This document shows positions 1 through 64,000 of a stretch of 64,000 bases of DNA, one piece after another. Source of the stretch: an uncultured Bacilli bacterium. Its GTDB lineage: Bacteria > Bacillota_I > Bacilli_A > RF39 > UBA660. The stretch spans positions 15,489 through 79,488 of the forward strand of contig CAKOMD010000003.1 of NCBI GenBank assembly GCA_934096555.1, given 5' to 3'. A model generated the notes under the pieces. The model made no database searches and had not been told where the DNA came from. It worked only from the letters and a program-made list of their open reading frames with translations. Every line of letters begins with the position of its first letter. Within the stretch, counting starts at the first letter, position 1. Made by a program: the position numbers and the translations under genes.

Positions 1-202
1 CAATTAGTCTTTCAATCTCAAATGATAGTCTAATAGAATTATAGAAATTATCACTATTATCCATCATAGTATTTTCATATTTTTTTAAAGAATTAATTTT
101 ATCTAATACTAAGTCATAGTCATTATTAAATTCTGTAGTATTACTATAAATAACATCTAAATTCCAAGTATACTTCTTATCAATATCTTTTCTATCTTTC
201 AT
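1..202 (-). CDS. pepF: oligoendopeptidase F-like (M3B) peptidase, N-terminal fragment running off the window start
   Basis: Open frame from ATG at 202 to the window edge reads MKDRKDIDKKYTWNLDVIYSNTTEFNNDY... This resembles the K.W.L..IY N-terminal signature of the PepF family. It is missing from the ORF track because it has no stop inside the window. Confidence 0.45.
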   Translation of the reverse strand, partial: MKDRKDIDKKYTWNLDVIYSNTTEFNNDYDLVLDKINSLKKYENTMMDNSDNFYNSIRLSFEIERLI

Positions 203-213
203 AATTACCCTTT

Positions 214-1311
214 CTATACATTAAATCTAAAATGACAAATATCTCCATCTTGCATTACATATTCTTTTCCTTCGATTCTTGCTTTGCCTGCTTCTCTAAC
301 TTTTAGTTCACTACCCGCAGCTACTAAATCATCATAAGACATAACTTCTGCTTTAATAAAGCCTCTTTCAAAATCCGAATGAATAATACCAGCACATTCA
401 GGAGCCTTCATACCTTTTTTAAATGTCCAAGCCCTAACCTCATCAGATCCAACAGTAAAGAATGTAGCAAGTCCAAGTAATTTATAAGTTTTATCAATTA
501 ACTTATCAAGACCACTTGAGGTAATACCAAGTTCATTTAAGAATAACATTTTCTCATCATCATCAAGTTCAGCAAGTTCACTCTCTATCTTCGCTGAGAT
601 AATAACTACTTCACTACCTTCATTTTTAGCATACTCACATACTCTATTAGTATACTCATTACCATTAACAATATCTTCTTCACTAACATTAAGAGCATAT
701 ATAATAGGCTTTAAAGTAATTAAATTAAATGAACTAATAATTTTCTTTTCTTCATCATCTAAACCAAGTTTTCTAACAGGAATATTTTTTTCTAGTGCAT
801 CCTTTATTCTTTCTAATAATTCTATTTCTTTAACATCGTCCTTGTTTTTAGTAGTCATAGCCTTTTTACCAATTTTACCAATTCTTGTAGTAATGATTTC
901 TAAATCTGAAAGAACTAGTTCTACATTAATAACTTCAATATCTCTTATTGGATCAACACTACCATCAACATGAATAATATTTTCATCATCAAAGCATCTA
1001 ACAACCTCAACAATAGCATCTACTTGTCTTATATGTGATAAAAACTTATTGCCAAGTCCTTCACCAGTACTAGCACCCTTTACTAGCCCTGCTATATCCG
1101 TAAATTCATAAGTAGTAGGTATAGTTCTTTCTGGAACATACATATTTTCTAATACCTCTACCCTCTTATCTGGGACAGTAACCACACCAACATTAGGATC
1201 AATTGTAGCAAATGGATAATTAGCAGCTAATATATTCTTTTTAGTTATAGCATTAAATAATGTACTCTTTCCTACATTAGGAAGGCCTACAATACCAGCA
1301 GTTAAACTCAT
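214..1311 (-). CDS. ychF: ribosome-binding ATPase YchF
   Basis: 365 aa with P-loop GIVGLPNVGKSTLFNA and full-length YchF/OLA1 architecture. Confidence 0.95.
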   Translation of the reverse strand: MSLTAGIVGLPNVGKSTLFNAITKKNILAANYPFATIDPNVGVVTVPDKRVEVLENMYVPERTIPTTYEFTDIAGLVKGASTGEGLGNKFLSHIRQVDAIVEVVRCFDDENIIHVDGSVDPIRDIEVINVELVLSDLEIITTRIGKIGKKAMTTKNKDDVKEIELLERIKDALEKNIPVRKLGLDDEEKKIISSFNLITLKPIIYALNVSEEDIVNGNEYTNRVCEYAKNEGSEVVIISAKIESELAELDDDEKMLFLNELGITSSGLDKLIDKTYKLLGLATFFTVGSDEVRAWTFKKGMKAPECAGIIHSDFERGFIKAEVMSYDDLVAAGSELKVREAGKARIEGKEYVMQDGDICHFRFNV

Positions 1312-1407
1312 TTATATCACTTCTTTCTTACCTAAATATTATAACAAAAAATAACTATAAAATAAACATTTTTATACAAGTAATTATAAATATTTTTTTA
1401 TTTGTTT

Positions 1408-1464
1408 CACTTTAAGCCTAGGTCTTAAAGTGTTTATTTGAGTCAAAGTATTGTCTCAAATAAA
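1408..1464 (+). repeat. tandem intergenic hairpin pair (family A1-A2)
   Basis: cactttaag-CCTAGGT-cttaaagtg is directly followed by tttatttgag-TCAAAGTATTGT-ctcaaataaa. Both stems are perfect, and the stem ends AG/CT are as in the other family members. Confidence 0.7.
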
Positions 1465-1507
1465 TATATCAGCCATATCTATTATATATAAGCATAGTCA
1501 CAAGAAT

Positions 1508-1534
1508 TAAAAAAAGTTATACCGAAGTACAACT
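1508..1534 (-). terminator. rho-independent terminator after abgT-family gene
   Basis: On the minus strand: AGTTGTAC-TTCG-GTATAACT followed by a T-run. Confidence 0.6.
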
Positions 1535-1540
1535 TTTTAT

Positions 1541-3076
1541 TTATAACATAACACTAGTACCAAATCCTATGGGAATTCCCATGATATAGAAGGCTAACAT
1601 TATAACAAAATATAATATTACAAAAGCAATAGTATAAGGAACCATTAATGACATAGCATCAGTAATAGTAATAACATCATTCTTTCTCTTATCATAAATA
1701 TGTAAGAAACCAATTAGTATAACAAAGTAACTAAATACTGGAGTAATACCCTTTATACAAGAATCCCCAGCTCTAAAGACAACTTCAGCAAATTCAGGAG
1801 TCATAGAGCTTTGCATAAACATTGGAACAATTACTGGTGAAATCATAGCCCATTTAGTCGAAGCCATAGGAACAAAGAACGTTGATAAAGCTACTACTAA
1901 GAATGTAATAACAACAAGAGCAAGTCCTGATAGTTGCATACCATTAAGTAATTCAGATAAAGAAGCTACAATAAATAAACCTATGTTAGTTTCCCTAAAT
2001 ATCATACAGAATTGTGAAGCAAAGAATATAAGTACTAATAAAGAAGCAACATCCTTTAAATAATAACTCATTCCATCAACCAAATCTCTATTATTATTTA
2101 TTGTTTTTACTCTCATTCCATATATTAATGAACTAAATATAAGTAAGAATGAAAATATAGTAACAGAACCTTGATAAAAGTAAGAACCTTCTCCAAATAA
2201 CATATCAACATATTTACTTTGACTAAGATCTAGGAATAGTCCTGAGAAAGGAAGACCTTTAATAATACAATATATAAGTAAAAGACCAACTACCATTGTA
2301 GCAAGGAGTGCTATAGCAATACCTTTTCTCTCCTTCTTAGAAACTTCACCAACCTGTGATGGCTCCTCTTCATCAAAAGAATATTTACCAAGTTTTGGTA
2401 TAATGAATCTTTCTGTAACTATCATACCAACATAAGCAACAAGTATTGTACTAACTATAGTAAAAATAATATTACCAAATAAATTAACATTGTATGAAGA
2501 ATCAAGTATAAGTGCAGCTTTATTTGAGTAAGTAGTTAACATACTATCTAGCCTATTAACAATTACATTGCCACCATATCCAAAAGTAATACCAGCAAAA
2601 GCAGCACAGATACCCGCGGATGGATGTCTACCTAAATTCATAAATAATATTGCCGCTAACGGAATTAATATAACATATCCAACTTCATAAAACATTGAAA
2701 AGATAACGCCAAGAAGTACAACTAAGAAAGTAAGAACTTTTCTTGGTACTTTTTCACCAATAACTTTAAACATTGAATTAAGAAAACCACTCTTATATCC
2801 TACGCCAACTCCAAGTAAGCCAATAATTAAATTACCAAGAGGAGCAAAACTAATAAAATTGTTTAACATATTGCTAATCAAATACTGTAGACCGGTTCTA
2901 TTAAATAAATTATGTATATTAACAGTTTGTGTTGTCAAATCCCCTGTAACATCATTAACTACATAATAACTTGCCTCTAAATTAAATATGCTACCCAAAC
3001 TACTAAGTATCATAACAACTAAAGTAAGAATTAAAAATACTAAAGCTGGATGTAACTTAACCTTCTTTTTTTTCAT
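1541..3076 (-). CDS. AbgT-family (p-aminobenzoyl-glutamate type) transporter
   Basis: 511 aa polytopic membrane protein. The N-terminus (KLHPALVFLILT...) and overall layout are typical of the AbgT/MtrF family. A GGTGG RBS precedes the ATG. Confidence 0.75.
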   Translation of the reverse strand: MKKKKVKLHPALVFLILTLVVMILSSLGSIFNLEASYYVVNDVTGDLTTQTVNIHNLFNRTGLQYLISNMLNNFISFAPLGNLIIGLLGVGVGYKSGFLNSMFKVIGEKVPRKVLTFLVVLLGVIFSMFYEVGYVILIPLAAILFMNLGRHPSAGICAAFAGITFGYGGNVIVNRLDSMLTTYSNKAALILDSSYNVNLFGNIIFTIVSTILVAYVGMIVTERFIIPKLGKYSFDEEEPSQVGEVSKKERKGIAIALLATMVVGLLLIYCIIKGLPFSGLFLDLSQSKYVDMLFGEGSYFYQGSVTIFSFLLIFSSLIYGMRVKTINNNRDLVDGMSYYLKDVASLLVLIFFASQFCMIFRETNIGLFIVASLSELLNGMQLSGLALVVITFLVVALSTFFVPMASTKWAMISPVIVPMFMQSSMTPEFAEVVFRAGDSCIKGITPVFSYFVILIGFLHIYDKRKNDVITITDAMSLMVPYTIAFVILYFVIMLAFYIMGIPIGFGTSVML

Positions 3077-3251
3077 TTTCGACCACCTTCTTTATTTTTT
3101 TATTAAAATCCACTCTAGGAAGCATTATCACTCTAGAACAATTAGTACATTTAATCTTTATATCTGCCCCTAATCTAATTATTTCAAATTCACTAGAACC
3201 ACATGGATGCACCTTTTTCATAATTACTTTATCTCCTAAATTATAATTCAT
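3057..3251 (-). CDS. DUF951 family small protein (YyzM-like)
   Basis: 64 aa reading GDKVIMKKVHPCGSSEFEIIRLGADIKIKCTNCSRVIMLPR. This is a conserved small protein that commonly neighbours ychF in Firmicutes. Confidence 0.75.
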   Translation of the reverse strand: MNYNLGDKVIMKKVHPCGSSEFEIIRLGADIKIKCTNCSRVIMLPRVDFNKKIKKVVENEKKEG

Positions 3252-3446
3252 TACAATTCACCTAGTACCATTATAACATTTATTTTATACTAAGTAAATT
3301 ATTTTTATTTTAAAATTTTGTTGTCATATAAAAGTAGAAAAATATCATACTCAATACTTGACATAAAGGGATAAAATATTATGCGTGAACTATTGTAAAA
3401 ATATATTAGTTTTGATATAATTAAATGGTAAAAGAGGGATGATGAA

Positions 3447-4781
3447 GTGAATAAAGAAAGAAGTAAAAGAAAGTTAAATGTACAAAAAATATTTAATTTA
3501 GTAAGCCTGATGTTCTTATCAGCATGTATTATTTTTTATGGAGGAAGATTTATTAAATTATACATAGAAAATAACAAGGTAGAAGAGACAAATTCTATGG
3601 CAAAAAACATTAAAGAAAGCAATAAAGATAATGAAAATTTCAAAGTAATAAATGGTGAATACTATTTCAGTGGTACTGATGTAAACAATTATGTCTCATA
3701 TTCAAATCTATTATGGAGAATAATGAAGATAAATACTGATAATACAATTACTATGATATCAGATAGTAGTATAACATCACTAGCTAAAGGAGAAAATAAA
3801 GATTATAATTCTTCTTATATAAGTAAATGGTTAACAAAAAAAGATAATGAAGAATACACCGGTATACTTGAAAGCAATTTAAATAATATGAGTAAATACT
3901 TAACATTTACCAAAACTTGTAAAGATGTAATTGAAGATACTAAAAGTATATCATGTAAAGATTTAACCGAAGATACATACATAACAATACCATCATTAAA
4001 TGATTATGTAAACACTGGCGGTAATGATAGTTTTATGAATAATGAAGAATACTTTTATTTAATAAATAATAATAAAGAAAATAAATCATGGTATATAGAT
4101 AGTGATGGAAAGCTTGGCAAAAGTGATGGTACTGATGTAATAGGAATCAAACCAGTAATAACAATCAAAGCAACAATAGAAGCAACTGGTGGTGATGGTA
4201 CAGAAAGTAATCCATACATTTTTGAAGGAGAAAATAGTTTATTTGGAAGTTATGTAAAACTTGGCAATGATATTTGGAGAATATATGAAGTTAATGAAAA
4301 AGAAGTAAAATTATCACTAAATAATTACTTAACAATTAACAGTGAAGAACAAAAATATAATTATTCATCCAATGGATATCAATATAATGATACAAAAAAT
4401 AAGACATTAGCTTACTACTTAAATAATACATATCTAAACAAATTAAGTTATAAAAATTTAATTAAAGAGACAAAATTTGCTAATGGACTATATAGTAATA
4501 CTACAAGTTATGACTATACTAAAGTACTTAACGAGACAATAGATACTAAAGTATCAATACTTTCACTAGGAGACACAATCTTAAATAATAAATTAACAAA
4601 TTACTTTATGTCTACTGGAATAGATAAAAATAGTAATAATATGTATGTATTCCAAAATGATTTTAAATTATATACAAAATCATCTTCAACAAGTTTAAAA
4701 ATAGTACCAGTAATATCTATAGATAAAGATAAACTTACCAAAGGTACAGGAACTATAGATAGTCCTTTGGAGGTAGAATAA
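3447..4781 (+). CDS. membrane-anchored extracellular protein of unknown function with two related modules
   Basis: GTG start after an AGAGGGA RBS, and one N-terminal TM segment. Two halves each end in a G.GT.S.P motif (GGDGTESNPYIFEG, GTGTIDSPLEVE). Confidence 0.6.
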   Translation: MNKERSKRKLNVQKIFNLVSLMFLSACIIFYGGRFIKLYIENNKVEETNSMAKNIKESNKDNENFKVINGEYYFSGTDVNNYVSYSNLLWRIMKINTDNTITMISDSSITSLAKGENKDYNSSYISKWLTKKDNEEYTGILESNLNNMSKYLTFTKTCKDVIEDTKSISCKDLTEDTYITIPSLNDYVNTGGNDSFMNNEEYFYLINNNKENKSWYIDSDGKLGKSDGTDVIGIKPVITIKATIEATGGDGTESNPYIFEGENSLFGSYVKLGNDIWRIYEVNEKEVKLSLNNYLTINSEEQKYNYSSNGYQYNDTKNKTLAYYLNNTYLNKLSYKNLIKETKFANGLYSNTTSYDYTKVLNETIDTKVSILSLGDTILNNKLTNYFMSTGIDKNSNNMYVFQNDFKLYTKSSSTSLKIVPVISIDKDKLTKGTGTIDSPLEVE

Positions 4782-5809
4782 TGAGAGAAAGAAAAAAAAG
4801 AAAAATATATAAAACAACCATTGTATTTATAATTTTAGATTTAATTGCAGCTTGGTGTTTCTTTATGATGTATGGGCCATGGGATAAAGTGCGAAATATG
4901 TATGTAAATACTGCAATGAAAACTATGCATCACCAATATTTTGCTAATATCTTTTATAATCAAAAAACAATAGACAAAATAATGTCAGGTAACTACTTTG
5001 TATCATTTGAAGAAGATGCCAATACAGATGCAATAGTAATAGATACAAAAGAAAAAACTAAATATAAAGACAAATATGAAGAAGAATTATATACAAGAGA
5101 AAATCCTGATGATGACTACAAAGTAATTGATTTAAAGGTAGGAAATTCTAATGGATATCTAGTAGCTATCTATAAACCTGAAAAAGTAAGATTAATTTCT
5201 ACAAAAGAGTTTAATGTTGGTGGTAAAGGCGAAAGAATAATCACTATGTGTGAAAGATATGGTGGTTCAGTATGTATTAATGGTGGAGGTTTCCAAGATT
5301 CAGGATATGGTTCAGATATACCAATTGGCGTAGTTATTCAAGATGGAGAAATAACTTGGGGAGCCGATACTGCGGATACAACTAGAGACAATATAATTGG
5401 ACTTACCAAAGATGGAAAATTAAAACTAATGACCAATGCCACTGCCAACGAAGCCTTAAAAGCAAATATAAATGATGCTATGGTATTTGGTCCATTTCTA
5501 ATAGTCAATGGAAAGCCACTTGAAATAGTTGGAGATCCTTGGGGTTATGCTCCAAGAGTAGCCATAGGTCAAACAAAATCAGGTATAATCTTGTTTCTAG
5601 TAGTAGATGGAGAAAATTATATAAACGGAGCTAGTCTTCAAGACATGGTAGATGTCTTAACTAGATATGGTGCTTACAATGCTGCCAATCTAGATGGTGG
5701 TCAATCATCATCATTATCAATAAATGGCAAACTATATAATAATCCTCCAGCAGCAGCTAAAAAACAAGGCGGAAGATATGTAGTAACTGGATGGGGATTA
5801 ATAAAATAA
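4781..5809 (+). CDS. phosphodiester glycosidase (DUF2233/NAGPA-like) family protein
   Basis: 342 aa with an N-terminal TM. Conserved blocks are INGGGF, PRVAIGQTKSG..LFLVVDG and ANLDGGQSS. ATGA overlap with the upstream ORF. Confidence 0.75.
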   Translation: MRERKKRKIYKTTIVFIILDLIAAWCFFMMYGPWDKVRNMYVNTAMKTMHHQYFANIFYNQKTIDKIMSGNYFVSFEEDANTDAIVIDTKEKTKYKDKYEEELYTRENPDDDYKVIDLKVGNSNGYLVAIYKPEKVRLISTKEFNVGGKGERIITMCERYGGSVCINGGGFQDSGYGSDIPIGVVIQDGEITWGADTADTTRDNIIGLTKDGKLKLMTNATANEALKANINDAMVFGPFLIVNGKPLEIVGDPWGYAPRVAIGQTKSGIILFLVVDGENYINGASLQDMVDVLTRYGAYNAANLDGGQSSSLSINGKLYNNPPAAAKKQGGRYVVTGWGLIK

Positions 5810-5822
5810 TAACAAAATATCA

Positions 5823-8129
5823 CTAGGCTTTAGTGATATTTTTTTCATATTCATTTAACTTATCAATATATACATTCTTCGCATTATTAATAATTGCTTC
5901 CAATATAACATTTTCTATTCCTCTAGAAATAATTTTATCAAGACGCCTTGCCCCAAATTCAAAAAAGTTACTTTCTTTAATAATTTTATCTACCACATCA
6001 TCAGCATATTTTATATTAATATTTGAATATTTTTTACTAATAGATTCTAATTTGTTAGTAATAATCCTTCTAACATCATTTTCATTTAATCTATCAAAAG
6101 TCATTATACCATCTATTCTATTAATAAATGCCATTGAAAAACTATTTTTTAAATCATTTATACTATTGATATTTTTATTAAAGCCAATACTATTCTTTTC
6201 AAATCCAACATTTGAGGTCATAATAATTACTACATTATTAAATCTAACTGTAACACCTTTAGCATTTTTTATTTTGCCTTCTTCCAATATCTGATAAAAT
6301 AAATTAATAACAGAAGGATAGGCTTTATCTATTTCATCAAGCAATAATACCGAATTAGGTTTATTTCTAATTTCTTCCAAAATGTTTTTATTATCATCGT
6401 ATCCAACATATCCTGGAGAAGAGCCAAGTATCTTATTAACTGAAGTACTATCACTGTATTCACTCATATCAAGTCTAATAAAATTATTTTCGCCTACTAA
6501 AAGTTTAGCATATTCTTTAGCCAAGCATGTCTTACCTACTCCAGATGGACCAATAAACAGCATAGAGTAACATTTATTGTCACCATATTTAATTCTTTTA
6601 GTAATATTCATAAGACTATCAATAACATTATCATGACCAATAATAATACTCTTTAGTTTCCTTTCCATCTCATAAATACTATCTATATTACTACTAAGTA
6701 TATCTTCAGTAGGTATTTTTACCCTATTACCAATAACAAAAGCAATATCTGAAATAGTAACTTCATTCTTTTTAATATTACAAGATAATTCTAGTTCATT
6801 AAGTTCTGACATTAACCTAGCTTCTTTCTTCCTAATATCAAGAGCTTTATCAATATCGTTATCAATAATAAAACTATTCTTTTCTTTACTCAACTTATTA
6901 ATTTCTTTTTTAATATTCTTTAATCTATCAGTACCAACTTCCTTCATACTAACTCTAGCGCAAACTTCATCTAATACATCAATTTCTTTGTCAGGTCTAT
7001 TTCTATCAAATATATATTTTTCAGACATATCAACTAATTTATTAAGTATATCATCACTAATAACAACATTATGATACCTCTCATATATACTTCTTATATT
7101 AAATAAAATATTTTTAGTTTCAGTAATACTTGGTTCATCAACAAACACCTTTTGAAATCTTCTTTCCAAAGCAGAATCTTTCTCAATAAACTTCTTATAT
7201 TCTTCTGTAGTAGTAGCTCCTAGGCATCTAATTTTACCTCTAGCTAAAGAAGGTTTTAATATATTTGAAGCATCTATTGCACCTTCAGCACCTCCTGCAC
7301 CAACTAAAGTATGAATTTCATCTATAAACAAAATAATTTCTGTATTATCCTCAATTTCTTTAAGTACTTTTTTCATTCTTTCTTCAAATTCACCACGATA
7401 CTTAGTTCCAGCAACCATCGTAGCCATATCTAAAGAAATAACCCTTTTACCTATTAATCCAGATGGAACATCTTCATTAGCAATTAATCTAGATAGTTCT
7501 TCTACAATAGCAGTTTTGCCTACTCCTGCTTCACCAATCAAAATAGGATTATTTTTAGTTCTCCTACAAAGTATTTCCATTACACTTCTTACTTCTTTTT
7601 CTCTACCGATTACAGGATCTAATTTACCATTTTTAGCTTCATTAGTCAGATCAATTCCTAAATCATCTATAAGCAGTTTTTTCTTCTTATTCTTCTTACT
7701 TTTCTTTATAAGACTAGTAGAGAAATCATCATACATAGATTCTACATCAATATCCATGCCGATTAGTATTCTAATAGCAATACCTTCACCCTCTTCTAGC
7801 ATTGAAAAAAATAAGTGTTCTAAAGTTACCTCACCATCATTATTATCTTTACTATCCATAATAGCAGATTCAATCACTTTTCTAAGTAATGGTGTATATA
7901 AAAAATATTCACTTTTCTTTTTACTAGTACCTACTACTTTAGATAATTCTTCTTTAAATTTTTCATAGTAGATACCATAACTATTTAATCTTTCAGTAAT
8001 ATTACTATCAATATTCAAAATAGAAAGAAGTAAATGTTCTGTTCCTATATATGGATGTCCTAAATCCAACATTTCTTTTTTTGCATTCATTAGTGCGGTT
8101 TGTGCTTCCTCATTAAAATTTCCTATCAT
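5823..8129 (-). CDS. clpC: ATP-dependent Clp protease ATP-binding subunit ClpC
   Basis: 768 aa with an N-terminal Clp repeat (HPYIGTEHLLL) and two AAA+ modules carrying GEAGVGKT and GPSGVGKT Walker A motifs. Confidence 0.9.
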   Translation of the reverse strand: MIGNFNEEAQTALMNAKKEMLDLGHPYIGTEHLLLSILNIDSNITERLNSYGIYYEKFKEELSKVVGTSKKKSEYFLYTPLLRKVIESAIMDSKDNNDGEVTLEHLFFSMLEEGEGIAIRILIGMDIDVESMYDDFSTSLIKKSKKNKKKKLLIDDLGIDLTNEAKNGKLDPVIGREKEVRSVMEILCRRTKNNPILIGEAGVGKTAIVEELSRLIANEDVPSGLIGKRVISLDMATMVAGTKYRGEFEERMKKVLKEIEDNTEIILFIDEIHTLVGAGGAEGAIDASNILKPSLARGKIRCLGATTTEEYKKFIEKDSALERRFQKVFVDEPSITETKNILFNIRSIYERYHNVVISDDILNKLVDMSEKYIFDRNRPDKEIDVLDEVCARVSMKEVGTDRLKNIKKEINKLSKEKNSFIIDNDIDKALDIRKKEARLMSELNELELSCNIKKNEVTISDIAFVIGNRVKIPTEDILSSNIDSIYEMERKLKSIIIGHDNVIDSLMNITKRIKYGDNKCYSMLFIGPSGVGKTCLAKEYAKLLVGENNFIRLDMSEYSDSTSVNKILGSSPGYVGYDDNKNILEEIRNKPNSVLLLDEIDKAYPSVINLFYQILEEGKIKNAKGVTVRFNNVVIIMTSNVGFEKNSIGFNKNINSINDLKNSFSMAFINRIDGIMTFDRLNENDVRRIITNKLESISKKYSNINIKYADDVVDKIIKESNFFEFGARRLDKIISRGIENVILEAIINNAKNVYIDKLNEYEKNITKA

Positions 8130-8225
8130 ATTATTATTTCTCCTCTCTAAGATATTCTATGAATATAATGAGATGACTTTCTAAATTTTAATCAAGAAAA
8201 ATAGACTTTTTTTATTATTTATATT

Positions 8226-8285
8226 CACTTTAAGCCTTTCCTTTTAGTCTTAAAGTGCTGTTATTAGCCTAAAGTCTAATAACAG
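8226..8285 (+). repeat. tandem intergenic hairpin pair (family B1-B2)
   Basis: cactttaag-CCTTTCCTTTTAGT-cttaaagtg abuts ctgttattag-CCTAAAGT-ctaataacag. Both stems are perfect. Confidence 0.75.
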
Positions 8286-8324
8286 TGTATCTACATACCT
8301 ATCATATAGAAGCCAAGTTAACAT

Positions 8325-8350
8325 AAAAAAACGTCTAAATTACTTTAGAC
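8325..8350 (-). terminator. rho-independent terminator after the 8371-9822 transporter gene
   Basis: On the minus strand: GTCTAAA-GTAA-TTTAGAC followed by TTTTTTT. Confidence 0.65.
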
Positions 8351-8370
8351 ATTTTTGTTATTATAAATAG

Positions 8371-9822
8371 TTATATTAATGACATTACTAAGATTACTAG
8401 TATTACTACTAATAATAGCATTAATACAAATCTCCATATATATTTTACCCAAGTAGTATATGGAACATCAAAATATTTAAGAGCAAATATTACTAATAAA
8501 CTAGTAGGCCCTATAATACTAACAATACCATAAACACTTTGGAATAATAAAGCATATACAGAATATAATGATTCATCAGTTACTTGAGCTATCATTGTAG
8601 AATATACACCAGCAGCAGTATAATATAAATCAGAATGAAGAAGAGTTCCTAAACCACTAATTAATGTTCCTGTTAAAACATTTAATCCTAGCTTAGACTC
8701 AGAAATCAAACTAATTATATTAGACATGAATCCAAAGTTATAAGCACATACTAATATAGCAGATGCAAGCATAACTAAGAATACAGCTGGTACCATTTTT
8801 TTAGCACCATTCATAAAGTTGTCAACAACATCATCAAACTTAACTCTATAAATAAATTTAAGAATTAAAGTAAATAGAATTAAAGTTGTAATTATTGACA
8901 TATATGAACCAAGACTAGCCCAATTACCCAATGAAGATGCATTAGCGGTAATAACATTAGAGAATACTTTGAAATCTCCAATTTTTATTCCAAGCAACCA
9001 TTCATTAAATTTATTAAAGCATTCTATACCAAATAATGTATTCCAAGGTAAATATCCTAAAATAAGAATAACAAGTATTACTGATAGAACAACAACTATA
9101 GGCCATGTTCTAATGTTTTTGTAATCACCTTTAACTTCAGAAACTAACACTTCATTACTATCATTTAATTCATACTTAACTTTCTTTTCTTGAACATTTT
9201 TAATATATCTTAATATGAAGAATATAAGTAAAGCAACTCCAAGAACAAGAAGAATTAATTTAGCCCATATATTAGAATATAAATCTAATGAAGACAATCC
9301 TTCAATAGTAGTAGCACTATATCCATAGTAACTATTAGGATTTCTAAATGTTATATAGATACCTCCTATAAAACCTACTAGCATTGAAACAACTGTTGAA
9401 CTAATGGCAACTAATTTGTCATGACCCATTGCTAATATAATTGCAGCAACAAATGGTACAAATACAAGAATAGCACCAATTAAACCTGTAACTGAAGTTA
9501 AAACAGCAAATAATATAGTAACTATTATTATAAATAAATTACTATGTGCCTTAACTTTAGTAGCTATATTATCAACTAATTTCTTATAAGCAGGAACTTC
9601 TTTTAATACTCCATAGAAAGCGCCAAGTACTAATAAATAAACAGCAGTGTCAAAGAAGTAATAAAATGATTGAGTAAAATTAATTAGAGTATCACCAAGT
9701 GGAATCATGTTAAATACTTTAAGTTTTTCAACAAATTGACCAGCTATTGCAAGACCTCCATTAACTAGCACAAGTGCTCCAAAAACAATCAATATTACTT
9801 TAAATAAACTATGTTTTTTCAT
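8371..9822 (-). CDS. polytopic membrane transporter, possibly YfcC/DcuC-like ion transporter superfamily
   Basis: About 483 aa from MKKHSLFK, preceded by an AGAGGAGG RBS, with at least 10 predicted TM helices. The family assignment is by overall resemblance only. Confidence 0.5.
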   Translation of the reverse strand: MKKHSLFKVILIVFGALVLVNGGLAIAGQFVEKLKVFNMIPLGDTLINFTQSFYYFFDTAVYLLVLGAFYGVLKEVPAYKKLVDNIATKVKAHSNLFIIIVTILFAVLTSVTGLIGAILVFVPFVAAIILAMGHDKLVAISSTVVSMLVGFIGGIYITFRNPNSYYGYSATTIEGLSSLDLYSNIWAKLILLVLGVALLIFFILRYIKNVQEKKVKYELNDSNEVLVSEVKGDYKNIRTWPIVVVLSVILVILILGYLPWNTLFGIECFNKFNEWLLGIKIGDFKVFSNVITANASSLGNWASLGSYMSIITTLILFTLILKFIYRVKFDDVVDNFMNGAKKMVPAVFLVMLASAILVCAYNFGFMSNIISLISESKLGLNVLTGTLISGLGTLLHSDLYYTAAGVYSTMIAQVTDESLYSVYALLFQSVYGIVSIIGPTSLLVIFALKYFDVPYTTWVKYIWRFVLMLLLVVILVILVMSLI

Positions 9823-9921
9823 AATAACCTCCTCTAACATTAATTATAACACAAAAGAACTAAAAGTAAATAAAAAAGAGAAAATTTCAAGTGTTTTCCC
9901 TTATTTTATAATACTTTAAGA

Positions 9922-11391
9922 CTATTTTTTATCCTTCATTTGAGGAAATAATACTACATCTCTAATTGAAGGTTGATTAAATATAATCATCATAAGTCTA
10001 TCAATACCAAAACCAAGTCCGCTTATCGGAGGCATACCTTGTTCCATTGCAGACAAGAAATTTTCATCTAATTCCATAGTTTCATCGTCGCCTTGTGCTT
10101 TAGCTTTTAATTGTTCCTCAAAAGTTTCTCTTTGCGTAATAGGATTAACTAACTCAGAATAAGCTTTGCAAAGCTCAGTACCACAAGCGACAACTTGGAA
10201 GACATCAATAATTCTCTTATTCTTATCATTTCTTCTGGCAAGTGGTATAAGAACTGCTGGATAATTATATATAATTGTAGGTTCTAGAACATCAGTTCTA
10301 ATCTTTCTTTTATATATAAAGTCAATAATTTGACTAAGAGATTTTGCTTCATCTAGTTCTTCATAAGTAAATAAACCTGCTTCAACAACCTTATCTTTAA
10401 ATAATCCTGGATCTTCAATATCAAGAAAGTCAAATCCTAATACCTTTCTCATTTCTTCAACATAGTTAATTTTCTTCCATTCAGTACCAAAATCAATAAT
10501 ATTACCTTGATATTCAATTTTAGTATCACCAGTAAGTTCAGTTAATAATCCTCTGATAAACTTTTGATAGAATCTTATATTATCTTCAAAATTCCAATAA
10601 GATGCATACCATTCAACTTGTGTAAATTCCTGAAGATGTTCAGTATCCATACCTTCATTTCTAAAACACTTTGCAACTTCGTATACTCTATTAAATCCAC
10701 CTGCAACACATTGCTTTAAATATGTTTCAGGAGCTATTCTAAGATTACAATCCATATCTAATGCATTATGATGTGTATAAAATGGTTTAGCACTTGCTCC
10801 ACATACAGCATTTTGTAATATTGGAGTTTCTACCTCTAAAAAACCATTTTCTCCTAAAAATCTATGAATATAAGCATATAATTTACTCCTACCAAGAAAA
10901 ACCTTTCTAGTTTCCTCATTCATAATTAAGTCTACATATCTTTGTCTATATTTCATTTCCATATCAGTAAGTCCATGAAACTTTTCAGGAAGTGGTCTAA
11001 GTGCCTTTCCCAAAAATTCAAAACTATGTACTCTTAAAGTTTTTTCACCAGTTTGCGTAGTAAATATTTCCCCTCTTGCACCAATAAAATCACCAGTATC
11101 AATTAATTTTTTAAAGAAAGCATATTTATCTTCACCAACCATATCAATTTTAATTTCAAGTTGCATGTCTCCTTCAATGTCACGAATTCTTACAAAAGAT
11201 AATTTTCCCATCTTTCTCATAAATACGATTCTACCAGCGATAGATACATCAGTAGTTCCATCGTCTAATAATCTTGCATCTTTAATTTTATGTGTTACCT
11301 CATATTTTTCAGGATAAGGATTACAATAATTCTTTATTTCCTCTAATTTATCTCTTCTTACTTGTTCTTGTTCACTAAATTGTCTTTCCAT
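9922..11391 (-). CDS. lysS: lysine--tRNA ligase (class II)
   Basis: 489 aa with an OB-fold N-domain and class II motifs ending in GLGFGIDRLMM. Confidence 0.95.
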   Translation of the reverse strand: MERQFSEQEQVRRDKLEEIKNYCNPYPEKYEVTHKIKDARLLDDGTTDVSIAGRIVFMRKMGKLSFVRIRDIEGDMQLEIKIDMVGEDKYAFFKKLIDTGDFIGARGEIFTTQTGEKTLRVHSFEFLGKALRPLPEKFHGLTDMEMKYRQRYVDLIMNEETRKVFLGRSKLYAYIHRFLGENGFLEVETPILQNAVCGASAKPFYTHHNALDMDCNLRIAPETYLKQCVAGGFNRVYEVAKCFRNEGMDTEHLQEFTQVEWYASYWNFEDNIRFYQKFIRGLLTELTGDTKIEYQGNIIDFGTEWKKINYVEEMRKVLGFDFLDIEDPGLFKDKVVEAGLFTYEELDEAKSLSQIIDFIYKRKIRTDVLEPTIIYNYPAVLIPLARRNDKNKRIIDVFQVVACGTELCKAYSELVNPITQRETFEEQLKAKAQGDDETMELDENFLSAMEQGMPPISGLGFGIDRLMMIIFNQPSIRDVVLFPQMKDKK

Positions 11392-11984
11392 TATTCTTTC
11401 ACCTCTTCTATTACATTAGTACCTGCAATTATATCATGTAAACCTCTGCCATCTTTCTTATAAGTTACCATAAAGAATGATACTATAATGACAAAAAATT
11501 CAACATAACCTATAATTGTATAAATATAAGTAAATGTATTAACACTTAATAAATTAACAAATATTATACTAAATAAGGCACTAATTATATTATATATAAA
11601 CAAACTTCTAAGTAACATATTCCATATACTAGGTTTATTTCCATCCTTATTTACTACTTTGATCTTTAATAATTTTTTACCTAATGTTTGACCTTTATTT
11701 AAAGTTGCAAACACTACAAAATATCCAATATATAAAGTTACAGAAACAATATTAGTAGTAACATTACTCTTTTGTAATTCATAATTAATTTTATAAGTTT
11801 CATCTTTATATTCATCTATGGTAATTTCACCACTTTGATAATCACTTAATAGTTTACTCATTTTATCTGTTAAATCACTAGTCTTATTACTATTAAAGCC
11901 TACTGTTATTAAAGAAGCAATAAATATAACTATAAAATAGTCCAATATAAATGCTCCCAATCTCTTGAAAAAACTTGCCTTCAT
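11391..11984 (-). CDS. RDD family membrane protein
   Basis: N-terminal FFKRLGAFILDYFIV and a C-terminal RGLHD, typical of the RDD domain. Start trimmed to MKASFF after an AGGAGA RBS. Confidence 0.7.
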   Translation of the reverse strand: MKASFFKRLGAFILDYFIVIFIASLITVGFNSNKTSDLTDKMSKLLSDYQSGEITIDEYKDETYKINYELQKSNVTTNIVSVTLYIGYFVVFATLNKGQTLGKKLLKIKVVNKDGNKPSIWNMLLRSLFIYNIISALFSIIFVNLLSVNTFTYIYTIIGYVEFFVIIVSFFMVTYKKDGRGLHDIIAGTNVIEEVKE

Positions 11985-12006
11985 AATTCTCATCTCCTAG
12001 TAAATA

Positions 12007-12990
12007 TTATACATTATTTTTAAGTTCTTTTAAATAGTTATTAAGAATATTTTTTAGTTCTTCACTAGTTTTTGCCTTAAATATTTCATTTTTAACGCTT
12101 TGTGTTCCAGGAAGTCCTTTTAAATACCAAGCAGCATGGCTTCTCATTTCAAGTACTGCAACCCTTTCATCTTTTATTTTAAGTAAATAATCTAAGTGAT
12201 GAAAACACATATTTATTTTATCTTCATAACTAGGTTTTGCGATTATCTTACCAGTATCTAGATATGTAATAATTTCCTTCATTAACCAAGGATTGCCAAG
12301 TACTCCTCTACCTATCATAATAGCATCACATCCAGTATAAGCTAACATCCTTTCAGCAGATTCAACACTAGTAATATCTCCATTACCTATTACCGGAATA
12401 GATACAGCCTCTTTAACTTTTTTTATTATGTCCAAATCAACACTTCCAGAATAGCCCTGACTCCTAGTTCTTCCATGAACTGTAATAGCACTAGCACCAG
12501 CCTCTTCACATATCTTAGCAACCTCTACAGCATTAATACTATTTGTATCCCAACCGCTTCTGATTTTAACAGTTACTGGAACATTTACTGCTTCAACAAC
12601 TGCACTAACTATGTCTCTTATTTTTTTTGGATTCTTAAGTAAAGCACTCCCAGCTTGTGATTTTACAGCCACTTTAGGTACAGGACAGCCCATATTAATA
12701 TCAATAATATCTGGATGCATAATTTCCTCAACCATTTTAGCAGCCTCTACAAAAGTATCTTTGTCACTTCCAAATATCTGCTGCGCTATAGGTCGTTCAC
12801 ATTCTTCAAAATAAAGCATATCTTTTGTCTTCTTACTATCATAAACAAGTCCTTTATCGCTTACCATTTCTGCATATACCAAAGGACAACCCATTTCTTT
12901 GATAATTTTTCTAAATGCACTATTACATACACCAGCCATTGGAGCAAGAACTATATTGCCCTTTATAACAATATTACCAATTTTAAACAT
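12007..12990 (-). CDS. dusB: tRNA-dihydrouridine synthase
   Basis: Dus family TIM barrel with LAPMAGV, NMGCP and HGRTR motifs. Start trimmed to MFKIGN. Confidence 0.9.
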   Translation of the reverse strand: MFKIGNIVIKGNIVLAPMAGVCNSAFRKIIKEMGCPLVYAEMVSDKGLVYDSKKTKDMLYFEECERPIAQQIFGSDKDTFVEAAKMVEEIMHPDIIDINMGCPVPKVAVKSQAGSALLKNPKKIRDIVSAVVEAVNVPVTVKIRSGWDTNSINAVEVAKICEEAGASAITVHGRTRSQGYSGSVDLDIIKKVKEAVSIPVIGNGDITSVESAERMLAYTGCDAIMIGRGVLGNPWLMKEIITYLDTGKIIAKPSYEDKINMCFHHLDYLLKIKDERVAVLEMRSHAAWYLKGLPGTQSVKNEIFKAKTSEELKNILNNYLKELKNNV

Positions 12991-13058
12991 AATATCACCA
13001 CACGTTACATATTTTACCATATAATAAATAAAATTAAAAGAAAAAATTAAGTAATAAT

Positions 13059-13247
13059 TTACTTAATCATATATAAAAAATCATATATAAAACTACATAT
13101 TAAATAAGACATTCCAAATATAAGAAGAATATAAAAAACTTTAGCTTGTACAATTTTATTTTTCTTAAAAATACTATTAAAATTAACGCTATCCATAGCA
13201 TAAATAGTTAAAGGAAATACTAATAAATATAGTAAAAATTTTACCAT
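13059..13247 (-). CDS. small membrane protein, unknown function
   Basis: 62 aa with two hydrophobic segments. Its start overlaps the rpiB stop (ATGA coupling). Confidence 0.35.
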   Translation of the reverse strand: MVKFLLYLLVFPLTIYAMDSVNFNSIFKKNKIVQAKVFYILLIFGMSYLICSFIYDFLYMIK

Positions 13248-13678
13248 TATCTTTCTAAATCCTTAATCATATCATTTCTTCTAATGTATTTGCTTACATT
13301 AGTAAATGGAGTATTAATAAACTTATCAACAATATCCAACATTAAATCTTCATCTAATTCTTCACTCATTGCTATACAATTAGCATCATTGTGTGCTTTA
13401 CATAAAATAGCCTCACTTTCATTTGAAACTTTAGCACAATATACACCTTTCATTTTATTTAAAGTAATACTCATACCTATACCAGTACCACATATAGCAA
13501 TTCCTAAATCAACTTCACCATTTTGGATAGCAGTTCCTAATTTTTTAGCATAAACTGGAAAATCAACACTATCCTCAGTATCAGTTCCATAATCAATAAC
13601 ATCATATTTATATAAACTATCTTTCAAAAATTTTTTTGCTTTATAACCACGATGATCACTCGCAAGTCCTATTGTCAT
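13247..13678 (-). CDS. rpiB: ribose-5-phosphate isomerase B (RpiB/LacAB family)
   Basis: 143 aa with the ICGTGIGMS active-site block. Confidence 0.9.
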   Translation of the reverse strand: MTIGLASDHRGYKAKKFLKDSLYKYDVIDYGTDTEDSVDFPVYAKKLGTAIQNGEVDLGIAICGTGIGMSITLNKMKGVYCAKVSNESEAILCKAHNDANCIAMSEELDEDLMLDIVDKFINTPFTNVSKYIRRNDMIKDLER

Positions 13679-13777
13679 ATTATCACCATTCCTTCAATCT
13701 AATTATACTAAAAAAATCATTCGAGTTAAATATAATTTATTTTTTTTGACATATATTTTACACAAAAGAAAAAGACA

Positions 13778-14770
13778 TTATTGTCTTTCCAACATATATA
13801 AGTTATCTAAAAGTATTCCTGTACCTTCAGCCACACAAGTAAGTGGAGATTCTGCAATAAATACAGGTACTTTAAGTTCTTGACTTAGTACTTGAGCAAA
13901 TCCATCTACTAAAGCACCACCACCAGTAAGTACAATTCCTTTATCAATAATATCAGCAGATAACTCAGGTGGAGTTTGTTCTAGTATACCCTTAACAGCA
14001 TGAATAATAATGTAGACACTTTCTCTTAAAGCTTCTTCTACCTCATCACTTGTCAAAGTAATCGTGTGAGGAAGTCCAGTAACTAAATCTCTACCTCTAA
14101 CTTCCATTTTTTCATTTCTAGAACCAGGAAAAACAGTACCAATAGTTATTTTTATATCTTCTGCTGTCCTTTCTCCTACCAATAATTTATATTTATCTTT
14201 AATATATTTTACAATATCATTATCAAAAGCATTACCAGCAATTCTAATTGAAGCACTATTAACAATTCCACCCAAAGATAGTATAGCAATATCAGTAGTA
14301 CCACCACCAATATCTATTACCATATTACCACTTGGTTTAGATATATCCATACCAGCTCCAATTGCGGCAACTTTAGGTTCTTCTTCTAGAAAAACTTTCT
14401 TAGCTCCGGTTCTTTCAGCAGCCTCTTTAATAGCATTTTTTTCAACCTGAGTAATATTAGAAGGACAACATATCAATATTCTAGGTCTAGAAAAAAAACT
14501 CTTACCATTTACTTTTTTTATAAAGTAATTAAGCATAACTTCTGTAGTGTCATAATCAGCAATTACACCATCTTTCATAGGCTTAATGGCTTTTACTTTG
14601 CCAGGAGTTCTACCAAGCATCTCATGAGCTTCACTTCCCACAGCTAAAGGTCTTTTCGTGTCAGCATCTATAGCAACAACAGATGGCTCATTTAATACAA
14701 TACCTTGTCCCTTAATATATATAAGTACATTAGCAGTTCCTAAGTCAATTCCAATATCTTTGTTAAACAT
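13778..14770 (-). CDS. mbl: MreB/Mbl actin-like rod-shape protein
   Basis: 330 aa with DLGTANV and GGGTTD motifs. It lies directly downstream of spoIIID, as mbl does in Bacillus. Confidence 0.9.
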   Translation of the reverse strand: MFNKDIGIDLGTANVLIYIKGQGIVLNEPSVVAIDADTKRPLAVGSEAHEMLGRTPGKVKAIKPMKDGVIADYDTTEVMLNYFIKKVNGKSFFSRPRILICCPSNITQVEKNAIKEAAERTGAKKVFLEEEPKVAAIGAGMDISKPSGNMVIDIGGGTTDIAILSLGGIVNSASIRIAGNAFDNDIVKYIKDKYKLLVGERTAEDIKITIGTVFPGSRNEKMEVRGRDLVTGLPHTITLTSDEVEEALRESVYIIIHAVKGILEQTPPELSADIIDKGIVLTGGGALVDGFAQVLSQELKVPVFIAESPLTCVAEGTGILLDNLYMLERQ

Positions 14771-14794
14771 AAAATCACCATCCTCATTTACATT

Positions 14795-15082
14795 TTACCA
14801 CAATTTAACATTTTTTAATAGAGAAGATTCCCTTTTTTTGTCTAAAAACTTATCTTTTGTAGCCTGTCCTCCTCTAATATGCTTAATATAAGTATGATAT
14901 TCCAAAACACTTGACACTTTTTTATATAAGGTACTGTCAAGTAACACTAATTTTTCTCTCATGTCCTTATGTACAGTACTCTTAGATACACCAAATATAA
15001 AAGATACTTCCCTAATTGTTTTATTAGTATCAATAATATAATTAGCTTCTTCTATTACTCTAGAAACAACTTTTTTATTCAT
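14795..15082 (-). CDS. spoIIID: sporulation transcriptional regulator SpoIIID
   Basis: From MNKKVVSRVIEEANYII..., with the KSTVHKDM HTH and the HIRGGQATK basic region. The ORF-track N-terminal extension was trimmed. Confidence 0.9.
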   Translation of the reverse strand: MNKKVVSRVIEEANYIIDTNKTIREVSFIFGVSKSTVHKDMREKLVLLDSTLYKKVSSVLEYHTYIKHIRGGQATKDKFLDKKRESSLLKNVKLW

Positions 15083-15141
15083 ATACTCACCTATAAAATT
15101 ATATTTATAAGAAAGTATATTATGTAAAAAAGGCATAATGC

Positions 15142-15783
15142 CTATAATTCATCAACAGATTTATTATAATATTCTTCAGGATTAACTATAGAGCCTTTAT
15201 AATATAATTCAAAATGCAAATGATTATTTAACTCTTTATTAATGTTAGATAACCCACTTTTAGCAAGTATTTGTCCCTGAATAACATTATCTCCCTCTTT
15301 TACAGTAACCTCAGACAAACTTTGATATACACTAATAAGTTCATTACTATGCCTAACTTCAATAGAAGTACCAAGAATTTTATTTTCATAAACATTTATT
15401 ACTGTACCATCAAGAATACTTATTACATCAAATGAACTATCACTAGTGTAATCAACCCCCGAATTTTGCATATAAGTATCTTCATAAAAAATAATAGATT
15501 CTTCCTGATTAGCAGCCTCATCTTGATAATCATAAAAAGTCTTATAAATAGCAACTTTACTATCTAAATAAGGTCTCACTATTTTAGAACTAGTACTTAC
15601 TACGGGTATATCCTTATCATATTCAGACACAATTTCACCATCAACATAATTGGTATTTTTTTTATCCTTAAATAACAAATTATTAGATAGTCTACCTGCA
15701 AAATACATACAAAACAAAAATGCAATAACACATACTCCGTAAACCATCGGTATTAAGAGTGGCTTAATTCTTTTCATTTTCAT
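15142..15783 (-). CDS. membrane-anchored M23 (LytM) peptidase in the spoIIQ position
   Basis: N-terminal TM plus an M23 domain (HLHFELYY HxH block). It lies between spoIID and spoIIID, as clostridial spoIIQ does. Confidence 0.65.
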   Translation of the reverse strand: MKMKRIKPLLIPMVYGVCVIAFLFCMYFAGRLSNNLLFKDKKNTNYVDGEIVSEYDKDIPVVSTSSKIVRPYLDSKVAIYKTFYDYQDEAANQEESIIFYEDTYMQNSGVDYTSDSSFDVISILDGTVINVYENKILGTSIEVRHSNELISVYQSLSEVTVKEGDNVIQGQILAKSGLSNINKELNNHLHFELYYKGSIVNPEEYYNKSVDEL

Positions 15784-15830
15784 ATTCTCACCTCTACTAT
15801 AATTGTTTCCTAAATTAAAAAATATATACA

Positions 15831-16757
15831 TCAATTTAACAATTTTTTAATTGAAGTTCCAACATAGTAATGCGAAAGAATATCTTTATATGAATAACCT
15901 TCAAGTGCCATGCCTTCCGCACCATATTGACTCATTCCAACACCATGACCATAACCAACAGTATCAATAATAATATTATCATTATCTTGTCTCAAAGAAA
16001 AATCAGTAGACTTTAAACCAAGCTTATCATATAACTCTCTACCAGTAAACTCCGTGCCATTAATACTAAGATTTAGTATTCTATTAGTACTACTTCTTTT
16101 TAAAACTTTAAAATTTAACGTATCAGATTTTTCTAATCCTAAAGAAGAATAAAAATTGCTACTAGAAATCTTCTTAGTACTTTTAAAAGCACTACTAGTT
16201 GAACTATCCCACATCGATGTAACACTCTGCAAGTAAGGTAGATCAATATTAAATACCAAAGAAGAATTTTCTGTATAACCATTACTTGTAGAAAAAAACA
16301 AAGCATCAATAACTTCACCATTATATTCTAAATATTCCAAAGAAGTATCATTAACTGCCTCTCTTAATTTATTAATATTATCAACATACTTATTACCCCA
16401 TGCGTCTTTTAAATAAGCATTATCCAAATATACTTGATTTAGGACTGAATCAACTACATCATATTCACTATCTTTATTGTACTCTATTTTTTTTAAAGCA
16501 TAACTTCTCGCTGCTACAGCCTGAGCCTTAAAAGCTTCCTTTTCAAAATAAATAGGCATTTCCCCAGCAAGTACACCAACTATATATTCTTCAAATGGTA
16601 AATATTCTATTTCACCACTACTTAATCTCTTAACCCTAATAATAGTATTAGACTCATAATTAAGTTTTATTTCTTCTTTTTTATCAATTTTAAAAAAAGT
16701 CACTATCACAAATGGAATAAATATAATTACAACAGTTAAAAATATTATCTTTTTCAT
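15831..16757 (-). CDS. spoIID: stage II sporulation protein D (lytic transglycosylase)
   Basis: SpoIID/LytB domain blocks AQAVAARSYA, FFSTSNGYTEN and GHGVGMSQYGA. Confidence 0.9.
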   Translation of the reverse strand: MKKIIFLTVVIIFIPFVIVTFFKIDKKEEIKLNYESNTIIRVKRLSSGEIEYLPFEEYIVGVLAGEMPIYFEKEAFKAQAVAARSYALKKIEYNKDSEYDVVDSVLNQVYLDNAYLKDAWGNKYVDNINKLREAVNDTSLEYLEYNGEVIDALFFSTSNGYTENSSLVFNIDLPYLQSVTSMWDSSTSSAFKSTKKISSSNFYSSLGLEKSDTLNFKVLKRSSTNRILNLSINGTEFTGRELYDKLGLKSTDFSLRQDNDNIIIDTVGYGHGVGMSQYGAEGMALEGYSYKDILSHYYVGTSIKKLLN

Positions 16758-16819
16758 ATTCTTACCTCTACATAATTATATGATGCAAAAAAGAAAAAAA
16801 TTGTCGAAAAAAAGAAGTG

Positions 16820-17572
16820 TTACTTACCACTTCTTAAAACTTCAAATTTAACATTATTTGTTTTACCTAAAATATTAGGATCCTTTTCAGTTGTGAAGGC
16901 CAAATCAAATAAAGTACCCTTTTGACTATTAAACATTATTTCACCAGTCTCAGAATTTCTATGCCAACCAACATTTCCACCTCTATCAAGTACTATAGCA
17001 ATAAATGGTTCCATTCCTTGGACATTACTAATTCTTATTATAGAATAAAATGGAAAATATTTATCTGCTGCAACAATTCTAATAGTTCCATATTCAGTAT
17101 CATCGTAATATATATTTTCTCTTAAATCATAGCCAGTACTTGTTCTGCCGCCACATCCGTAGCAGTCAGGACCATACCCAGTTAAACTACCAGTAAATGT
17201 TTCTAATGCCGTTCTATCACTAAAATCCGGATTTAAAGGAGTAACATTAGTTTCTTCATCTTTAGGAGATTCTTCTTTAACTTCTTCCTTAACTGTTTCT
17301 TGTTTAATATTCTCTTCTACTTTAGGTTCCTCTACTACATCAGCAGAAGTAAGCTCAACAACAACACTAGAATCAGTTTCTTCTTTTTTATTTTCTAAGC
17401 TATTAAAAAGAAACAAAGTTTTATCTGCCATTTTATTAAAATTACTATTGTTTACTACCACACTTTTATCATTACCATTTCCTGTATCATTAGAAAAGAG
17501 CAAAAACAAAAATACACTAGCCACTAATAGCTGTGAAGAAATAGTTATTACTTTGGCAGCTATTTTTTTCAT
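16820..17572 (-). CDS. secreted 3D/RlpA-like (double-psi beta-barrel) domain protein, YabE-position
   Basis: Signal/TM segment, a Glu/Lys-rich linker and a C-terminal block TGYGPDCYGCGGRTSTG...IVLDRGG. It is syntenic with Bacillus yabE next to tatD. Confidence 0.5.
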   Translation of the reverse strand: MKKIAAKVITISSQLLVASVFLFLLFSNDTGNGNDKSVVVNNSNFNKMADKTLFLFNSLENKKEETDSSVVVELTSADVVEEPKVEENIKQETVKEEVKEESPKDEETNVTPLNPDFSDRTALETFTGSLTGYGPDCYGCGGRTSTGYDLRENIYYDDTEYGTIRIVAADKYFPFYSIIRISNVQGMEPFIAIVLDRGGNVGWHRNSETGEIMFNSQKGTLFDLAFTTEKDPNILGKTNNVKFEVLRSGK

Positions 17573-17624
17573 ATTATGTCTCACCTCATTAATATTTTAA
17601 AGCATATTAATTGTAACATTTTTT

Positions 17625-18380
17625 TTATAAAAAGTCAAATATACCCTCTGCACTAGAAGTCGTAACCCTTGCAACATCTACATTTGTTACATCTTTAATG
17701 CTAGCTATGCACTCAGCAATTACTGGTATATTAGAAGGATCATTTTTATTACCTCTATAAGGTTCAGGACTAAGATATGGACTATCTGTCTCTAACAAAA
17801 TATATGATAAATCTATATCTCTTACTACCTCTTTAATATTTTTAGCATTTTTAAAAGTAATTATACCTCCAACTCCTAACTTATATCCCAATTTAATAAA
17901 TAACTTGGCCATTTCCAATGAACCATTGAAGCAATGGATACTACCCCTTAAATTATATTTACTCAATATATTATATGTTTCTCCAATAGAATCTCTACTA
18001 TGAATAATAACGGGTTTATTAAACTTTTCAGCTATTTCAAGTTGTCTATTAAAAATTTTTTTTTGTTTTTCTTTATCAGTGTTTTCGTAATGATAATCAA
18101 GTCCGATTTCACCAATACCAACAATTTTTTTATTATTAATATTATTTATTAAAAATTCAAAATATTCATCCTTAAAATCATCTAATTCAGTAGGATGAAA
18201 ACCTATAGTACCATAAATAATATCATACTTATTAACTAACTCTAATACTTCCATATTAGACTTCATATCACAGCCACTAACTATAATCTTAGTAACATCT
18301 TTTTCTTTACATTTTTTAACAATTTCTTCAATATTATCATAATATTCACTAAATACATGACAATGTGTATCAATATACAT
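17625..18380 (-). CDS. tatD: TatD family metal-dependent DNase/hydrolase
   Basis: DTHCH, IGEIGLDY, HSRD and ETDSPYL motifs. Confidence 0.9.
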   Translation of the reverse strand: MYIDTHCHVFSEYYDNIEEIVKKCKEKDVTKIIVSGCDMKSNMEVLELVNKYDIIYGTIGFHPTELDDFKDEYFEFLINNINNKKIVGIGEIGLDYHYENTDKEKQKKIFNRQLEIAEKFNKPVIIHSRDSIGETYNILSKYNLRGSIHCFNGSLEMAKLFIKLGYKLGVGGIITFKNAKNIKEVVRDIDLSYILLETDSPYLSPEPYRGNKNDPSNIPVIAECIASIKDVTNVDVARVTTSSAEGIFDFL

Positions 18381-18424
18381 AAAAAAACCTCCAATAAAAA
18401 AATTATACTAAAAATATAGTACAA

Positions 18425-18586
18425 TTATTTCTTATAGACACCATATCTAAAAAATAACACAATTACTATACTAAAGTATAATAAATCAAGAATATTACTA
18501 CCTACAAATATAAAAGAAACCAATACCCCTATTAAAATACAACAAGATATCTTAAAAATAAGGTTCCATTTTTTAGCATTAAGCAT
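18425..18586 (-). CDS. possible 53-aa small membrane protein
   Basis: Below the ORF-track cutoff: MLNAKKWNLIFKISCCILIGVLVSFIFVGSNILDLLYFSIVIVLFFRYGVYKK, preceded by an AAGGAGAAAAAGGT RBS. Confidence 0.3.
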   Translation of the reverse strand: MLNAKKWNLIFKISCCILIGVLVSFIFVGSNILDLLYFSIVIVLFFRYGVYKK

Positions 18587-18689
18587 ACCTTTTTCTCCTT
18601 TTCCACTGCAGGTACTACACTAAAAATATAACACATTTTAAAAAATTAGTAAACATAATTTTACTTATTTTACACATATAAAATTAAAA

Positions 18690-18706
18690 AGGACCATTAA
18701 AGTCCT
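18690..18706 (-). terminator. weak terminator hairpin after metG
   Basis: On the minus strand: AGGAC-TTTAATG-GTCCT followed by TTTTTAATTTT. The stem is only 5 bp. Confidence 0.35.
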
Positions 18707-18710
18707 CTAA

Positions 18711-20246
18711 CTATTTAGTTTCAATTCTTTGAAATAAAACTTCTGGAGTACCAACTTTAGTACCACTCTTATATCCACCAAATACTTTTACACTTTCATA
18801 TGAAGTATTATCAGTATTAATCTGTTTAAATATCTTTTCTGCTGTATCAGGCATAAATGGTTTAAGCAAAACAGTTCCTATTCTAATACTTTCAATCAAA
18901 TTATAAAGTACAGTAGCAAGTCTTTCCTTTTTATTTTCATCTTTAGCAAGTATCCAAGGAGTAGTATCATCAATATACTTATTGCATGATCTAAATAAAT
19001 CAAAAATAGTATCTAATGCCTTAGGAATTTCAAGTTTATTCATATAATTTTCAACTTTTGTATATAATTCTTCAGCCTCTTTAATTAAACTATTATCAAT
19101 TTCTTCAGATACACCTTTATTAGAAACATCTCCATCAAAGTATTTATTTACCATACCTATAGTTCTATTAACTAAATTACCTAAAATATTAGCTAAATCA
19201 CCATTAGTTCTATTAATTAAAGCCTCTTCAGAAAAAGAACCGTCACTACCAAAAGGAACCTCTCTTAAAGCGAAATATCTAATAGCATCTACACCATAAG
19301 CATCAATATACTCTCTAGGATCTTTATAATTTCCAAGACTCTTAGATATCTTACCACCATCAATAACAAGCCATCCATGACCAAATACCTTTTTAGGTAG
19401 TGGTAAATCAAGAGCCATTAACATAATAGGCCATACAATAGTATGAAATCTTATAATTTCTTTACCAACAATATGCAAATCACAAGGCCAATACTTCTTA
19501 AATAAACTATCATCATCACTCAAATATCCTAAAGCAGATATATAGTTAGTTAAAGCGTCTAACCATACATATACAACATGTTTATCGTCAAACGTAACAG
19601 GAATCCCCCAATCAAAACTAGTTCTAGATACACATAAATCAGCTAGTCCAGGTTTAATAAAATTATTAATCATTTCATTTTTTCTAGACTCAGGTTCAAT
19701 AAAATCAGGATTTTCTTCATAATACTTAATTAATCTATCTTGATATTTAGATAATTTAAAGAAATAAGCCTCTTCAGATACCTCATGAACATCTCTACCA
19801 CAATCAGGACATTTACCATTGGTTAACTGTGTTTCAGTCCAAAATGATTCACAAGGAGTACAATATAATCCCTTATATTCACCTTTATAAATATCACCTT
19901 GTTTATATAATCTTTCAAATATCTTTTGTACACACTTAACATGTTCTTCATCAGTAGTTCTAATAAACTTATCATAACTAATATCTAGACTTTTCCACAA
20001 ATCTTTAGCATTAGCAACAATTTTATCTACATATTCTTTAGGAGTAACTCCAGCTTCATTTGCTTTCTTTTGTATTTTTTCTCCATGTTCATCAGTACCA
20101 GTTAAATAAAATACATCATAACCAGTAAGTCTTTTATATCTTGCAATAGCATCCGCTACTATAGTAGTATAACAATGTCCTATATGAAAATTAGCGCTAG
20201 GATAGTATATAGGAGTTGTTATATAAAACTTTTTATCATTATTCAT
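18711..20246 (-). CDS. metG: methionine--tRNA ligase (short form)
   Basis: Starts at MNNDKKFYITTPIYY. HIGH (ANFHIGH), KISKS and the CPDCG zinc knuckle are present. At about 511 aa there is no C-terminal Trbp111-like domain. The ORF-track 22-aa extension was trimmed. Confidence 0.92.
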   Translation of the reverse strand: MNNDKKFYITTPIYYPSANFHIGHCYTTIVADAIARYKRLTGYDVFYLTGTDEHGEKIQKKANEAGVTPKEYVDKIVANAKDLWKSLDISYDKFIRTTDEEHVKCVQKIFERLYKQGDIYKGEYKGLYCTPCESFWTETQLTNGKCPDCGRDVHEVSEEAYFFKLSKYQDRLIKYYEENPDFIEPESRKNEMINNFIKPGLADLCVSRTSFDWGIPVTFDDKHVVYVWLDALTNYISALGYLSDDDSLFKKYWPCDLHIVGKEIIRFHTIVWPIMLMALDLPLPKKVFGHGWLVIDGGKISKSLGNYKDPREYIDAYGVDAIRYFALREVPFGSDGSFSEEALINRTNGDLANILGNLVNRTIGMVNKYFDGDVSNKGVSEEIDNSLIKEAEELYTKVENYMNKLEIPKALDTIFDLFRSCNKYIDDTTPWILAKDENKKERLATVLYNLIESIRIGTVLLKPFMPDTAEKIFKQINTDNTSYESVKVFGGYKSGTKVGTPEVLFQRIETK

Positions 20247-20724
20247 TATTATCTTCTCCTTTATTTGTACTACCAATACCACCATTTCTTGTATCAGTAG
20301 CACTATCATCATCAGTAATTAAATATGACATAAATATACCTTGTACAAATCTATCACCCTTTTTAATTACTACTTCTTTATCACTTTCATTTTGTAAACA
20401 TACAAAAATATGTCCTTCATTATCTTTATTATTATAATAATCAGCATCGATTATACCAACCTGATTACACATCCGAGTATTATATTTAAAACCCAAACTA
20501 CTACGAATATATATTCCTAAAAATTCATTTTTATTCATCATAGCCTTAATACCCGTCGGAATAACTACTCTTTCATTTGGCTTAATAGTTATATCATATA
20601 GAGAATAAAAATCATATCCAGCACTATTTTTAGTACTTCTCTTTGGTAATATAATATCTTCATAATTACCATTAGGAACATTATTCAAAAAATTATCTTT
20701 ACTTATCTTTTCAAATTTTCTCAT
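20239..20724 (-). CDS. dut: dUTP diphosphatase (trimeric dUTPase)
   Basis: AGYDFYS and GIIDADYY motifs plus a C-terminal RNGGIGST. An AGGAGG RBS precedes the start, and the stop overlaps the metG start by 8 nt. Confidence 0.85.
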   Translation of the reverse strand: MRKFEKISKDNFLNNVPNGNYEDIILPKRSTKNSAGYDFYSLYDITIKPNERVVIPTGIKAMMNKNEFLGIYIRSSLGFKYNTRMCNQVGIIDADYYNNKDNEGHIFVCLQNESDKEVVIKKGDRFVQGIFMSYLITDDDSATDTRNGGIGSTNKGEDNNE

Positions 20725-20741
20725 TACTTACCTCCTATAAA

Positions 20742-20954
20742 ATAAAAAAATAAGGCTAACCAAAGGACGAAAAATATTCCGCGGTACCACCTTATTTTAT
20801 AATATATACACTCATTAAGTTATAACGTAACAACCGTTTATACCTATTAGATATAACTGCTCCAGAACCATTTATAATAGCTTTTCTTATCTATTTTCAC
20901 CAAACATAGACTCTCTATAAATATTACTATTACTCTTTCCTTCTTCGCTTTACA
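20742..20954 (-). promoter_or_regulatory. T-box leader (tRNA-sensing riboswitch) upstream of dut-metG
   Basis: The minus strand carries AGAGAG followed by a GGTGAAA distal-loop element in stem I. The canonical T-box core AAGGTGGTACCGCG sits at 20780-20793, followed by a terminator and T-run ending at about 20744. Confidence 0.85.
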
Positions 20955-20960
20955 CAAAGT

Positions 20961-20989
20961 ATTTTATCATACAATAGATATATTTTCAA
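20961..20989 (-). promoter_or_regulatory. sigma-A type promoter for the T-box leader
   Basis: On the minus strand: TTGAAA, a 17 nt spacer, then TAAAAT, a few nt upstream of the leader. Confidence 0.5.
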
Positions 20990-21009
20990 GTATTATTTAT
21001 TATTTTTTT

Positions 21010-21063
21010 CTTAGAGAGCCTAAGGTCTCTCTAAGCAATACTGAGCCTAAAGTCTCAGTATTG
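21010..21063 (+). repeat. tandem intergenic hairpin pair (family C1-C2)
   Basis: cttagagag-CCTAAGGT-ctctctaag abuts caatactgag-CCTAAAGT-ctcagtattg. Confidence 0.8.
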
Positions 21064-21147
21064 AAGCATTTCATATTGTATAACTATTAAAATTAATTTT
21101 TTAATATATAATAACCTGCTTATATATAATATGTACGGTTGGTACAT

Positions 21148-21208
21148 TATTTTTAGACTACAGGCTAAAAATAACACTAGTAAGACTTATACATAAGGCT
21201 TACTAGTG
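21148..21208 (-). repeat. tandem intergenic hairpin pair, inverted orientation (family C3-C4)
   Basis: tatttttag-ACTACAGG-ctaaaaata and cactagtaag-ACTTATACATAAGG-cttactagtg. The loops are reverse complements of the CC..GT type. Confidence 0.75.
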
Positions 21209-21220
21209 AACATAAATAAA

Positions 21221-21751
21221 TTAATCAACAAATTGTTTACTAAGTAAATTAGATAAAACAATAGCCAGTTTATCTTCAGTATCAGATAAAGGAGTATCTA
21301 AAGATATTAATATTACACTACCAATAGCATCACCATTATTAACAATCGAAGCAAAAGTATAATAACCAACATCTTCCTCATCTTCAATTATTTTAAACTC
21401 CTTCTTTTGTTTTTCAGAAAAAGAATCCCTTCTTTCAATAGAACGTTCAGTAAACTCATTAATATTTTTACCCAAATACTTCTTCTTTAAAGGGCCACTA
21501 ACAGCAACCACTTTATCCCTATCAGTAACAATAATATTATGCTTAATAATTTGATTAAATGCTTCCACATAGTCAACAGAAATACTCTCTAAACTTTCAA
21601 TTTGTGAAAATTTCTTTAATATAATACTATCACCGTCCAAATAGACTTCTAAACTTTCACCATTTTTAATTCTTAAACTCTTTCTAATCTCTTTTGGTAT
21701 AACAATTCTACCAAGTTCATCAATTCTTCTAATAACTCCAGTTGTTTTCAT
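21221..21751 (-). CDS. spoVT: stage V sporulation protein T (AbrB-family regulator)
   Basis: 176 aa with the N-terminal swapped-hairpin GVIRRIDELGRIVIPKEIR and a GAF-like C-domain. It lies downstream of mfd, as in Bacillus. Confidence 0.85.
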   Translation of the reverse strand: MKTTGVIRRIDELGRIVIPKEIRKSLRIKNGESLEVYLDGDSIILKKFSQIESLESISVDYVEAFNQIIKHNIIVTDRDKVVAVSGPLKKKYLGKNINEFTERSIERRDSFSEKQKKEFKIIEDEEDVGYYTFASIVNNGDAIGSVILISLDTPLSDTEDKLAIVLSNLLSKQFVD

Positions 21752-21834
21752 ATATTCACCTATACTTTCTTTAATATTTTGTCAAATAAATAAATAATTA
21801 TACAAGTAAACAAAAAGAAATAAAATATTTAACT

Positions 21835-24800
21835 TTATTTCTTAATATCTTTAATAATAACACTAAGTAAATCATTCAAATAATATACAAAATGTTTATC
21901 TAATTTAATAGTATCTAAATAAATATGAATCTGATTATTACTATAAGAAAATCTAAAATATTTAGATATTTCATATGCTGTAAAAAACAACTTTTCACCA
22001 TCAATTTGTTTAGACAAATACTGTGGAAGAACTATCTCAACATAACTCTTAGTTTGTTTAGTTTCACTAATATTAAGAGACTTAGCCTGTTTCTCAAACC
22101 ATTCTTCATGCATATAAATAATCATTTCATCAGTAACTTTACCAAATCTATCTCTAAGTACTGTACATAAATTATCAATATCTTCCTCAGAATTAATATT
22201 ATTAATTAATTTATGAACTTCAAGTTTAATTTCATCATCAGGAGCATATTCATTAGAAATATGCGTTTCAACTTCAATAAGAGGTTTAGAACTTTCATCT
22301 TTTTCTTCTTCTATCTTAATACCTTTAAGTTTATCAACTTCTTCTTTTAACATCTTCAAATACAAATCAATACCAATGCTATCAATAAAACCAGATTGTT
22401 CACTACCAAGAATATCTCCTGCTCCTCTAATAGATAAATCTCTCATAGCTATCTTAAAACCACTACCAAGTTCAGTAAACTCTTTTATAGTATTAAGTCT
22501 TTTAACTGCCAAATCATTAAGTTCTTTTCTGCTATTATACATAAGATAAGCATAACCAATCCTATCACTACGACCAATTCTACCTCTAATTTGATATAAT
22601 TGCGATAAACCAAATCTATCAGCATCCAAAACAATCAAAGTATTAACATTAGGAATATCAATACCAGTTTCAATAATTGTCGTACAAAGTAATATATCAA
22701 ACTTATGATTAGTAAAATCAATCATAATATTCTCAAGTTCAACCTTAGTCATTCTACCATGAGCATATCTAATATTAGCCTCTGGTACCAATTTATGTAT
22801 CTCTTCAAGTTTACTATCTATTTTTTCAACACTATTATAAAGCATAAACACTTGACCATTTCTAGATAATTCCTTATAAATAGCATCCTTAATAATATTA
22901 TTACTTTCAGGCATTACATAAGTCTGTATTGGTCTTCGCTTCTCTGGAGGAGTCTCAATAAGAGCAAGCCCTCTAATACCAGACATAGACATTTGAAGAG
23001 TTCTAGGAATAGGAGTAGCACTAAGAGTTAAAACATCAATACTACTCTTATATTTCTTAACCTTTTCTTTATGTACAACACCAAATCTCTGTTCCTCATC
23101 AATAATAAGTAATCCTAAATCCTTAAAATCCACTTTATCATTAAGAAGTTTATGTGTACCAAATAAAATATCAATTTTACCTTCTTTTAAATTATTAAAA
23201 ATAATATTTTGTTCTTTAACAGAAGTAAACCTATTAAGTAATGCAATATTAATTGGAAAATCAGCAAATCTATCCAGTGCAGAATTATATTGCTGACTAG
23301 AAAGAATAGTTGTAGGACATAAATAAGCAACTTGTTTACCATCATTAACAGCCTTAAATATTGCCCTAAAAGCCACCTCTGTCTTGCCATATCCAACATC
23401 ACCACATAAGAGCATATCCATAGGTTTATCCTTTTCCATTTCATGTTTAATAATTCCTATAGCCCTCTCTTGATCAGCAGTAGCAGTATATTTAAATTTA
23501 CTTTCAAATAACAGTTGTTCTTCATCATCAGGACTAAAAGCAAAACCTTTAGAATTTTCTCTTTCAGCAGACACTCTAATCAAATCACCAGCTATATTCT
23601 CTAGTTTACTTCTAACTCTAGCCTTCTTCTTATTCCAAGAATCAGTACCCAACTTATCAAGTCTTACAATAGCCCCTTCTCTACCAATAAACTTAGTAAT
23701 CTTATCAATTTTTTCTACTGGTAAATATAAAACATCACCATCAGCATATAAAAGCTTAATATAATCCTTTTTCAAGCCATTCTTAGATAAAGTACATAGT
23801 TCAACATATTGTCCAATACCATGATCAATATGAACAATATAATCACCCTTCTCTAAGTTGTTAATATTACTAATTTTAGTACCAACTTTATATTTATTTT
23901 TAACTTTTTTCTTTTCTTCTATCTTACCAAATAAATCATTTGAAGAAATAACAACATAATTATCATATATAAATCCACTTATAATATATTTATTAATAAT
24001 ATTAATCTTATTCTTAATAATTTCATTCTCTCTAGTTAATACAACATCATCCATAATATCTAAATAAGTGATAACTCTCTTAGCAACATCTTTATTATCG
24101 ATACACATAATAACAGTCTTACCACTACTAATATATTTAAAAAGACTTGTTTTAATCTTTTCAAAATTACCATTATAATTATCAATATTATTAGATAAAT
24201 AATTATTTTTACATTTAATATTTAAATCAAGAATATTATCAAATTCTAACATATAAATAATATTATTATATTTAACTGAAGAAATATCAAACATATAATC
24301 AGTTTTAATAGAATCATTTGTCTCTTTATCATAATTAATAATACTCTCCCTAAGTAATCTATAAGCCGATATAATTTGATTATAATCATAATATATAAGA
24401 GTATAATTGTCTAAATAATTCCATATACCCTGAATATTTTTAGAATAATGTAGTAAATATTTTTGCTTACACATTTTACTGTCAACATCTAACTTATTAT
24501 CAAGTAAAAATTCTGTAAAAGGATATATAGAAATAGTATTAATACTATCATTAGAAATCTGACTATCCAAATCAAAATATTTAATACTATCAATAGTATC
24601 TCCCCAAAACTCTATCCTAATAGGACTATCAGTTTCCATAGGAAATATATCAATTACATATCCCCTAATAGCTATTTCTCCTGTCTTAGTAACAAGCGGT
24701 ACTCTAACATAACCTAAGTCAATTAAATTGTTAATTAACATATCTCTATTTACATCTTCATTAACATTCAAATTAATAATTTTACTATCATATAAAGACT

Positions 24801-25152
24801 TATTAGGAAGATATCTAAGTAATCCCATTAAATTAGTTACAACAATATATTTATCATTATTAACAAGTTTATTCAAAGTATTCAATCTCTCAATCATAAG
24901 TTCAGGACTGACAATTGAAGCTTCACTAGTCATAAAGTCATCCATAGGAAAAAATAGAATCTTATCAGTATAATTAGATAATCTATTATATAAATCATTA
25001 GCTTCGTATAAAGAATTAGTAACAAGTAAAATACTATTATTATATTTTTTAAAATAATCATAAACATAAATACTATTAAGTTCTTTATTTAACCCAGTAA
25101 CTAGTTGTTCATCTTTATCATTAACATCAAATAAATTATCAAAAAACTTCAT
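21835..25152 (-). CDS. mfd: transcription-repair coupling factor
   Basis: 1105 aa with a CarD-like RID domain and SF2 motifs GDVGYGKTEV and DEEQRFG. Confidence 0.95.
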   Translation of the reverse strand: MKFFDNLFDVNDKDEQLVTGLNKELNSIYVYDYFKKYNNSILLVTNSLYEANDLYNRLSNYTDKILFFPMDDFMTSEASIVSPELMIERLNTLNKLVNNDKYIVVTNLMGLLRYLPNKSLYDSKIINLNVNEDVNRDMLINNLIDLGYVRVPLVTKTGEIAIRGYVIDIFPMETDSPIRIEFWGDTIDSIKYFDLDSQISNDSINTISIYPFTEFLLDNKLDVDSKMCKQKYLLHYSKNIQGIWNYLDNYTLIYYDYNQIISAYRLLRESIINYDKETNDSIKTDYMFDISSVKYNNIIYMLEFDNILDLNIKCKNNYLSNNIDNYNGNFEKIKTSLFKYISSGKTVIMCIDNKDVAKRVITYLDIMDDVVLTRENEIIKNKINIINKYIISGFIYDNYVVISSNDLFGKIEEKKKVKNKYKVGTKISNINNLEKGDYIVHIDHGIGQYVELCTLSKNGLKKDYIKLLYADGDVLYLPVEKIDKITKFIGREGAIVRLDKLGTDSWNKKKARVRSKLENIAGDLIRVSAERENSKGFAFSPDDEEQLLFESKFKYTATADQERAIGIIKHEMEKDKPMDMLLCGDVGYGKTEVAFRAIFKAVNDGKQVAYLCPTTILSSQQYNSALDRFADFPINIALLNRFTSVKEQNIIFNNLKEGKIDILFGTHKLLNDKVDFKDLGLLIIDEEQRFGVVHKEKVKKYKSSIDVLTLSATPIPRTLQMSMSGIRGLALIETPPEKRRPIQTYVMPESNNIIKDAIYKELSRNGQVFMLYNSVEKIDSKLEEIHKLVPEANIRYAHGRMTKVELENIMIDFTNHKFDILLCTTIIETGIDIPNVNTLIVLDADRFGLSQLYQIRGRIGRSDRIGYAYLMYNSRKELNDLAVKRLNTIKEFTELGSGFKIAMRDLSIRGAGDILGSEQSGFIDSIGIDLYLKMLKEEVDKLKGIKIEEEKDESSKPLIEVETHISNEYAPDDEIKLEVHKLINNINSEEDIDNLCTVLRDRFGKVTDEMIIYMHEEWFEKQAKSLNISETKQTKSYVEIVLPQYLSKQIDGEKLFFTAYEISKYFRFSYSNNQIHIYLDTIKLDKHFVYYLNDLLSVIIKDIKK

Positions 25153-25206
25153 ATATTATCACCCTCAATACTAAAAGATACAAATATATTGTATCTCATT
25201 TTATAT

Positions 25207-25776
25207 TTAATTATTTTTATTACTATAAATTTGTTTTAAAGTATTAGTATCTTTACTAATAAAATTTTCCACTATATCAAGTACCTTATCATAAGAATCA
25301 GTTAAAACTTTCCAATCAGCATCTTTAAATTTACCAAGTACATAATCTTTAGTATCAATATTTTTATTATGAGAAATACCAATTTTTAATCTAGTAAATT
25401 TTTGACTACTCAAATTATTAATGATACTTTTAATTCCATTGTGGCCACCACTAGAACTATCAAAAACAATTCTAATTTTTCCTAGTTCCATATCTAAATC
25501 ATCATGAATAACCAAAAGATCATTAACATCAATATCATAATAATTCATGTATTTAATTACACTATCACCAGATAAATTCATAAATGTAAGTGGCTTTACT
25601 AAAATAACCTTTTCTCCCATCAAATTAAAACTAGCCTCAAGAGCATTAAATTTCTTATTTTCACTAAATGTAATATTATACTTATTCGCTAATAAATCAA
25701 GAACATTAAACCCAATGTTATGTCTAGTCTTATCGTATTCCTTTCCAGGATTACCTAGTCCCACAATTAACTTCAT
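25207..25776 (-). CDS. pth: peptidyl-tRNA hydrolase
   Basis: MKLIVGLGNPG..YDKTRHNIGF. Confidence 0.95.
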   Translation of the reverse strand: MKLIVGLGNPGKEYDKTRHNIGFNVLDLLANKYNITFSENKKFNALEASFNLMGEKVILVKPLTFMNLSGDSVIKYMNYYDIDVNDLLVIHDDLDMELGKIRIVFDSSSGGHNGIKSIINNLSSQKFTRLKIGISHNKNIDTKDYVLGKFKDADWKVLTDSYDKVLDIVENFISKDTNTLKQIYSNKNN

Positions 25777-26624
25777 TATTTATCCTCCTGATGATACTCT
25801 TTATAAATAACATTTTTAGCAAGGTCTCTATCCTTAGCAACCTTCTTAATCGAAGTCATTACATCAAATCCAGCACTAATATAATTATTTACAGCATCGC
25901 GAACACTAATAGTATCATCTCTTTTTCTTTCTTTCATACCACTAACGACAACAACAAATTCTCCTTTTTCAGGAACAAGACTAATTACAGTACTAATCTT
26001 TCCACGATAAATAGTCTCAAATTTTTTAGTAATCTCCCTAGATATACTAATATCTCTATCACCAAATATATCTAGCATCATATTCAAAGTTTTCATAATT
26101 CTATGAGGAGCTTCATAAAAAATCATAGTTTCTTCTTCATCTGATAAAACCTCTAACTCTTTTTTTCTAATACTATCCTTACTATCAAGAAAACCATAAA
26201 ACAAAAATGGCTGCGGTGCAATACCAGAAGTAATTAGAGCCGGAACAAATGCAGTAGCTCCAGGAAGTGCAACAACATTATAACCATTATCACCAACATA
26301 TTTTACTGTCTTATATCCAGGATCACTAATTATTGGAGTTCCTCTATCAGTAACCAAAGCAACATTATCACCATTTTTAAGATAATCAAGGACTTTTTCT
26401 TTAACAGTATCTTCATTATGTTCATGAAGAGAAATTAATTTTTTGCTAATATTATAGTGGGTAAGTAAGTTCAATGTTACCCTAGTATCTTCTGAAAAGA
26501 CTACATTTACTTCATTAAGTATTCTAATACTTCTATAAGTCATATCCTCTAAGTTTCCAATAGGAGTAGATATCAAATATAAAGTCGGACTATTATTATA
26601 ACTATTTTGTATCATAAAACTCAC
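25776..26624 (-). CDS. rsmI: 16S rRNA (cytidine1402-2'-O)-methyltransferase
   Basis: Tetrapyrrole-methylase fold with LYLISTPIGNLEDMTYR. Confidence 0.9.
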   Translation of the reverse strand: MSFMIQNSYNNSPTLYLISTPIGNLEDMTYRSIRILNEVNVVFSEDTRVTLNLLTHYNISKKLISLHEHNEDTVKEKVLDYLKNGDNVALVTDRGTPIISDPGYKTVKYVGDNGYNVVALPGATAFVPALITSGIAPQPFLFYGFLDSKDSIRKKELEVLSDEEETMIFYEAPHRIMKTLNMMLDIFGDRDISISREITKKFETIYRGKISTVISLVPEKGEFVVVVSGMKERKRDDTISVRDAVNNYISAGFDVMTSIKKVAKDRDLAKNVIYKEYHQEDK

Positions 26625-27343
26625 TCCTCAAACATATCCTTTACTTCATCAGAATAGACATTTCTTTTATCATAAACATATAAAGGATTCATTACTTTAA
26701 CACCACCATTGCCATTTAAAGTACCTTCAATCAAAATCAAATCACTATTCTTTAATCTGTTAGGATAAACAAATCTAATTTTTTTAGGTTCAAAATTATA
26801 CTTTTTCATAAGAAACAATATTTCCATCAATCTTTCACTTCTATGAACCATAGCTAGTCTTCCATTATTTTTAAGTAAATATTTACTAACTTTCATAACA
26901 TCTTCTAATGACAACGTCTTTTCATGTCTTGCTAAAGCCTTAAAATTATTATTATTTTCAAACAAAATATTGTTAGTTTTAAAATAAGGTGGATTACAAG
27001 TAATAACATCAAAGGTATCAGATTCAAAAGTATTAGGAAGATTATTAATATCATCATTTATCAAAGTTATCTGATCAGTCATTTTATTTTCATTAATAGA
27101 TATTCTTCCCAAATTGTATACCTCTTTTTGTATCTCAACACCATATATGTGAGCTTTAGTTCTATATGTCAAAAGCATTGGAATAGGTGCATTACCAGTA
27201 GCCAAATCAAGTATTTTCTTATCTCTCCTATTAATTGTCACAAATTTAGCAAGCAAAAGACTATCAAGAGACATCTTAAAATATTCAGTATCTTGATATA
27301 TATACGCATTTTTATAGTTTAACAAATTATTCTTTACTATCAT
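26621..27343 (-). CDS. tRNA (adenine-N6)-methyltransferase, YabB/TrmN6-like
   Basis: SAM-MTase with the CNPPYF motif, syntenic with Bacillus yabB. Confidence 0.75.
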   Translation of the reverse strand: MIVKNNLLNYKNAYIYQDTEYFKMSLDSLLLAKFVTINRRDKKILDLATGNAPIPMLLTYRTKAHIYGVEIQKEVYNLGRISINENKMTDQITLINDDINNLPNTFESDTFDVITCNPPYFKTNNILFENNNNFKALARHEKTLSLEDVMKVSKYLLKNNGRLAMVHRSERLMEILFLMKKYNFEPKKIRFVYPNRLKNSDLILIEGTLNGNGGVKVMNPLYVYDKRNVYSDEVKDMFEE

Positions 27344-28100
27344 TTACATTAACTTCAATTATTTCATCACCTATAAGTACCTTATATTTACCACGTAATG
27401 GTTCAGATGAAATAACCTTACCTTCCTTTCCATTAATAAAAGTTTTTTTTCCAACCTCTAAAACATCCTTTTTTAATTCAGTATATAACTCATTTTCATA
27501 ATTTAAACAGCATAAAAGTCTACCACAAACACCATTAATTTTTGTAGGATTTAATGCAAGCCCCTGATTTTTTGCCATACTAATAGATACAGCATCAAAA
27601 CTAGTAAGAAATGTACTACAGCACAAGTGTCTACCACAAGGACCAATACCTCCAATTTCTTTTGCCTTATCACGAATTCCTATTTGCCTCAATTCAATCC
27701 TTGTTTTAAGTCTAAAACCAAGTTCTCTGGCTAAATTTCTAAAATCAATTCTTTCATCAGCCAAAAATCTGAATAACAATTGACTTCTATCAAAATTATA
27801 AGTTGCATCGATAATAACCATTTTTAAATTATTTTTTTCCGCCAACTGTCGACATTTATCTAGTGCTAATTTAGCCTCATTTATATTTTTTAAGTGCTGA
27901 AGATAATCCTTTTTTGAGGCAATTCTAACAATTTTATCATAATTACTATCATCTACATCAAATAAATCAAGAACAGTGCCAAACTCCATTCCTCTTTCAG
28001 TATTAACAATAACAGTTAAATTTTTTTTTAAATTAAGATTATTACAATCATAATATTTAGTTTTCCCATAATCATTAACTTTAACACTAGCTATTTTCAT
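27327..28100 (-). CDS. ricT: PSP1-domain protein RicT/YaaT
   Basis: PSP1 C-terminal domain with Cys clusters GPCGRHLCC and CGRLLCC, downstream of holB. Confidence 0.85.
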   Translation of the reverse strand: MKIASVKVNDYGKTKYYDCNNLNLKKNLTVIVNTERGMEFGTVLDLFDVDDSNYDKIVRIASKKDYLQHLKNINEAKLALDKCRQLAEKNNLKMVIIDATYNFDRSQLLFRFLADERIDFRNLARELGFRLKTRIELRQIGIRDKAKEIGGIGPCGRHLCCSTFLTSFDAVSISMAKNQGLALNPTKINGVCGRLLCCLNYENELYTELKKDVLEVGKKTFINGKEGKVISSEPLRGKYKVLIGDEIIEVNVNDSKE

Positions 28101-29034
28101 AATTATCACCACACATATCTATAATCATTTTATCAATAAGTAAATTTATATTCAAGTTTCTTTTTAAATAGTTTTCTATTTTGTCTAATGTTTGAATTTT
28201 TTTAATTAACGCTTCGTAATCATTTTTTTCAGAAACAAAACTAATATCTGATAGCCTGTCCCCATAAAAATAATTATTTAAATTACATTTATACTTAACT
28301 GCATCATAATAAAAATAGATGCAAAGATTAACTGCTAAAACACATAAATCTCTATCCTTAAAATTGCTGTGCCATAATTGTTTAATATAGATAATTGTAT
28401 CAATTCCATTATTTTCAAAATAAATAATAAAATTTATTACATCATCTATTAATTTTCTTTTTTCTATTTCAGTAAGCAAAGTATACTTTGATTGATAAAA
28501 ATATGAAGAAAAGTTATCGACACTATCAGAAGACAAAACTTTTTTATTCAACTTTATAACCTGACACCTAGATATAATTGTTGGTAACATTAAATTAATA
28601 TTGTCAACAATTAATATGGCTATTATCTCATCAATAGGCTCCTCCAAAAATTTAAGTATAGAATTTGCAGTTTGAACATTCATTTTATCAGCAGACTTAA
28701 TAATATAAACTTTTTTATTTCCTTCAATAGCTTTTTTACTAAATTCACTTTGTAAATCCAAAAGTTGATCTTTTTTTATCCACATACCATCAGGTTCAAT
28801 AACCTTAACATCAACATAATTTTCATCATCAATTCGCATACAAATATTTTCTTTTTCATTTTCATCTTTTATATCAGTAGTAATAATCATTTTGGTAAAT
28901 GACAAAACTATATTATAAACATCACTATTACCATTAGAATCAAATAAATAAGCATGAGATAACTTATTATTAGAAATAGAATTATTTAAAACATTATACA
29001 AGATAGGTTGCTCATACTTATAATTATCTAACAT
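28087..29034 (-). CDS. holB: DNA polymerase III delta-prime subunit
   Basis: Starts at MLDNYKYEQP. The SHAYLF and SRCQ clamp-loader blocks are present. Confidence 0.8.
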   Translation of the reverse strand: MLDNYKYEQPILYNVLNNSISNNKLSHAYLFDSNGNSDVYNIVLSFTKMIITTDIKDENEKENICMRIDDENYVDVKVIEPDGMWIKKDQLLDLQSEFSKKAIEGNKKVYIIKSADKMNVQTANSILKFLEEPIDEIIAILIVDNINLMLPTIISRCQVIKLNKKVLSSDSVDNFSSYFYQSKYTLLTEIEKRKLIDDVINFIIYFENNGIDTIIYIKQLWHSNFKDRDLCVLAVNLCIYFYYDAVKYKCNLNNYFYGDRLSDISFVSEKNDYEALIKKIQTLDKIENYLKRNLNINLLIDKMIIDMCGDNYENS

Positions 29035-29048
29035 AACATTACACTCCT

Positions 29049-29264
29049 CTACAGAACGAAAATAGAAAACAAACAAATGCCAATAATACCTGGTAATCCA
29101 AAAACAGAAACAATCAAAATAGTAAATATATTCATTGAAACTGCAGTATTAAGTGGAAAAACAATGACATTAAAAGCATAAATAAATAATATACCAAATA
29201 TAATTTTTTTCATCAAAAACATCAAAAAAGCAATATTTTTTAGCATAAAATAAATTTCACCCAA
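29049..29264 (-). CDS. bofA: BofA-like small membrane protein (pro-sigma-K processing inhibitor family)
   Basis: 71 aa with two TM segments and a C-terminal VFGLPGIIGI block. It lies after recR, as in Bacillus. The exact start is uncertain. Confidence 0.5.
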   Translation of the reverse strand: MGEIYFMLKNIAFLMFLMKKIIFGILFIYAFNVIVFPLNTAVSMNIFTILIVSVFGLPGIIGICLFSIFVL

Positions 29265-29287
29265 GAAATTATATGATAAAAAGAAAT

Positions 29288-29881
29288 TTATATGTCCTTC
29301 CTACCTTCCAAAGCAAATTCTAATGTCATAGGATCGATATATTCAATATCAGTTCCTATAGGAATACCAGTAGCTATTCTAGTCACTTTAACATTCTTGT
29401 TTTCAAGAAGTTTTTTAATATATTGCATTGTAGTTTCACCCTCAATTGAAGGCTTTAAAGCAAGTATAATTTCATTTACTTTGTCGCTATCAATTCTTGA
29501 AATTAATTTATTAATATTAATATCCTCAGGACCAATACCCTCAAGTGGAGATATCAAACTACCAAGGACATGATACTTTCCCTTATAAACATTAATTTTT
29601 TCAAACAAAGAAATATCCTTAGCTTTTTCTACAACAAATATAATATTATTATTTCTTTCCTTATCTAAACAAATGGGACACACGTTTTCTTCACATATAT
29701 TACCGCACACTTCACAATTAGTAAGTTTATCCCTAACATCACATATTGATTCAGAAAATAAAGTAAGTTTATCTTTATCAAAATTAATTAAAGAAAAAGC
29801 AAGTCTTTCAGCTGTTTTTTCACCAATTCCAGGCAAATTCTTCAAACATTCAATAACATTTTTAATACTATTAGGATACAT
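29288..29881 (-). CDS. recR: recombination protein RecR
   Basis: HhH motif, C4 zinc finger (CEVCGN..CPIC) and a Toprim domain. Confidence 0.95.
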   Translation of the reverse strand: MYPNSIKNVIECLKNLPGIGEKTAERLAFSLINFDKDKLTLFSESICDVRDKLTNCEVCGNICEENVCPICLDKERNNNIIFVVEKAKDISLFEKINVYKGKYHVLGSLISPLEGIGPEDININKLISRIDSDKVNEIILALKPSIEGETTMQYIKKLLENKNVKVTRIATGIPIGTDIEYIDPMTLEFALEGRKDI

Positions 29882-29882
29882 A

Positions 29883-30179
29883 TTACATCAAACCATTAAG
29901 CATTTGGCCATATTTGCCGAATTTTTCTTCTTTGTCTTTTTCCATACTATCAATAGCATTATTAACAGCCACTAATATCATATCTTCTAACATATCTTTA
30001 TCATCATTTTCTAATTCTTCCATATTAATATTTATAGATTTTAACTTGCCATTTCCATAAATAGTGGCGGTAACAAATTGAGAACTACCATCATAAGTCT
30101 TACTTTCAAGTTCTTTTTTAGTTTTTTCAATATCCTTTTGCATTTTTCTAGCTTGCATCATCATATTTTGTAAATTCAT
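29883..30179 (-). CDS. ybaB: nucleoid-associated protein YbaB/EbfC
   Basis: 98 aa. It begins with N-terminal MMQARKMQKD and sits between dnaX and recR. Confidence 0.9.
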   Translation of the reverse strand: MNLQNMMMQARKMQKDIEKTKKELESKTYDGSSQFVTATIYGNGKLKSININMEELENDDKDMLEDMILVAVNNAIDSMEKDKEEKFGKYGQMLNGLM

Positions 30180-30194
30180 TTAAATCAATCTCCT

Positions 30195-31871
30195 TTATTT
30201 ATATTCTATTATACTTTCTCCCATTAAATCAATAAGTTCATCAACAGAAGATTTTTTATTTTCTTTTTTATCTGCATTAATAAAATTTTTTTCAACATAC
30301 TTAATGCCATTTTTTATATTAGAAATATATTTACTTTTTTCCTTGCTCCAGTTATCATTAGACATACCAACAATTAAAACTTTATTTTTAAATATTTTTA
30401 AAAGAAAGTCATCTACTAAAGAAAAATTTTCATTTATTCTGTTGGCAACGGATTCAAGAGTATTAGAAACAATAATATACTTTTCAGAAGCAACTACGGG
30501 TGTAGAATCCTTTAATAAACCTGCAACTACCGAATATTCATCATCATACAAATATTCATCAATCAAAGACCATTGTTCCTTAAACTTTTTTAATGACTCC
30601 TTATTGGCAGTAGCTAAAGCATTATTAATTCTAATATTAATATTTTCAGTAGTTATTTTATCTTTTTCATTGTTATTTGCATCAGTATCATTACCTTTGT
30701 CAATGATTTTATTATTTATTTCACTAGAAGTAACTATATTTTTGTCATCTTTAACTAAATTAACTCTAGTATTTTCCTCTAAAATATTAATTTTTTTTCC
30801 AAAGTAATTGTCAGAAAATTTTAATATAGTAGTCATAAGCAAAATACAACCATGCGTTGAAACTCTTAAAAAGTTTTGAACCTCATTCAGTATTTCAATT
30901 AATTCATAAATATTTTTCGAATCATATAGTCCACTAACCAATACAATATTCTCATTCTTTACTTCAATATCAGATAATATTTTTGCATTGCAATATAATA
31001 TAACATCTTTTAAAAACAATATTAATTCAGAAACAAATTTATTAATATCTTTACCACTATTATCAAAAGTATCAAAAAATTTAATTATTTCAATTTTATC
31101 GTTATCTACTATATATTTAAGTAACAAATAAATATCACTATAAGAAACAGAACCATTTACTTTATAAATGTCATCAAGAGTAATTTTTTTATTATCATAA
31201 GCGACAAGTTGATCCAGAAAATTAATAGCATCACGCATTCCACCATCTGAAATACGAGCAATTTCATAAAGTGCATCATCATCAACAACAATATTTTCAA
31301 GTTTAGAAATTTCTCTCAATCTATCAACAATTTTTTTTGAATCAATTTTAGTAAATCTAAACTTTTGACATCTTGAAGTTATAGTAAGTGGTATTTTATG
31401 TGGTTCTGTAGTAGCCAAAATAAAAATGACATGTGCTGGAGGTTCTTCAAGTGTTTTTAAAAGTGCATTAAAAGCTTGCGTAGTGAGCATGTGAACTTCA
31501 TCTATAATGTAAACCTTATATTTAGCATTACTAGGTACAAGATTTACTTTATCCCTAAGTTCCCTAATCTCATCAACACCATTATTCGAAGCAGCATCTA
31601 TTTCAACAATATCATTACTATTAAGAAAATTAACGCAGTTATAACATTTTCCGCAAGGTTTACCATCTACTAGTCCTTCACAATTAACCATTCTAGCAAT
31701 TATCTTGGCAATAGTAGTTTTACCAGTTCCTCTTGGACCACAAAATAAATAAGCATGTGAAACCATATTATTATTAATTGCATTCTTAATAACAGTTACA
31801 ACTTCTTCTTGACCATACACATTATCAAAATCAATTGGTCTATATTTTCTATACAAGGCTAAATAACTCAC
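30195..31871 (-). CDS. dnaX: DNA polymerase III subunit gamma/tau
   Basis: GPRGTGKTT Walker A, a CGKCYNC zinc module and SRCQ. Confidence 0.95.
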   Translation of the reverse strand: MSYLALYRKYRPIDFDNVYGQEEVVTVIKNAINNNMVSHAYLFCGPRGTGKTTIAKIIARMVNCEGLVDGKPCGKCYNCVNFLNSNDIVEIDAASNNGVDEIRELRDKVNLVPSNAKYKVYIIDEVHMLTTQAFNALLKTLEEPPAHVIFILATTEPHKIPLTITSRCQKFRFTKIDSKKIVDRLREISKLENIVVDDDALYEIARISDGGMRDAINFLDQLVAYDNKKITLDDIYKVNGSVSYSDIYLLLKYIVDNDKIEIIKFFDTFDNSGKDINKFVSELILFLKDVILYCNAKILSDIEVKNENIVLVSGLYDSKNIYELIEILNEVQNFLRVSTHGCILLMTTILKFSDNYFGKKINILEENTRVNLVKDDKNIVTSSEINNKIIDKGNDTDANNNEKDKITTENINIRINNALATANKESLKKFKEQWSLIDEYLYDDEYSVVAGLLKDSTPVVASEKYIIVSNTLESVANRINENFSLVDDFLLKIFKNKVLIVGMSNDNWSKEKSKYISNIKNGIKYVEKNFINADKKENKKSSVDELIDLMGESIIEYK

Positions 31872-31919
31872 AAACTACCTCCTCACAAACAATTATAACA
31901 CAAAATAAAGATATAAACA

Positions 31920-32342
31920 TCATTTTTTTCGTTTATTTGCAAAAAAATCAGATAAAATTTTTGAACATTCTGTATCATCAACAAAATATAAGTTAACAAG
32001 CTTGTTTATCCTCCTAATATCATACATTTGTTCGCTATTATTTTTTGCCCCAAAATAAACATTTTTAATTCTAGATTCAACAATTGCACCCATACACATC
32101 ATGCAGGGCTCCAAAGTGACATAAAGATCACATTCATCCAAACGCCAAGAATTGAGTTTTCCACAGGCTATATCAATTGCCACCATTTCAGCATGCCTAA
32201 TTGCACAATTTTTGCTTTCTTTTTCATTGTGTCCACAGGCTATAACCTTATTTTTGTATACAATAACGCATCCTACAGGAATTTCGTCCAAATCAAAAGC
32301 CTTTTTTGCTTCAATAAATGCCATATCAAGATATTTTTTCAT
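31920..32342 (-). CDS. tadA: tRNA-specific adenosine deaminase
   Basis: Starts at MKKYLDMAFIEAKKA. The HAEM and PCMMC zinc motifs are present. The ORF-track extension was trimmed. Confidence 0.9.
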   Translation of the reverse strand: MKKYLDMAFIEAKKAFDLDEIPVGCVIVYKNKVIACGHNEKESKNCAIRHAEMVAIDIACGKLNSWRLDECDLYVTLEPCMMCMGAIVESRIKNVYFGAKNNSEQMYDIRRINKLVNLYFVDDTECSKILSDFFANKRKK

Positions 32343-32429
32343 TATAAGCTCCTTTTCTATCAACAAGTATAACAAAAAATAGTAGCTAGAACCAGTTATT
32401 TTAATTATACCCATCAACAAGTAAAAAAA

Positions 32430-32445
32430 CGTTCCACGTGAAACA
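32430..32445. other. parS site 1 of 8
   Basis: cGTTCCACGTGAAACA (15/16). No adjacent DnaA-box-like 9-mer. Confidence 0.7.
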
Positions 32446-32518
32446 TAACATGATGCTATTAAAATTCATTTATATTAACTAAATATTAACAAGATAATTA
32501 TAAGTTTGTGGATATACA

Positions 32519-32534
32519 AGTTTCACGTGAAACA
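32519..32534. other. parS site 2 of 8
   Basis: aGTTTCACGTGAAACA (15/16). TGTGGATAT at 32507-32515 lies 3 nt upstream. Confidence 0.75.
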
Positions 32535-32668
32535 TAGCTGATTCAAAATTGAATAAAGTACCATTTTAAAGCAAATAACGCAAAATTAAATGAAATTGAA
32601 AATAAAACACACAGAAAATGTTCTTTTTTAGATAGTATACTTAAAATATAAAGACTGTGGAAAAATCA

Positions 32669-32684
32669 TGTTCCACGTGAAACA
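32669..32684. other. parS site 3 of 8
   Basis: TGTTCCACGTGAAACA (16/16). TGTGGAAAA at 32656-32664 lies 4 nt upstream. Confidence 0.85.
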
Positions 32685-32852
32685 TTTGTAATTAATAGTA
32701 TAAGATAAAAAATTTAGTAAAATTTATCATGATTTTCTAAAAATAGTTGTATAAATAAATTTATTTGAATTGAATAATAAAAAAATTCATTATAATTGAT
32801 TATATATTTAATATATTAAAAACATTTTAGTGATAAAATATGTTGATATACA

Positions 32853-32868
32853 AGTTTCACGTGAAACA
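32853..32868. other. parS site 4 of 8
   Basis: aGTTTCACGTGAAACA (15/16). TGTTGATAT at 32841-32849 lies 3 nt upstream. Confidence 0.75.
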
Positions 32869-33022
32869 TACACTTTTTTATTATGTAATTACGTCTAATA
32901 AATATAAATACATCATATATATGATTATAAAAATTACAAAAATTTAATATCATTTATTGAAGCAGTTAATTAAAATATATTTAATATCAATAATTAAAAT
33001 AATTTTAGTTGTGGAAAACTCA

Positions 33023-33038
33023 TGTTTCATGTGAAACA
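33023..33038. other. parS site 5 of 8
   Basis: TGTTTCAtGTGAAACA (15/16). TGTGGAAAA at 33010-33018 lies 4 nt upstream. Confidence 0.7.
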
Positions 33039-33185
33039 TAGCTAATTCAATAATAGATAAAATATCATTTTTAGCCGAATACATGCAAAATTAAGTGAAA
33101 TTTTTAAAAAATATAATGAAAATGTTCTTTTTTAAGATAATGTACTGAAAATATAAAAGTTTAATAATTTGTTGTGGAAAACTTA

Positions 33186-33201
33186 CGTTCCACATGAAAC
33201 T
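33186..33201. other. parS site 6 of 8 (degenerate)
   Basis: cGTTCCACaTGAAACt (13/16). TGTGGAAAA at 33173-33181 lies 4 nt upstream. Confidence 0.45.
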
Positions 33202-33345
33202 TTATATTTACAAAGAAAAAATACACAAATATAAAACAGCTTAAGATTAATATGTAGTTTAAATATTTAATTTTTAAATATTTATAATAAAAATCTAATT
33301 ATTATATTATAATTATTACTTTCATGATTACATGTGGAAAACTCA

Positions 33346-33361
33346 TGTTTCACGTGAAACA
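33346..33361. other. parS site 7 of 8
   Basis: TGTTTCACGTGAAACA, a perfect 16-bp palindrome. TGTGGAAAA at 33333-33341 lies 4 nt upstream. Confidence 0.85.
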
Positions 33362-33551
33362 TTATAATATAATTAAAAATAAAATAGAAATTAAATATCA
33401 TTAAGTTAATTACAACATTATTGTTTAATCTTATATAACTAATCAACGATATAGTTTTAATTATTATATATAATAAATCTGTTCACAATTTTGATATATA
33501 ATAATTAAAAACTATAGTCTAATTCAAATATAAAAAAATTGTGGAAACTCA

Positions 33552-33567
33552 TGTTCCACGTGAAACA
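33552..33567. other. parS site 8 of 8
   Basis: TGTTCCACGTGAAACA (16/16). TGTGGAAAC at 33540-33548 lies 3 nt upstream. Confidence 0.85.
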
Positions 33568-33576
33568 TAAAAAAAA

Positions 33577-33649
33577 GATACACACATTAATAAAATGTTA
33601 AAGCTGCTGGCTTCCGCCCCTGACTTGATTCCATCATTAATGTTGTATC
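33577..33649 (-). ncRNA. ffs: small (4.5S-type) signal recognition particle RNA
   Basis: The minus strand forms one long hairpin: GAUACAACAUUAAUGAUGGAAUCAA-GUCAGG-GGC-GGAA-GCC-AGCAGC-UUUAACAUUUUAUUAAUGUGUGUAUC. The GUCAGG/AGCAGC loops and the GGAA tetraloop are the conserved SRP domain IV. It is followed by a U-run, and a TATAGT -10 element lies upstream. Confidence 0.8.
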
Positions 33650-33728
33650 AACAACACTATATCACATTTTAACAAAAAAAACAAGTATATATCAATCGCG
33701 AACATTTGTATGCTTAAAGTATACAATA

Positions 33729-33744
33729 TATTTCCCGGGAAATA
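33729..33744. other. Noc-binding site (NBS) palindrome
   Basis: TATTTCCCGGGAAATA, identical to the published Bacillus NBS core ATTTCCCGGGAAAT. It lies just downstream of the gyrA stop. Confidence 0.75.
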
Positions 33745-33764
33745 AAAAGAGTAAGCATTTTAAA

Positions 33765-36368
33765 TTACTCACTCTTTATTTCATTAATTTCCAAAGTTTG
33801 TTCATCATTGTCTTTATCGACAACTGCAGTTCCACTAACTTTCGTATCATCCTTAAGATTAATAAGTCTAACTCCCTGAGTAACTCTACTCATTCTAGAA
33901 ATCTTATCGACTGCTAATCTAATAATCATACCTGTATCAGTAATAATTATCAAATCCTTATCATCTGTAACAGTTTTAAATGAAACAATAGCACCATTCT
34001 TTTCGGTGATATTAATAGTTTTAACACCTTTACCGCCTCTATTTGTTATTCTATATTCATCAATAGGAGTCTTTTTACCATATCCATATTCACTAATAAC
34101 AAGAACATCTTCATTAGGTTTAATGACTTCCATTCCAACAAGAAAACCACCATCTAAATTAATACCTCTAACTCCAGAAGCACCTCTTCCCATAACTCTA
34201 ATAGAATTTTCATTAAATCTTACCATTCTACCATTAGAAGAAGCCATTAAAATATCATTATCTCCGGTAGTACCCTTAACAGAAATAAGTTCATCATCGT
34301 CTCTTAAAGTGATAAATCTCTTACCATTAGTTCTAATATTATAGAATTCGGCCAAATCAGTTCTCTTAATTAAACCACTTTTAGTGGCAAATACCAAATA
34401 CTTATCTTCACTATCACTAGATCCGTTAAGTAAAGCCGTAACATACTCACCCTGTTCTAAGTTAAGTAGATTGATAATTGGTAATCCCTTTGATTGTCTA
34501 CTATATTCAGGAATTTTGTAGCCTTTAACCCTGTATACTTTGCCCATATTAGTAAAGAATAAAACATAATCATGTGTAGAACAATTAAGAATTTGTTCAA
34601 CAAAGTCTTCTTCGTTAGTAGACATACCTTTTATACCAACTCCACCTCTATGCTGTGTCTTATAAGTAGAAGCAGATAATCTCTTAATATACCCCTTCTT
34701 AGTTAAAGTAATAACAACTTTATCTTCAGGAATTAAGCTTTCGTCCTCAATATACTCAACAGCGGTCATATCAATATGTGTTCTTCTTTCATCAGCATAT
34801 CTACTCTTAATTTCTAATAATTCTTTTTTAATAATACTAAGAACTTTTTCTTCAGAAGCAAGAATAGACTTTAATTCTTCGATTTCAATAAGCAAATCAG
34901 CAAGTTCTGCTTCAATTTTATCTCTTTCCATTCCGGTTAAACGACGTAATTTTAATTCTAATATAGCATCAGTTTGAATTTCAGATAAAGCAAATCGTTC
35001 CATTAATTTTTTCTTTGCTTCTATATCACTTTCGGCAGTTTTTATTATTTTGATAACCTCATCAATATTATCTTGAGCTATTTTATAACCCTCTAAAATA
35101 TGAACTCTTCTCTCGTCTTTATCTAAATCAAATTTAGTTCTTCTAATAATCACTTCTTTTTGATGATCAATATATTTAGAAATAATATCCTTTAATCCCA
35201 AGGTCTTAGGAACGCCCTGATCAAGCATCAAAAATATAATTCCATAGGAAATTTGAAAATTAGTATGCTTATATAAATTATTAAGTACAACCTGAGGATT
35301 AGCATCCCTTTTCAAAGTAATAGTGATTTTAACACCATCTTTTAAATCAGTATGATAATCAGATATACCATCAATAACTTTATCTCTAACAAGTTCAGCA
35401 ACCTTATTTTTTAGTTCCATAGTATTTATACCATAAGGAACTTCAGTAATAACAATAGTATTATGATTATTATGTTCTTCAATCTCTGCTCTACTACGAA
35501 TAGTAATAGATCCTCTACCAGTTTCATAGGCCTTCTTTATACCGGAATTGCCAAGTATAATTCCACCTGTAGGAAAATCAGGCCCCTTTATGTATTCCAT
35601 AAGACCTAAAGTATCTATATCATGATTATCGATATATGCTACGCAGCCATCAATTACCTCACCTAAATTATGTGGTGGAATATTAGTAGCCATACCAACA
35701 GCTATACCCATTGAGCCATTTACTAATATATTTGGAAATCTACTTGGTAATACTCTAGGTTCTTTACTAGTTTCATCAAAATTATCATCCATATCAACAG
35801 TATTTTTATTAATATCTCTAATAAGTTCAAGCGAAATTCTAGATAATCTTGCTTCAGTATAACGATATGCTGCAGCACCATCACCTTCAATATTACCAAA
35901 ATTACCATGACCATCAACTAACATATATCTTTCATTAAAATCTTGTGCTAAACGAACCATAGCCTCATATATAGAACTGTCTCCATGAGGATGGTAATGT
36001 CCCATAACATAACCAACAGTAGTTGCAGATTTTTTATGAGGCTTATCTGGAGTATTACCTTCTTCGTACATAGACCATAAAATTCTCCTGTGAACAGGTT
36101 TTAATCCATCTCTAAGGTCAGGAATAGCTCTTGAAGTAATAACACTCATAGAATAGTCAATAAATGAATCTTTAACCTCTGAAACTATGTCATTTGCAGT
36201 ACTGCTATCTTTTTCATGAAAATCACCATTAAATTTATCAGTTTCTTCTATATCTGAATTTTCAACAGCAATATCTTCATTTTTTTCACCTTGATTATTG
36301 TCATTCATCGCTCTATTAACAAGTTCATTAATATCGCTGCTTTCTTTTTTAATATTTTCATCTTCCAT
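33765..36368 (-). CDS. gyrA: DNA gyrase subunit A
   Basis: 867 aa with AIPDLRDGLKPVHRR and the active-site block AAAYRYTEAR, plus C-terminal beta-pinwheel repeats. An acidic N-terminal extension is also present. Confidence 0.97.
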   Translation of the reverse strand: MEDENIKKESSDINELVNRAMNDNNQGEKNEDIAVENSDIEETDKFNGDFHEKDSSTANDIVSEVKDSFIDYSMSVITSRAIPDLRDGLKPVHRRILWSMYEEGNTPDKPHKKSATTVGYVMGHYHPHGDSSIYEAMVRLAQDFNERYMLVDGHGNFGNIEGDGAAAYRYTEARLSRISLELIRDINKNTVDMDDNFDETSKEPRVLPSRFPNILVNGSMGIAVGMATNIPPHNLGEVIDGCVAYIDNHDIDTLGLMEYIKGPDFPTGGIILGNSGIKKAYETGRGSITIRSRAEIEEHNNHNTIVITEVPYGINTMELKNKVAELVRDKVIDGISDYHTDLKDGVKITITLKRDANPQVVLNNLYKHTNFQISYGIIFLMLDQGVPKTLGLKDIISKYIDHQKEVIIRRTKFDLDKDERRVHILEGYKIAQDNIDEVIKIIKTAESDIEAKKKLMERFALSEIQTDAILELKLRRLTGMERDKIEAELADLLIEIEELKSILASEEKVLSIIKKELLEIKSRYADERRTHIDMTAVEYIEDESLIPEDKVVITLTKKGYIKRLSASTYKTQHRGGVGIKGMSTNEEDFVEQILNCSTHDYVLFFTNMGKVYRVKGYKIPEYSRQSKGLPIINLLNLEQGEYVTALLNGSSDSEDKYLVFATKSGLIKRTDLAEFYNIRTNGKRFITLRDDDELISVKGTTGDNDILMASSNGRMVRFNENSIRVMGRGASGVRGINLDGGFLVGMEVIKPNEDVLVISEYGYGKKTPIDEYRITNRGGKGVKTINITEKNGAIVSFKTVTDDKDLIIITDTGMIIRLAVDKISRMSRVTQGVRLINLKDDTKVSGTAVVDKDNDEQTLEINEIKSE

Positions 36369-36379
36369 AACATAACCTC

Positions 36380-38302
36380 CTAAATATCAAGATTTTTAAC
36401 GTATCTAGCATTTTCTTCAATAAATGCTCTTCTAGGTTCAACATCATCACCCATAAGTTTTTCAAAGATAGCATCAGCAGATACACAGTCATCAACAGTT
36501 ATTCTACGTAAAACCCTTTTATTAATATCCATAGTAGTCTCGTTTAATTCCTCAGCATCCATTTCTCCTAAACCTTTCATACGAGCTATTTCCGCACGAT
36601 TTCTAATATTTTCAGGAAGACTCGCTAAATATGCCTCTTTTTCATTTTCATCAAGTACATATCTCCTTGTTTTTCCATGCATTATTCTAAATAAAGGTGG
36701 TTGAGCAGCATAAACATGACCAGCTTCAACAATTGGCTTAAAGAATCTATAAAATAACGTAAGAAGCAGTACTCTTATATGAGAACCATCAACATCAGCA
36801 TCTGTCATAATAATAATTTTATCATATCTAAGTTTTGATAAATCAAATTCTTCACCTATTCCAGTTCCAAATGCAGTAATGATAGTTCTAATTTCCTCAT
36901 TTGATAATGCCTTATCTAATCTAGCTTTTTCAACATTAAGAATTTTACCTCTAAGTGGTAAAATAGCTTGAGTCATAGAATCTCTTCCCTTTTTTGCAGA
37001 TCCACCTGCACTATCTCCTTCGACTATAAATATTTCTGATACTTTAGGATCTTTACTCTTACAATCAGATAATTTGCCAAAGAAGTTAGTCGTAGACAAA
37101 TCAGTCTTTCTAGTAATTTCTCTTGCTTTTCTTGCAGCATTTCTAGCCCTACAAGCAAGTAAAGCTTTATTAACTATTATTTTTGCATCCTCAGGATGTT
37201 CCAATAAGAATCTTTCAAATCCCTGAGAAAAAACACTATCAGCTAATTTTCTAACTTCAGAATTACCTAATCTTCCCTTTGTCTGTCCTTCAAATTGTGG
37301 ATTAGGATGCTTACATGAAATTATCATAGTTAAACCTTCTTTTACATCATCACCAGTCAAAGAATCGTCCTTTTCTTTAAGTAAATTATACTTTCTGGCA
37401 TAACTATTAATAACTCTAGTTAAAGCTCTTCTAACTCCCTCTTCATGAGTTCCTCCATCATGAGTATTAATATTATTAACAAATGAATAAATATTATCAT
37501 TATAACTAGTGTTATACTGCATTGCAACTTCAAACACAACACCATCTTCTTCACCAGTAAGATGAATAATATCGTCATGTAAAGGTGTTTTTCCTTTATT
37601 TATGAATTTTACATATTCACTTATACCACCATCGTATAAAAATTTTTCACCAGTAGTATCCTCATCATCTCTATCATCTCTCAAAGTAATACAAAGTCCC
37701 CTATTTAAGAAAGCTAATTCTCTGATTCTTACTTTAAGTATTTCATAATCATAAATATCACTATCAAATATAGTAGGATCTGGCTTAAATGTAACTGTGG
37801 TACCAGTTCTATCAGGAGAACATTCATCTATAACCTTTAATGGTGCTACAGTATGACCACCATTTTCAAATCTAATAAAGTAAACCTTACCATTTTTATA
37901 AACTTTTACTTCAACCCATTTACTTAAGGCATTAACTACTGAAGCACCAACACCATGTAAGCCTCCAGATACTTTGTATCCTCCTCCGCCAAATTTACCA
38001 CCAGCATGAAGTACTGTATATACAGTTTCAACAGTAGATTTTCCAGTTTTAGGATGTATATCAACAGGTATACCTCTACCATCATCCTTTACAGTAACAG
38101 AATTATCCTTATTTATAACAACTTCTATATTTTTACAATATCCAGCTAAGGCCTCATCTATTGAATTATCAACTATTTCCCATACTAAATGATGTAATCC
38201 TTTAATATCTGTTGTTCCTATATACATACCTGGTCTTTTTCTTACAGCCTCTAATCCTTCAAGTACCTGTATATCCGATGCATCATAATGTTCATTATTC
38301 AT
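36380..38302 (-). CDS. gyrB: DNA gyrase subunit B
   Basis: 640 aa with a GHKL ATPase domain, the EGDSAGGS Toprim motif and [10 protein letters not shown]. Confidence 0.97.
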
Positions 38303-38324
38303 AATTAATCACCTTCCTGCTTAA

Positions 38325-38348
38325 AAATTATTTCCCGGGAAATAATTT
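38325..38348. other. Noc-binding site (NBS), extended 24-bp palindrome
   Basis: AAATTATTTCCCGGGAAATAATTT overlaps the recF stop codon, 23 nt upstream of the gyrB start. It is followed by an extra ATTTCCC half-site ending at 38351. Confidence 0.75.
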
Positions 38349-39422
38349 CCCATTTTTTATTTCATAAACATTAGCCTTTTTCTTTATTTCGTCATTTATA
38401 TTTTTTATATCTGTTGTGGTAATTATAGTTTGTATATTACTATCTAAATACTTTAAAATATTATTTCTTTTATCAATATCTAATTCACTAAACATATCAT
38501 CCAGTAAGAGTATTGGCGGATCAGTAGTAATATCACTAAATAATTTAACTTCAGACAATTTAAGTGCCAAAACCGCACTCCTAATTTGACCTTGACTACC
38601 ATATAATGATAAATTTTTGTCATCTAATAAAAAATAAAAATCATCCCTATTTGGTCCAATCAAAGTCATTTTGTATTGAATATCTCTACTTAAATTATCA
38701 TCTAATTTTTTCATAAATGTTTCTTTAGTAATATTACTAAAATTAGAAATATATTTAATTATCAGATTATCATATCCTGTAATATATTTAAAAGAATTAC
38801 TTAAATGCATATTAATATCATCAATAAATTTCTTGCGGAAATCATATATTTTCAACGATAAAAGTACATACTTCTCATTTATTATGTTTAAATACATCAT
38901 ATCATTTTCTTTATTAATATTAATTACTTTAAGAAATTCATTTCTTTGTCGTAATACAGTATTATAGTCACTAAGTAACTTTAAATATTTTTTATTAATT
39001 TGACTAATTTCAATATTAAAGTACTTTCTTCGAGAATTTGGACTATCCTTGAATATCCTTATACTATCTGAATTAAATACTATAACGTTAAGTAAAGATA
39101 TATAATTACTAAGTTTTTTAATTTCTTTGTTGTTAATTTTAACTACTTTACCATTTTCATTAATCAAAACTTCTAAATTAAATTTTCCTCCATTAGTAAT
39201 AATTTCTCCTTTTATTAAAGAAAATTTATTATCAAATTTAATAAGATTTTTATCATTACCAGGTAAAAAAGACTTAGTAACACCGAGAACATAGATAGAT
39301 TCTAACAAATTAGTTTTTCCTTGAGCATTATCTCCAATAATAATATTTAAATTACTATTAAATGTTACTTCTAAATTATCATAATTACGATATTTTTTTA
39401 ATGTTATTTTTGTAATTTTCAT
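38328..39422 (-). CDS. recF: DNA replication and repair protein RecF
   Basis: GDNAQGKTNLLE Walker A, the SQGQ signature and LLLDD Walker B. Confidence 0.95.
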   Translation of the reverse strand: MKITKITLKKYRNYDNLEVTFNSNLNIIIGDNAQGKTNLLESIYVLGVTKSFLPGNDKNLIKFDNKFSLIKGEIITNGGKFNLEVLINENGKVVKINNKEIKKLSNYISLLNVIVFNSDSIRIFKDSPNSRRKYFNIEISQINKKYLKLLSDYNTVLRQRNEFLKVININKENDMMYLNIINEKYVLLSLKIYDFRKKFIDDINMHLSNSFKYITGYDNLIIKYISNFSNITKETFMKKLDDNLSRDIQYKMTLIGPNRDDFYFLLDDKNLSLYGSQGQIRSAVLALKLSEVKLFSDITTDPPILLLDDMFSELDIDKRNNILKYLDSNIQTIITTTDIKNINDEIKKKANVYEIKNGKLFPGK

Positions 39423-39565
39423 TTTACAGCCTCATTTTTGCTCGTAGTTAAATAATTAATCTAACCATGTATCCCTATACATACATAATTATATCATAAA
39501 TGAGAGATTTTTAAAAGAAAAAAAGGTTATTTTTTTGCCTTTTTTCCTTATTTTTTAAGACTTTT

Positions 39566-40027
39566 TTACATTTCTGTGTATTGCAAACTATTAAGTAATT
39601 TTTCTATTTTGATACACTTAGTAATTTGATTATCAATAGTAGTATACGGTGCCCTAATTTTTAATACTTTTCCACCTTTAAAATAAATTTCGGTATATTT
39701 TTTTTCAGCTTCTACATATCGTTCAATATTATTATAAGAAAGCCAAATACATTTATTAGATTCTGGTGAAGCTGTAGGAAATAATATTATTTTATTATAT
39801 TCAGAAAGTATAATAGGAGTTTTAATGTAATAATTAAAATGATCTATTACAAATTGTCTTTGAATATTATAAGAATGTCCATAGCAAAAACAACATTTCT
39901 TTAAAAACTTCAACGAATTACCTTTAAAAGTCAATCTTTTTGCCTTTTCTATAACCAAAACATTATTTTTCTCTATACTATCCTGAGTAAAACATAAAAT
40001 GTCTTCATTAATAATATAGTCTCGCAT
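39566..40027 (-). CDS. ComK-family protein
   Basis: Starts at MRDYIINEDIL. It aligns to Bacillus ComK blocks C.F.G.SY..R, K.PI, I.LFPT.S....C.W.S, T.I.F..GK and SY....Q. Confidence 0.7.
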   Translation of the reverse strand: MRDYIINEDILCFTQDSIEKNNVLVIEKAKRLTFKGNSLKFLKKCCFCYGHSYNIQRQFVIDHFNYYIKTPIILSEYNKIILFPTASPESNKCIWLSYNNIERYVEAEKKYTEIYFKGGKVLKIRAPYTTIDNQITKCIKIEKLLNSLQYTEM

Positions 40028-40271
40028 AAATTTTCCCCCTTCCCACATATAAAATATGTGAAAAATATTAAAGCATAAAGATATGTCGAATTTTGTAGAA
40101 AAATGTCGATAAAAGTAGTTTTTTTATTTTATTTGCACTATAGACTGCATTTTTAAGATCTATAACACTATCTTAAAACACATTTTACCAAAAAATAATA
40201 ACGTCATTCATATTTTTAAATGTAAGATATTTATAAAACATTTGATTTAGACTTCAATTCTATATTTTTAC

Positions 40272-40295
40272 TTATCCACATTAAATGTGGATAAA
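40272..40295. promoter_or_regulatory. inverted pair of perfect DnaA boxes
   Basis: TTATCCACA (40272-40280), a 6 nt gap, then TGTGGATAA (40287-40295). The pair lies immediately after the dnaN terminator. Confidence 0.75.
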
Positions 40296-40322
40296 GAAAA
40301 AAGTCCTTCTAAAAGGACTTTT
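40291..40322 (-). terminator. rho-independent terminator after dnaN
   Basis: On the minus strand: AAGTCCTT-TTAG-AAGGACTT followed by TTTTTTCTTT. Confidence 0.75.
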
Positions 40323-40345
40323 AACATTTTAATAAACATTTTACT

Positions 40346-41461
40346 CTAACAAGTTTTAATAGGAAGTACTAATTGTATTAATGAATTATCTTCATTATTT
40401 TTAATAACAATAGGAGAACTATCGTTATTCATGCAAAGAACAACTTTATCCTTGTTAAAACTCTTGATTGCATCAAGCATAAATTTAGAACTAAATGATA
40501 TATTAATTTCTTTATCAGAACTAATACTTATTTTTTCTTCTACTCTACCTATTTCAGGACTATTTGATGAAATCATAAGTTCATCTTTAGTTAATGATAA
40601 TTTTACAGTATTCTTTTCTCTATCAGAAGTAAGAAGAGATGCTCTATCTATCATATTAAATAAATCATCAAATTTACATTCTAGTTCGATATTAAAATCT
40701 TTAGGAATAATATTTGAAGTTGTTGGATATGTACCAGACAACAATCTAGATAAGAATACAATATTCTTATACTTAAATAATATCTTATTACTAAACAAAT
40801 GCATTTCCACACTAGCAGTATCATCATCTAACATCTTAGTAAGTTCAAGTAAGTTTTTACCAGGAACTACGATATTCACTTCATTTTCAATATCCTTATC
40901 AATTTCTACATACTTTCTTGCAAGTCTATATGAATCTGTTGCTAATATTTCGAAACTATTTCCAGATAATTTAAAATTAATACCAGTAAGAAGAGGTCTA
41001 GTTTCACTCTGACTAGTGGCAAATACAGTTTGATTAATAATATCTTTAAATATTCCATTATTTACTACAATTGGTTCTTTAGTTTCATCTAAATCTAAGT
41101 TAGGAAATTCATTAGGATTTATACCATTTAAATTAAACTCTGTATTATCTGTACTAACAATTAATTTATATCCATCAATTACTTCAATAGAAATATCAGT
41201 ATTTGGAAGTTTTCTTATTATTTCTACTATATACTTACCTCCAATTACTATACTACCTAATTCACTAGTACTTGTTAATTTATCTTTTGGTATAAATGAT
41301 CTAATAGATACATCAGTATCACTAGCATATAAATACAACCCCTCTTCTTTTAATTCAAATTTTATACCCGTTAATATTGGTATTAAATTTTTCGTAGATA
41401 TTGCTCTAGCAGTATTGTTTAAACTTTCTAATAATATTTCTTTCTTTACTTTGAATTTCAT
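40346..41461 (-). CDS. dnaN: DNA polymerase III beta sliding clamp
   Basis: About 371 aa from MKFKVKKEILL, with a three-domain clamp layout, directly downstream of dnaA. Confidence 0.95.
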   Translation of the reverse strand: MKFKVKKEILLESLNNTARAISTKNLIPILTGIKFELKEEGLYLYASDTDVSIRSFIPKDKLTSTSELGSIVIGGKYIVEIIRKLPNTDISIEVIDGYKLIVSTDNTEFNLNGINPNEFPNLDLDETKEPIVVNNGIFKDIINQTVFATSQSETRPLLTGINFKLSGNSFEILATDSYRLARKYVEIDKDIENEVNIVVPGKNLLELTKMLDDDTASVEMHLFSNKILFKYKNIVFLSRLLSGTYPTTSNIIPKDFNIELECKFDDLFNMIDRASLLTSDREKNTVKLSLTKDELMISSNSPEIGRVEEKISISSDKEINISFSSKFMLDAIKSFNKDKVVLCMNNDSSPIVIKNNEDNSLIQLVLPIKTC

Positions 41462-41480
41462 TTTTATCATCCTCTTTCTT

Positions 41481-41596
41481 TTATTATATAATTATTATTA
41501 TTATACTGTTGATATTGTTGATATCTTTATTTTTTTCTTGTTTTATATACTTTTCTTTTTCCACAGAACCTGTGGATATTTCTGTTTTTATCCACT
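41481..41596. other. oriC part (dnaA-dnaN spacer): DnaA boxes plus AT-rich/TAA-repeat candidate unwinding element
   Basis: The boxes are TGTTGATAT x2 (41507-41524), TTTTCCACA (41557-41565), TGTGGATAT (41571-41579) and TTATCCACT (41588-41596). ATT/TAA trinucleotide repeats at 41491-41504 abut the tandem boxes. Confidence 0.7.
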
Positions 41597-42956
41597 ATAT
41601 TTTTTCTTTTAGTTCATTTATTACTATTTGGAGTTGTGGATTTGTCTTTAAATCACTCTCAATTCTCTGATATGCACTGATAATTGTGGAATGGTCTCTA
41701 CCTCCAAAGTATGTTCCCATTTTTGGAAAAGATTCACTAGTCATTTTTCTACATAAATAAATGGCTATTTGCCTTGGATAGTTAATATCTTTATTTCTCT
41801 TTTTGCCTTTTAAATCTTCAATATCAATTTTAAAGTACTCACATACAATTCTTTGAATTCTATGAACATCATTTTTATATACACTTTTCTCAGATACCTT
41901 ATCTTTGAGTGCCTCAATGGCAATATCGAGATTAACTATACCTCTATTCATCATCGATGCATAGGCAAATACTCTTGTAATAGCCCCTTCCAGCTGTCTA
42001 ACATCTGAATCATTAATATTAGCTATATATTCAATAACTTCAATTGGTATATCTTCCGCCGCTTCTTGATGAGATATTTTCTTTTTTATAATATCTACTC
42101 TTAAATTAAAATCAGGCGGTGTTATATTCGCAGTAAGTCCCCAGTTAAATCTAGTAATTAATCTATTTTCTAGCATTTTAAGGTCATCTACCGATCTATC
42201 AGAGGCTATAATTATCTGTTTATTAGAATCATGCAGTTCATTAAAAGTATGGAAAAATTCTTCTTGTCCTTTAGTGGCACTACCCAGAAATTGAATATCA
42301 TCGATTATTAGTACATCAATATTACGATACTTGTTTTTAAACGAATCAATCCTATCAAAACTATTTTTTTCATTGTTTCTAACCGCATAAATATAATCGT
42401 TTACAAATTGTTCACTAGATACATAAAGTACCTTTTTATTAGAATTTTCTAATATATAGTTGCCAATAGCATGCATTAAATGTGTTTTACCAAGTCCACT
42501 TTTTCCATATAAAAACAGCGGATTATAAGCTTTACCAGGTTTTTCAGCCACCGCTCTTGCCGCAGTAAAAGCAAATCTATTCGAATCACCTACTATAAAA
42601 CTATCAAAAGTATATTCGCTATTTAGATTAGCGGAACTACTACTTTGATGTGGAACCCCGATACTTTCTGTTTCATCAATAATCTTTTCTTCTAAAGTAT
42701 CATCTGTTATTTCGTTTTCCAGCTTAAATTGAAAATTAAAATTAGTTCCAGTAATCGAATTAAATATTTCTTCGATCTCATCTAAATAGTTTTCTTCCAA
42801 ATGCTTTTTATGTAAAATCATTGGAACTATAATAGTTGCAGTGTTTTTATCCAATTTGTATAACTTAGTATCTTTAAACCAAGTATCATAAGATAAAGGG
42901 GATATTCGCTCTTTAATTTTTTCAAGAAAATTGTTCCAAATAGTTTCTGTATTCAT
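41595..42956 (-). CDS. dnaA: chromosomal replication initiator protein DnaA
   Basis: Starts at MNTETIWNNFLEKIK after an AGGAGG RBS. GKSGLGKTHL Walker A, DDIQF and the C-terminal DNA-binding block GGRDHSTI are present. Confidence 0.97.
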   Translation of the reverse strand: MNTETIWNNFLEKIKERISPLSYDTWFKDTKLYKLDKNTATIIVPMILHKKHLEENYLDEIEEIFNSITGTNFNFQFKLENEITDDTLEEKIIDETESIGVPHQSSSSANLNSEYTFDSFIVGDSNRFAFTAARAVAEKPGKAYNPLFLYGKSGLGKTHLMHAIGNYILENSNKKVLYVSSEQFVNDYIYAVRNNEKNSFDRIDSFKNKYRNIDVLIIDDIQFLGSATKGQEEFFHTFNELHDSNKQIIIASDRSVDDLKMLENRLITRFNWGLTANITPPDFNLRVDIIKKKISHQEAAEDIPIEVIEYIANINDSDVRQLEGAITRVFAYASMMNRGIVNLDIAIEALKDKVSEKSVYKNDVHRIQRIVCEYFKIDIEDLKGKKRNKDINYPRQIAIYLCRKMTSESFPKMGTYFGGRDHSTIISAYQRIESDLKTNPQLQIVINELKEKI

Positions 42957-43108
42957 TAGCAAAACCTCCTGACTAAGTATTCCATTAACATTATTATATA
43001 ACAAATTTTAAATTTGTCTAGTACAAAATTTTAATAAACATGTAAATTAACAAGTTATAAACATCTTTTCAACAATATAATATCATATAAAATATGTGTT
43101 TTAAATGG

Positions 43109-43187
43109 TTATCCACAAATTTTGTCAAATTTTGTTATTAACAGGTGTTACTTTACTTTTCCACAGCCCTGTTGATATTGTTGATAC
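43109..43187. promoter_or_regulatory. DnaA-box cluster upstream of dnaA (oriC/dnaA promoter region)
   Basis: TTATCCACA (43109-43117), TTTTCCACA (43157-43165), TGTTGATAT (43170-43178) and TGTTGATAC (43179-43187). Confidence 0.75.
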
Positions 43188-43216
43188 ATAAAAAAAGCCT
43201 TTGTTTATGAGGCTTT
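43188..43216 (-). terminator. rho-independent terminator after HerA-like gene
   Basis: On the minus strand: AAAGCCT-CATAAACAA-AGGCTTT followed by TTTTTTTAT. Confidence 0.7.
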
Positions 43217-43219
43217 ACA

Positions 43220-44980
43220 TTAATTAGTTTTCCACTGTATCATCCATTTATCAAATACATGGGCGTTTGAACTCTGTGGTTCTGGATTAGGAAGTTCCAT
43301 TTTTACAATCATAGGTATCTTCATCATTTTACCAAAAGCCACACAAGTACCTGCTTGAAGTGATTTTTGCTTTTCTAAAACATCACTACTAATGTTTGGT
43401 ACCATCTTTTCAATATATTCTAAGTCAGCAGGATGATTAATCTTAAATATCAAGAAATTACTACATTGCGATAATACAGTTTCTGATAATTCAGTAGGTC
43501 TTTGTGTTACTAAATCCATCATAACGCCAAACTTTCTACCTTCCTTAGCTATTCTTTCAAATATATTATATCCAAGTATATCATTATCAATATCTTTCTG
43601 AACATATCTATGTGCTTCTTCAAGCATGATATTAATAGGCATAGAGCCCCTCGAAGGAAGACTCTTCATAAAATTAAAGAATATTCTAGAATAAATTTTA
43701 ACTAAAGCCTTAGCAAATCTATCATCAATACCTTCGAGTACAAAATTAATAATTTGTGCTCTCTTGTTACCATTCACTAGTATTAAGTCAGATATAAATT
43801 CATTAATAGTACAAAACTTTTCTACTTCAAAATACCTTCTCAAAGAACTATTAGCAATACTATGTAATTTAACTTTTAAAGCAGTACCTTCTGCATAAGA
43901 CTTCTCATTAAGAAGAACTCCTTCAGATATTAAAGTAAAATTAAGTGCCTCCTCTAAATCATCAATAGTAAAATATACAGGTGTATAATCTTCTTTCCAT
44001 TTAGTATCATTATCAATAAATTTCTTAATATATTCTGTAATAAGAACTCTCTCAGCAAATTGTCCTTGACTATCTATTTCAAAGCATTTTCTAAATTGTC
44101 TCGTATAACCAACACCAGGAACATCAACGTCCAAGTTAAGTTCTTTAGTACTACAACTAGTTAAAATAGAAAATATTTGGTCTCTTATTCTAGCAGATAC
44201 TTGATTAGAATAAAGAACAGATGTAATAGCGGTAGCAATTAAGTGATTCTTATACTTATTAGATTCTTCATCATTTCTTGCAAATAAAGAAACATAATTA
44301 AGCATTTTTTCAATAACCATAATTTGACTATAAGTACTAACATCAAGTAAATTAGCATAATCATCTACTGACATAAGCCATAAAGGTAATTTTAAAATAC
44401 TATTATTACTATCTGTATCAGTACTAAACATTTTATAATTAAAATTAAAATTATAACTATTAATAGATTTAAAAGCATTATCATATTCATCAGTATTATT
44501 AAATATAAATATAACACTATTAAATGGAATATAGTTAGGCATAGTAAATAAATTTTGTACTAGTCTAGCTACACCATATGTTTTACCACTACCAGTATTA
44601 CCAAATATAGCGGTATGATTACTCCACATATCATCAATATTAATTTTAACAGGGCTATTATTATATAAAGGAGATAGTCCAAGCATCATTGCCGTACTAT
44701 CATTGTAGCCAGTAAGTTCTGCTAGTTCATTGCCATTAATTATTCTTATTTTAGCATTAATACTAGGTTTTCTAATAATACCATCAAAAAATTTATCATT
44801 AATAAACTCACCTAAGAAAGTAATTTTAGCCTCATTATTAATTATTTCTTCAATTTCTCCTAGTATTTTTTTATTATTTTCCTCAAAAATAACATTTAAA
44901 TTAAGTAAGTCATCATTAATTACATTATCTATTTTAACGATAGCATAATTTTTACTAATTGCGGTAATTTCTTTAAACAT
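43220..44980 (-). CDS. HerA/FtsK-like (DUF87-type) hexameric ATPase
   Basis: 586 aa with an N-terminal HAS-barrel-like segment, Walker A AIFGNTGSGKTYG, Walker B MLEEAHRY and the VTQRPTELSETVLSQCSNFLIFK block typical of HerA. Confidence 0.7.
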   Translation of the reverse strand: MFKEITAISKNYAIVKIDNVINDDLLNLNVIFEENNKKILGEIEEIINNEAKITFLGEFINDKFFDGIIRKPSINAKIRIINGNELAELTGYNDSTAMMLGLSPLYNNSPVKINIDDMWSNHTAIFGNTGSGKTYGVARLVQNLFTMPNYIPFNSVIFIFNNTDEYDNAFKSINSYNFNFNYKMFSTDTDSNNSILKLPLWLMSVDDYANLLDVSTYSQIMVIEKMLNYVSLFARNDEESNKYKNHLIATAITSVLYSNQVSARIRDQIFSILTSCSTKELNLDVDVPGVGYTRQFRKCFEIDSQGQFAERVLITEYIKKFIDNDTKWKEDYTPVYFTIDDLEEALNFTLISEGVLLNEKSYAEGTALKVKLHSIANSSLRRYFEVEKFCTINEFISDLILVNGNKRAQIINFVLEGIDDRFAKALVKIYSRIFFNFMKSLPSRGSMPINIMLEEAHRYVQKDIDNDILGYNIFERIAKEGRKFGVMMDLVTQRPTELSETVLSQCSNFLIFKINHPADLEYIEKMVPNISSDVLEKQKSLQAGTCVAFGKMMKIPMIVKMELPNPEPQSSNAHVFDKWMIQWKTN

Positions 44981-45084
44981 AACTAGCCCTTCCTTCTATC
45001 TCTATTATAATTAAATTATACCAAATAAATATCAAAAAGAAAATAGTTTTTTATTTATTTCATCTCGCATTTCATTGCTCGCTG

Positions 45085-45138
45085 TTTTTGAAGCCTAAGG
45101 TCTTCAAAAAGAATTACTAAGCCAAAGTCTTAGTAATT
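45085..45138 (+). repeat. tandem intergenic hairpin pair (family D1-D2)
   Basis: tttttgaag-CCTAAGGT-cttcaaaaa is followed 1 nt later by aattactaag-CCAAAGT-cttagtaatt. The pair sits in a divergent promoter region. Confidence 0.8.
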
Positions 45139-45206
45139 TTTCCATTTCTTGTAAAATATTTACAAAAAAACAATATTATAGTATAATTTCATTAGTGGTG
45201 ATTTAA

Positions 45207-47198
45207 GTGTCAAAAGAAGTAAAAAAGGTTAAAAAGAAAAATAAAAGTAAAAATAATAAAATAAAAAAGAAAAATATAGATATAAAAAAGATACTAAATA
45301 AGGTATTAGATATAATAAAGAAATACTATTACATATTAATATTAGCATTACCATTTATATTAATAGACTTATTTACCAAAATATTAGGATACAAAATACA
45401 TTTTTATGGAATTATGAAATTAGTACCGATACTATTTACTTTATCATGGATATTCTTTGTACTAGGAGTTTCTCTATTCTATAAGAAAAAGATTGGAAAA
45501 ACAATATATATTATCTTCTTTATATTATCATTTGCAGTATACACAGTAAATAATATATATTACTCAATGACAGGAACATTCTTCGACTTTAGTATGGTTT
45601 TACTCGCAGGAGAAGGTTCTGAATATTTTCTAGATGCTATAAAAGATTGTAATATTTGGGTATACATATTAATGGTACCAATAATAGGTTCATTTATTTT
45701 GGGATTAAAGTTTTATCCAAACAGAAAGAAAACAAATTTAAAAAGCGTAATAAAAGTATTCTTTGCATTTCTAATATTACATTTTATAATACCATTTCTA
45801 TTAGGTACTCCCAATGAAGAACTTACTTGGAGTACCTGGAGAAATCCTAGAAATATATATATAAGTTTTAATGATAATAATAAAAGTATGATGGTATCAG
45901 GAGTATATGAATATACAGTAAGAAATTTCTATATAACATTTATAAAAGCCAAGAAGACAACCAATGAAGAAGATTTAACATTCCTTGAGGAAGAATATAA
46001 TAAAGAGGAGACAAAAGAGACAAACAAATATACAGGAAAATATAAAGATAATAACTTAATAATGGTACAACTTGAAGGAATAGATAACTGGTTAATTACT
46101 GAAGAAGATACTCCTACATTATATAAAATGATGAATAATGGTATTAACTTTACTAATCATTATTCATATTACAATGGTGGAGGCTCTACCTTTAACTCAG
46201 AGTTTGCAGTTAATACAGGATTTATAACTCCTCTATCATATACACAAAATGCTTATACCTTTAATAAAAATACATTTCCATATTCATTAGCCCATCTATT
46301 CAAAAATGAAGGCTACACAGTTAATGCCTTTCATATGAATACTAGTGAATACTATTCACGAGGAGCCAACTATAAAAACTGGGGATATGATAATTATTAT
46401 GGACTAGTAGATTTAGGAACATATAAAGATGATTCTTATGTTTTAGATAGAGAATTAATATTAAATGAAACATTTAAAGAAAAAATGTTTGAAAATGAAA
46501 AATTTGTTAATTATATCATAACTTATACTAATCATATGCCATTTACAACAGAAAAAGGTAATTGTAGAAAGCTATTAACACTAGATTATTTAAGTGAAAA
46601 CAACTTAGAGGAGTTACCAAAAGATTATGTATATCCAGAAATGACTGAAGAATCTTGTGCTAGGAGACAAGCAAAAGAAACAGATTATATGATGGAATTA
46701 TTATTAAATGAATTAACAGAAAGAAATTTACTAGATAACACAACAATCATTGTATTTACAGACCATTATCTATATACATTATCAGACCAAACAATCCTAG
46801 ACAAATATAAAGAAACAGATAATAACTTAATTAATCATACACCATTCTTTATATGGCATAACAATAAAGATAAGAAAACAATAAAAGAAGTAACATCACA
46901 GTTGAATGTACTACCTACAGTATTAAACCTATATGGAATAGATTATAATTCAAATTATTATATAGGTACCGATGCCTTAGATAATAACTATCATGGTTCA
47001 GTATTCTTTAGTGATTATTCATGGTATGATGGAAGCATCTATGTAGATGGTGGTATAATAACCAAAGGTAAAGAAATAGATAGTTTATTACTTGAAGATA
47101 AAAACTACTATATAAATTATCTAATAAAGAAAAATGATTTAACATTAAAATATAATTATTTTAAACAAATAAAAGAAAGACAAAATAAAACAATATAA
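45207..47198 (+). CDS. LtaS-like sulfatase-family membrane protein (lipoteichoic acid synthase family)
   Basis: 663 aa with a GTG start after a GTGGTGA RBS. It has a Lys-rich N-terminus, about 5 TM helices and an extracellular alkaline-phosphatase/sulfatase-like domain (QLEGIDNW, GGGSTFNSEF). Confidence 0.75.
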   Translation: MSKEVKKVKKKNKSKNNKIKKKNIDIKKILNKVLDIIKKYYYILILALPFILIDLFTKILGYKIHFYGIMKLVPILFTLSWIFFVLGVSLFYKKKIGKTIYIIFFILSFAVYTVNNIYYSMTGTFFDFSMVLLAGEGSEYFLDAIKDCNIWVYILMVPIIGSFILGLKFYPNRKKTNLKSVIKVFFAFLILHFIIPFLLGTPNEELTWSTWRNPRNIYISFNDNNKSMMVSGVYEYTVRNFYITFIKAKKTTNEEDLTFLEEEYNKEETKETNKYTGKYKDNNLIMVQLEGIDNWLITEEDTPTLYKMMNNGINFTNHYSYYNGGGSTFNSEFAVNTGFITPLSYTQNAYTFNKNTFPYSLAHLFKNEGYTVNAFHMNTSEYYSRGANYKNWGYDNYYGLVDLGTYKDDSYVLDRELILNETFKEKMFENEKFVNYIITYTNHMPFTTEKGNCRKLLTLDYLSENNLEELPKDYVYPEMTEESCARRQAKETDYMMELLLNELTERNLLDNTTIIVFTDHYLYTLSDQTILDKYKETDNNLINHTPFFIWHNNKDKKTIKEVTSQLNVLPTVLNLYGIDYNSNYYIGTDALDNNYHGSVFFSDYSWYDGSIYVDGGIITKGKEIDSLLLEDKNYYINYLIKKNDLTLKYNYFKQIKERQNKTI

Positions 47199-47210
47199 AA
47201 ACTCTAGTTC

Positions 47211-48725
47211 CTAAGAATTAGAGTTCTTTTCTTTATTATTATGAATATCATCAATAGTAACTTTACTATCGTGAGGAATAGGCTTCCAAGTAACTTTCAT
47301 AAATAAAGCAGCATAAGTACTATATCTACCAATTATATCAAATGTAGGCCAAGTTAAAGTATATAATACTTTCTTCATAAAAGGAATCTTTTTAATATTT
47401 TTTCTTTCAATAATAAATACGTAAACTGCTATCCACATATCTTGAAAATACATACCTATTCTATATAAAAGTCTAAACCAAATAGAAATAAGCATTCCGA
47501 CAAAAAAAGCATTAATGCCAGGGTTAACTACTATTTTAATTTCAAATAAACCTCTAAGAGCCTTTGCTAAATAAGTGCTACCACTAAATAAATTACTACC
47601 ATTAATTCCCATGTTATAGCAGTAGCAGCCATACATAATAACTACAACAATTAGCCATCTAGCAAGATTAAAAACTGAAAATGGCGTAAGTTGCATTAAA
47701 GTATCAAAAGAAGCAAATCTGTGTCTAATAGATTCTATAATAGATAACATAACACTCTTAAATGTTTTCTTTTCTTTTTTCTTCTTCTTTTCCTGCCATC
47801 TAGTTTTTAAAAATAATTTACCAAAGAATATATTAATAAATAGATATGGTCCAGATTCAACAAATGCAAGTAAGTGTCCTTTAGACCATCTAGTTCTTTG
47901 TCTTAAAGCCACTTTTAAACTAGTAGGTTGCTCATCATAGAACATAGCCTCATCTTGATAAGATATTCTATATCCTTGAGCAACAGCATCCGCAGTAAGT
48001 GCTCTATCTTCAGTAAGAGAAGTATAATGCCAACCATTTTTTACAATCTCATTAGTAAATAAAAATCCTGTCCCTTGTATATTCGTAGCTAGTCTAAGTA
48101 CTGATCTAGCCCTATGATTACATCTAATAGATCTAATCCAATGTATTGCATATGTAGATGCTATCCAGTTTTCATCGAAGTTTTTAGTATTTCTATAAGA
48201 AGTAATAATCTTTTCTCCAGAATCAAAAGCATCATTCATTTTACTAATATAATCACTCTTTAAAAGATTATCAGCATCAAATATAAAATATCCTTCAAAA
48301 CTCATTCTACCATAGTCTTCTTCAATTTTTTCTAGAAGATACTGAAGAGCAAACCCCTTAGTTTTATGTTCATTATCAAATCTTTCGTAGCAGACTGCTC
48401 CATGCTTTCTAGCAATTTCAGCAGTATTATCAGTACAATTATCTGCCACTACAAAAGTAGTAAGAAGTTCGCTTGGATAATCTTGTTTATTTATACTATC
48501 AAGTAAATTACCAATAACATTTTTTTCGTTTCTCGCCGCTATTAAAATAGCATATTTATGTTTTTTCTTCGCAGGTTTAAACTTTCTAGTAAAGAATAAA
48601 CCAATAAGCCAATAAACAGTTTTATAGGCCATCAATATAGTTAAAACACTACCTATGACATTATATACATGTCTCCAAGATAGATAATGCTCTCCTATTG
48701 AACTTATAATATTCATTAAATACAT
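47211..48725 (-). CDS. family 2 glycosyltransferase, membrane-integrated (processive synthase-like)
   Basis: GT-A fold with ILIAARNE, FDADN (DxD) and QRTRWSKG (QxxRW) blocks, flanked by TM helices. Confidence 0.8.
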   Translation of the reverse strand: MYLMNIISSIGEHYLSWRHVYNVIGSVLTILMAYKTVYWLIGLFFTRKFKPAKKKHKYAILIAARNEKNVIGNLLDSINKQDYPSELLTTFVVADNCTDNTAEIARKHGAVCYERFDNEHKTKGFALQYLLEKIEEDYGRMSFEGYFIFDADNLLKSDYISKMNDAFDSGEKIITSYRNTKNFDENWIASTYAIHWIRSIRCNHRARSVLRLATNIQGTGFLFTNEIVKNGWHYTSLTEDRALTADAVAQGYRISYQDEAMFYDEQPTSLKVALRQRTRWSKGHLLAFVESGPYLFINIFFGKLFLKTRWQEKKKKKEKKTFKSVMLSIIESIRHRFASFDTLMQLTPFSVFNLARWLIVVVIMYGCYCYNMGINGSNLFSGSTYLAKALRGLFEIKIVVNPGINAFFVGMLISIWFRLLYRIGMYFQDMWIAVYVFIIERKNIKKIPFMKKVLYTLTWPTFDIIGRYSTYAALFMKVTWKPIPHDSKVTIDDIHNNKEKNSNS

Positions 48726-48799
48726 ACAACAACCTCGCTTCAAATTACAAGTGTATTATATCATACAATAAATTAATAAACAAGCATATCTATTATGTT

Positions 48800-48858
48800 C
48801 ACTCTAAGCCTGTAGTCTTAGAGTGTTAAATTAAGCCTTTGATAAAGTCTTAATTTAA
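48800..48858 (+). repeat. tandem intergenic hairpin pair (family E1-E2)
   Basis: cactctaag-CCTGTAGT-cttagagtg abuts ttaaattaag-CCTTTGATAAAGT-cttaatttaa. Confidence 0.8.
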
Positions 48859-48901
48859 AATCTATTATATAAAAGCCAATTCTACATACCTTAATTAAAA
48901 T

Positions 48902-48917
48902 TATTTCCCGGGAAATA
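48902..48917. other. Noc-binding site (NBS) palindrome
   Basis: TATTTCCCGGGAAATA in the divergent region between the GT2 gene and tmcAL. Confidence 0.75.
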
Positions 48918-48968
48918 TTTTCTTTGCATTATTTAGTTAAATATGTTATTATATAACCGGTGATAATT

Positions 48969-50111
48969 ATGCATAAAATTGGTATAATCGCAGAATATAA
49001 TCCATTTCATAATGGTCATTTATATCAAATAAAAGAAATAAAAAAAAGATATCCAGATAGTACAATAATATCAGTGGTATCTTCTTCATTTACTCAAAGA
49101 GGAGATATTTCGTTATTAAATAAATGGGATAAAACTAAAATAGCATTAGATCAAGGTATCGACCTAGTAATAGAACTGCCTTTTGTTTATTCTACGCAGG
49201 CTTCAGATATCTTCGCCGAAGGAGCCGTAAAGATACTAAATTATCTAGGTATAGATACATTAGTATTTGGAACAGAAAGAAATACCATTAAGGACTTAGA
49301 GTTACTCGCAGATATTCAAATAAATAATAAAGAATATCAAGAAAAAGTAAAATATTACTTAAATAAAGGTTTAAATTATGCTACTAGTACTAATAAAGCT
49401 CTCGAAGATATTACAAATGTAAAAGTAGATACTCCAAATGATTTACTTGCACTATCATATATAAAACAAATAAAATTAAATAAATATAATATAAAATGTA
49501 CTAATATCAAAAGAACAACTTCATATCATGGAAGTGAAATAAAGAATAATATTAGTTCTGCTAGTAATATAAGAGAAATGTTTGTAAATAAGCAAGATAT
49601 AGATAATTTAATACCATTTGATAAAAAACTTTTATACAAAGTAAGTATGAATAATTATTTAGATATATTAAAATATAAAGTATTATCTGAAGATATTAAT
49701 ATAAATAAATATCAGACAGTAGATGAAGGTATTGAAGGAAGGATAATAGATAATATTACTAAAGTAACTACTTATGAAGAGTTAATACAAAATATAAAAA
49801 CTAAACGATATACATATAACAAAATATCTAGAATGTTACTACATATATTAACTAGTTTTACTAAAGAAGAAGCATCAAATATAGATATAGATTATATTAG
49901 AGTATTAGGTTTCACTACCAAAGGGCAAGAATACCTAAGTAAAATAAAAAAGAATATAACTATTCCTATAATAACGGGATATAAAAAAAATATATCTAAA
50001 GTATTAGATATAGAATATAGAGTTACTAGGATATATTCATTATTTACATCAGCTAATCTTATTAAAAAAGAGTACCAAATAAAACCAATAATTAAAGAAA
50101 ATAATGACTAA
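48969..50111 (+). CDS. tmcAL: tRNA(Met) cytidine acetate ligase (YlbM/UPF0348 nucleotidyltransferase)
   Basis: N-terminal IGIIAEYNPFHNGHLYQI HIGH-like motif and a full-length family layout. Confidence 0.8.
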   Translation: MHKIGIIAEYNPFHNGHLYQIKEIKKRYPDSTIISVVSSSFTQRGDISLLNKWDKTKIALDQGIDLVIELPFVYSTQASDIFAEGAVKILNYLGIDTLVFGTERNTIKDLELLADIQINNKEYQEKVKYYLNKGLNYATSTNKALEDITNVKVDTPNDLLALSYIKQIKLNKYNIKCTNIKRTTSYHGSEIKNNISSASNIREMFVNKQDIDNLIPFDKKLLYKVSMNNYLDILKYKVLSEDININKYQTVDEGIEGRIIDNITKVTTYEELIQNIKTKRYTYNKISRMLLHILTSFTKEEASNIDIDYIRVLGFTTKGQEYLSKIKKNITIPIITGYKKNISKVLDIEYRVTRIYSLFTSANLIKKEYQIKPIIKENND

Positions 50112-50499
50112 ATATATCTTTAATTTTACCACTAAATAGAGAATTAATAATCTCTATTTTTTCATTATTATCTTTAGTAAATAATAGACTTGATAATAAA
50201 CAAAGTTTATCTTTATTACCTTTTTTATATTTATCATATTCCTTTTTAACATTAATATATCTAGAGGTTCCATCACTATCAATATCATTTAAAGTAAATA
50301 TATAAGCCTTAAATCTATTACTATTCTTATTATCATAAATATTAAGGATAATATTATCATCTACAATTTTATATTGAATATAGACATATTCTTTCCTTTT
50401 TAAATCAAAATCATATCCAAAGATATCATTAACAAAATCATTAAGTAAATCTGCATTAGTAATATCAACAAGCGCTAATCTAAACATTTCATCATTCAT
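50092..50499 (-). CDS. hypothetical protein
   Basis: About 135 aa from MNDEMFRL after a GGTGAAGG RBS. No motif recognised. It converges on tmcAL and overlaps its end by 20 nt. Confidence 0.45.
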   Translation of the reverse strand: MNDEMFRLALVDITNADLLNDFVNDIFGYDFDLKRKEYVYIQYKIVDDNIILNIYDNKNSNRFKAYIFTLNDIDSDGTSRYINVKKEYDKYKKGNKDKLCLLSSLLFTKDNNEKIEIINSLFSGKIKDIFSHYFL

Positions 50500-50544
50500 A
50501 ACCTTCACCAAACATAAGGTAACATATATATAATAGTAAAGTCA

Positions 50545-50578
50545 ATAAAAAAAGAAAAATGTAACCAAATAGGTTACA
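50545..50578 (-). terminator. rho-independent terminator after mutM
   Basis: On the minus strand: TGTAACC-TATT-TGGTTACA followed by TTTTTCTTTTTTT. Confidence 0.7.
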
Positions 50579-50606
50579 AATTAAATGTAAAATTATTGTA
50601 AATAGG

Positions 50607-51428
50607 TTATTTCTGACAATTAGGACAGTAATAAGTACCTCTTCCACCTACTCTAATTTTTTCTATTTTAGTATTACACTCTGGACAAGTACCTTTATCT
50701 TTTCCGTGTACTAAAAGTTCTTTTTGAAATAGTCCATGTACTCCATCTACAGAGCTATAAGTTCTAATTGTAGTTCCGCCCATTTTAATAGCCTCTTCAA
50801 GAACACTTCTCGTATACTTAATTATATTATTGGCCTCCCCTTCAGTAATTAAATTACATTTTTTTAATGGATTAATCTTACATAAGAATAATATCTCATC
50901 AGCATATATATTTCCAATACCAACTATTATACTTTGGTCTAAGAGTACGGTTTTAATAGGTAGTCTTTTATTTTTATACTTATCAAGTAAATAGCAACTT
51001 GTAAGTTTATCATCCCAAGGTTCAAGACCTAGTTCTACTAAAGGTCCTATTTTATCAATATCTTCTTTTTTAATAAGATACATTTTACCAAACTTTCTAG
51101 TATCTCTATATCTGAGTTCAGTATTATCATCTAATTCAAATATAACATGCTCATGCTTATCTATACTATCACTACTCTTTTTAAAGAAATATTTACCTTC
51201 CATTCTTAAATGAGAAAGAAGAAAATAATCATCTAAATCAAACATTAAAAATTTTCCTCTTCTTTTAACATCCTTAATAGTTTGATTAGCAATTTCTTTA
51301 ATAAATTCATCTTTATTAGGATAAGCAATAATATTATCCCATAAAACTCTAGCTTTAATTATTTTTTTATTACTTAATCTTAATTTTAAAGATTCTTTGA
51401 CTGTTTCTACTTCAGGTAATTCTGGCAT
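50607..51428 (-). CDS. mutM: formamidopyrimidine-DNA glycosylase
   Basis: MPELPEVETV catalytic N-terminus, H2TH motif and a C-terminal zinc finger CPECN...CPNCQ. Confidence 0.95.
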   Translation of the reverse strand: MPELPEVETVKESLKLRLSNKKIIKARVLWDNIIAYPNKDEFIKEIANQTIKDVKRRGKFLMFDLDDYFLLSHLRMEGKYFFKKSSDSIDKHEHVIFELDDNTELRYRDTRKFGKMYLIKKEDIDKIGPLVELGLEPWDDKLTSCYLLDKYKNKRLPIKTVLLDQSIIVGIGNIYADEILFLCKINPLKKCNLITEGEANNIIKYTRSVLEEAIKMGGTTIRTYSSVDGVHGLFQKELLVHGKDKGTCPECNTKIEKIRVGGRGTYYCPNCQK

Positions 51429-51450
51429 AATTCTTTATCACCTCACTAAT

Positions 51451-51486
51451 AAATTATTTCCCAAATTATTTCCCGGGAAATAATTT
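51451..51486. other. Noc-binding site (NBS) 24-bp palindrome preceded by an extra half-site
   Basis: AAATTATTTCCC (51451-51462) is followed by AAATTATTTCCCGGGAAATAATTT (51463-51486). The site lies between the polA stop and the mutM RBS, and its 24-mer is identical to the one at 38325-38348. Confidence 0.75.
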
Positions 51487-51489
51487 TAC

Positions 51490-54069
51490 TTATTTTGCTT
51501 CATACCAATTATTTCCCAACTCAATATCTACATCTAATGGTACTTTAAGTTCAAATACCTTAGTCATTGTATTATACACAATATCTTTAACTTTATCTAT
51601 TTCATCATTATAGACATTAAATATAAGTTCATCGTGTACTTGAAGTAACATTTTACTCTTAATATTTTCCTTTTCAAATATATTATTAATTTCTACCATA
51701 GCCTTCTTCAAAATATCAGAGGCACTTCCTTGAACTGGAGTATTAAGAGCCATTCTCTCACCCATACTTCTTACCATATAGTTAGAACTTTTAAGTTCTT
51801 CAATAACTCTCTTTCTATTCATAATAGTTTTAACATAACCATTTCTCTTTGCCTCATCTATTTCTTTATCCATATAATCTTTAACACCAGGATAAGTTTC
51901 AAAGTATTTATTAATAAACTCTTTAGCCTCTTTAACAGGAATACCAATATCTTCAGCTAATCCATAACTACTAATACCATATAAAATACCAAAGTTAACA
52001 GCCTTAGCTTGTCTACGCATATTCTTTGTAACACCTTCCATAGGTACTTTGAATATATCCATCGCCGTTTTAGTATGAATATCAACGCCTTCTTTAAAAG
52101 CATTAATTAAATCATTAACCTCAGATAAATGAGCAAATACCCTAAGTTCAATTTGCGAGTAGTCAGAGGATAATATAACACTATTATTTTCTGGTATAAA
52201 AGCCTTTCTAATTAATCTTCCATATTCACTTCTCATAGGAATATTCTGTAAATTAGGTTCAATTGAAGATAGTCTACCAGTTCTAGTAAGTGTTTGTGTA
52301 TAGATAGTATGAATTTTACCATCTTCCCTAATAGTAGAAATAATACCATCTATATAAGTAGAATATAACTTAGCAAGAACTCTATATTCTAATATTTTAT
52401 TAACTATAGGATACTCTGTAAGTTTCTTAAGTACATCAATATCAGTAGCATATCCATTCTTATTTTTCTTAGCTCCAGGTAGTTTTAATTTATCAAAAAG
52501 TATTTCACCTAATTGTTTAGGAGAATTAATATTAAACTCTTCACCAGCAAAATTATAAATATCTCTAGTTATAATTTCTAACTTAATTTTAATTTCAGTA
52601 CCCATCTCTTCAAGAACTTTTTTGTCTACTCTAATACCTTCAATTTCCATGTTAGCAAGAACTTTAGCAAGAGGCATTTCAATACTTTCGAATAAATAAA
52701 TATTATCTTCCTTCTTCATATCTTCATATAATTTATCTTTGGTATTATATATAAACTTAGCCTTAAGAATAGCTCTTCTTATAGCCTCTTCAGTAGCAAC
52801 AACTTCTTTTTTGTCATAGCTAGGAATTTCTACTTCTAATTTATTTGCTAAGTAGCAGATATCGTCCTTAGTTTCATAATTAAGTAAATAAGCACTAATC
52901 ATAGTATCAAAATTAATATTAGGTACTTTAATACCATATTTATTAAATACCACAATTAATTTTTTATAATCATAAGTAGATAGATTATAATTAGTATCTA
53001 GAATACTAGTATTATTTTTAAATATATCATAAGGTATATAGCAGGATAAAGTACTATTATATAAAGCAATGCCAAGTATTTCAGCATCATGATAATTACC
53101 AATAGTAGTATCTAAGTATATAGAGGTATCTTCACTAATCTTAACATCATTAATATCAGATATAATTTTAAATTTTTCCTCTCTATTTTTTTCCTTTTTA
53201 ATATCACTAGTATTAATCTTTCTAAGAAGAGAATAAAAACCTAAATCATTATAAATATCTATTAATTCGTCAGCATTCTCACCCTTATATAATAAATCAT
53301 CAAAAGTAATATCTAAAGGAACTTCTCTATATATAGTAACTAAGTCTTTACTGTAATATGCATCTTCCTTGCCATCAATAAGTTTAATTTGCGTAGCACC
53401 TTTTATTTTATCTATATTTTCATATATATTATCTATAGTTTTATATTCACTAACTAATTTAATAGCACCCTTTTCACCAATACCTTTAACCCCAGGTATA
53501 TTATCAGAAGCATCTCCCATTAAGGCTTTTAAATCTATCATATGAATAGGATCAAATCCATAAGTATCATTAAATGTCTTTTTATCCATCCAAATATAGT
53601 CTTTAGTTTTAAGTAGTTTAACTACTGTTTCATCACTAATTAGTTGTAGTAGATCTTTATCACTACTTACTATTAAAGCTTCATACTCAGGATCTTTTTC
53701 ACACCACATAGATATAGTACCTATAATATCATCAGCCTCATAGCCGGCACATTCTAGATACTTAATTCCCATCGCAGTAAGTATCTTCTTAGCTACAGGA
53801 AACTGTACTTTTAAGTCATCAGGTGTTTCTTTTCTTCCATCTTTATATCTTTCATATTTTTCATGTCTAAAAGTTTTACCTATATCAAAAGCTACCATCA
53901 TATATTCAGGTTTTTCATCAGAAATAATTTTATTAATCATATTAACAAAGCCATATACTCCATTAGTAGGAAATCCTTCTTTATTTCTCATTACATTACC
54001 TGTATAAGCAGTAGCATAATAGCTTCTAAACAAAAGATTATTACCATCTACAAGTACTATTTTTTTCAT
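51490..54069 (-). CDS. polA: DNA polymerase I
   Basis: 859 aa with a 5'-3' exonuclease N-domain and polymerase motifs DYSQIELR and LQVHDEL. Confidence 0.97.
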   Translation of the reverse strand: MKKIVLVDGNNLLFRSYYATAYTGNVMRNKEGFPTNGVYGFVNMINKIISDEKPEYMMVAFDIGKTFRHEKYERYKDGRKETPDDLKVQFPVAKKILTAMGIKYLECAGYEADDIIGTISMWCEKDPEYEALIVSSDKDLLQLISDETVVKLLKTKDYIWMDKKTFNDTYGFDPIHMIDLKALMGDASDNIPGVKGIGEKGAIKLVSEYKTIDNIYENIDKIKGATQIKLIDGKEDAYYSKDLVTIYREVPLDITFDDLLYKGENADELIDIYNDLGFYSLLRKINTSDIKKEKNREEKFKIISDINDVKISEDTSIYLDTTIGNYHDAEILGIALYNSTLSCYIPYDIFKNNTSILDTNYNLSTYDYKKLIVVFNKYGIKVPNINFDTMISAYLLNYETKDDICYLANKLEVEIPSYDKKEVVATEEAIRRAILKAKFIYNTKDKLYEDMKKEDNIYLFESIEMPLAKVLANMEIEGIRVDKKVLEEMGTEIKIKLEIITRDIYNFAGEEFNINSPKQLGEILFDKLKLPGAKKNKNGYATDIDVLKKLTEYPIVNKILEYRVLAKLYSTYIDGIISTIREDGKIHTIYTQTLTRTGRLSSIEPNLQNIPMRSEYGRLIRKAFIPENNSVILSSDYSQIELRVFAHLSEVNDLINAFKEGVDIHTKTAMDIFKVPMEGVTKNMRRQAKAVNFGILYGISSYGLAEDIGIPVKEAKEFINKYFETYPGVKDYMDKEIDEAKRNGYVKTIMNRKRVIEELKSSNYMVRSMGERMALNTPVQGSASDILKKAMVEINNIFEKENIKSKMLLQVHDELIFNVYNDEIDKVKDIVYNTMTKVFELKVPLDVDIELGNNWYEAK

Positions 54070-54147
54070 TATATCACCTAAGTCTTTCTATATATTAATT
54101 ATACTAAAAAAAAGACTTAAAATAAAGTATTTATAAGATATTTTATT

Positions 54148-54230
54148 AGTTCGAGCCTGTAGTCTCTCACTATCATTAAAGCCTAAGGTCTTTAATGAAA
54201 AATATGAAGCCTATAAATAGTCTTCATATT
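54148..54230 (+). repeat. three-hairpin intergenic element (family F1-F3)
   Basis: agttcgag-CCTGTAGT-ctctcact, cattaaag-CCTAAGGT-ctttaatg and aatatgaag-CCTATAAATAGT-cttcatatt. Confidence 0.8.
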
Positions 54231-54240
54231 TAAGAGTTTA

Positions 54241-55575
54241 TTACTTTATATTAAATAATTTAATATCATTTTTTTCAAGTTTAGGTAATTCTAAAGATTC
54301 TTTTTTCATATTCCAATTAATTTCATAATCAGGAAGAACCTTAGTTTTAATAGGCATCATTCTAGGAACCAAAATAACTTCATTAAAGAAATCTATAGTC
54401 TTTAGTTCTTCAATTGAAATAAGAGGACCTTTATTAGTATTACCACATAACTTACTTACTTCTTCTAGAGTATATAAATCATTTGCTAATAGATAAATAG
54501 TATTATCAAAGCACATTCTAATTAATTCAGTATTTTTACTACCATAAACATTATTTAAATTAGTAAAGTTTTTAATAAAAGCAGTAATTTTAATATTAAT
54601 TCCTCTAGCATAATTAAACTTACTATAAAAATCTACTATAGGTAATAAACTATCAAATCCATCAATAACTAAGTTAAATCTTTCATTTTTGTTTCCATAT
54701 AATTGAATACTACAAAAGATTTGATCCAATAATATAGTAATTAAATTATTAACATAACTTGAAATACCACTTATCACTATAATTGCAGTTTTTTCATTAC
54801 CAATATTAGTCATATCAAAGTCTGTTTTAGACATTGCATTAGATAATCTTTCTTTAGTAACAAATTTTTTAATTCTTTGATTAAATGTTACTAAAATACC
54901 AGCCTTTGTTTCAGGAGCAGTACCAAGTGTATTAAATAAGTATTGGTATGTACTAGAGTTTCTATTTATTGTATCAATAATATTTTCTTTGCTATTATTT
55001 ATTTGCTCAGACAAAGAAACTACACTATTTAAATTAATTTCTTCTTCTTTAGCCTTATCAAATAAGTATAGAACAAGACCAACAAAATATTCTATCGCAG
55101 TATTTTCCCAGAATATATCAGAATTATCATTACTATCATGTAATAAATAATATCCAATATTCTCTAACATTTCAATAGCCTTATCCATATTATTATTTTT
55201 ATATAATTCATAAGGAAAAGTAAGTACATTATAATACTTTCCTTTTTCTAGGTTAGCATAGTCTAATACTATAATATTATAATTATTATTTTTTAATTCA
55301 CCACCTATCTCATCTAAAATTTCTCCCTTTACATCATTAATAAATAATGATTCTCCAGCCTTAATAGCAAGTCTAATTTGTGGTAACATAACACCTTGTG
55401 TTTTACCACTACCAGGTGCACCAATAATAATAGTATGAGAATTATCATCTTTAATATATAATTTATTTTTATCATATCCCATTGGTATTCCTGATTTTTT
55501 GATATCTGAATTAATATCTACTTCTTTGAGAAATTTTAACATTTCCTCTTTAGTAGCCCATCTTGCATAATTCAT
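54241..55575 (-). CDS. soluble VirD4/TraG/TraD-like (type IV coupling protein family) ATPase, orphan
   Basis: Starts at MNYARWATKEEM after an AAGGAGA RBS. Walker A is IIIGAPGSGKTQG. The layout is T4CP-like, but no N-terminal TM helices are present. Confidence 0.6.
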   Translation of the reverse strand: MNYARWATKEEMLKFLKEVDINSDIKKSGIPMGYDKNKLYIKDDNSHTIIIGAPGSGKTQGVMLPQIRLAIKAGESLFINDVKGEILDEIGGELKNNNYNIIVLDYANLEKGKYYNVLTFPYELYKNNNMDKAIEMLENIGYYLLHDSNDNSDIFWENTAIEYFVGLVLYLFDKAKEEEINLNSVVSLSEQINNSKENIIDTINRNSSTYQYLFNTLGTAPETKAGILVTFNQRIKKFVTKERLSNAMSKTDFDMTNIGNEKTAIIVISGISSYVNNLITILLDQIFCSIQLYGNKNERFNLVIDGFDSLLPIVDFYSKFNYARGINIKITAFIKNFTNLNNVYGSKNTELIRMCFDNTIYLLANDLYTLEEVSKLCGNTNKGPLISIEELKTIDFFNEVILVPRMMPIKTKVLPDYEINWNMKKESLELPKLEKNDIKLFNIK

Positions 55576-55644
55576 TATATCATCTCCTTTCAAAAGCATT
55601 ATATTACCAAAAAACATAAAAAAGTTAAACAAAAATGGCTTTTT

Positions 55645-56142
55645 ATGATAAAATATATTTGGGAAGTGATTTTTATTTATTCTAACGAATTAGTATGTAA
55701 TATTTTAAAATATATTAATATCAATATAAATACAGAAATTACTATAATAAATTTAAGTAATATTTTTAGTTATGATAAAACATATATTATGAAAAAATTT
55801 AAAAGAGAATTAGGATTAACTATCATAGAATATATAAATAATAAGAGAATATTAAATAGTCTAAATGGTTATAAATCAAATACTACTATATTAAGAATAG
55901 CCTTATTAAATGGTTATAATAGTATAGAGTATTATTCTGAAATATTTAGAAATTTAGTAGGAGTCTCACCAAGAGTATATAAAAGATTTATTACACCTCT
56001 AAATAATTTAAATGAAGAAGAAACAAATACAATAAGAAATTCAATATCTAATTTAATTAATATTGAAAATAAAATACAAAAATATTTAAGTAATCAAAAG
56101 CCAAAAGAATTACCAGTTAGAAAATTATCGATATTTAAATAA
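55645..56142 (+). CDS. AraC-family HTH protein (DNA-binding domain only)
   Basis: 165 aa with two HTH units (LSNIFSYDKTYIMKKFKRELG; IALLNGYNSIEYYSEIFRNLVGVSPRVYKR). The start codon is uncertain. Confidence 0.65.
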   Translation: MIKYIWEVIFIYSNELVCNILKYINININTEITIINLSNIFSYDKTYIMKKFKRELGLTIIEYINNKRILNSLNGYKSNTTILRIALLNGYNSIEYYSEIFRNLVGVSPRVYKRFITPLNNLNEEETNTIRNSISNLINIENKIQKYLSNQKPKELPVRKLSIFK

Positions 56143-56147
56143 AAAAC

Positions 56148-56185
56148 AAAAAATGCACATTTTTCTTAAAATTTTGTGCATTTTT
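56148..56185. terminator. bidirectional terminator between convergent genes
   Basis: AAAAAATGCACA, a 15 nt loop, then TGTGCATTTTT. A second TGCACAA-TGA-TTGTGCA hairpin at 56206-56222 is followed by TTTTT. Confidence 0.55.
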
Positions 56186-56235
56186 ATATATTTTTAGTAC
56201 CATTTTGCACAATGATTGTGCATTTTTCAAAATTA

Positions 56236-56595
56236 TTATCCTTTTAAACTTATTATAACTCCAATTATTGAGTTGATAAAAGAAGCTATCAAAAATGTTA
56301 TTGATAGTATTAATCCAGCAATTGCTTTACCTTTTCCATTAATAGATTTTAATCCCTTGGCACTAAATATAATACCACATATAGTTACTGGATAACCAAA
56401 TAAAGGAATAATCCAAGCAGCAATAGAAACAAGTCCTAATATAAAACCTACTAAAGAACTTTTATCAGATTTATTGACATTACTATTAACATTATTATTA
56501 GTTTTATTTGTATTATTAATTAATACTCCACACTCTAGACAAATTGCTTGTTCCTCATTAAGTTTAGCTCCACAATTACTACAAAACTTAGCCAT
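56236..56595 (-). CDS. zinc-ribbon plus DUF4190-like membrane protein
   Basis: N-terminal CSNCG..CLECG zinc ribbon, an Asn-rich linker and two TM helices separated by a KGLKSINGKGKA loop. Confidence 0.65.
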   Translation of the reverse strand: MAKFCSNCGAKLNEEQAICLECGVLINNTNKTNNNVNSNVNKSDKSSLVGFILGLVSIAAWIIPLFGYPVTICGIIFSAKGLKSINGKGKAIAGLILSITFLIASFINSIIGVIISLKG

Positions 56596-56659
56596 ATACT
56601 ATACCTCCTCATCTGAGTAAATTATAACACAAGTAATACATATAAACAAACAATACATA

Positions 56660-56740
56660 AATTTAAAGACTATAAGGCTTTAAATTTTCAAATAAAGACA
56701 TTAGGCTTTATTTGATAGTGAGAGACCTTAGACTCGAACT
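56660..56740 (-). repeat. three-hairpin intergenic element, inverted orientation (family G1-G3)
   Basis: aatttaaag-ACTATAAGG-ctttaaatt, caaataaag-ACATTAGG-ctttatttg and agtgagag-ACCTTAGA-ctcgaact. The reverse complement aligns along its whole length with 54148-54230 and 61500-61580. Confidence 0.8.
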
Positions 56741-56783
56741 AAAAATAAAAGAAACATATAATTTAATATATGTTTCTAATTAA

Positions 56784-59700
56784 TTAAAATAAACTAAGTT
56801 GACTAGTCTCAGGCATACCATTAAATATACCCATACTTCTCATCTTTTCAATTAAAGTTTGAGATACCTTACATCTAGTTTGAAAGTCCTCAATACTAAT
56901 AAATGGTGCTCTTTCTGCTTCATTTTCAATATTCTTAGCAACAACATCACCTAGGCCATCAATAGCTCTAAATGGAGGAATAATAGTCTTATCATCACCT
57001 ACAGTAAATATCATACCCTTACTCTTATATAAATCATACGGAGCAACCTTAATACCTCTCGCAGCCATTTCTAATGCTACTTTCAAACATTCAGATACAC
57101 CATTCTCTTTATTCGTAGCATCATATCCTTTACCTTCAATCTCCGTAAGAACTCTCTTAATATCATCATAACCCTTAATCATAGCCTCTATATCAAAATC
57201 AGTAGCCTTAGTACTATACCAACTAGCATAGAAGTACGCAGGCATATGTACCTTATACCAGGCAATTCTAAATGCACTAATAACATAAGCTGCAGCATGT
57301 GCTTTTGGGAACATGTACTTAATCTTAAAACAACTATCAATAAACCAAGACTCAATACCAGCCTTTTCCATTGTTTCCTTATGCTTAGCCCAAGTTTCTG
57401 GATCCTTACTAGCTTTACCCTTACGAACAAACTCCATTATCTTAAATGCTTTAATAGGTTCTACTCCATGATACATAAGATAAACCATTATATCATCACG
57501 ACAGCCAATAACTTCTTTAAATGGAACAATATTATTCTTAATAAGTTCTTGAGCATTACCAAGCCATACATCAGTACCATGTGATAATCCAGATATCTTA
57601 ATTAATTCTGCAAAAGTAGTAGGTTTAGTTTCATATACCAAACTAATAGTAAATGGAGTTCCAAACTCAGGAATACCAAGCGTACCAGTATCGCACATAA
57701 TTTGCTCGTTAGTAACACCAAGTGCTTTAGTAGAAGTAAATATACTCATCGTATCCTTATCATCAAGAGGAACTTTAGATACATCAGTTCCAGATAATTC
57801 TTGAATAAGTCTAAGTTGCGTTGGATCAGAATGACCTAATATATCAAGTTTAAGCAAATCCTGATCAATAGCATGGTAATCAAAGTGCGTTGTTCTCCAT
57901 GCACTCGTAGGATCTTCCGCTGGAAATTGGAAAGGAGTAAAGTCAGATACATCCATATAATCAGGTACAACAACAATACCACCAGGATGCTGACCAGTCG
58001 TTCTCTTAACACCAGTACATCCCATAGCAAGTCTTTCTATCTCACAAGACCTCTTATTAGTAATACCTTTATCTTCAAAATAACCCTTAACAAAACCAAA
58101 CGCTGTCTTCTCTGCAACAGTACCAATAGTACCTGCTCTATAAACATTATCAACACCAAATAATACCTTTGTATATTCATGTGCAGATGCTTGATTCAAA
58201 TCCGAAAAATTAAGGTCAATATCCGGTACCTTATCAGCATTAAATCCAAGGAATGTAGCAAATGGCATATCCTGACCATCTTTATATAATCTTTCACCAC
58301 ATACAGGACACATCTTATCAGGTAAATCAAATCCACTAGAATAAGTAGCACCTAAGTCCTTACCATCATCATCCTTAAATATACTATGCTTACACTTTAA
58401 ACATCTATAATGAGCAGGAAGAGGATTAACCTCAGTAATACCCATCATCGTAGCTACAAATGAAGAACCAACACTACCTCTTGAACCAACTAAAAATCCC
58501 TCATCATTAGAGTGTTTAACAAGTCTTTGAGCAATTAGATATATCGGATCAAATCCACCTCCAATAACACCACCAAATAACTTCTTAACTTTCTTTTCTA
58601 ATGCCTTATCAGTAAGTTCTCCGTCTTCTTCAGCCCAGTGTTCCCTAACATAATTAGTAACTAGTTCCTTAACAGTATCATAGCCACTAATCAAAGTATT
58701 ATGTAAATTCTCAAATAACTTATTCTCAAACTCTTCATTACTAATATCCTGGTATTCATTCTTTAATTTTTCTTCCCAGCATTTATATACAATATTACCA
58801 TATAACTCTGTAGATATTCTCTCTTCAATATTATGTGGTAGATTATCACCATACCAGTCCTTAGCTCTATTAAATACAAGGTCAGTAACTACTCTAGGAC
58901 AGTCCAAATAAGACTTACCATCATCGCTCTTAACTCTTGGTGAAAAAGGAATACCACCAGTATCAATAATAACCTCAATCTCCTGAGCCATATCAAGAAC
59001 CATATTAGTATTAGTAACAACTATCTCATAAGCAAGTTCTTCTCCTAGAAAAGCAAAATCATTAAGCATTTCTTTCGTAGTCCTAAAGTGCTGTGAAGGA
59101 ATTGAAGTAATACTACTCTTAGCAAGAGGATGTCTACCACCACCAGGTACCTTTTGATTAACAATAATTTCTCTATATATCTTGTCTTCTCTAGTAAAAT
59201 GATGTACATCACCAGTAGCCACAATAATCTTACCAGCCTCTTTAGTAGCAGTAATAATCTTCTTAATATGTTCTTTAATCTCATTCTCATCCTTAAAATC
59301 ACTAGTCTGAATCAAATGACCATACACTTCTGGAGGTTGTACTTCAACATAGTCATAGAAGTTAATAATATTAGTAAGTTCCTCTCCTTCTTTACTTCTA
59401 GCCTCAATAAATACTTCACTTTCGTAGCAGCCACTACCAATAATAAGACCCTCTCTTAGTTCATTAAGTTTACTTCTTAGTATTCTTGGAGTCTTATATA
59501 AATAAGTAGTATTAGCAAGAGATATAATCTTAAATAAATTTTTAAGACCTTTCTTATTAAGAGCAATAGCATTAAAATGATATGTTCTACCAAACTTATA
59601 TATCTCATCTTTAGGAATAAGCTTATCTAAATCACTAATCTTACTTAAATTCTGCATAGTAAGTTTACTAATCATCTTATGAAATACATAAGCAGTACCT

Positions 59701-61409
59701 TCAGCATCATAATCTGCTCTATGATGAGCATCCTCTTCCCAAGGAACATTATATCTCTTAACCAAAGCAGATAAACTATGTCTAGAATATCCTGTATCAA
59801 TAGCTCTAGATAATTCTAATGTATCAATAACCGTATTCTGAAATTCACCTAAATTATATTTCTTCATTGCACTAGAAATAAATGAAATATCAAATTTAGC
59901 ATTATGAGCTACCATTGGTAAATCACCAGTCCACGCTAAGAATCTCTTAGTAACATTCTCTTCATTATCCTTACCCTTAACCATCTCATCAGTAATACAA
60001 GTAAGCGCGGTAATCTTGTCAGGAATATGTCTTCCTGGATCAATAAGTTCATCAAATCTATCAATAATAGTACCATCTTTAATCTTAACAGCACCAATTT
60101 CTATCATTTGGTCAGTACCACCAGCATTAAAACCAGTAGTCTCAGTATCAAATACCACAAAAGTAGTACCCAATAGAGGTCTATCATCACTTCTAACTAC
60201 AATATCGACAGTATCATCTACCACTGTAAGTTCAGTACCATATAGTCCCTTAAAATGCTTACTAGGATCTTCTATTCCCTTATTATGACCAGATATAATA
60301 CCATAAGCAATAGGAAAGGCCTGACAGCCACTATGATCGGTAATAGCAACACCTCTATAACCCATATCAATGCATCTACTTACAAGTTCACAAGTATGTT
60401 TACCAAGATCTATTCCAGTAATACCATCCATTTGACTCATCATTGTATGAGCATGAAGTTCTACTCTTTTAACAGGAGCATCATCCACTATCTCCTCAGC
60501 TACAGGCTTCTCTATCTTTTCTACATCTTTATATCTCGTAGTAAAAGTAAGTTCATTAGAAAACTTATCCATAGCTACTTTACCATAAAAATTATACCAA
60601 GAACCAACTTTCAGTAAATCCTTAATTCTAGCATATTCATCATTATCTTTAGTAAACATCTTAACATAAATACTATCATTATTATCAGTAACCTTAAGAG
60701 TGATAATTTTATAACCACTCTTAGATTCAAACATATCCATACCAAAGATAACACCTTCTATGGTAATATTATCTACTTCATACATTAAATCCTTAATCGG
60801 AGTAACACTTGTATCCTTCTTAGGTCTAAAGTACTTCTTCTCTTCAGTCTTAACTTCACTAGCAGTCTCTTTCTTAGGACTAACTACTTTAGGAGCCTCT
60901 ACCACTTTTTCACTCTCTATTTCTTTAAGTAATTCATTTTCTTTTTCTTCTACTAAACTAAGTTCTAAATTCTTATTAAAACCATAATCTTTAAGACAAT
61001 TATTAATATAATTAAGTTTCTCAATCAAATAAGAATTTTCTGCTTTATTATATACTTCAAATACATATTTATTATCTAAAATATTAACATTTCTACCAAT
61101 AAATACTCTATATTTATAACTATCATTACTAAATATATTAATTAAATTATCTATATAATCATTAATATACTCATCATTATCTTCACTTACTATAACACTA
61201 AGTTTAATATCTTCAATAGTACTAAAATTAATCTTAATCTTATTAATAAGTTCAGTATATATATATACAGGTAGTATCTTATCATTTTCAATAATAAAAT
61301 TCCATAATTTATTATTATCATAGACTACTATCTTCTTAATACTAGCCTTTTCTAAATAGTCAGTATTCATACCAATTTGATCTAGTAATCTCTTCATTTT
61401 ATCTTGCAT
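56784..61409 (-). CDS. polC: DNA polymerase III PolC-type alpha subunit
   Basis: 1541 aa with OB, PHP, DnaQ-like exonuclease (VVFDTETTG) and polymerase core domains. Confidence 0.97.
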   Translation of the reverse strand: MQDKMKRLLDQIGMNTDYLEKASIKKIVVYDNNKLWNFIIENDKILPVYIYTELINKIKINFSTIEDIKLSVIVSEDNDEYINDYIDNLINIFSNDSYKYRVFIGRNVNILDNKYVFEVYNKAENSYLIEKLNYINNCLKDYGFNKNLELSLVEEKENELLKEIESEKVVEAPKVVSPKKETASEVKTEEKKYFRPKKDTSVTPIKDLMYEVDNITIEGVIFGMDMFESKSGYKIITLKVTDNNDSIYVKMFTKDNDEYARIKDLLKVGSWYNFYGKVAMDKFSNELTFTTRYKDVEKIEKPVAEEIVDDAPVKRVELHAHTMMSQMDGITGIDLGKHTCELVSRCIDMGYRGVAITDHSGCQAFPIAYGIISGHNKGIEDPSKHFKGLYGTELTVVDDTVDIVVRSDDRPLLGTTFVVFDTETTGFNAGGTDQMIEIGAVKIKDGTIIDRFDELIDPGRHIPDKITALTCITDEMVKGKDNEENVTKRFLAWTGDLPMVAHNAKFDISFISSAMKKYNLGEFQNTVIDTLELSRAIDTGYSRHSLSALVKRYNVPWEEDAHHRADYDAEGTAYVFHKMISKLTMQNLSKISDLDKLIPKDEIYKFGRTYHFNAIALNKKGLKNLFKIISLANTTYLYKTPRILRSKLNELREGLIIGSGCYESEVFIEARSKEGEELTNIINFYDYVEVQPPEVYGHLIQTSDFKDENEIKEHIKKIITATKEAGKIIVATGDVHHFTREDKIYREIIVNQKVPGGGRHPLAKSSITSIPSQHFRTTKEMLNDFAFLGEELAYEIVVTNTNMVLDMAQEIEVIIDTGGIPFSPRVKSDDGKSYLDCPRVVTDLVFNRAKDWYGDNLPHNIEERISTELYGNIVYKCWEEKLKNEYQDISNEEFENKLFENLHNTLISGYDTVKELVTNYVREHWAEEDGELTDKALEKKVKKLFGGVIGGGFDPIYLIAQRLVKHSNDEGFLVGSRGSVGSSFVATMMGITEVNPLPAHYRCLKCKHSIFKDDDGKDLGATYSSGFDLPDKMCPVCGERLYKDGQDMPFATFLGFNADKVPDIDLNFSDLNQASAHEYTKVLFGVDNVYRAGTIGTVAEKTAFGFVKGYFEDKGITNKRSCEIERLAMGCTGVKRTTGQHPGGIVVVPDYMDVSDFTPFQFPAEDPTSAWRTTHFDYHAIDQDLLKLDILGHSDPTQLRLIQELSGTDVSKVPLDDKDTMSIFTSTKALGVTNEQIMCDTGTLGIPEFGTPFTISLVYETKPTTFAELIKISGLSHGTDVWLGNAQELIKNNIVPFKEVIGCRDDIMVYLMYHGVEPIKAFKIMEFVRKGKASKDPETWAKHKETMEKAGIESWFIDSCFKIKYMFPKAHAAAYVISAFRIAWYKVHMPAYFYASWYSTKATDFDIEAMIKGYDDIKRVLTEIEGKGYDATNKENGVSECLKVALEMAARGIKVAPYDLYKSKGMIFTVGDDKTIIPPFRAIDGLGDVVAKNIENEAERAPFISIEDFQTRCKVSQTLIEKMRSMGIFNGMPETSQLSLF

Positions 61410-61499
61410 AATACCACCTAAACTTCCTATCTAATATTATACTAAAAAAAAGAAGTAAATTAAACCTCTTTACAATCTTTTTTACAAGTTTTTATTTTA

Positions 61500-61580
61500 A
61501 GTTCGAGCCTGTAGTCTCTCACTACATAAAAAGCCTAAGGTCTTTTTATAGTAATTTAGAGCCATTAAGTCTCTAAATTA
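61500..61580 (+). repeat. three-hairpin intergenic element (family H1-H3)
   Basis: agttcgag-CCTGTAGT-ctctcact, ataaaaag-CCTAAGGT-ctttttat and taatttagag-CCATTAAGT-ctctaaatta. Confidence 0.8.
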
Positions 61581-61586
61581 ATCTAT

Positions 61587-62105
61587 TTATAAATTATTAA
61601 AAGTAATAATTACTTTAGACTTATTATTTTTAAATATAATTTTATATATCTTTATACCAATAAAATTAGTAATATTTTGAATACTATCTATTTGATATTT
61701 AGAATAGTTAAGTACTTTATTCTTAATTCTTTTATTTATAATTTTATTATTTGGTAGTGAAAATAGTAAATCTATACCATTTAAAATATCAATATCTTTA
61801 TCATCATATCTAATATGCTCGGTAATAAATCTTTCGCTATCATCTTTTTCTTCTTTACTATTTAAATCTTTTCTTCTAATTAAATACTTATAATCAGCCT
61901 TATCAACATAATAATAAGTCTTATTTCTTAGCATATAAATAATAGAAAATAACCAAGTAGCACATAAAGTAACAAATATTAAAGAATAAGTACTATTAGA
62001 AAAAGTCATTTTAAAATTAATACCAAAATAAACAATTAATACAATAAGTATAATTTGTTCTAAATACCTTAAAGGATATTTAATAGTTACAATTTTTTTT
62101 TTCAT
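61587..62105 (-). CDS. hypothetical membrane protein
   Basis: 172 aa with an AAGGAGA RBS and two N-terminal TM helices. It is the last gene of a four-gene minus-strand operon. Confidence 0.5.
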   Translation of the reverse strand: MKKKIVTIKYPLRYLEQIILIVLIVYFGINFKMTFSNSTYSLIFVTLCATWLFSIIYMLRNKTYYYVDKADYKYLIRRKDLNSKEEKDDSERFITEHIRYDDKDIDILNGIDLLFSLPNNKIINKRIKNKVLNYSKYQIDSIQNITNFIGIKIYKIIFKNNKSKVIITFNNL

Positions 62106-62117
62106 ATCAATATCTCC

Positions 62118-62567
62118 TTATATTACATTAACTATTTTAGGAAAAAACTTACATATCTTAATTTTTACTTTACCTCTATAAAAAGTCACTTTGCTATAAC
62201 TAGGTAACATAATAGACTTTTTATATTTTCTATTTCTATATAGATATTCTATAGTTATTAATGAATTATAATTATTTTCTAAATCATAAGGAGGTGTATC
62301 ACTACCTTCAAAATATATAGAATCATTTTTTATTACTTTAGCCTCTATTTCATATGTACATAACGGATTAGGGAAATTAAAATTAATCATATATAGTATG
62401 GCAATATTTAATATAAAGATTACAAACCAAATAATATATAAAAATATATCATTAATATTTGCTATAGTATCTAAATAAAATATAGATAGTATGAACAAAA
62501 ACATTAAAAAACTAAAATAAAAAATATTTTTAATAATAAATTTAAACTTAAACATCACTCTCACCAT
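62118..62567 (-). CDS. hypothetical membrane protein
   Basis: 149 aa with two N-terminal TM helices. It overlaps the upstream ORF, and its start is uncertain. Confidence 0.45.
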   Translation of the reverse strand: MVRVMFKFKFIIKNIFYFSFLMFLFILSIFYLDTIANINDIFLYIIWFVIFILNIAILYMINFNFPNPLCTYEIEAKVIKNDSIYFEGSDTPPYDLENNYNSLITIEYLYRNRKYKKSIMLPSYSKVTFYRGKVKIKICKFFPKIVNVI

Positions 62568-63030
62568 TACTATCTTTCTTTAAATATTTAGATTTATAAC
62601 TCACTACAAATAAAACTATCGTAGACAATACAATTATACAAGAAATAATAAATATTTTCAAATCAATATTAGAAATTCCAGTAAATAAAATTAAAATAAT
62701 AAGACTTAAAACAAATGGTGTTCTAAATTTTGCAACTAATTTTTCTTTATCCTTAGAGTAAAAGGCTAATCTACTTTGCCATCTTTTTATAAAAATGTAA
62801 GAGTGAAATTTTACATTTTTCTTAATTACTTTTTGTTTTTTTATAACATTATAATAATAGGTATCAATATAATTTGTAGTCGTTGGTTTAGAAATAATCT
62901 TAATAAGTACAATTTTTACTAAACAAGTTCTATATACAACATTTAATAATAAGATTAGCATTATAACTATTATTACTAATGCTATTATAGAAAGAACAGT
63001 ATCATATGTATTCATATTAACTATTAGCAA
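62548..63030 (-). CDS. hypothetical membrane protein
   Basis: 160 aa with TM helices at both ends. It overlaps the upstream ORF, and its start is uncertain. Confidence 0.45.
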   Translation of the reverse strand: MLIVNMNTYDTVLSIIALVIIVIMLILLLNVVYRTCLVKIVLIKIISKPTTTNYIDTYYYNVIKKQKVIKKNVKFHSYIFIKRWQSRLAFYSKDKEKLVAKFRTPFVLSLIILILFTGISNIDLKIFIISCIIVLSTIVLFVVSYKSKYLKKDSNGESDV

Positions 63031-63691
63031 TTATTAAAGTAAATATTATAAACAAAATAGAAATCACTGATAAAACAATTGTAGCTATAGCCTTACCTTT
63101 TTTTCTAGTCTTTAAGCCTTGTGATGCAAAGTAAAAGTCCATAATATAAACAAAGATACCATAAGCAATGCCAAAGAAAGAGCAAACAAGTCCTAGAATA
63201 GATAGCCAAAATCCAATCTCACACATCTTTTCTTTCTTTTTCATAGTTTCATCTTGAAAAGATTGAACGAAATTATTATTATTATTAATTGACTGACCTG
63301 TATTAGGGTCATAATTCATTTGATTATTTATATTTTGATTATTAAAATTATTATTCATATTCATTCCTCCATTATTTAATTTATTTATCTCTTGAAATAA
63401 TTTATTAAGAGAATTCCTGTAATCCATTGCAAGCATATTAAGACTATTTTGTTCTAGTGGGAAATCCCCTAATGCACCATCTAGCCAAGCCTCTATGATT
63501 AGATTATTACCATTGATACTATAGTTAAAACCTTTGTATCCGAGCATAGCATCTCCTGCTCTATAATACTTTTCCCCCTTCTTCTCATACATGTTAAAGC
63601 CACTTTCCTTTAAATAACTTTGTACAATATTGTTAACTAAAGTACTATCACTATTAAATGTAAGATTATAGTTACTTTTACCTTTTTTCAT
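63017..63691 (-). CDS. membrane protein with a soluble N-domain, an Asn-rich linker and a DUF4190-like C-terminal TM pair
   Basis: 224 aa with an AGAGGAGG RBS. The C-terminal block QGLKTRKKGKAIA between two TM helices resembles that of 56236-56595. Confidence 0.55.
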   Translation of the reverse strand: MKKGKSNYNLTFNSDSTLVNNIVQSYLKESGFNMYEKKGEKYYRAGDAMLGYKGFNYSINGNNLIIEAWLDGALGDFPLEQNSLNMLAMDYRNSLNKLFQEINKLNNGGMNMNNNFNNQNINNQMNYDPNTGQSINNNNNFVQSFQDETMKKKEKMCEIGFWLSILGLVCSFFGIAYGIFVYIMDFYFASQGLKTRKKGKAIATIVLSVISILFIIFTLIIANS

Positions 63692-63789
63692 TTTTACCTC
63701 CTCTATAATAATTATAACATATAATTCGTATTTTCGTATATAAAAATTAATACTTTACAAAAAATGAGACAATAAGTGTGGTGATATCT

Positions 63790-64000
63790 ATGAATTTTAG
63801 ATTACAAGACATTAGAGAAAATATGGAATTAAGCCAAAAAGAAGTCGCTGATATTTTAAAAGTATCACAGCCTACATACTCTAGGTGGGAAAAAGAAGTA
63901 GAAATAATACCATTAAATAAGTTAATATTATTAGCAAATTACTATGGTATAAGTCTTGATTACATTTGTAACTTGTCAAATATCAAAAAAGAAAGTAAAG
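63790..64000 (+). CDS. XRE-family HTH transcriptional regulator (runs off the window end)
   Basis: ATG at 63790 opens MNFRLQDIRENMELSQKEVADILKVSQPTYSRWEKEVEIIPLNKLILLANYYGISLDYI..., a classic Cro/C1 HTH. It is absent from the ORF track because no stop falls in the window. Confidence 0.75.
   Translation, partial: MNFRLQDIRENMELSQKEVADILKVSQPTYSRWEKEVEIIPLNKLILLANYYGISLDYICNLSNIKKESK

Follow-up and report, generated by a model that had tools for sequence, protein, structure and literature searches.

A previously undescribed family of intergenic hairpin modules, closest in anatomy to REP/BIME elements, in an uncultured human-gut bacterium

Elements of the REP type have been studied mainly in Proteobacteria, and their function is still debated after 40 years. 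In the IS200/IS605 insertion sequences, an irregularity of the palindrome is read on one strand only by the Y1 HUH transposase. Binding of the RAYT transposase to E. coli REPs requires the C:A and A:G mismatches; correcting the mismatch abolishes it, and it is lost once the sequence of the REP stem is randomised (PMC3479197). REP populations are vertically inherited, slowly decaying and patchy between lineages (bioRxiv 10.1101/2021.07.10.451892; PMC3733652), and REPIN populations are vertical and ancient and decay upon loss of the RAYT (bioRxiv 10.1101/2021.07.10.451892). The word "Firmicutes" is absent from the main text of one survey of the field (PMC3733652). Here we describe repeated intergenic modules of two or three hairpins in an uncultured low-GC human-gut bacterium, which constitute a previously undescribed family.

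The window, by which we mean the whole 64-kb stretch of DNA analysed, contains nine hairpin clusters spread over 8 spacers, all of them where the original prediction had placed them (Table 1). The pattern AGCC-N(2-16)-GTCT is found at 26 places where 5.9 +/- 2.9 would be expected; at 17 of them it forms the apex of a hairpin with a perfect stem of 8-10 bp, against none in 100 first-order Markov simulations. These 17 account for most of the 21 near-perfect copies first counted; three others are the imperfect "HP0" hairpins of the last three modules in Table 1, each with a conserved 2x2 internal mismatch, and one, HP2 of the first module, has a decayed apex. Hairpins are 24-34 nt long, follow one another at a gap of 0-2 nt and have the same polarity throughout each module. 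A cluster is present in 8 of the 15 intergenic spacers of at least 140 nt, that is, in about half of the long spacers rather than in most, as had been stated. The stems do differ from copy to copy, as had been noticed, but they are not arbitrary sequence: they form diverging subfamilies, for instance CACTCTAAG and TAATTTAGAG. Modules in unrelated contexts are about 85% identical, and the window contains no near-identical copies. If the density seen here held throughout, a genome would carry a few hundred arrays.

Table 1. Hairpin modules of the window. The strand is that which folds better ("R-sense"), the reverse complement of the "plus sense" used originally.
Module	Coordinates	Strand	Components	Setting
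Type A	1408-1493	-	HP1 1408-1432 (CACTTTAAG/CTTAAAGTG); HP2 1433-1464 (decayed apex TC..GT); small HP3 1465-1479; conserved tail TATTATATATAAGC 1480-1493	
Type A	8226-8314	-	HP1 8226-8257; HP2 8258-8285; spacer/HP3-like 8286-8299; degenerate tail TATCATATAGAAGCC 8300-8314	
Two-hairpin	21010-21063	-	CTTAGAGAG..; CAATACTGAG..	Immediately upstream of an A-rich stretch and the metG T-box leader's promoter
Type A, opposite orientation	21118-21208	+	Tail 21118-21131; HP3 21132-21146 (TGTAC..GTACA); HP2 21147-21174; HP1 21175-21208	Forms a tail-to-tail doublet with 21010-21063
Type B	45061-45138	-	Imperfect HP0 45061-45084; HP1 45085-45110; HP2 45112-45138	Between divergent genes
Type A	48800-48877	-	HP1 48800-48825; HP2 48826-48858; tail TATTATATAAAAGCC 48863-48877	Between divergent genes
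Type B	54147-54231	-	HP0 54147-54172 (R-sense TAGT GA GAG..CTC GA ACTA); HP1 54173-54198; HP2 54200-54231	Upstream of polA
Type B, opposite orientation	56659-56741	+	HP2 56659-56687; HP1 56688-56715; HP0 56716-56741	Just after the polC terminator
Type B	61499-61580	-	HP0 61499-61524; HP1 61526-61549; HP2 61552-61580	Upstream of polC

The elements had been described as tandem hairpins. Hairpins they contain, but as parts of larger, modular structures that come in two architectures. In Type B, a third hairpin (HP0) carries an invariant tandem G·A internal loop; the Watson-Crick helices around this GA/GA loop vary, with 7 versions on the outer side and 6 on the inner. In its place, Type A has a fourth kind of hairpin, small and covarying, together with an invariant 14-nt tail, TATTATATATAAG. 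On the R-sense strand of Type A, an invariant box, GGCTTATATATAATAG, which contains TATAAT, lies immediately 5' of the hairpins. Tail-to-tail doublets such as that of Table 1 recur, at a spacing of 71-201 nt; their arms have just the apex in common and are not complementary. The apex, too, differs from the 8-nt loop first proposed, being a mismatch or bulge within a continued helix. Most of the "loops" of 8-14 nt are helix that resumes past a C·T mismatch, which the complementary strand shows as A·G; an example is C[CTTAT gt ATAAG]T. Read from foot to tip, the R-sense hairpin starts with a stem of 7-8 bp whose sequence is free; next come an invariant AG/CT step, a purine that is either unpaired or in an A·G mismatch and, beyond this irregularity, 1-2 C/U-G pairs and a variable tip.

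By the invariant near-apex C·T mismatch and, in HP0, by the tandem GA/GA loop, the two strands can be told apart. The strand originally called "plus sense" is the lesser of the two: in 59 of 76 clusters (p = 5e-7) the more stable fold is that of its reverse complement, the R-sense strand. The consensus fold of orthologues reaches -20.9 kcal/mol in R-sense versus -14.8 kcal/mol on the other strand. The apex pair alternates between C-G and U·G, an alternation workable on the R-sense strand only, and single stem mismatches, in the coordinates of the first reading, comprise 13 A·C versus 3 G·T. The tandem GA/GA loop amid changing helices and the G·U intermediates of orthologues likewise favor the R-sense strand. 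Sorted by transcribed strand, the wobbles fit slightly better (14 G·U versus 4 A·C), a bias that would allow for selection acting on RNA. The stems are nearly all Watson-Crick, G·U making up about 1-2% of their pairs. Given that the fold is strand-specific, the interpretation we prefer is that a folded single strand is recognised.

Covariation was assessed on 121 distinct sites from the window and related loci, picked on the apex alone (AGCC-N4-GTCT). Stem cells paired in 85.5% of cases versus 57% after shuffling, and the covariation score was 0.68 versus 0.17, a value matched by 0 of 500 shuffles; slid controls gave 0.11-0.23. Many stem columns are without any one-sided change. The proposed combination of a conserved apex with compensatory stem changes is thereby borne out. 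Modules also persist with compensated substitutions at orthologous sites upstream of polC and of polA. Module 61499-61580 is kept at the orthologous site in L001, L002, L010, L030, L083 and L158, and its orthologues display compensatory changes as well as changes with G·U intermediates. Upstream of polC, the HP2 stem has the same sequence in 6 of 6 aligned orthologues, bar the outermost pair in one. Structure is kept by compensation over species-level divergence, and the conservation of some stems across species suggests, as judged from these alignments, that they may have a function at the level of the host. We regard the family, its covariation and its strand asymmetry as demonstrated.

Only one of 163 clusters lies inside an ORF. 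Many modules begin 0-30 nt past a stop codon, and numerous copies sit past a canonical terminator or in the gap between divergent genes; the flanking genes, in the 25 families listed of 106 matched, are unrelated housekeeping genes. Orientation relative to these genes is random (29 co-oriented, 31 anti-oriented), in keeping with the original observation that both orientations and divergent regions are represented. Modules occupy the gaps between transcription units whatever the direction of the genes. A strand-specific fold in DNA that lies mostly beyond terminators points away from mRNA. The idea of selection on a folded RNA or single-stranded DNA gains from the strand-specific fold; its simple mRNA-element version is weakened by the scarcity of G·U and the random orientation.

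Several more conventional roles were considered. The arrays are not intrinsic terminators: five or more T within the first 8 nt past the array were found in 12 of 58 clusters in the original sense and in 3 of 58 in the reverse, modules were not flagged in a terminator scan, and separate canonical terminators adjoin several of them. In this respect, the distinction from terminators and the lack of U-tracts had been correctly perceived. A promoter role for the Type A box GGCTTATATATAATAG is not supported; there is no -35 element, and in just 8 of 17 cases does the box point towards a gene of its own orientation further downstream. Positional enrichment of -10-like boxes was weak upstream of Type B modules, and there was none outside Type A. 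A scan with the sigma-70 consensus returned 132 sites versus 129 expected, a comparison that is uninformative in DNA this rich in AT. As read directly from the sequence, ychF apparently has its own extended -10 (TGTTATAAT) nearer the gene. A link between orientation and replication is not supported either: orientation is independent of gene direction, which stands in here for fork direction, and within the window it shows no reversal on passing the dnaA region. A role as DNA-uptake sequence, an idea that came from a ComK homologue, was rejected, the 12-mer being variable and never inside genes.

Modules occur in at least 120 low-GC human-gut metagenome contigs. The search among relatives that had been proposed found them in the closest polC relatives (L001, L002, L010 and L030) and in none of 76 more distant ones. 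These closest relatives are uncultured RF39/"Tenericutes"-like Bacilli, where modules flank polC as well. The distribution on the PolC tree is patchy, with L003, L004, L005 and L058 as sister lineages free of these hairpins, and occupancy of orthologous sites varies between species; module 48800-48877, for example, is wholly absent from the orthologous site in L001 and L167. Breakpoints of indels and of synteny coincide with modules. L123 and L150, which are 96-98% identical to the window, lose synteny with it inside or beside module 54147-54231. In L001, segment 54232-56745, with its VirD4-like, AraC-like and zinc-ribbon genes and an extra inverted module, is missing, and so is the HerA-like gene beside module 45061-45138.

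Searches for known families gave no match to the modules. In the window, Rfam 15 at gathering score recognised a T-box and SRP RNA only, and at E <= 1 no hit overlapped the modules of 15 module-bearing loci; no known structured RNA matches, as had been anticipated. A literature search with the apex 12-mer returned primers only, one on hairpins of RF39 found nothing relevant, and a scan of viral contigs gave one chance match, without stems. A phmmer search with validated IS200 TnpA for a Y1/HUH transposase yielded no match at E <= 10 across fragments that total about 2.6 Mb, none of them a complete genome, with about 1 Mb belonging to the hairpin-bearing clade; a crude search of the same 2.6 Mb for the RAYT motif HUH..Y..NP found none. 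By per-column counts the positions of the stem foot are variable and a GTAG/CGTC tag is not conserved there (some HP0 copies follow GTAG, others ATAG). There are no terminal inverted repeats and no flanking direct repeats that could represent target duplications, the ends CACTCTAAG.. and ..TATATAAGCC being unrelated; the view that these are not plain copies of a MITE stands. Among the 25 neighbour families listed of 106 matched, all diverse housekeeping families, there is no recurrent mobile gene, and no annotated integrase or recombinase is linked to the modules.

We tentatively favor, with somewhat less than even confidence, the reading that the arrays are a new REP/BIME-like, lineage-specific family, and that a putative protein recognises them in the form of a folded single strand. 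The invariant purine irregularities would be the features recognised, and the form bound would most likely be single-stranded DNA exposed in replication or repair, by analogy with the RAYT transposase that reads the mismatched bulge of E. coli REPs. Such a protein might create, maintain or use the elements; any influence on neighbouring transcripts, for instance by insulating them or by shielding RNA ends, would be a secondary consequence. Against this reading stand the absence of a transposase from the 2.6 Mb searched, the lack of a conserved tag, the varying stem sequences and the direct, not alternating, arrangement of the hairpins, as well as the wobble bias by transcribed strand and the conservation of some stems across species. 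An RNA role is possible, if less probable. It is conceivable, if doubtful, that the arrays form the cis part of an undescribed genome-wide "punctuation" or maintenance system of genome-reduced gut Bacilli. In such a system, a dedicated non-RAYT protein would read the purine-purine irregularities (A·G mismatch or bulged A, tandem G·A) on arrays at operon boundaries, either as single-stranded DNA or as small R-sense transcripts; the arrays would be conserved at individual loci, and sister lineages would have alternative hairpin dialects, such as the ..CA-NNN-TG.. of L003.

An account purely in terms of RNA we consider less likely. The arrays would be transcribed, within UTRs, by read-through or as small independent R-sense RNAs, and would bind a global RNA-binding protein or nuclease, with possible roles in processing, "punctuation", end protection or sequestration. 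The strand-specific fold, the G·U intermediates, the wobble count by transcribed strand, the tandem G·A loops (a classic RNA motif), the many starts shortly past a stop codon, the TATAAT-containing box just 5' of Type A hairpins and the persistence at orthologous sites with compensated changes would all be accommodated. The direction of the apex, however, is either way relative to genes (29 versus 31), the Type A box would face a co-oriented gene downstream in just 8 of 17 cases, a canonical terminator or a divergent gene pair often separates the arrays from upstream transcription, and a G·U share of 1-2% is unusually low for a structured RNA; neither a U-tract nor another 3' end signal follows the arrays, -10-like boxes outside Type A lack positional enrichment, and Rfam offers no match. 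Passive palindromes, DNA or RNA hairpins without a dedicated partner that serve insulation or absorption of supercoils, would fit the location between terminators and promoters in either orientation, and intrastrand template switching (quasipalindrome correction), instead of selection, could have perfected their stems, which are almost purely Watson-Crick with many columns free of one-sided changes, the apex being kept by descent. This is improbable: correction by template switching should erase the apex mismatch and the GA/GA loop, and tips or loops should drift fastest, yet AGCC..GTCT is invariant, these irregularities are the most conserved parts and the third hairpin retains its purine-purine mismatches across 7 helix variants. 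Very improbable in our view are sites for recombination or insertion, attC-like or target-like structures for the exchange of gene segments or the integration of mobile DNA. The segment and the HerA-like gene absent in L001 and the synteny breaks of L123 and L150 could be so explained, but the breakpoints fall at differing positions of the module, a pattern expected when dispersed repeats undergo ordinary homologous recombination. Moreover, the neighbours of most modules are stable housekeeping genes, the 25 families listed of 106 matched include no integrase or recombinase linked to the modules, and the R and L boxes of attC are missing. Least probable of all is that the modules are decayed remnants of a conventional MITE that arose from an insertion sequence. 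Dispersal at about 85% identity, variable presence at orthologous sites and the recurrent tail-to-tail doublets recall such elements; terminal inverted repeats, target-site duplications and near-identical copies in the window are nevertheless wanting, the doublet arms have only the apex in common, compensation maintains structure over species-level divergence, and no transposase was found in the 2.6 Mb of fragments.

An analogue of REPs with a different build, in an uncultured gut lineage of small genomes, amounts to a natural experiment, with the conserved information reduced to an irregularity at the apex and single copies staying in place from species to species. Such a system allows one to ask whether its elements act as replicators, as tools of the host or in both capacities. 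In practice, the modules can serve as markers of the clade in metagenomes, where they are likely hotspots of rearrangement and of assembly breaks.

Comparison with described systems places the family at varying distances from each. Multicopy families of small RNAs whose loops are conserved and whose stems vary, such as the "cuckoo" RNAs (PMC4615179), likewise line up two or three hairpins in tandem, with an apical motif that is conserved and stems that covary freely. Such families have few copies per genome, however, and possess promoters, terminators and single-stranded seed loops, whereas here the apex is largely paired, no terminator follows the array and the extrapolated number is a few hundred arrays. 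The attC sites of integrons are recognised as folded single strands and resemble the modules in their largely free sequence, conserved structure with extrahelical or mismatched bases, variable terminal loop length and location at the boundaries of exchangeable gene segments. They differ by R and L boxes at the stem base and 2-3 extrahelical bases, neither of which the new family has, and by arrays in one orientation beside an integrase gene, in contrast to its apical conservation and mixed orientation. The subterminal palindromes of IS200/IS605 and the PATEs also form single-strand hairpins with an irregularity in the stem, without terminal inverted repeats or target duplications. Unlike them, the new family has no tnpA or tnpB nearby or in the DNA searched and no conserved guide or cleavage tetranucleotide identified, and its copies are old and diverse, not near-identical.

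The original prediction found no match to REP/BIME. Part of this holds, as there is neither a conserved GTAG/CGTC foot tag nor, in the 2.6 Mb searched, a detected RAYT. Conservation in the new family is at the apex, with a free stem; its arrays are direct and abutting (0-2 nt), whereas BIMEs alternate with linkers; its inverted doublets, unlike the pairs of REPINs that form a long hairpin, have arms that are not complementary; it adds a hairpin with tandem G·A, and a 14-nt tail accompanied by a small hairpin; and it is AT-rich, not GC-rich, in low-GC Bacilli/"Tenericutes"-like hosts rather than Gammaproteobacteria and others. The likeness is nonetheless extensive. As in REP/BIME, many short extragenic palindromes are grouped in composite arrays, which follow stop codons and occupy the gaps between transcription units, pointing either way; the hairpin is imperfect, with a conserved purine-containing mismatch, the key recognition feature in REPs; and the population, like those of REPs and REPINs, is old, vertically inherited, patchy and associated with rearrangements. 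In anatomy, genomic position and behaviour, REP/BIME is the closest described system.

All of the hairpin clusters listed in the original prediction are present. The apex pattern AGCC-N(2-16)-GTCT occurs 26 times in the window against 5.9 expected, and perfect stems of 8-10 bp are found on 17 of these occurrences against 0 in 100 Markov simulations. The 21 copies first counted comprise these 17 perfect hairpins, three imperfect ones that share a conserved internal mismatch, and one whose apex has decayed. Hairpins of one cluster are separated by 0-2 nt, and 8 of the 15 spacers of at least 140 nt bear a cluster; a figure of a few hundred such arrays (modules) per genome would be only an extrapolation, made solely from 9 clusters in 64 kb. 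The loops are not free. The longer ones pair internally, as in C[CTTAT gt ATAAG]T, and the conserved core AG-C-CT...AG-T-CT is thus a helix broken, beneath a tip of variable length, by a C·T mismatch, which is A·G on the complementary strand.

A tandem-apex pattern with no stem bases specified matched at least 120 public metagenome loci; among the matches listed, nearly all are on human-gut contigs of 23-31% GC, and the loci listed hold 169 clusters, of which 101 sequences are distinct. Two recurrent architectures stand out. Type A, read in the AGCC..GTCT sense, consists of a T-rich run, often the end of a canonical terminator, followed by hairpins HP1 (consensus CACTCTAAG..CTTAGAGTG) and HP2 (TTNTTTNNAG..), a small hairpin of 4-5 bp whose arms covary (ATAC/GTAT, GTAC/GTAC, ATGC/GCAT) and an invariant tail, (C)TATTATATATAAG(CC). 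In Type B, an imperfect hairpin (HP0) precedes HP1 and HP2. In 121 distinct sites selected only for their apex, pairing holds in 85.5% of stem cells against 57% after shuffling, and the covariation score of 0.68, compared with 0.17, was reached in none of 500 shuffles; slid controls gave 0.11-0.23. Two-sided changes occur in all eight variable pairs, and G·U pairs occupy only 1-2% of stem cells. RNAalifold applied to 23 Type A copies found double-sided changes in seven of the nine lower HP2 pairs and no one-sided changes. The compensatory changes originally proposed are borne out by these data; the stems are not arbitrary and form diverging subfamilies.

Several results point to a folding strand opposite to the "plus sense" of the original prediction, namely the one whose apex reads AGAC..GGCU (R-sense). 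On it, HP0 forms an outer helix of 4 bp and an inner helix of 3-4 bp capped by a loop, with GA on each arm between the two helices. This tandem GA/GA loop, which on the other strand would become pyrimidine-pyrimidine clashes, is invariant; the outer helix takes seven forms (TAGT/ACTA, CAGT/ACTG, CCTC/GAGG, CCCT/AGGG, CACT/AGTG, CCAT/ATGG and AAGT/ACTT) and the inner helix six. Directly above the irregularity, C-G alternates with U·G, as is possible on the R-sense only. Single stem mismatches, in plus-sense coordinates 13 A·C and 3 G·T, are mostly wobbles on the R-sense, and orthologues display R-sense G·U intermediates linking compensated states. Of 76 distinct clusters, 59 are more stable on the R-sense (p = 5e-7), and the orthologue alignment folds at -20.9 kcal/mol on it versus -14.8 on the other strand. 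A caveat is that sorting by transcribed strand fits the mismatches slightly better (14 wobbles versus 4 A·C) than sorting the same subset by apex polarity (12 versus 6).

The modules lie in a chromosomal segment of 27% GC annotated with ychF, an abgT-family transporter gene, a clpB-like gene, metG with its T-box leader, mfd, SRP RNA, gyrA-gyrB-recF, a comK homologue, dnaN-dnaA, polA and a PolC-type polymerase. Because a PolC search limited to one genome per species turned up nothing but uncultured gut MAGs (labelled Bacilli, "Tenericutes", Mollicutes or RF39-like; top match, 84% amino-acid identity), the source organism belongs to an uncultured and probably genome-reduced gut lineage. GC skew, viewed over window positions 1-64000, does not leave negative values across the dnaA-dnaN region, and polA and polC, which are upstream of dnaA, share its strand; either skew tracks gene orientation here or the origin does not adjoin dnaA. 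DnaA-box-like pairs (ATCAACA..TGTTGAT, TTATCCACA) are variously found upstream of polC in related contigs L001, L002, L004, L010, L058 and L083, in several relatives just upstream of the polC hairpin module, and are absent there in the window.

Positions of modules and other features (window coordinates unless a related contig is named)
Feature	Position	Details
polC module	61499-61580	Type B
polA module	54147-54231	Type B
Type A module	48800-48877
Segment missing from L001	54232-56745	VirD4-like coupling protein (CD1115 family), AraC-type regulator, zinc-ribbon protein
Segment missing from L001	43220-44980	HerA-like helicase gene
Repeated palindrome	38325-38348, ~48899-48919, 51451-51486	AAATTATTTCCCGGGAAATAATTT; terminator-like position at gene ends
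ComK (competence transcription factor) homologue	39566-40048 (-)	between dnaN and recF; Pfam PF06338, E = 1e-23
Inverted DnaA box pair, perfect	40272-40294	TTATCCACA ttaaa TGTGGATAA; downstream of dnaN
Longest spacer	32421-33764	1.3 kb; no hairpin module
SRP RNA	33562-33659	in longest spacer
AT-only perfect inverted repeat	33455-33510	17 bp, TTTTAATTATTATATAT..; in longest spacer
Direct repeat	61410-61498	TTGTAAAAA-N-(A/T)TGTAAA; between module and polC -10 box, also in orthologues
Perfect hairpins, 9-14 bp	L003: 7777-7807, 8516-8542, 8810-8836, 9496-9517	AGCC..GTCT family absent from L003

Among relatives, the module upstream of polC is found in the window, L001, L002, L010, L030, L083 and L158. 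Its HP2 stem, TAATTTAGAG, is identical in six aligned orthologues except for the outermost pair in one, and the HP2 tip ranges from 8 to 15 nt; HP1 occurs in two compensated states, ATAAAAAG/CTTTTTAT and ATGAAAAG/CTTTTCAT, with the G·U intermediate ATGAAAAG/CTTTTTAT. The polA module persists in the same manner and is missing in L030, L004 and L005, where the adjoining promoter region is retained. L001 and L167 have the site orthologous to the tabulated Type A module without the module. In a PolC tree that omitted L010, hairpin-bearing contigs (the window, L083, L001, L002, L030) are interspersed with L003, L004, L005 and L058, which are hairpin-free within 15-25 kb around polC. L123 (96% identical) is collinear with the window through polA, HP0 and HP1 and diverges thereafter; L150 (98.5% identical) shares HP0-HP2 and the VirD4-like segment and carries other DNA on the polA side. 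Both segments missing from L001 border hairpin modules and are probably left over from mobile or defence islands.

Other repeats were noted in these contigs. Three of the four L003 hairpins share a different apex, ..CA-NNN-TG.., which suggests lineage-specific hairpin "dialects". The direct repeat near polC, retained in all close relatives, hairpin-free ones included, may be an operator. The palindrome AAATTATTTCCCGGGAAATAATTT, whose left arm is often tandemly duplicated (aaattatttccc aaattatttccc gggaaataattt), also lies 3' of polC in L001-L005, L030 and L058, and is common to hairpin-bearing and hairpin-free relatives.

The main rival explanation is that the hairpin arrays act as RNA. In its favour are the G·A and G·U features, the bias towards wobbles when the transcribed strand is considered, and the conservation of some stems at particular loci. 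Yet the element is asymmetric and its orientation random: between co-directional genes, 29 distinct clusters face in one direction and 31 in the opposite one, and the few clusters in divergent or convergent spacers (two modules lie between divergent genes in the window) follow no rule. Many copies, moreover, lie in the stretch between a canonical terminator and the next promoter; G·U pairs are almost absent, and promoters and 3' end signals are lacking outside the Type A box. Other copies begin 0-30 nt past a stop codon. The genes adjoining modules, among the matched families listed (25 of 106), are unrelated housekeeping genes. One could also envision passive palindromes kept perfect by template switching, but such a process would not retain the mismatches. 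A terminator reading was rejected, since of 58 clusters just 12 are followed by a T-rich tail on one strand and 3 on the opposite strand, and the defining features of attC-like sites and of MITEs fail.

No Rfam family overlaps the modules in the window or in 15 module-bearing loci, the motif is absent from the viral contigs scanned but for one chance match, and the apex 12-mer appears in the literature only as primers. The proposed check for a RAYT/IS200-like tnpA came out negative in ~2.6 Mb of fragments: a validated IS200 TnpA query matched none of 6,868 open reading frames, and a RAYT motif search found none. The original prediction could not match the hairpins to REP/BIME; membership indeed fails, and REP/BIME-type elements are nonetheless the known class that the combination of features fits best. 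Like them, the modules are extragenic palindromes in composite arrays, fold strand-specifically with purine-purine irregularities most conserved, sit in gaps between transcription units regardless of transcription direction, persist slowly and vertically with patchy loss, and are associated with rearrangement breakpoints. The E. coli RAYT transposase recognises its REP hairpin by a mismatched bulge (C:A, A:G) and no longer binds once the mismatch is corrected (PMC3479197); populations of REPINs are ancient, pass down vertically and decay when the RAYT is missing (bioRxiv 10.1101/2021.07.10.451892). By analogy, a protein would recognise the module irregularities and the relevant folded single strand would be DNA, not RNA; effects on the genes alongside are likewise putative. 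The modules differ from REP-RAYT systems in lacking the GTAG/CGTC tag (a REP feature; PMC3733652), in having direct rather than alternating hairpins, in having no RAYT found so far in the ~2.6 Mb of fragments, and in an inverted distribution of information, with a conserved apex and a free stem. Because these defining features fail, the modules are classed as new and not as members of the REP-RAYT family; they probably work like a REP, with a protein reading the folded single strand.

Follow-up and report, generated by a model that had tools for sequence, protein, structure and literature searches.

A compact array of predicted parS sites between gyrA and tadA as a candidate centromere-like locus in uncultured Bacilli

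The gyrA-tadA interval and its parS-like sites

The window analyzed here is the whole 64-kb stretch of DNA, from an uncultured gut bacterium, in which eight parS-like 16-mers lie at 32430-33567, between gyrA and tadA. The interval and its sites are arranged as follows:

31920..32420, minus strand: tadA (tRNA adenosine deaminase), which opens the tadA-dnaX-ybaB-recR block on the downstream side of the array
32430..32445, unstranded: parS-1, CGTTCCACGTGAAACA, 15/16; nearest tadA, and the sole site without an adjoining DnaA-box-like motif
32519..32534, unstranded: parS-2, AGTTTCACGTGAAACA, 15/16
32669..32684, unstranded: parS-3, TGTTCCACGTGAAACA, 16/16
32853..32868, unstranded: parS-4, AGTTTCACGTGAAACA, 15/16
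33023..33038, unstranded: parS-5, TGTTTCATGTGAAACA, 15/16
33186..33201, unstranded: parS-6, CGTTCCACATGAAACT, 13/16, degenerate
33346..33361, unstranded: parS-7, TGTTTCACGTGAAACA, 16/16, a perfect palindrome
33552..33567, unstranded: parS-8, TGTTCCACGTGAAACA, 16/16; extends 6 nt into the 3' end of the SRP RNA
33562..33659, minus strand: ffs (SRP RNA gene), Rfam match
33765..36368, minus strand: gyrA, the upstream boundary of the interval and the anchor kept in 80/80 related loci

To locate these sites, both strands of the window were scanned with TGTTNCACGTGAAACA at up to 3 mismatches. The matches start at 32430 (1 mismatch), 32519 (1), 32669 (0), 32853 (1), 33023 (1), 33186 (3), 33346 (0) and 33552 (0). 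The rescan agrees with an earlier note on this DNA, which had scored three sites as 16/16, four as 15/16 and one as 13/16 with start-to-start spacings of 89-206 bp; the seven spacings are 89, 150, 184, 170, 163, 160, and 206 bp. The window holds 15 strand-matches to TGTTNCACGTGAAACA where 1.09 are expected by chance, and none of 100 shuffles reached 15. No further parS with ≤3 mismatches was found in the remainder of the 64-kb window, and none in ∼20 kb of flanking contig from the same species. The degenerate parS-6 has a better counterpart, with 2 mismatches, in another contig of the species (L001).

The longest open reading frames between tadA and ffs encode 54, 45, and 44 aa, which bears out the statement that no ORF of at least 60 aa lies there. 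The gene-free length had been given as 1.3 kb; this fits the distance from tadA to the gyrA stop (1.34 kb), but the tadA-ffs spacer measures 1.14 kb. Tandem Repeats Finder detected no regular tandem repeat in the window array, where spacing ranges from 89 to 206 bp, and this candidate description was rejected. The array is diverged, with an internal duplication of ∼504 bp at 71% identity. A promoter array was considered as well; promoter-like matches numbered 23 vs. 17.7 ± 3.9 in shuffles, which is no clear excess.

In Corynebacterium glutamicum ten parS sites occupy 35 kb and nine of them are intergenic (PMC7083940), and clustered parS near oriC are known as loading sites for ParB, which in turn recruits SMC (PMC7083940; PMC7022226). 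The contrast with other chromosomes drawn previously was overstated in view of C. glutamicum; what is exceptional here is density, ∼25-fold higher than in C. glutamicum (8 sites/1.1 kb vs. 10/35 kb). The array shares with the chromosomal clusters of C. glutamicum and B. subtilis (ten sites) the 16-bp consensus, a position near dnaA/oriC and multiple copies, and by analogy a shared role in ParB nucleation and SMC loading would be expected. It differs from them in that all sites of ∼105 kb of contiguous sequence fall in one gene-free interval, in that the gyrA-tadA position is syntenically fixed across the clade, and in that ParB and ParA genes were not found in the regions inspected.

Conservation of the array among relatives

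We compared 80 gyrA-anchored loci from relatives; 60 of these loci (GyrA 65–99% identical) were readable, with at least 1.5 kb of sequence downstream of gyrA. Every readable locus (60/60) carried 2–9 parS sites (median 4) directly downstream of gyrA, within 3 kb. In total 310 sites were found there vs. 1 elsewhere in 1.48 Mb. The earlier note had suggested a comparison of the gyrA-tadA interval in relatives, and had named a generic repeat dispersed over the genome as one result that would speak against its proposal; the array proved to hold the same position in every readable locus, and no dispersal was observed in the 1.48 Mb compared. This positional conservation (310 vs. 1) strongly indicates a functional, dedicated centromere-like locus. 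The gene order dnaA-dnaN-comK-like-recF-gyrB-gyrA-[array]-tadA-dnaX is common to the whole clade, and ffs lies within the gyrA-tadA interval in all relatives tested, although its placement relative to the array varies. In one relative, three parS sites are located inside the dnaX coding sequence.

The sopC centromere of the F plasmid is built from 12 tandem 43-bp repeats that each contain a SopB site. Like sopC, the window array is a compact, non-coding, multi-copy array of (here predicted) ParB-family sites, and strictly periodic arrays occur in the relatives L020 (38 bp, 7 copies), L009 (75 bp, 5 copies), and L025 (118 bp, 7.3 copies), and also in L078. In contrast to sopC, the spacing in the window is irregular, the sites follow the chromosomal parS consensus rather than a plasmid-specific one, and the array sits on a chromosome amid origin-region housekeeping genes with no adjoining par operon. 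The likeness to a plasmid centromere proposed previously thus holds for the dedicated non-coding array and for the sopC-like tandem arrays of some relatives; because of its irregular spacing and the lack of a neighboring par operon, the window array does not amount to a plasmid-type iteron centromere.

Palindromes at this density could also belong to a structural or selfish element (REP/MITE-like), or to RNA hairpins serving as terminators of gyrA and ffs, their likeness to parS being incidental. A parS half-site and its flanking motif can be folded into terminator-like hairpins, and one of these hairpins, with a T-run directly after ffs, is made up of the degenerate box at 33540..33548 and a half-site of parS-8. 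Among the relatives, the perfect palindromic symmetry of 59 of 311 parS sites continues for 6 bp or more to either side, where 2.5 such sites are expected. The flanks of these extended palindromes differ from site to site, and what is conserved is only the 18-bp core A-TGTT(T/C)CACGTG(A/G)AACA-T; an element kept for its structure would covary, whereas the invariant part here is an exact 16–18-bp parS. The T-run is missing from most copies, and a single copy occurs outside the interval in 1.48 Mb of related sequence. The SRP RNA is the only Rfam match in the stretch, even at E up to 1, and an RNA element was rejected. We regard an array of this structural, selfish or RNA-hairpin kind as highly improbable.

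DnaA-box-like motifs and distance to dnaA

Seven of the eight parS sites are accompanied by a DnaA-box-like 9-mer, intact or degenerate, and two further DnaA-box clusters flank dnaA:

32507..32515, minus strand: DnaA-box-like 9-mer ATATCCACA, 3 nt from parS-2
32656..32664, minus strand: DnaA-box-like 9-mer TTTTCCACA, 4 nt from parS-3
32841..32849, minus strand: DnaA-box-like 9-mer ATATCAACA, 3 nt from parS-4; this variant also occurs twice in the dnaA-dnaN spacer
33010..33018, minus strand: DnaA-box-like 9-mer TTTTCCACA, 4 nt from parS-5
33173..33181, minus strand: DnaA-box-like 9-mer TTTTCCACA, 4 nt from parS-6
33333..33341, minus strand: DnaA-box-like 9-mer TTTTCCACA, 4 nt from parS-7
33540..33548, minus strand: degenerate DnaA box GTTTCCACA, 2 mismatches to TTATCCACA, 3 nt from parS-8
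41471..41594, unstranded: dnaA-dnaN spacer with an oriC-type DnaA-box cluster (AGTGGATAA, ATATCCACA, TGTGGAAAA, and two copies of ATATCAACA)
43066..43187, unstranded: DnaA-box cluster upstream of dnaA (GTATCAACA, ATATCAACA, TGTGGAAAA, TGTGGATAA)

The array contains six copies of WWWTCMACA, all on one strand (4.8 per kb vs. 0.6 per kb overall), and apart from the array this motif clusters only around dnaA. Several TTATNCACA-like boxes are thus clustered in non-coding DNA (6 motifs in 1.1 kb), and the array 9-mers are the same variants as those in the organism's own dnaA-flanking clusters. The earlier interpretation was incomplete in this respect, having overlooked both these paired motifs and the Noc-binding site described below.

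In the genus, represented by four species, a DnaA-box-like 9-mer accompanies 22 of 28 parS sites at a distance of 2–4 nt, always on the tadA side. A strict box (≤1 mismatch) stands beside 15 of 27 sites, where 0.2 would be expected, and the flanks are otherwise diverged. Beyond the genus the pairing was seen at 12 of 279 parS sites vs. 2.2 expected, a weak enrichment, and it is largely confined to the one genus. The commonest flanking motif is ambiguous: TTTTCCAC is one base away from the parS half-site TGTTCCAC and can form a hairpin with the neighboring half-site, and the commonest box variant, TTTTCCACA, also resembles a half-site. A third half-site or hairpin partner was nevertheless rejected as the sole explanation, because ATATCCACA, ATATCAACA, and TTATCAACA (the last from relative L004) fit a DnaA box and are neither half-site nor hairpin partner.

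dnaA and the DnaA-box clusters that flank it are 8–9 kb away from the array. Third-codon-position GC skew showed no strand switch at dnaA in the genus, and no switch at the array either. The earlier placement at 8–10 kb from oriC consequently rests on the DnaA-box clusters around dnaA, with which the measured distance agrees, and gains no support from skew. In the dnaA-dnaN spacer TAA repeats and an AT-rich stretch come after the boxes; at the array there is no such combination of box pair, TAA repeats and AT-rich DNA and no strand switch, and it was rejected as a replication origin.

The stretch might still be controlled primarily by DnaA, as a datA- or DBC-like sink or as a true or secondary origin, with parS as an accessory. 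Its 6–7 box-like 9-mers are variants of the organism's own oriC boxes in one orientation within very AT-rich DNA, the skew does not switch at dnaA, and origin-proximal DnaA-box clusters restrain initiation in B. subtilis (PMC3245932). Yet the boxes are consistent in one genus only while parS is present at the locus in all relatives, and every box is tied to a parS by a 2–4-nt gap instead of being clustered with other boxes. The typical origin architecture (box pair, TAA repeats, AT-rich unwinding stretch) is found in the dnaA-dnaN spacer, and the skew does not switch at the array. A primarily DnaA-controlled element is in our judgment very unlikely.

Associations of DnaA boxes with partition loci are known from other bacteria. 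DnaA binds DnaA boxes in the parS locus of Caulobacter crescentus (Mera et al., 2014, reviewed in PMC6399470), and the (here putative) boxes likewise fall inside a centromere region; the present array differs in its one-to-one pairing with a 2–4-nt gap and fixed orientation over 6–7 repeats, and in belonging to a member of the Bacillota. B. subtilis has origin-proximal DnaA-box clusters outside oriC, as here, which work together with Spo0J/Soj, on genetic evidence, to hold DnaA in check (Okumura et al., 2012, PMC3245932). There the clusters and parS are separate loci linked in trans through Soj, whereas here they are interleaved and no Soj was seen. Direct-repeat arrays on secondary replicons of Deinococcus radiodurans are reported to interact with DnaA and ParB (PMC7671480); the Deinococcus elements differ in lying upstream of parAB, in having origin function and in consisting of non-canonical repeats.

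Noc-binding sites, ParB-family proteins and the proposed role

The gyrA-proximal edge of the array carries one further palindrome:

33729..33744, unstranded: perfect Noc-binding site (NBS), TATTTCCCGGGAAATA, overlapping the T-run of the gyrA terminator-like hairpin

This is a perfect 16-mer of the NBS palindrome ATTTCCCGGGAAAT, of which the window has three more perfect 14-mers. Perfect or near-perfect NBS (≤2 mismatches) were present in 72 of 81 sequences and concentrated in the gyrA-tadA interval (104 vs. 53 elsewhere). In several relatives NBS and parS alternate in regular tandem units of 66–136 bp. The array sites are strictly parS or strictly NBS, with no intermediates. [quoted passage not shown] In the literature we found no description of arrays that interleave parS with NBS, or of parS arrays placed after gyrA.

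The Noc-type ParB paralogue of the clade has nucleoid_noc as its best NCBIfam match, at 290 bits, below the cut-off of 315. Its specificity positions read Q, K, N, R in 120/120 retrieved clade ParB-family proteins, and the Noc specificity residues (Q173, K179 and/or K184, R201) are found in the relatives' proteins. The proteins are 400–650 aa long with a long low-complexity insert, and lack ∼25 N-terminal residues: the conserved PNRFQPR starts at residue 14–21. The same motif begins near residue 40 of B. subtilis Noc, where the residues missing from the clade proteins carry the membrane-binding helix; an N-terminal amphipathic membrane-targeting helix was not found in the clade proteins. There is no room for an N-terminal extension of the noc product, because rsmG ends 24–48 nt upstream. 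According to published work, Q173 variants are NBS-specific, parS binding needs R173, and the Q, K, N, R pattern does not bind parS (PMC7383237).

We then looked for a reader of the parS sites. Pfam scans of 47 ORFs gave no ParB or ParA in the window, none was found in the contig extended by 10 kb on each side, and no par genes lie within ∼30 kb on either side of the array, where the flanking genes are gyrA, ffs, tadA, and dnaX. B. subtilis Spo0J and Soj were used as tblastn queries against the window and the 80 loci. No parS-type ParB or ParA was detected within 10 kb of gyrA in the 80 relatives: Spo0J gave three matches in all, every one Noc-type, and Soj gave none in the window or the 80 loci. 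A homologue search started from the three matches returned 120 proteins, all Noc-type, and no parS-type ParB. In relative L087, which has the rpmH...rsmG-noc layout, the canonical soj-spo0J position is empty, with nothing ParA- or ParB-like after noc.

Metagenomes were scanned with a degenerate DNA pattern in AT-rich codons for the ParB-specific motif GKSR..(I/V)xNxLRLL. Among the matches listed, the candidates were marine and other Bacillota ParBs accompanied by MnmG ≤50% identical to that of the clade, and were rejected. The most promising ones, in an nrdDG-pssA-psd-parA-parB context, were rejected as Thomasclavelia/Coprobacillaceae. Candidates from cluster representatives and gene context were Amedibacillus, MAG proteins and an organism with canonical rsmG-noc-parA-parB and 49% GC, none of which could be tied to the clade. 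The search for ParB covered less than ∼10% of any genome. In the related Coprobacillaceae, parAB lies at the non-canonical pssA-psd locus. S. pneumoniae and S. aureus have orphan ParB systems that lack a ParA.

With only Noc-type ParB paralogues found in the clade, and no soj-spo0J after noc even in a relative with the canonical origin layout, the palindromes may be bound by a non-canonical reader: the Noc-like protein, serving parS as well as NBS, or some other factor, with a function other than ParABS-type segregation. The alternation of NBS and parS within single repeat units in many relatives suggests joint use. One possible function is to tether the origin region at the membrane or at a cell pole in division or sporulation; the organism sporulates, SpoIID, SpoIIID, and SpoVT being encoded in the window. 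Against this, a ParB may lie at another place in the genome, as parAB does at the pssA-psd locus of the Coprobacillaceae, and the residue rule cited above assigns Q173 proteins to NBS and asks for R173 at parS. Sites that are either parS or NBS without intermediates are what two separate readers would leave, and the 16-mer matches the universal ParB site exactly. We consider a non-canonical reader unlikely.

We conclude that the gyrA-tadA interval is probably a dedicated, origin-proximal, centromere-like region that loads ParB and also holds a DnaA-box cluster, as judged from sequence. A canonical ParB, with an arginine at the equivalent of Caulobacter R173, would be encoded elsewhere in the genome. 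Its dimers would bind each parS, close as CTP-dependent clamps and slide onto the flanking DNA. With eight loading sites in 1.1 kb, ParB would be loaded locally at a very high rate and build up into a large focus 8–9 kb from dnaA, which would recruit SMC condensin and organize or segregate the origin region. The paired DnaA boxes would make the array a second DnaA-box cluster, the likely effect being coupling in cis: DnaA bound 2–4 nt from parS would either be sequestered by titration or block the path of ParB clamps on one side. Because NBS are interleaved with parS in sister lineages, the divergent Noc-like ParB paralogue would be loaded at the locus there as well.

A broader version of this proposal, which we hold only tentatively, treats the interval as a multi-factor origin hub with predicted ParB, Noc-like and, in some genera, DnaA sites in cis and in fixed register. 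The Noc-like clamp of such a hub may act without a membrane helix and with a long disordered insert, and the boxes may stand 0–4 nt from parS. In its extreme form there may be no canonical ParB, a new factor reading parS instead. If true, the hub would couple origin organization, division control and initiation control without the ParA/Soj relay of B. subtilis, by loading two ParB-family CTP clamps at interleaved sites while DnaA directly occupies the DNA next to each parS.

Returning to the ParB-loading region that we favor, the array would, if functional, be the most compact natural chromosomal centromere-like array known to us, at ∼7 parS/kb. It probably explains why many assemblies of the clade break just after gyrA, and it can serve as a marker of the origin region in metagenome-assembled genomes. 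It also offers compact parts for ParB-parS and Noc-NBS labeling systems. The parS-DnaA box pairing and the NBS alternation amount to natural experiments that would bring ParB clamps, a second ParB-family clamp and the initiator within a few hundred bp of each other; clamp collision, roadblocks and replication-segregation crosstalk are currently studied only in engineered constructs. An array kept at one syntenic position across a never-cultured clade would, if functional, narrow the gap between the scattered parS sites of chromosomes and the iterated centromeres of plasmids.

The parS array and its conservation

The window was scanned for parS with TGTTNCACGTGAAACA, allowing ≤3 mismatches, with 100 dinucleotide-preserving shuffles as control. 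Eight sites were detected, all within 32430-33567 (three perfect, four with one mismatch and one with three), at spacings of 89-206 bp. No further match was present anywhere else in the 64 kb window, no further parS was found in ∼10 kb of same-species contig on each side, and the observed count was reached in none of the shuffles. The eight sites and their spacing, as reported in an earlier note, were thus borne out, as was the lack of any ORF of ≥60 aa between tadA and the SRP RNA gene (longest, 54 aa). The neighboring genes are:

31920-32420, minus strand, tadA, adjoining the array
33562-33659, minus strand, SRP RNA gene (ffs; Rfam, 58 bits)
33765-36368, gyrA, beyond ffs

Read along the minus strand, the order is dnaA, dnaN, ComK-like gene, recF, gyrB, gyrA, ffs, array, tadA, dnaX, ybaB, and recR. 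The array is not periodic and contains an internal duplication of ∼504 bp (71% identity). Copy number differs within the species: the same-species locus L001 (GyrA 99% identical) carries seven parS at 12802-13858, and its counterpart of the degenerate sixth window site is nearer to the consensus.

We retrieved 80 related loci from uncultured gut Bacilli with GyrA (identity 99% down to 65%), labeled in the records as Tenericutes, Clostridium sp. CAG:302/417/594, Bacilli, Erysipelotrichaceae, Candidatus Faecimonas, Onthousia, and Coprovivens. With ≤1 mismatch allowed, at least two parS were found within 3 kb after gyrA in all 60 loci with ≥1.5 kb of downstream sequence (median 4, maximum 9); the six loci without parS all terminate ≤430 bp from gyrA. 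Twenty of the related MAG contigs, roughly one in four, end in the array or between gyrA and the array (for example L009, L016, L018, L047, L050, L063, L066, L069-L071, L074-L076, and L080), probably because the repeat breaks short-read assemblies. Synteny from dnaA to dnaX is kept across the clade, and ffs always shares the interval with the array, lying before, inside or after it depending on the relative. The sole conserved part across all sites is an 18-bp core, A-TGTT(T/C)CACGTG(A/G)AACA-T. Some relatives have strictly periodic arrays (L020, 38 bp × 7; L009, 75 bp × 5; L025, 118 bp × 7.3; L078, 136 bp × 4.2). parS copies are present even inside the neighboring gene dnaX: in relative L021, three perfect sites with a 48-bp period (14346-14457) lie within the dnaX CDS (13264-14943) and read NVPRET three times.

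In 1.48 Mb of sequence from the relatives, 310 parS fall in the interval after gyrA vs. 1 elsewhere. Such conservation of sites and position argues against a generic repeat dispersed through the genome, which the earlier note had considered, and at the sequence level it points to selection on the parS sites and on their position. The likening to a plasmid centromere did not hold up, since the window array lacks two defining features of plasmid iteron centromeres, fixed-period repeats and its own adjacent parAB operon on a plasmid. In sequence, position and conservation it is like a chromosomal parS cluster.

DnaA-box-like motifs and the origin region

On its tadA side, each of six window parS sites is accompanied by a 9-mer 3-4 nt away, whose orientation never varies: TTTTCCACA at four sites, ATATCCACA at one and ATATCAACA at one; a seventh parS has the degenerate GTTTCCACA. 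The boxes in the dnaA-dnaN spacer are, in order, AGTGGATAA, ATATCCACA, TGTGGAAAA, ATATCAACA, and ATATCAACA, after which come TAA repeats and AT-rich DNA; those upstream of dnaA are GTATCAACA, ATATCAACA, TGTGGAAAA, and TGTGGATAA. Because its 9-mers are shared with these clusters, the array uses exactly the box variants of the organism's own oriC-type clusters. The density of WWWTCMACA is 4.8 per kb in the array vs. 0.6 per kb overall, and the only other clusters are those around dnaA. Among four species of the genus (GyrA ≥90% identical), the motif is kept at a 2-4 nt gap in 22 of 28 parS while the remaining flank is not conserved, and a strict box (≤1 mismatch) accompanies 15 of 27 parS in the genus vs. 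0.2 expected. The parS nearest tadA is without the motif in all four species. Beyond the genus, parS and box are weakly associated (12 of 279 sites vs. 2.2 expected), in two other geometries, TGTGRATAA abutting parS and TTATCMACA-A-parS. One rival reading makes the stretch primarily a DnaA-controlled element.

A second rival takes the repeats as a structural palindrome or terminator. TTTTCCAC is one base from the parS half-site TGTTCCAC and able to pair with the adjoining half-site, a caveat on the box reading. Directly after ffs (33541-33559, minus strand), a 6-bp hairpin arises from pairing between the parS-8 half-site and the motif beside it, and a T-run comes next; this first array unit may double as the ffs terminator. 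Furthermore, 59 of 311 parS lie in longer perfect palindromes extended by ≥6 bp on each side (2.5 expected). The extra arms vary from site to site among parS of L005-L080 (e.g., L022:12854, L006:12829, and L019:13248) and are rare in the window genus; possible causes are selection favoring hairpins or cruciforms and palindrome correction by template switching. The variants ATATCCACA, ATATCAACA, and TTATCAACA match neither the half-site nor the hairpin alternative, and the DnaA-box reading therefore explains more of the data.

The classical Bacillota oriC consists of box pairs, then TAA repeats resembling DnaA-trios and a stretch of AT-rich DNA that unwinds, and by this yardstick the clusters around dnaA have the classical architecture. 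Minus-strand genes to either side of dnaA have positive third-position GC skew (coding strand), which gave no replication-strand switch there, in the window (41471-64000) or in contig L085. For ≥35 kb rightward of dnaA, nearly all genes are minus-strand and point toward it (polA, polC, sigA, and suf). Relatives have the usual divergent yidC-rnpA and dnaA; the window genus has a HerA-like gene and then a rearranged block instead, and seems to carry a rearrangement ending at the origin. Either this event was too recent for the skew to re-equilibrate, or the functional origin is elsewhere. The distance of 8-9 kb between array and oriC is thus inferred, from the box clusters around dnaA. Other features of the region are:

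39566-40048, minus strand, ComK-family gene (Pfam ComK, E = 1e-23) between dnaN and recF
40272-40294, perfect DnaA-box pair in the spacer upstream of the ComK-family gene
43220-44980, minus strand, HerA/FtsK-like DUF87 ATPase gene directly upstream of dnaA
54241-55632, minus strand, type IV secretion coupling-protein gene (TraG/VirD4-like) between polA and polC, beside an AraC-type regulator
20760-20954, minus strand, ordinary T-box leader (Rfam, 104.5 bits) preceding the methionyl-tRNA synthetase gene

The ComK-family gene keeps its position in nearly all related loci. The HerA/FtsK-like gene is common to L001-L003, and in relatives L005-L009 and L019 (63-70% identity) it forms an insertion separating rnpA from dnaA. 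The TraG/VirD4-like gene may be a conjugative-element remnant.

Noc-binding sites and candidate readers

Perfect Noc-binding sites (NBS) occur in the origin-proximal window at about one per 16 kb:

33729-33744, TATTTCCCGGGAAATA, between ffs and gyrA
38330-38343, 14-mer at or near the recF/gyrB boundary
48903-48916, 14-mer at or near the glycosyltransferase/tmcAL-like boundary
51468-51481, 14-mer at or near the fpg/polA boundary

Across the clade, 104 NBS lie in the gyrA-tadA interval vs. 53 elsewhere. In many relatives NBS and parS alternate one-to-one in tandem units of 117-118 bp (L018 and L025), 66 bp (L047), 75 bp (L050), or 136 bp (L078 and L080); the composite array of L025 comprises 7.3 units of 118 bp with 87% identity. 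In L063 and L074, the part of the array that is assembled contains NBS alone.

Three relatives encode a Noc-like ParB-family protein (ParB_N and HTH_ParB domains, 491-550 aa) between rsmG and dnaA. Genes for the Noc-like protein of the clade include:

L044:1200-2675
L059:1002-2654
L087:10001-11215

The recognition helix reads GVSQSTIANKLRLLN...SERHARAL. At the specificity positions of Jalal et al. (PMC7383237) the clade protein has Q, K, N, and R, as do all 120 retrieved homologues (400-650 aa). In that work the Noc-type set QKKR conferred NBS binding, one lysine at position 179 or 184 was enough for it, and R173 was invariant among parS binders. The best NCBIfam model for the homologues is nucleoid_noc (290 bits, just below the cut-off of 315), whereas the generic ParB model scores 189 bits. 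The proteins have a 200-350-aa low-complexity insert followed by a conserved C-terminal domain and lack the N-terminal region in which B. subtilis Noc has its membrane helix.

No parS-type ParB gene was found in the window or its flanks, nor ≤10 kb from gyrA in any of the 80 relatives. Relative L087 (rpmH-rnpA-yidC-jag-mnmE-mnmG-rsmG-noc) has nothing ParA- or ParB-like after noc and no soj-spo0J there. Among the matches listed, homology, collection and representative searches gave ParBs of Coprobacillaceae, Amedibacillus and unrelated lineages, none of which could be tied to the clade. The Noc-like protein is the sole ParB-family member seen in a search that covered less than ∼10% of any clade genome. 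These results bear on a third rival, that the palindromes are bound by a non-ParB reader. The exact preservation of the universal parS sequence across the clade argues for a canonical reader, and sites that are strictly parS or NBS, without intermediates, argue for two readers. Gut Coprobacillaceae (Thomasclavelia and relatives) keep parA-parB at a conserved non-canonical position, (nrdD-nrdG)-pssA-psd-parA-parB, rather than beside rsmG-noc (L125, L108, L114, L147, L162, L193, and L210).

A putative ParB-loading centromere

Chromosomal parS clusters (including intergenic ones), iterated plasmid centromeres, DnaA-box clusters, DnaA at a centromere and Noc-NBS are already known. In the literature we found no description of a chromosomal parS array at such density, of one kept at the same syntenic position throughout a clade, of one-to-one parS/DnaA-box pairing, or of composite tandem arrays in which parS and NBS alternate.

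It is established from other organisms that ParB proteins start binding at parS, close into CTP clamps, spread and recruit SMC (PMC7022226, PMC7083940), and that Noc acts likewise at NBS. In B. subtilis, initiation is held back jointly by Spo0J/Soj and by DnaA-box clusters lying outside oriC (PMC3245932), and DnaA binds boxes at the Caulobacter centromere (PMC6399470). The best-supported reading of the sequence is that the array is a dedicated ParB-loading centromere, which would double as a DnaA-box cluster in the genus and, in sister lineages, as a zone where the Noc-like protein loads. Its very high parS density would create a strong, compact loading zone, and DnaA bound 2-4 nt from parS might be titrated there or block clamp sliding toward tadA.

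What the first reader, a model, noticed from the sequence alone, without database searches (positions are those of the whole stretch)
32507..33567. Seven of the parS copies are fused at fixed spacing to a DnaA-box-like 9-mer
Each of parS copies 2-8 is preceded, always on the same side and 3-4 nt away, by a related 9-mer. The 9-mers are TGTGGAAAA (x4), TGTGGAAAC, TGTGGATAT and TGTTGATAT. TGTGGAAAA is the reverse complement of TTTTCCACA, which fits the relaxed DnaA-box consensus TTWTNCACA. Exactly these variants (TTTTCCACA, TGTGGATAT, TGTTGATAT) also make up the two DnaA-box clusters flanking dnaA in this window (41507-41596 and 43157-43187). A repeated composite DnaA-box plus parS module could couple initiator titration (datA or DnaA-box-cluster type) with ParB loading. 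I do not know of any described example. Alternatively, the 9-mer is just part of a longer repeat unit or the site of a third protein.
Basis: partly seen in the sequence, partly recalled or inferred. Interest (0 to 1): 0.8.

Follow-up and report, generated by a model that had tools for sequence, protein, structure and literature searches.

The report
DnaA boxes fused to parS array
In an uncultured gut bacterium (order RF39), seven of the eight ParB-binding parS sites clustered near the replication origin each carry, 3-4 bases away, a conserved site that looks like a binding site for the replication initiator DnaA. This suggests a built-in physical link between starting DNA replication and segregating the chromosome.

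Summary
Between the SRP-RNA gene and tadA lie eight canonical parS sites, about 160 bp apart. Copies 2-8 each have TGTGGAAAA, TGTGGATAT, TGTTGATAT or TGTGGAAAC 3-4 nt away, always on the same side (7 composite matches; 0.00 expected).

It is not a hitch-hiking repeat flank. Six related genomes, found through RecF without reference to the motif, keep the array at the same locus. In them, 37 of 48 parS units keep the 9-mer. The 9-mer is as conserved as parS itself, while the spacers have diverged to background.

The 9-mer behaves like a DnaA box:
- Its fixed and variable positions match the boxes flanking dnaA in the same genomes.
- Both classes replace each other at an orthologous origin box.
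- Very distant relatives carry the perfect consensus TGTGGATAA.
- It lacks the guanine found in all 86 parS half-sites.

Best reading: a chromosomal centromere array that also recruits DnaA, one DnaA per ParB site. Binding and function are untested.

Precedents exist (Caulobacter, Deinococcus cisII/cisMP, B. subtilis ywcI-vpr). My searches found no described one-to-one, fixed-spacing array on a primary chromosome.

Verdict: new variant of a known kind; interest 0.62.

The parts
32343..33561 (.). Non-coding array region between the tadA start (ATG at 32342, minus strand) and the 3' end of the SRP RNA gene. About 17.5% G+C, with 8 parS sites at a median spacing of about 160 bp.
   Evidence: Only short, unconserved ORFs are present.
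32429..32446 (.). parS copy 1 (aCGTTCCACGTGAAACAt). It has no adjacent 9-mer. It is the copy nearest tadA.
   Evidence: The first copy also lacks a box in L001-L005 and L143-L146.
32507..32534 (+). Composite unit 2, class B: box TGTGGATAT (32507-32515), gap ACA, parS AGTTTCACGTGAAACA.
32656..32684 (+). Composite unit 3, class A: box TGTGGAAAA (32656-32664), gap ATCA, parS TGTTCCACGTGAAACA.
32841..32868 (+). Composite unit 4, class B: box TGTTGATAT (32841-32849), gap ACA, parS AGTTTCACGTGAAACA.
33010..33038 (+). Composite unit 5, class A: box TGTGGAAAA (33010-33018), gap CTCA, parS TGTTTCATGTGAAACA.
33173..33201 (+). Composite unit 6, class A: box TGTGGAAAA (33173-33181), gap CTTA, degenerate parS CGTTCCACATGAAACT.
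33333..33361 (+). Composite unit 7, class A: box TGTGGAAAA (33333-33341), gap CTCA, perfect parS TGTTTCACGTGAAACA.
33540..33567 (+). Composite unit 8, class A with one A deleted: TGTGGAAAC, gap TCA, parS TGTTCCACGTGAAACA. It overlaps the 3' end of the SRP RNA gene by 6 nt. On the minus strand the sequence GTGGAACATGAGTTTCCAC followed by a T-run scores as terminator-like.
   Evidence: The L001 ortholog has an intact TGTGGAAAA.
33562..33659 (-). Small SRP RNA gene bordering the array.
   Evidence: Rfam RF00169, 58 bits
31920..32342 (-). tadA, the first gene of the tadA-dnaX-ybaB-recR block downstream of the array. Its leader carries two box-like motifs in the opposite orientation: CTATCAACA at 32357 and CCATCAACA at 32411.
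   Evidence: (repeat D9)
41471..41594 (-). dnaA-dnaN spacer. It holds 5 DnaA boxes, including the tandem ATATCAACA-ATATCAACA pair followed by a conserved TATAATAATAAT run. This is the likely oriC unwinding module and serves as the reference set of true DnaA boxes.
43005..43219 (-). DnaA-box cluster upstream of dnaA (7 boxes, including perfect TTATCCACA, TTTTCCACA and ATATCAACA).
41595..43004 (-). dnaA. It is a canonical DnaA whose domain IV aligns with solved DnaA structures.
   Evidence: TIGR00362, 513.6 bits; 8BTG and 1J1V
33730..33743 (.). Perfect Noc-binding-site consensus ATTTCCCGGGAAAT between gyrA and the SRP RNA gene. It is conserved at this place in relatives.

Best explanation
The 1.2-kb spacer between the SRP-RNA gene and tadA lies about 8 kb from the dnaA-dnaN origin module. 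It is the chromosomal centromere array of an RF39 (family CAG-302) gut bacterium: eight canonical parS sites about 160 bp apart.

Seven of the sites are composite. A DnaA box, drawn from the same variants that this lineage uses around dnaA, sits 3-4 bp from the parS core, always on the same side and in the same orientation.

What is shown: the composite exists, it is under purifying selection about as strong as that on parS, and its sequence behaves like this lineage's DnaA boxes rather than like a parS half-site.

What is inferred:
- Each unit binds one ParB dimer and one DnaA (domain IV) side by side, so the partition complex also holds a fixed quota of DnaA.
- The boxes are too far apart to cooperate with each other. 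I therefore infer that stable DnaA occupancy depends on the neighbouring ParB, or on ParB-mediated bridging of the array.
- The most likely purpose is to couple DnaA availability or activity to the state of the ParB/ParA (Soj) complex. This would fuse in cis the two pathways (DnaA-box clusters and Spo0J/Soj) that act in parallel and synergistically in B. subtilis.
- A Caulobacter-like role, in which DnaA at the centromere licenses segregation, is an equally compatible variant.
For: 1. The composite is real and non-random. There are 7 matches against 0.00 expected.

2. The array is conserved in relatives found without reference to the motif.
- RecF-anchored loci L001-L006 (RecF 97-65% identical) keep the array at the same syntenic place.
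- 37 of 48 parS units carry a 9-mer with at most 2 mismatches, at a gap of 2-4 nt, on the tadA side. None of the 48 has one on the other side, and 0.43 are expected by chance.
- DnaX-anchored contigs L144-L146 show the same arrangement.

3. There is a clear conservation footprint.
- Information content is 1.89 bits/nt (class A) and 1.44 bits/nt (class B) in the box.
- It is 1.85 and 1.80 bits/nt in parS, and 0.32-0.42 bits/nt in the 25-nt flanks.
- The spacers cannot be aligned between the window/L001 and L002-L004, yet the modules persist.

4. The 9-mer has the identity of a DnaA box.
- Array boxes are fixed at T2, T4, C5, A7 and A9, with C8 in 32 of 33. They vary at positions 1 (T/A), 3 (A/T) and 6 (C/A). 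The boxes flanking dnaA vary at these same positions, and also at position 5.
- Array variants are always a subset of the variants found at dnaA in the same genome.
- At the orthologous tandem origin boxes next to the conserved TATAATAATAAT run, ATATCAACA (class B) in this clade is replaced by TTTTCCACA (class A) in L007-L009.
- Very distant syntenic relatives (TadA 35-50% identical) carry the perfect consensus TGTGGATAA next to several parS sites in one array.

5. The 9-mer is not a parS half-site.
- All 86 parS half-sites have G2, T3, C6 and (in 81 of 86) G9, and vary at position 5.
- All 33 boxes have T2 and A9 and vary at position 6.
- That G is one of the two bases ParB uses to tell parS from the Noc site (PMC7383237).

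6. It is not a coding constraint or a hairpin.
- The 3-nt and 4-nt gaps put the box in different reading frames.
- ORFs in the region are short and unconserved.
- The class A box stays TGTGGAAAA whether the adjacent half-site is TTCCAC or TTTCAC (9 versus 9).

7. The biology is plausible.
- Soj/Spo0J regulate DnaA in B. subtilis, and deleting the DnaA-box clusters together with spo0J has a synergistic effect (PMC3245932).
- DnaA binds the Caulobacter centromere.
- Direct ParB-DnaA interaction has been reported in Deinococcus and Vibrio (PMC13438810).
Against: - There are no binding data of any kind.
- None of the seven boxes in the window is a perfect TTATCCACA. Five have 1 mismatch and two have 2.
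- Class A (TTTTCCACA) matches a parS half-site (TGTTCCACG) at 7 of 9 positions, so ParB cannot be fully excluded for that class.
- The boxes are about 160 bp apart. The B. subtilis index for stable DnaA-binding clusters would be about 0.02, against a threshold of 0.3.
- The composite is dispensable for a parS array. L007 and L008 (RecF 52% identical) have 4 and 18 parS sites at the same locus with no adjacent box, although L008 has a TTATTCACA once per ~520-nt repeat.
- In some distant lineages the box lies on the gyrA side of parS, and the gap ranges from 2 to 7 nt. Any protein-protein geometry is therefore not universal.
- No parA or parB gene was found in the window or 10 kb beyond either end.
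- The metagenome loci were selected by a pattern that requires one composite. Only their additional composites count as evidence.
- The DnaA recognition helix differs at two positions from E. coli and B. subtilis (GGRDHSTIISA versus GGRDHTTVLHA and GGRDHTTVIHA).
Confidence: 0.55

Rival explanations
1. The 9-mer is an auxiliary ParB contact, a degenerate third parS half-site. It would strengthen or orient ParB nucleation or bridging, and DnaA would play no part.
For: - TTTTCCACA matches the half-site TGTTCCACG at 7 of 9 positions and lies inverted to the adjacent half, giving GTGGAA-N7-TTCCAC.
- P. aeruginosa ParB is reported to bind half-parS motifs (Kawalek 2018, cited in PMC13438810).
- A similar TGTGGAAAT-cttt-parS module is conserved upstream of soj-spo0J in a high-GC soil lineage.
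Against: - All 33 boxes have T where all 86 half-sites have the G that ParB uses for specificity. They have A9 where half-sites have G9. The variable position is 6 in boxes and 5 in half-sites.
- Class B (ATATCAACA, TTATCAACA) and the perfect TTATCCACA in distant relatives are poor half-sites.
- The box does not track T/C variation in the neighbouring half-site.
- Arrays in L007 and L008 lack the 9-mer altogether.
Confidence: 0.12
2. The 9-mers are true DnaA boxes, but they act as a transcriptional control region for the downstream tadA-dnaX-ybaB-recR genes or for SRP RNA termination. Their pairing with parS would then be incidental or serve ParB-mediated silencing.
For: - The array lies directly upstream of an operon that includes the clamp-loader gene dnaX.
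- Two more box-like motifs sit in the tadA leader.
- DnaA is a known transcription factor and regulates gidAB-parAB in P. aeruginosa (PMC13438810).
- Units 8 and 3 score as terminator-like.
Against: - Seven boxes spread over 1.1 kb, up to 1.2 kb from the tadA start, is not promoter-like architecture.
- Promoter-like hits are not enriched (23 found against 17.7 expected).
- The one-to-one pairing and fixed gap to parS have no explanation under this model.
- The copy nearest tadA is the one that lacks the box.
- The hairpin potential is absent in class B and shows no covariation.
Confidence: 0.1
3. The 9-mer is the site of a third, lineage-specific DNA-binding protein, for example a nucleoid-associated or Noc-like factor, and only resembles a DnaA box.
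For: - Binding is untested.
- Perfect Noc-site consensus motifs are conserved around the array and interleaved with it in some relatives.
- L008 has TTATTCACA fused to a half Noc site.
- The window's boxes deviate from the consensus by 1-2 bases.
Against: - The variant set equals that of the boxes flanking dnaA.
- The variants interchange at an orthologous origin box.
- The motif converges on the universal TTATCCACA in distant relatives.
- A separate protein with the same specificity as DnaA is an unnecessary assumption.
Confidence: 0.08
4. The array is itself an origin, or an auxiliary origin combined with a centromere, like Deinococcus cisII/cisMP.
For: - It combines DnaA boxes, ParB sites and very AT-rich spacers (17.5% G+C).
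- There is a precedent (PMC7671480).
- No GC-skew or gene-strand switch is seen at dnaA.
Against: - There is no skew switch at the array either.
- Boxes 160 bp apart cannot build a DnaA filament.
- The canonical tandem-box plus TAA-repeat unwinding module lies between dnaA and dnaN and is conserved in all clades.
- No such module exists in the array.
Confidence: 0.05
5. The 9-mer has no function. It is the flank of a duplicated repeat unit and has hitch-hiked with parS.
For: The window array contains a roughly 504-bp internal duplication (units 2-3 match units 5-6 at 71% identity).
Against: - Flanks beyond the box and beyond parS have decayed to background, while the box stays as conserved as parS across seven genomes.
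- The box persists in relatives with TadA only 35-50% identical.
- Conservation starts exactly at TGTG and ends at ACAT.
Confidence: 0.02

Closest known systems
DnaA boxes within the Caulobacter crescentus parS centromere (Mera, Kalogeraki and Shapiro 2014, as described in PMC6399470)
   Same: DnaA boxes and ParB sites share one origin-proximal centromere on a primary chromosome. DnaA uses domain IV at both ori and parS. The arrangement links initiation with segregation.
   Different: - I could not read the primary paper, so the box-to-parS spacing in Caulobacter is not verified here.
- It is not described as a repeated one-to-one module at fixed spacing.
- It is in a different phylum, with a polar-anchoring context.
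Deinococcus radiodurans cisII / cisMP (PMC7671480)
   Same: These are arrays of direct repeats in which each ParB-bound iteron is joined to a DnaA box. Both DnaA and ParB bind them in vitro.
   Different: - They sit on secondary replicons, upstream of parAB.
- They use non-canonical iterons and non-canonical boxes that overlap rather than abut.
- The repeats are tightly packed: 11 iterons of 18 bp within about 450 bp.
- They act as ori plus centromere.
- Here the parS sites are canonical, the boxes resemble the lineage's own boxes around dnaA, the spacing is about 160 bp, the replicon is the primary chromosome, and a separate origin module lies at dnaA-dnaN.
Bacillus subtilis DnaA-box clusters (DBCs), especially ywcI-vpr beside a parS site (PMC2533591, PMC3245932)
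   Same: They are non-origin DnaA-binding loci in the origin-proximal domain. One co-localises with Spo0J binding. Loss of the DBCs and loss of spo0J are synergistic and depend on Soj.
   Different: - DBCs are dense box clusters (index A above 0.3), whereas this array scores about 0.02.
- Their boxes and parS sites are neighbours, not fused modules.
- The parS sites of B. subtilis are dispersed, not arrayed.
E. coli datA (from general knowledge)
   Same: It is a locus of about 1 kb with about five DnaA boxes that lowers initiation potential. A bending protein (IHF) brings the boxes together. ParB bridging could play the analogous role here.
   Different: E. coli has no ParB or parS. The mechanism (DnaA-ATP hydrolysis) is untested here.
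Vibrio cholerae chromosome 2 rctA/parS2-B (PMC3688505, PMC6399470)
   Same: A centromere site that also binds the replicon's initiator. ParB and the initiator influence each other's occupancy.
   Different: The initiator is RctB, not DnaA. It is a single site, not an array, and it lies on a plasmid-derived replicon.

Membership tests
DnaA box (binding site of DnaA domain IV) | A 9-mer within 1-2 mismatches of TTATCCACA / TTATNCACA | tested here: met
   Five of the seven have 1 mismatch and two have 2. Distant relatives have the perfect TGTGGATAA.
DnaA box (binding site of DnaA domain IV) | The same variants and the same tolerated positions as the boxes at the organism's own dnaA/oriC | tested here: met
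   Array variants are a subset of the variants flanking dnaA in each genome. Positions T2, T4, A7, C8 and A9 are fixed in both sets, apart from one array box at C8. Class A and class B interchange at an orthologous origin box.
DnaA box (binding site of DnaA domain IV) | Demonstrated binding by DnaA (EMSA, footprint or ChIP) | not testable with these tools
   The organism is uncultured and no data are available.
Chromosomal parS (ParB nucleation site) | A 16-bp palindrome matching TGTTNCACGTGAAACA | tested here: met
   Seven copies have 0-2 mismatches and one has 4. Seven matches are found against 0.20 expected.
Chromosomal parS (ParB nucleation site) | Origin-proximal location | tested here: inconclusive
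   The array lies 8-10 kb from dnaA and its tandem-box/TAA-repeat module. However, no GC-skew or gene-strand switch is seen anywhere in 84 kb.
Chromosomal parS (ParB nucleation site) | A cognate ParB (and ParA) encoded by the genome | tested here: inconclusive
   None was found in the window or 10 kb beyond either end, or in the low-GC related loci.
DnaA-box cluster / datA-type DnaA reservoir | Several boxes within about 1 kb, outside oriC | tested here: met
   Seven boxes in 1.05 kb, or 4.1 per kb against 0.5 per kb for the whole window.
DnaA-box cluster / datA-type DnaA reservoir | Box density high enough for stable cooperative binding (B. subtilis index A above 0.3) | tested here: not met
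   Four successive one-mismatch boxes at a mean distance of about 170 bp give A of about 0.02 (criterion from PMC2533591; spacing).
DnaA-box cluster / datA-type DnaA reservoir | Lowers initiation frequency when present | not testable with these tools
   This needs genetics or a heterologous assay.
Deinococcus cisII/cisMP-type ori plus centromere array | Repeated ParB sites, each joined to a DnaA box | tested here: met
   Seven of eight units, though abutting (gap of 3-4 nt) rather than overlapping.
Deinococcus cisII/cisMP-type ori plus centromere array | Located upstream of parAB on a secondary replicon and supports replication | tested here: not met
   The location is between the SRP RNA gene and tadA, in the dnaA-gyrA-dnaX core-gene block. 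No parAB is nearby, and a separate origin-type module lies at dnaA-dnaN. Replication activity was not testable.

The most novel reading that the evidence does not exclude
The DnaA-box/parS composite is a dedicated two-protein module. DnaA and ParB would bind side by side and control each other: DnaA occupancy would gate ParB-CTP clamp loading or escape, or ParB would hold DnaA in the partition complex.

Under this reading the coupling is old and recurrent rather than a quirk of one clade. Three observations are compatible with it:
- It forms arrays across RF39-like Bacilli.
- A single TGTGGAAAT-cttt-parS copy is conserved upstream of soj-spo0J in a high-GC soil lineage.
- In other contigs (L019, L021, L064) parS abuts tandem perfect DnaA boxes at a 2-nt gap.
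Probability: 0.25. Interest if true: 0.85.

Novelty: new variant of a known kind. Interest (0 to 1): 0.62.

Why it matters
How bacteria coordinate replication initiation (DnaA) with chromosome segregation (ParABS) is a long-standing question. Known links are mostly indirect, such as Soj acting on DnaA, or come from single cases such as Caulobacter.

A naturally fused, conserved 30-bp DnaA-box/parS unit gives a minimal, defined DNA substrate. With it one can test whether DnaA and ParB cooperate, compete or block each other's movement.

The unit's natural variants form a ready-made mutational series:
- gaps of 2-7 nt
- two box classes
- arrays without boxes

It also shows that a large, uncultured and genome-reduced gut lineage (RF39) concentrates ParB sites, DnaA boxes and Noc-type sites in one short non-coding region. 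Finally, such arrays break short-read assemblies, so this region is often incomplete in genome bins.

Tried and rejected
1. Hitch-hiking repeat flank. Rejected because the flanks have decayed while the box has not.

2. Coding constraint. Rejected for the RF39 array because the 3-nt and 4-nt gaps change the reading frame and the ORFs are short and unconserved. I also tested this for the high-GC TGTGGAAAT-parS module. A GTG-started ORF looked possible, but the ORFs are 9-67 aa, unconserved after parS, and frame-shifted in the gap-3 variants.

3. Hairpin or terminator (GTGGAA...TTCCAC). Only 2 of 7 units score as terminator-like. The hairpin is absent in class B and shows no covariation with the T/C of the half-site.

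4. Promoter elements. They are not enriched (23 against 17.7 expected).

5. Strict co-variation of box variants between the array and oriC. This holds for L006. In L081, L028 and L026 the array uses only TTATCAACA while the dnaA flanks are mixed. I therefore claim only that array variants are a subset of the vocabulary around dnaA.

6. Looking for parA/parB.

7. Locating the origin by skew. The result was inconclusive.

8. Unbiased extension through DnaX homologues. Four contigs all end within 0.1-0.7 kb upstream of tadA, inside the array, so they yielded only 1-5 units each.

9. The primary Caulobacter paper (PMC4234595) is not held. I relied on a review instead.

10. A literature search for RF39 plus parS returned nothing relevant.

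11. The viral-contig scan gave only 11 loci, mostly with a single match.
Full report
**1. What is there**

The window comes from an uncultured, low-G+C (about 27%) gut bacterium.
- Its RecF is 97% identical to 'uncultured Tenericutes bacterium UMGS1185' and 87% identical to 'Clostridium sp. CAG:302'.
- CAG-302 is a family of the order RF39, class Bacilli, in GTDB usage (PMC7676259).

The gene order on the minus strand is: herA-like, dnaA, dnaN, orf160, recF, gyrB, gyrA, SRP RNA, [array], tadA, dnaX, ybaB, recR, holB.

The array fills the 1.2-kb non-coding gap at 32343-33561.
- It holds eight parS sites. Seven have at most 2 mismatches to TGTTTCACGTGAAACA, against 0.20 expected. Copy 6 has 4 mismatches.
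- Copies 2-8 are each preceded on the + strand by TGTGGAAAA (four times), TGTGGAAAC, TGTGGATAT or TGTTGATAT.
- A composite pattern gives 7 matches, all in one orientation, against 0.00 expected.

Two refinements apply.
- There are two classes: A (TGTGGAAAA with a 4-nt gap) and B (TGTKGATAW with a 3-nt gap).
- Copy 8 is a class A unit that has lost one A. Its ortholog in L001 is intact.

**2. Is the 9-mer selected, or just part of a repeat?**

A RecF-anchored search of one genome per species, blind to the motif, returned nine syntenic loci.

In L001-L006 (RecF 97-65% identical) the array sits at the same place.
- 37 of 48 parS units have a 9-mer with at most 2 mismatches to TGTGGATAA, at a gap of 2-4 nt, on the tadA side.
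- None of the 48 has one on the other side.
- The background rate predicts 0.43. The units are related, so the nominal P value is not meaningful.

The footprint is the stronger argument.
- Information content per base is 1.89 (class A) and 1.44 (class B) in the box.
- It is 1.85 and 1.80 in parS, and 0.32-0.42 in the 25 nt on either side.
- In a MAFFT alignment of whole arrays, the spacers of the window/L001 and of L002-L004 cannot be aligned, but the modules persist.

Hitch-hiking is therefore rejected.

DnaX-anchored contigs, also blind to the motif, all break inside the array. The units they retain agree with the pattern: the first copy lacks a box, and later copies read TGTGGATAA-acta, TGTGGATAT-ttata and TGTTGATAG-tca.

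**3. What is the 9-mer?**

Several lines point to a DnaA box.
- Array boxes are fixed at T2, T4, C5, A7 and A9, with C8 in 32 of 33. They vary at positions 1 (T/A), 3 (A/T) and 6 (C/A). The boxes flanking dnaA in the same genomes vary at these positions too, and also at position 5.
- Array variants are always a subset of the vocabulary around dnaA.
- The dnaA-dnaN spacer has two tandem boxes followed by a TATAATAATAAT run that is conserved in all clades. By my knowledge of the B. subtilis origin, this is the arrangement of an unwinding module. At those orthologous boxes, ATATCAACA (class B) in the window clade is replaced by TTTTCCACA (class A) in L007-L009. Both classes therefore serve as origin boxes in this lineage.
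- A pattern scan of metagenome contigs requires one composite per hit, so only additional composites count as evidence. It found that every locus with two or more composites is low-G+C and syntenic.
- These loci include relatives with TadA only 35-50% identical. Several units per array there carry the perfect consensus TGTGGATAA, at a gap of 2-7 nt that is constant within a lineage.
- Within a locus the box is always on one side of parS, but in some distant lineages that side is the gyrA side.

**4. Rivals**

*A third parS half-site.* This is the most serious rival.
- TTTTCCACA matches TGTTCCACG at 7 of 9 positions.
- ParB half-site binding is reported in Pseudomonas.
- However, all 86 half-sites have G2 and 81 have G9, while all 33 boxes have T2 and A9. 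The variable position also differs: 5 in half-sites, 6 in boxes.
- That G is one of only two bases by which ParB and Noc discriminate their sites (PMC7383237).
- Class B boxes and perfect-consensus boxes are poor half-sites.

*Coding.* Excluded. The two gaps shift the reading frame, and the ORFs are short and unconserved.

*Hairpin or terminator.* Only units 8 and 3 score as terminator-like. There is no covariation with the T/C of the half-site.

*Promoters.* Not enriched.

*An origin in the array.* Unlikely. The boxes are 160 bp apart, the array has no unwinding module, and there is no skew change there.

*A transcriptional role for DnaA at tadA-dnaX.* This cannot be excluded, but it does not explain the one-to-one pairing with parS.

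**5. How it most likely works**

Shown: a conserved composite with the sequence behaviour of DnaA box plus parS.

Inferred: one DnaA and one ParB dimer bind side by side on each unit.

By the B. subtilis index for stable DnaA sites (A above 0.3; PMC2533591), the array scores about 0.02. It is therefore not a classical DnaA-box cluster.
- I take the strict pairing with parS as a substitute for box-to-box cooperativity. Stable DnaA occupancy would come from the adjacent ParB or from ParB-mediated bridging of the eight units.
- This would place a fixed quota of DnaA inside the partition complex, where ParB controls ParA/Soj. In B. subtilis, Soj in turn controls DnaA.
- In B. subtilis, DnaA-box clusters and Spo0J act in parallel, and losing both is nearly lethal in a Soj-dependent way (PMC3245932).
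- A Caulobacter-type role, with DnaA at the centromere licensing segregation, is equally compatible.

The composite is not essential to parS arrays. L007 and L008 lack it. L008 has instead one TTATTCACA fused to a half Noc-type site per ~520-nt repeat.

No parA or parB gene was seen in the 84 kb accessible.

**6. Comparison with what is known**

Precedents for an initiator at a centromere exist.
- Caulobacter: DnaA boxes in the parS region.
- Deinococcus cisII/cisMP: arrays of ParB-bound iterons overlapping non-canonical DnaA boxes, which act as ori plus centromere on secondary replicons.
- B. subtilis: the ywcI-vpr cluster lies beside a parS site.
- Vibrio: RctB at parS2-B.

Nine literature searches found no description of three things together: canonical chromosomal parS sites, each fused at a fixed few-base gap to a DnaA box, repeated as an array and conserved across an order. 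I therefore file this as a new variant of a known kind. Its core idea is supported by sequence evidence but remains untested in function.

**7. Wider hint, only partly followed**

The same scan found two further patterns in unrelated, higher-G+C contigs.
- A non-coding TGTGGAAAT-cttt-TGTTCCACGTGGAACA module lies about 200 nt upstream of soj-spo0J. It occurs in at least 12 contigs with different flanks.
- parS abuts tandem perfect DnaA boxes at a 2-nt gap in L019, L021 and L064.

No enrichment statistic can therefore be given. An unbiased offset survey is the needed test.

**8. Verdict**

- Observation confirmed.
- DnaA-box identity likely (about 0.75).
- The whole explanation, including co-binding and coupling, has confidence 0.55.
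- Interest 0.62.

Noticed in passing
window 33730-33743, 38330-38343, 48903-48916, 51468-51481; also L124, L040, L136: Four perfect copies of the Noc-binding-site consensus ATTTCCCGGGAAAT (0.14 expected). They are kept at orthologous places in relatives: the gyrA 3' flank and the recF 3' end. Relatives also have a copy inside dnaX. In some distant relatives they are interleaved with the parS array, so ParB-type, Noc-type and DnaA-type sites share one region.
   Followed up: partly
window 41471-41594 and the whole window; L010, L147: The dnaA-dnaN spacer has the tandem-box plus TATAATAATAAT arrangement of a Firmicute unwinding module, conserved in all clades. Yet neither GC skew nor gene orientation switches at dnaA, anywhere in the window, or 10 kb beyond either end. 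Genes such as polC, polA and rpoD lie on the same strand on the far side of dnaA.
   Followed up: partly
window 43220-44980 (minus strand): A HerA-like ATPase gene sits directly upstream of dnaA, where rpmH is usual. It is conserved there in all nine related loci.
   Followed up: no
window 39566-40048 (minus strand): A 160-aa ORF between dnaN and recF has no NCBIfam match. It is conserved in relatives (36-99% identity).
   Followed up: no
window 40272-40294: An inverted pair of perfect DnaA boxes (TTATCCACAtttaaTGTGGATAA) lies just after the dnaN terminator. In relatives the sequences vary but the position is kept.
   Followed up: partly
window 32357-32365 and 32411-32419: Two box-like motifs (CTATCAACA and CCATCAACA, within the direct repeat ATCAACAAGTA) lie in the tadA leader, oriented opposite to the array boxes. 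They are conserved in L001-L005 and read ATATCAACA or TTATCAACA in some of them.
   Followed up: partly
L008 15700-17913 (array), L007 15100-15423: Relatives with RecF 52% identical have parS arrays at the same locus (18 and at least 4 copies, about 50-190 bp apart) without adjacent DnaA boxes. Many of these parS sites have extended palindromic flanks. L008 has TTATTCACA fused to a half Noc-type site (CCGGGAAAT) once per ~520-nt higher-order repeat.
   Followed up: partly
L023, L041, L042, L058, L063, L076, L091, L094, L127, L132, L142 and others (G+C 0.53-0.63): A conserved non-coding module, TGTGGAAAT-cttt-TGTTCCACGTGGAACA, preceded by GGGTTTTGARGG, is found in many distinct soil-metagenome contigs. 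In L042 it lies about 200 nt upstream of soj-spo0J. It has the same box type, gap and orientation as class A units in the window.
   Followed up: partly
L019 292-360, L021 about 4180-4225, L064 3007-3067: parS directly abuts tandem perfect DnaA boxes at a 2-nt gap (for example TGTGGATAAccTGTGGATAActTGTTTCACGTGAAACA) in unrelated contigs. In L064 this lies just upstream of soj.
   Followed up: no
L066 (54 parS in 9.7 kb, G+C 0.49), L076 (18 in 2.2 kb, G+C 0.62); also L024, L037, L090, L099, L107: Very large parS arrays without DnaA boxes occur in unrelated metagenome contigs.
   Followed up: no
L143-L146: Contigs of related species end 0.1-0.7 kb upstream of tadA, inside the array. Short-read assemblies break here, so the region is often incomplete in genome bins.
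   Followed up: yes
window 20760-20954 (minus strand): A T-box leader (Rfam RF00230, 104.5 bits).
   Followed up: no
window 41595-41960 (DnaA domain IV): The recognition helix reads GGRDHSTIISA, where E. coli has GGRDHTTVLHA and B. subtilis GGRDHTTVIHA. Two substitutions (T to S and H to S) might relate to this lineage's relaxed box positions 1, 3 and 6.
   Followed up: no
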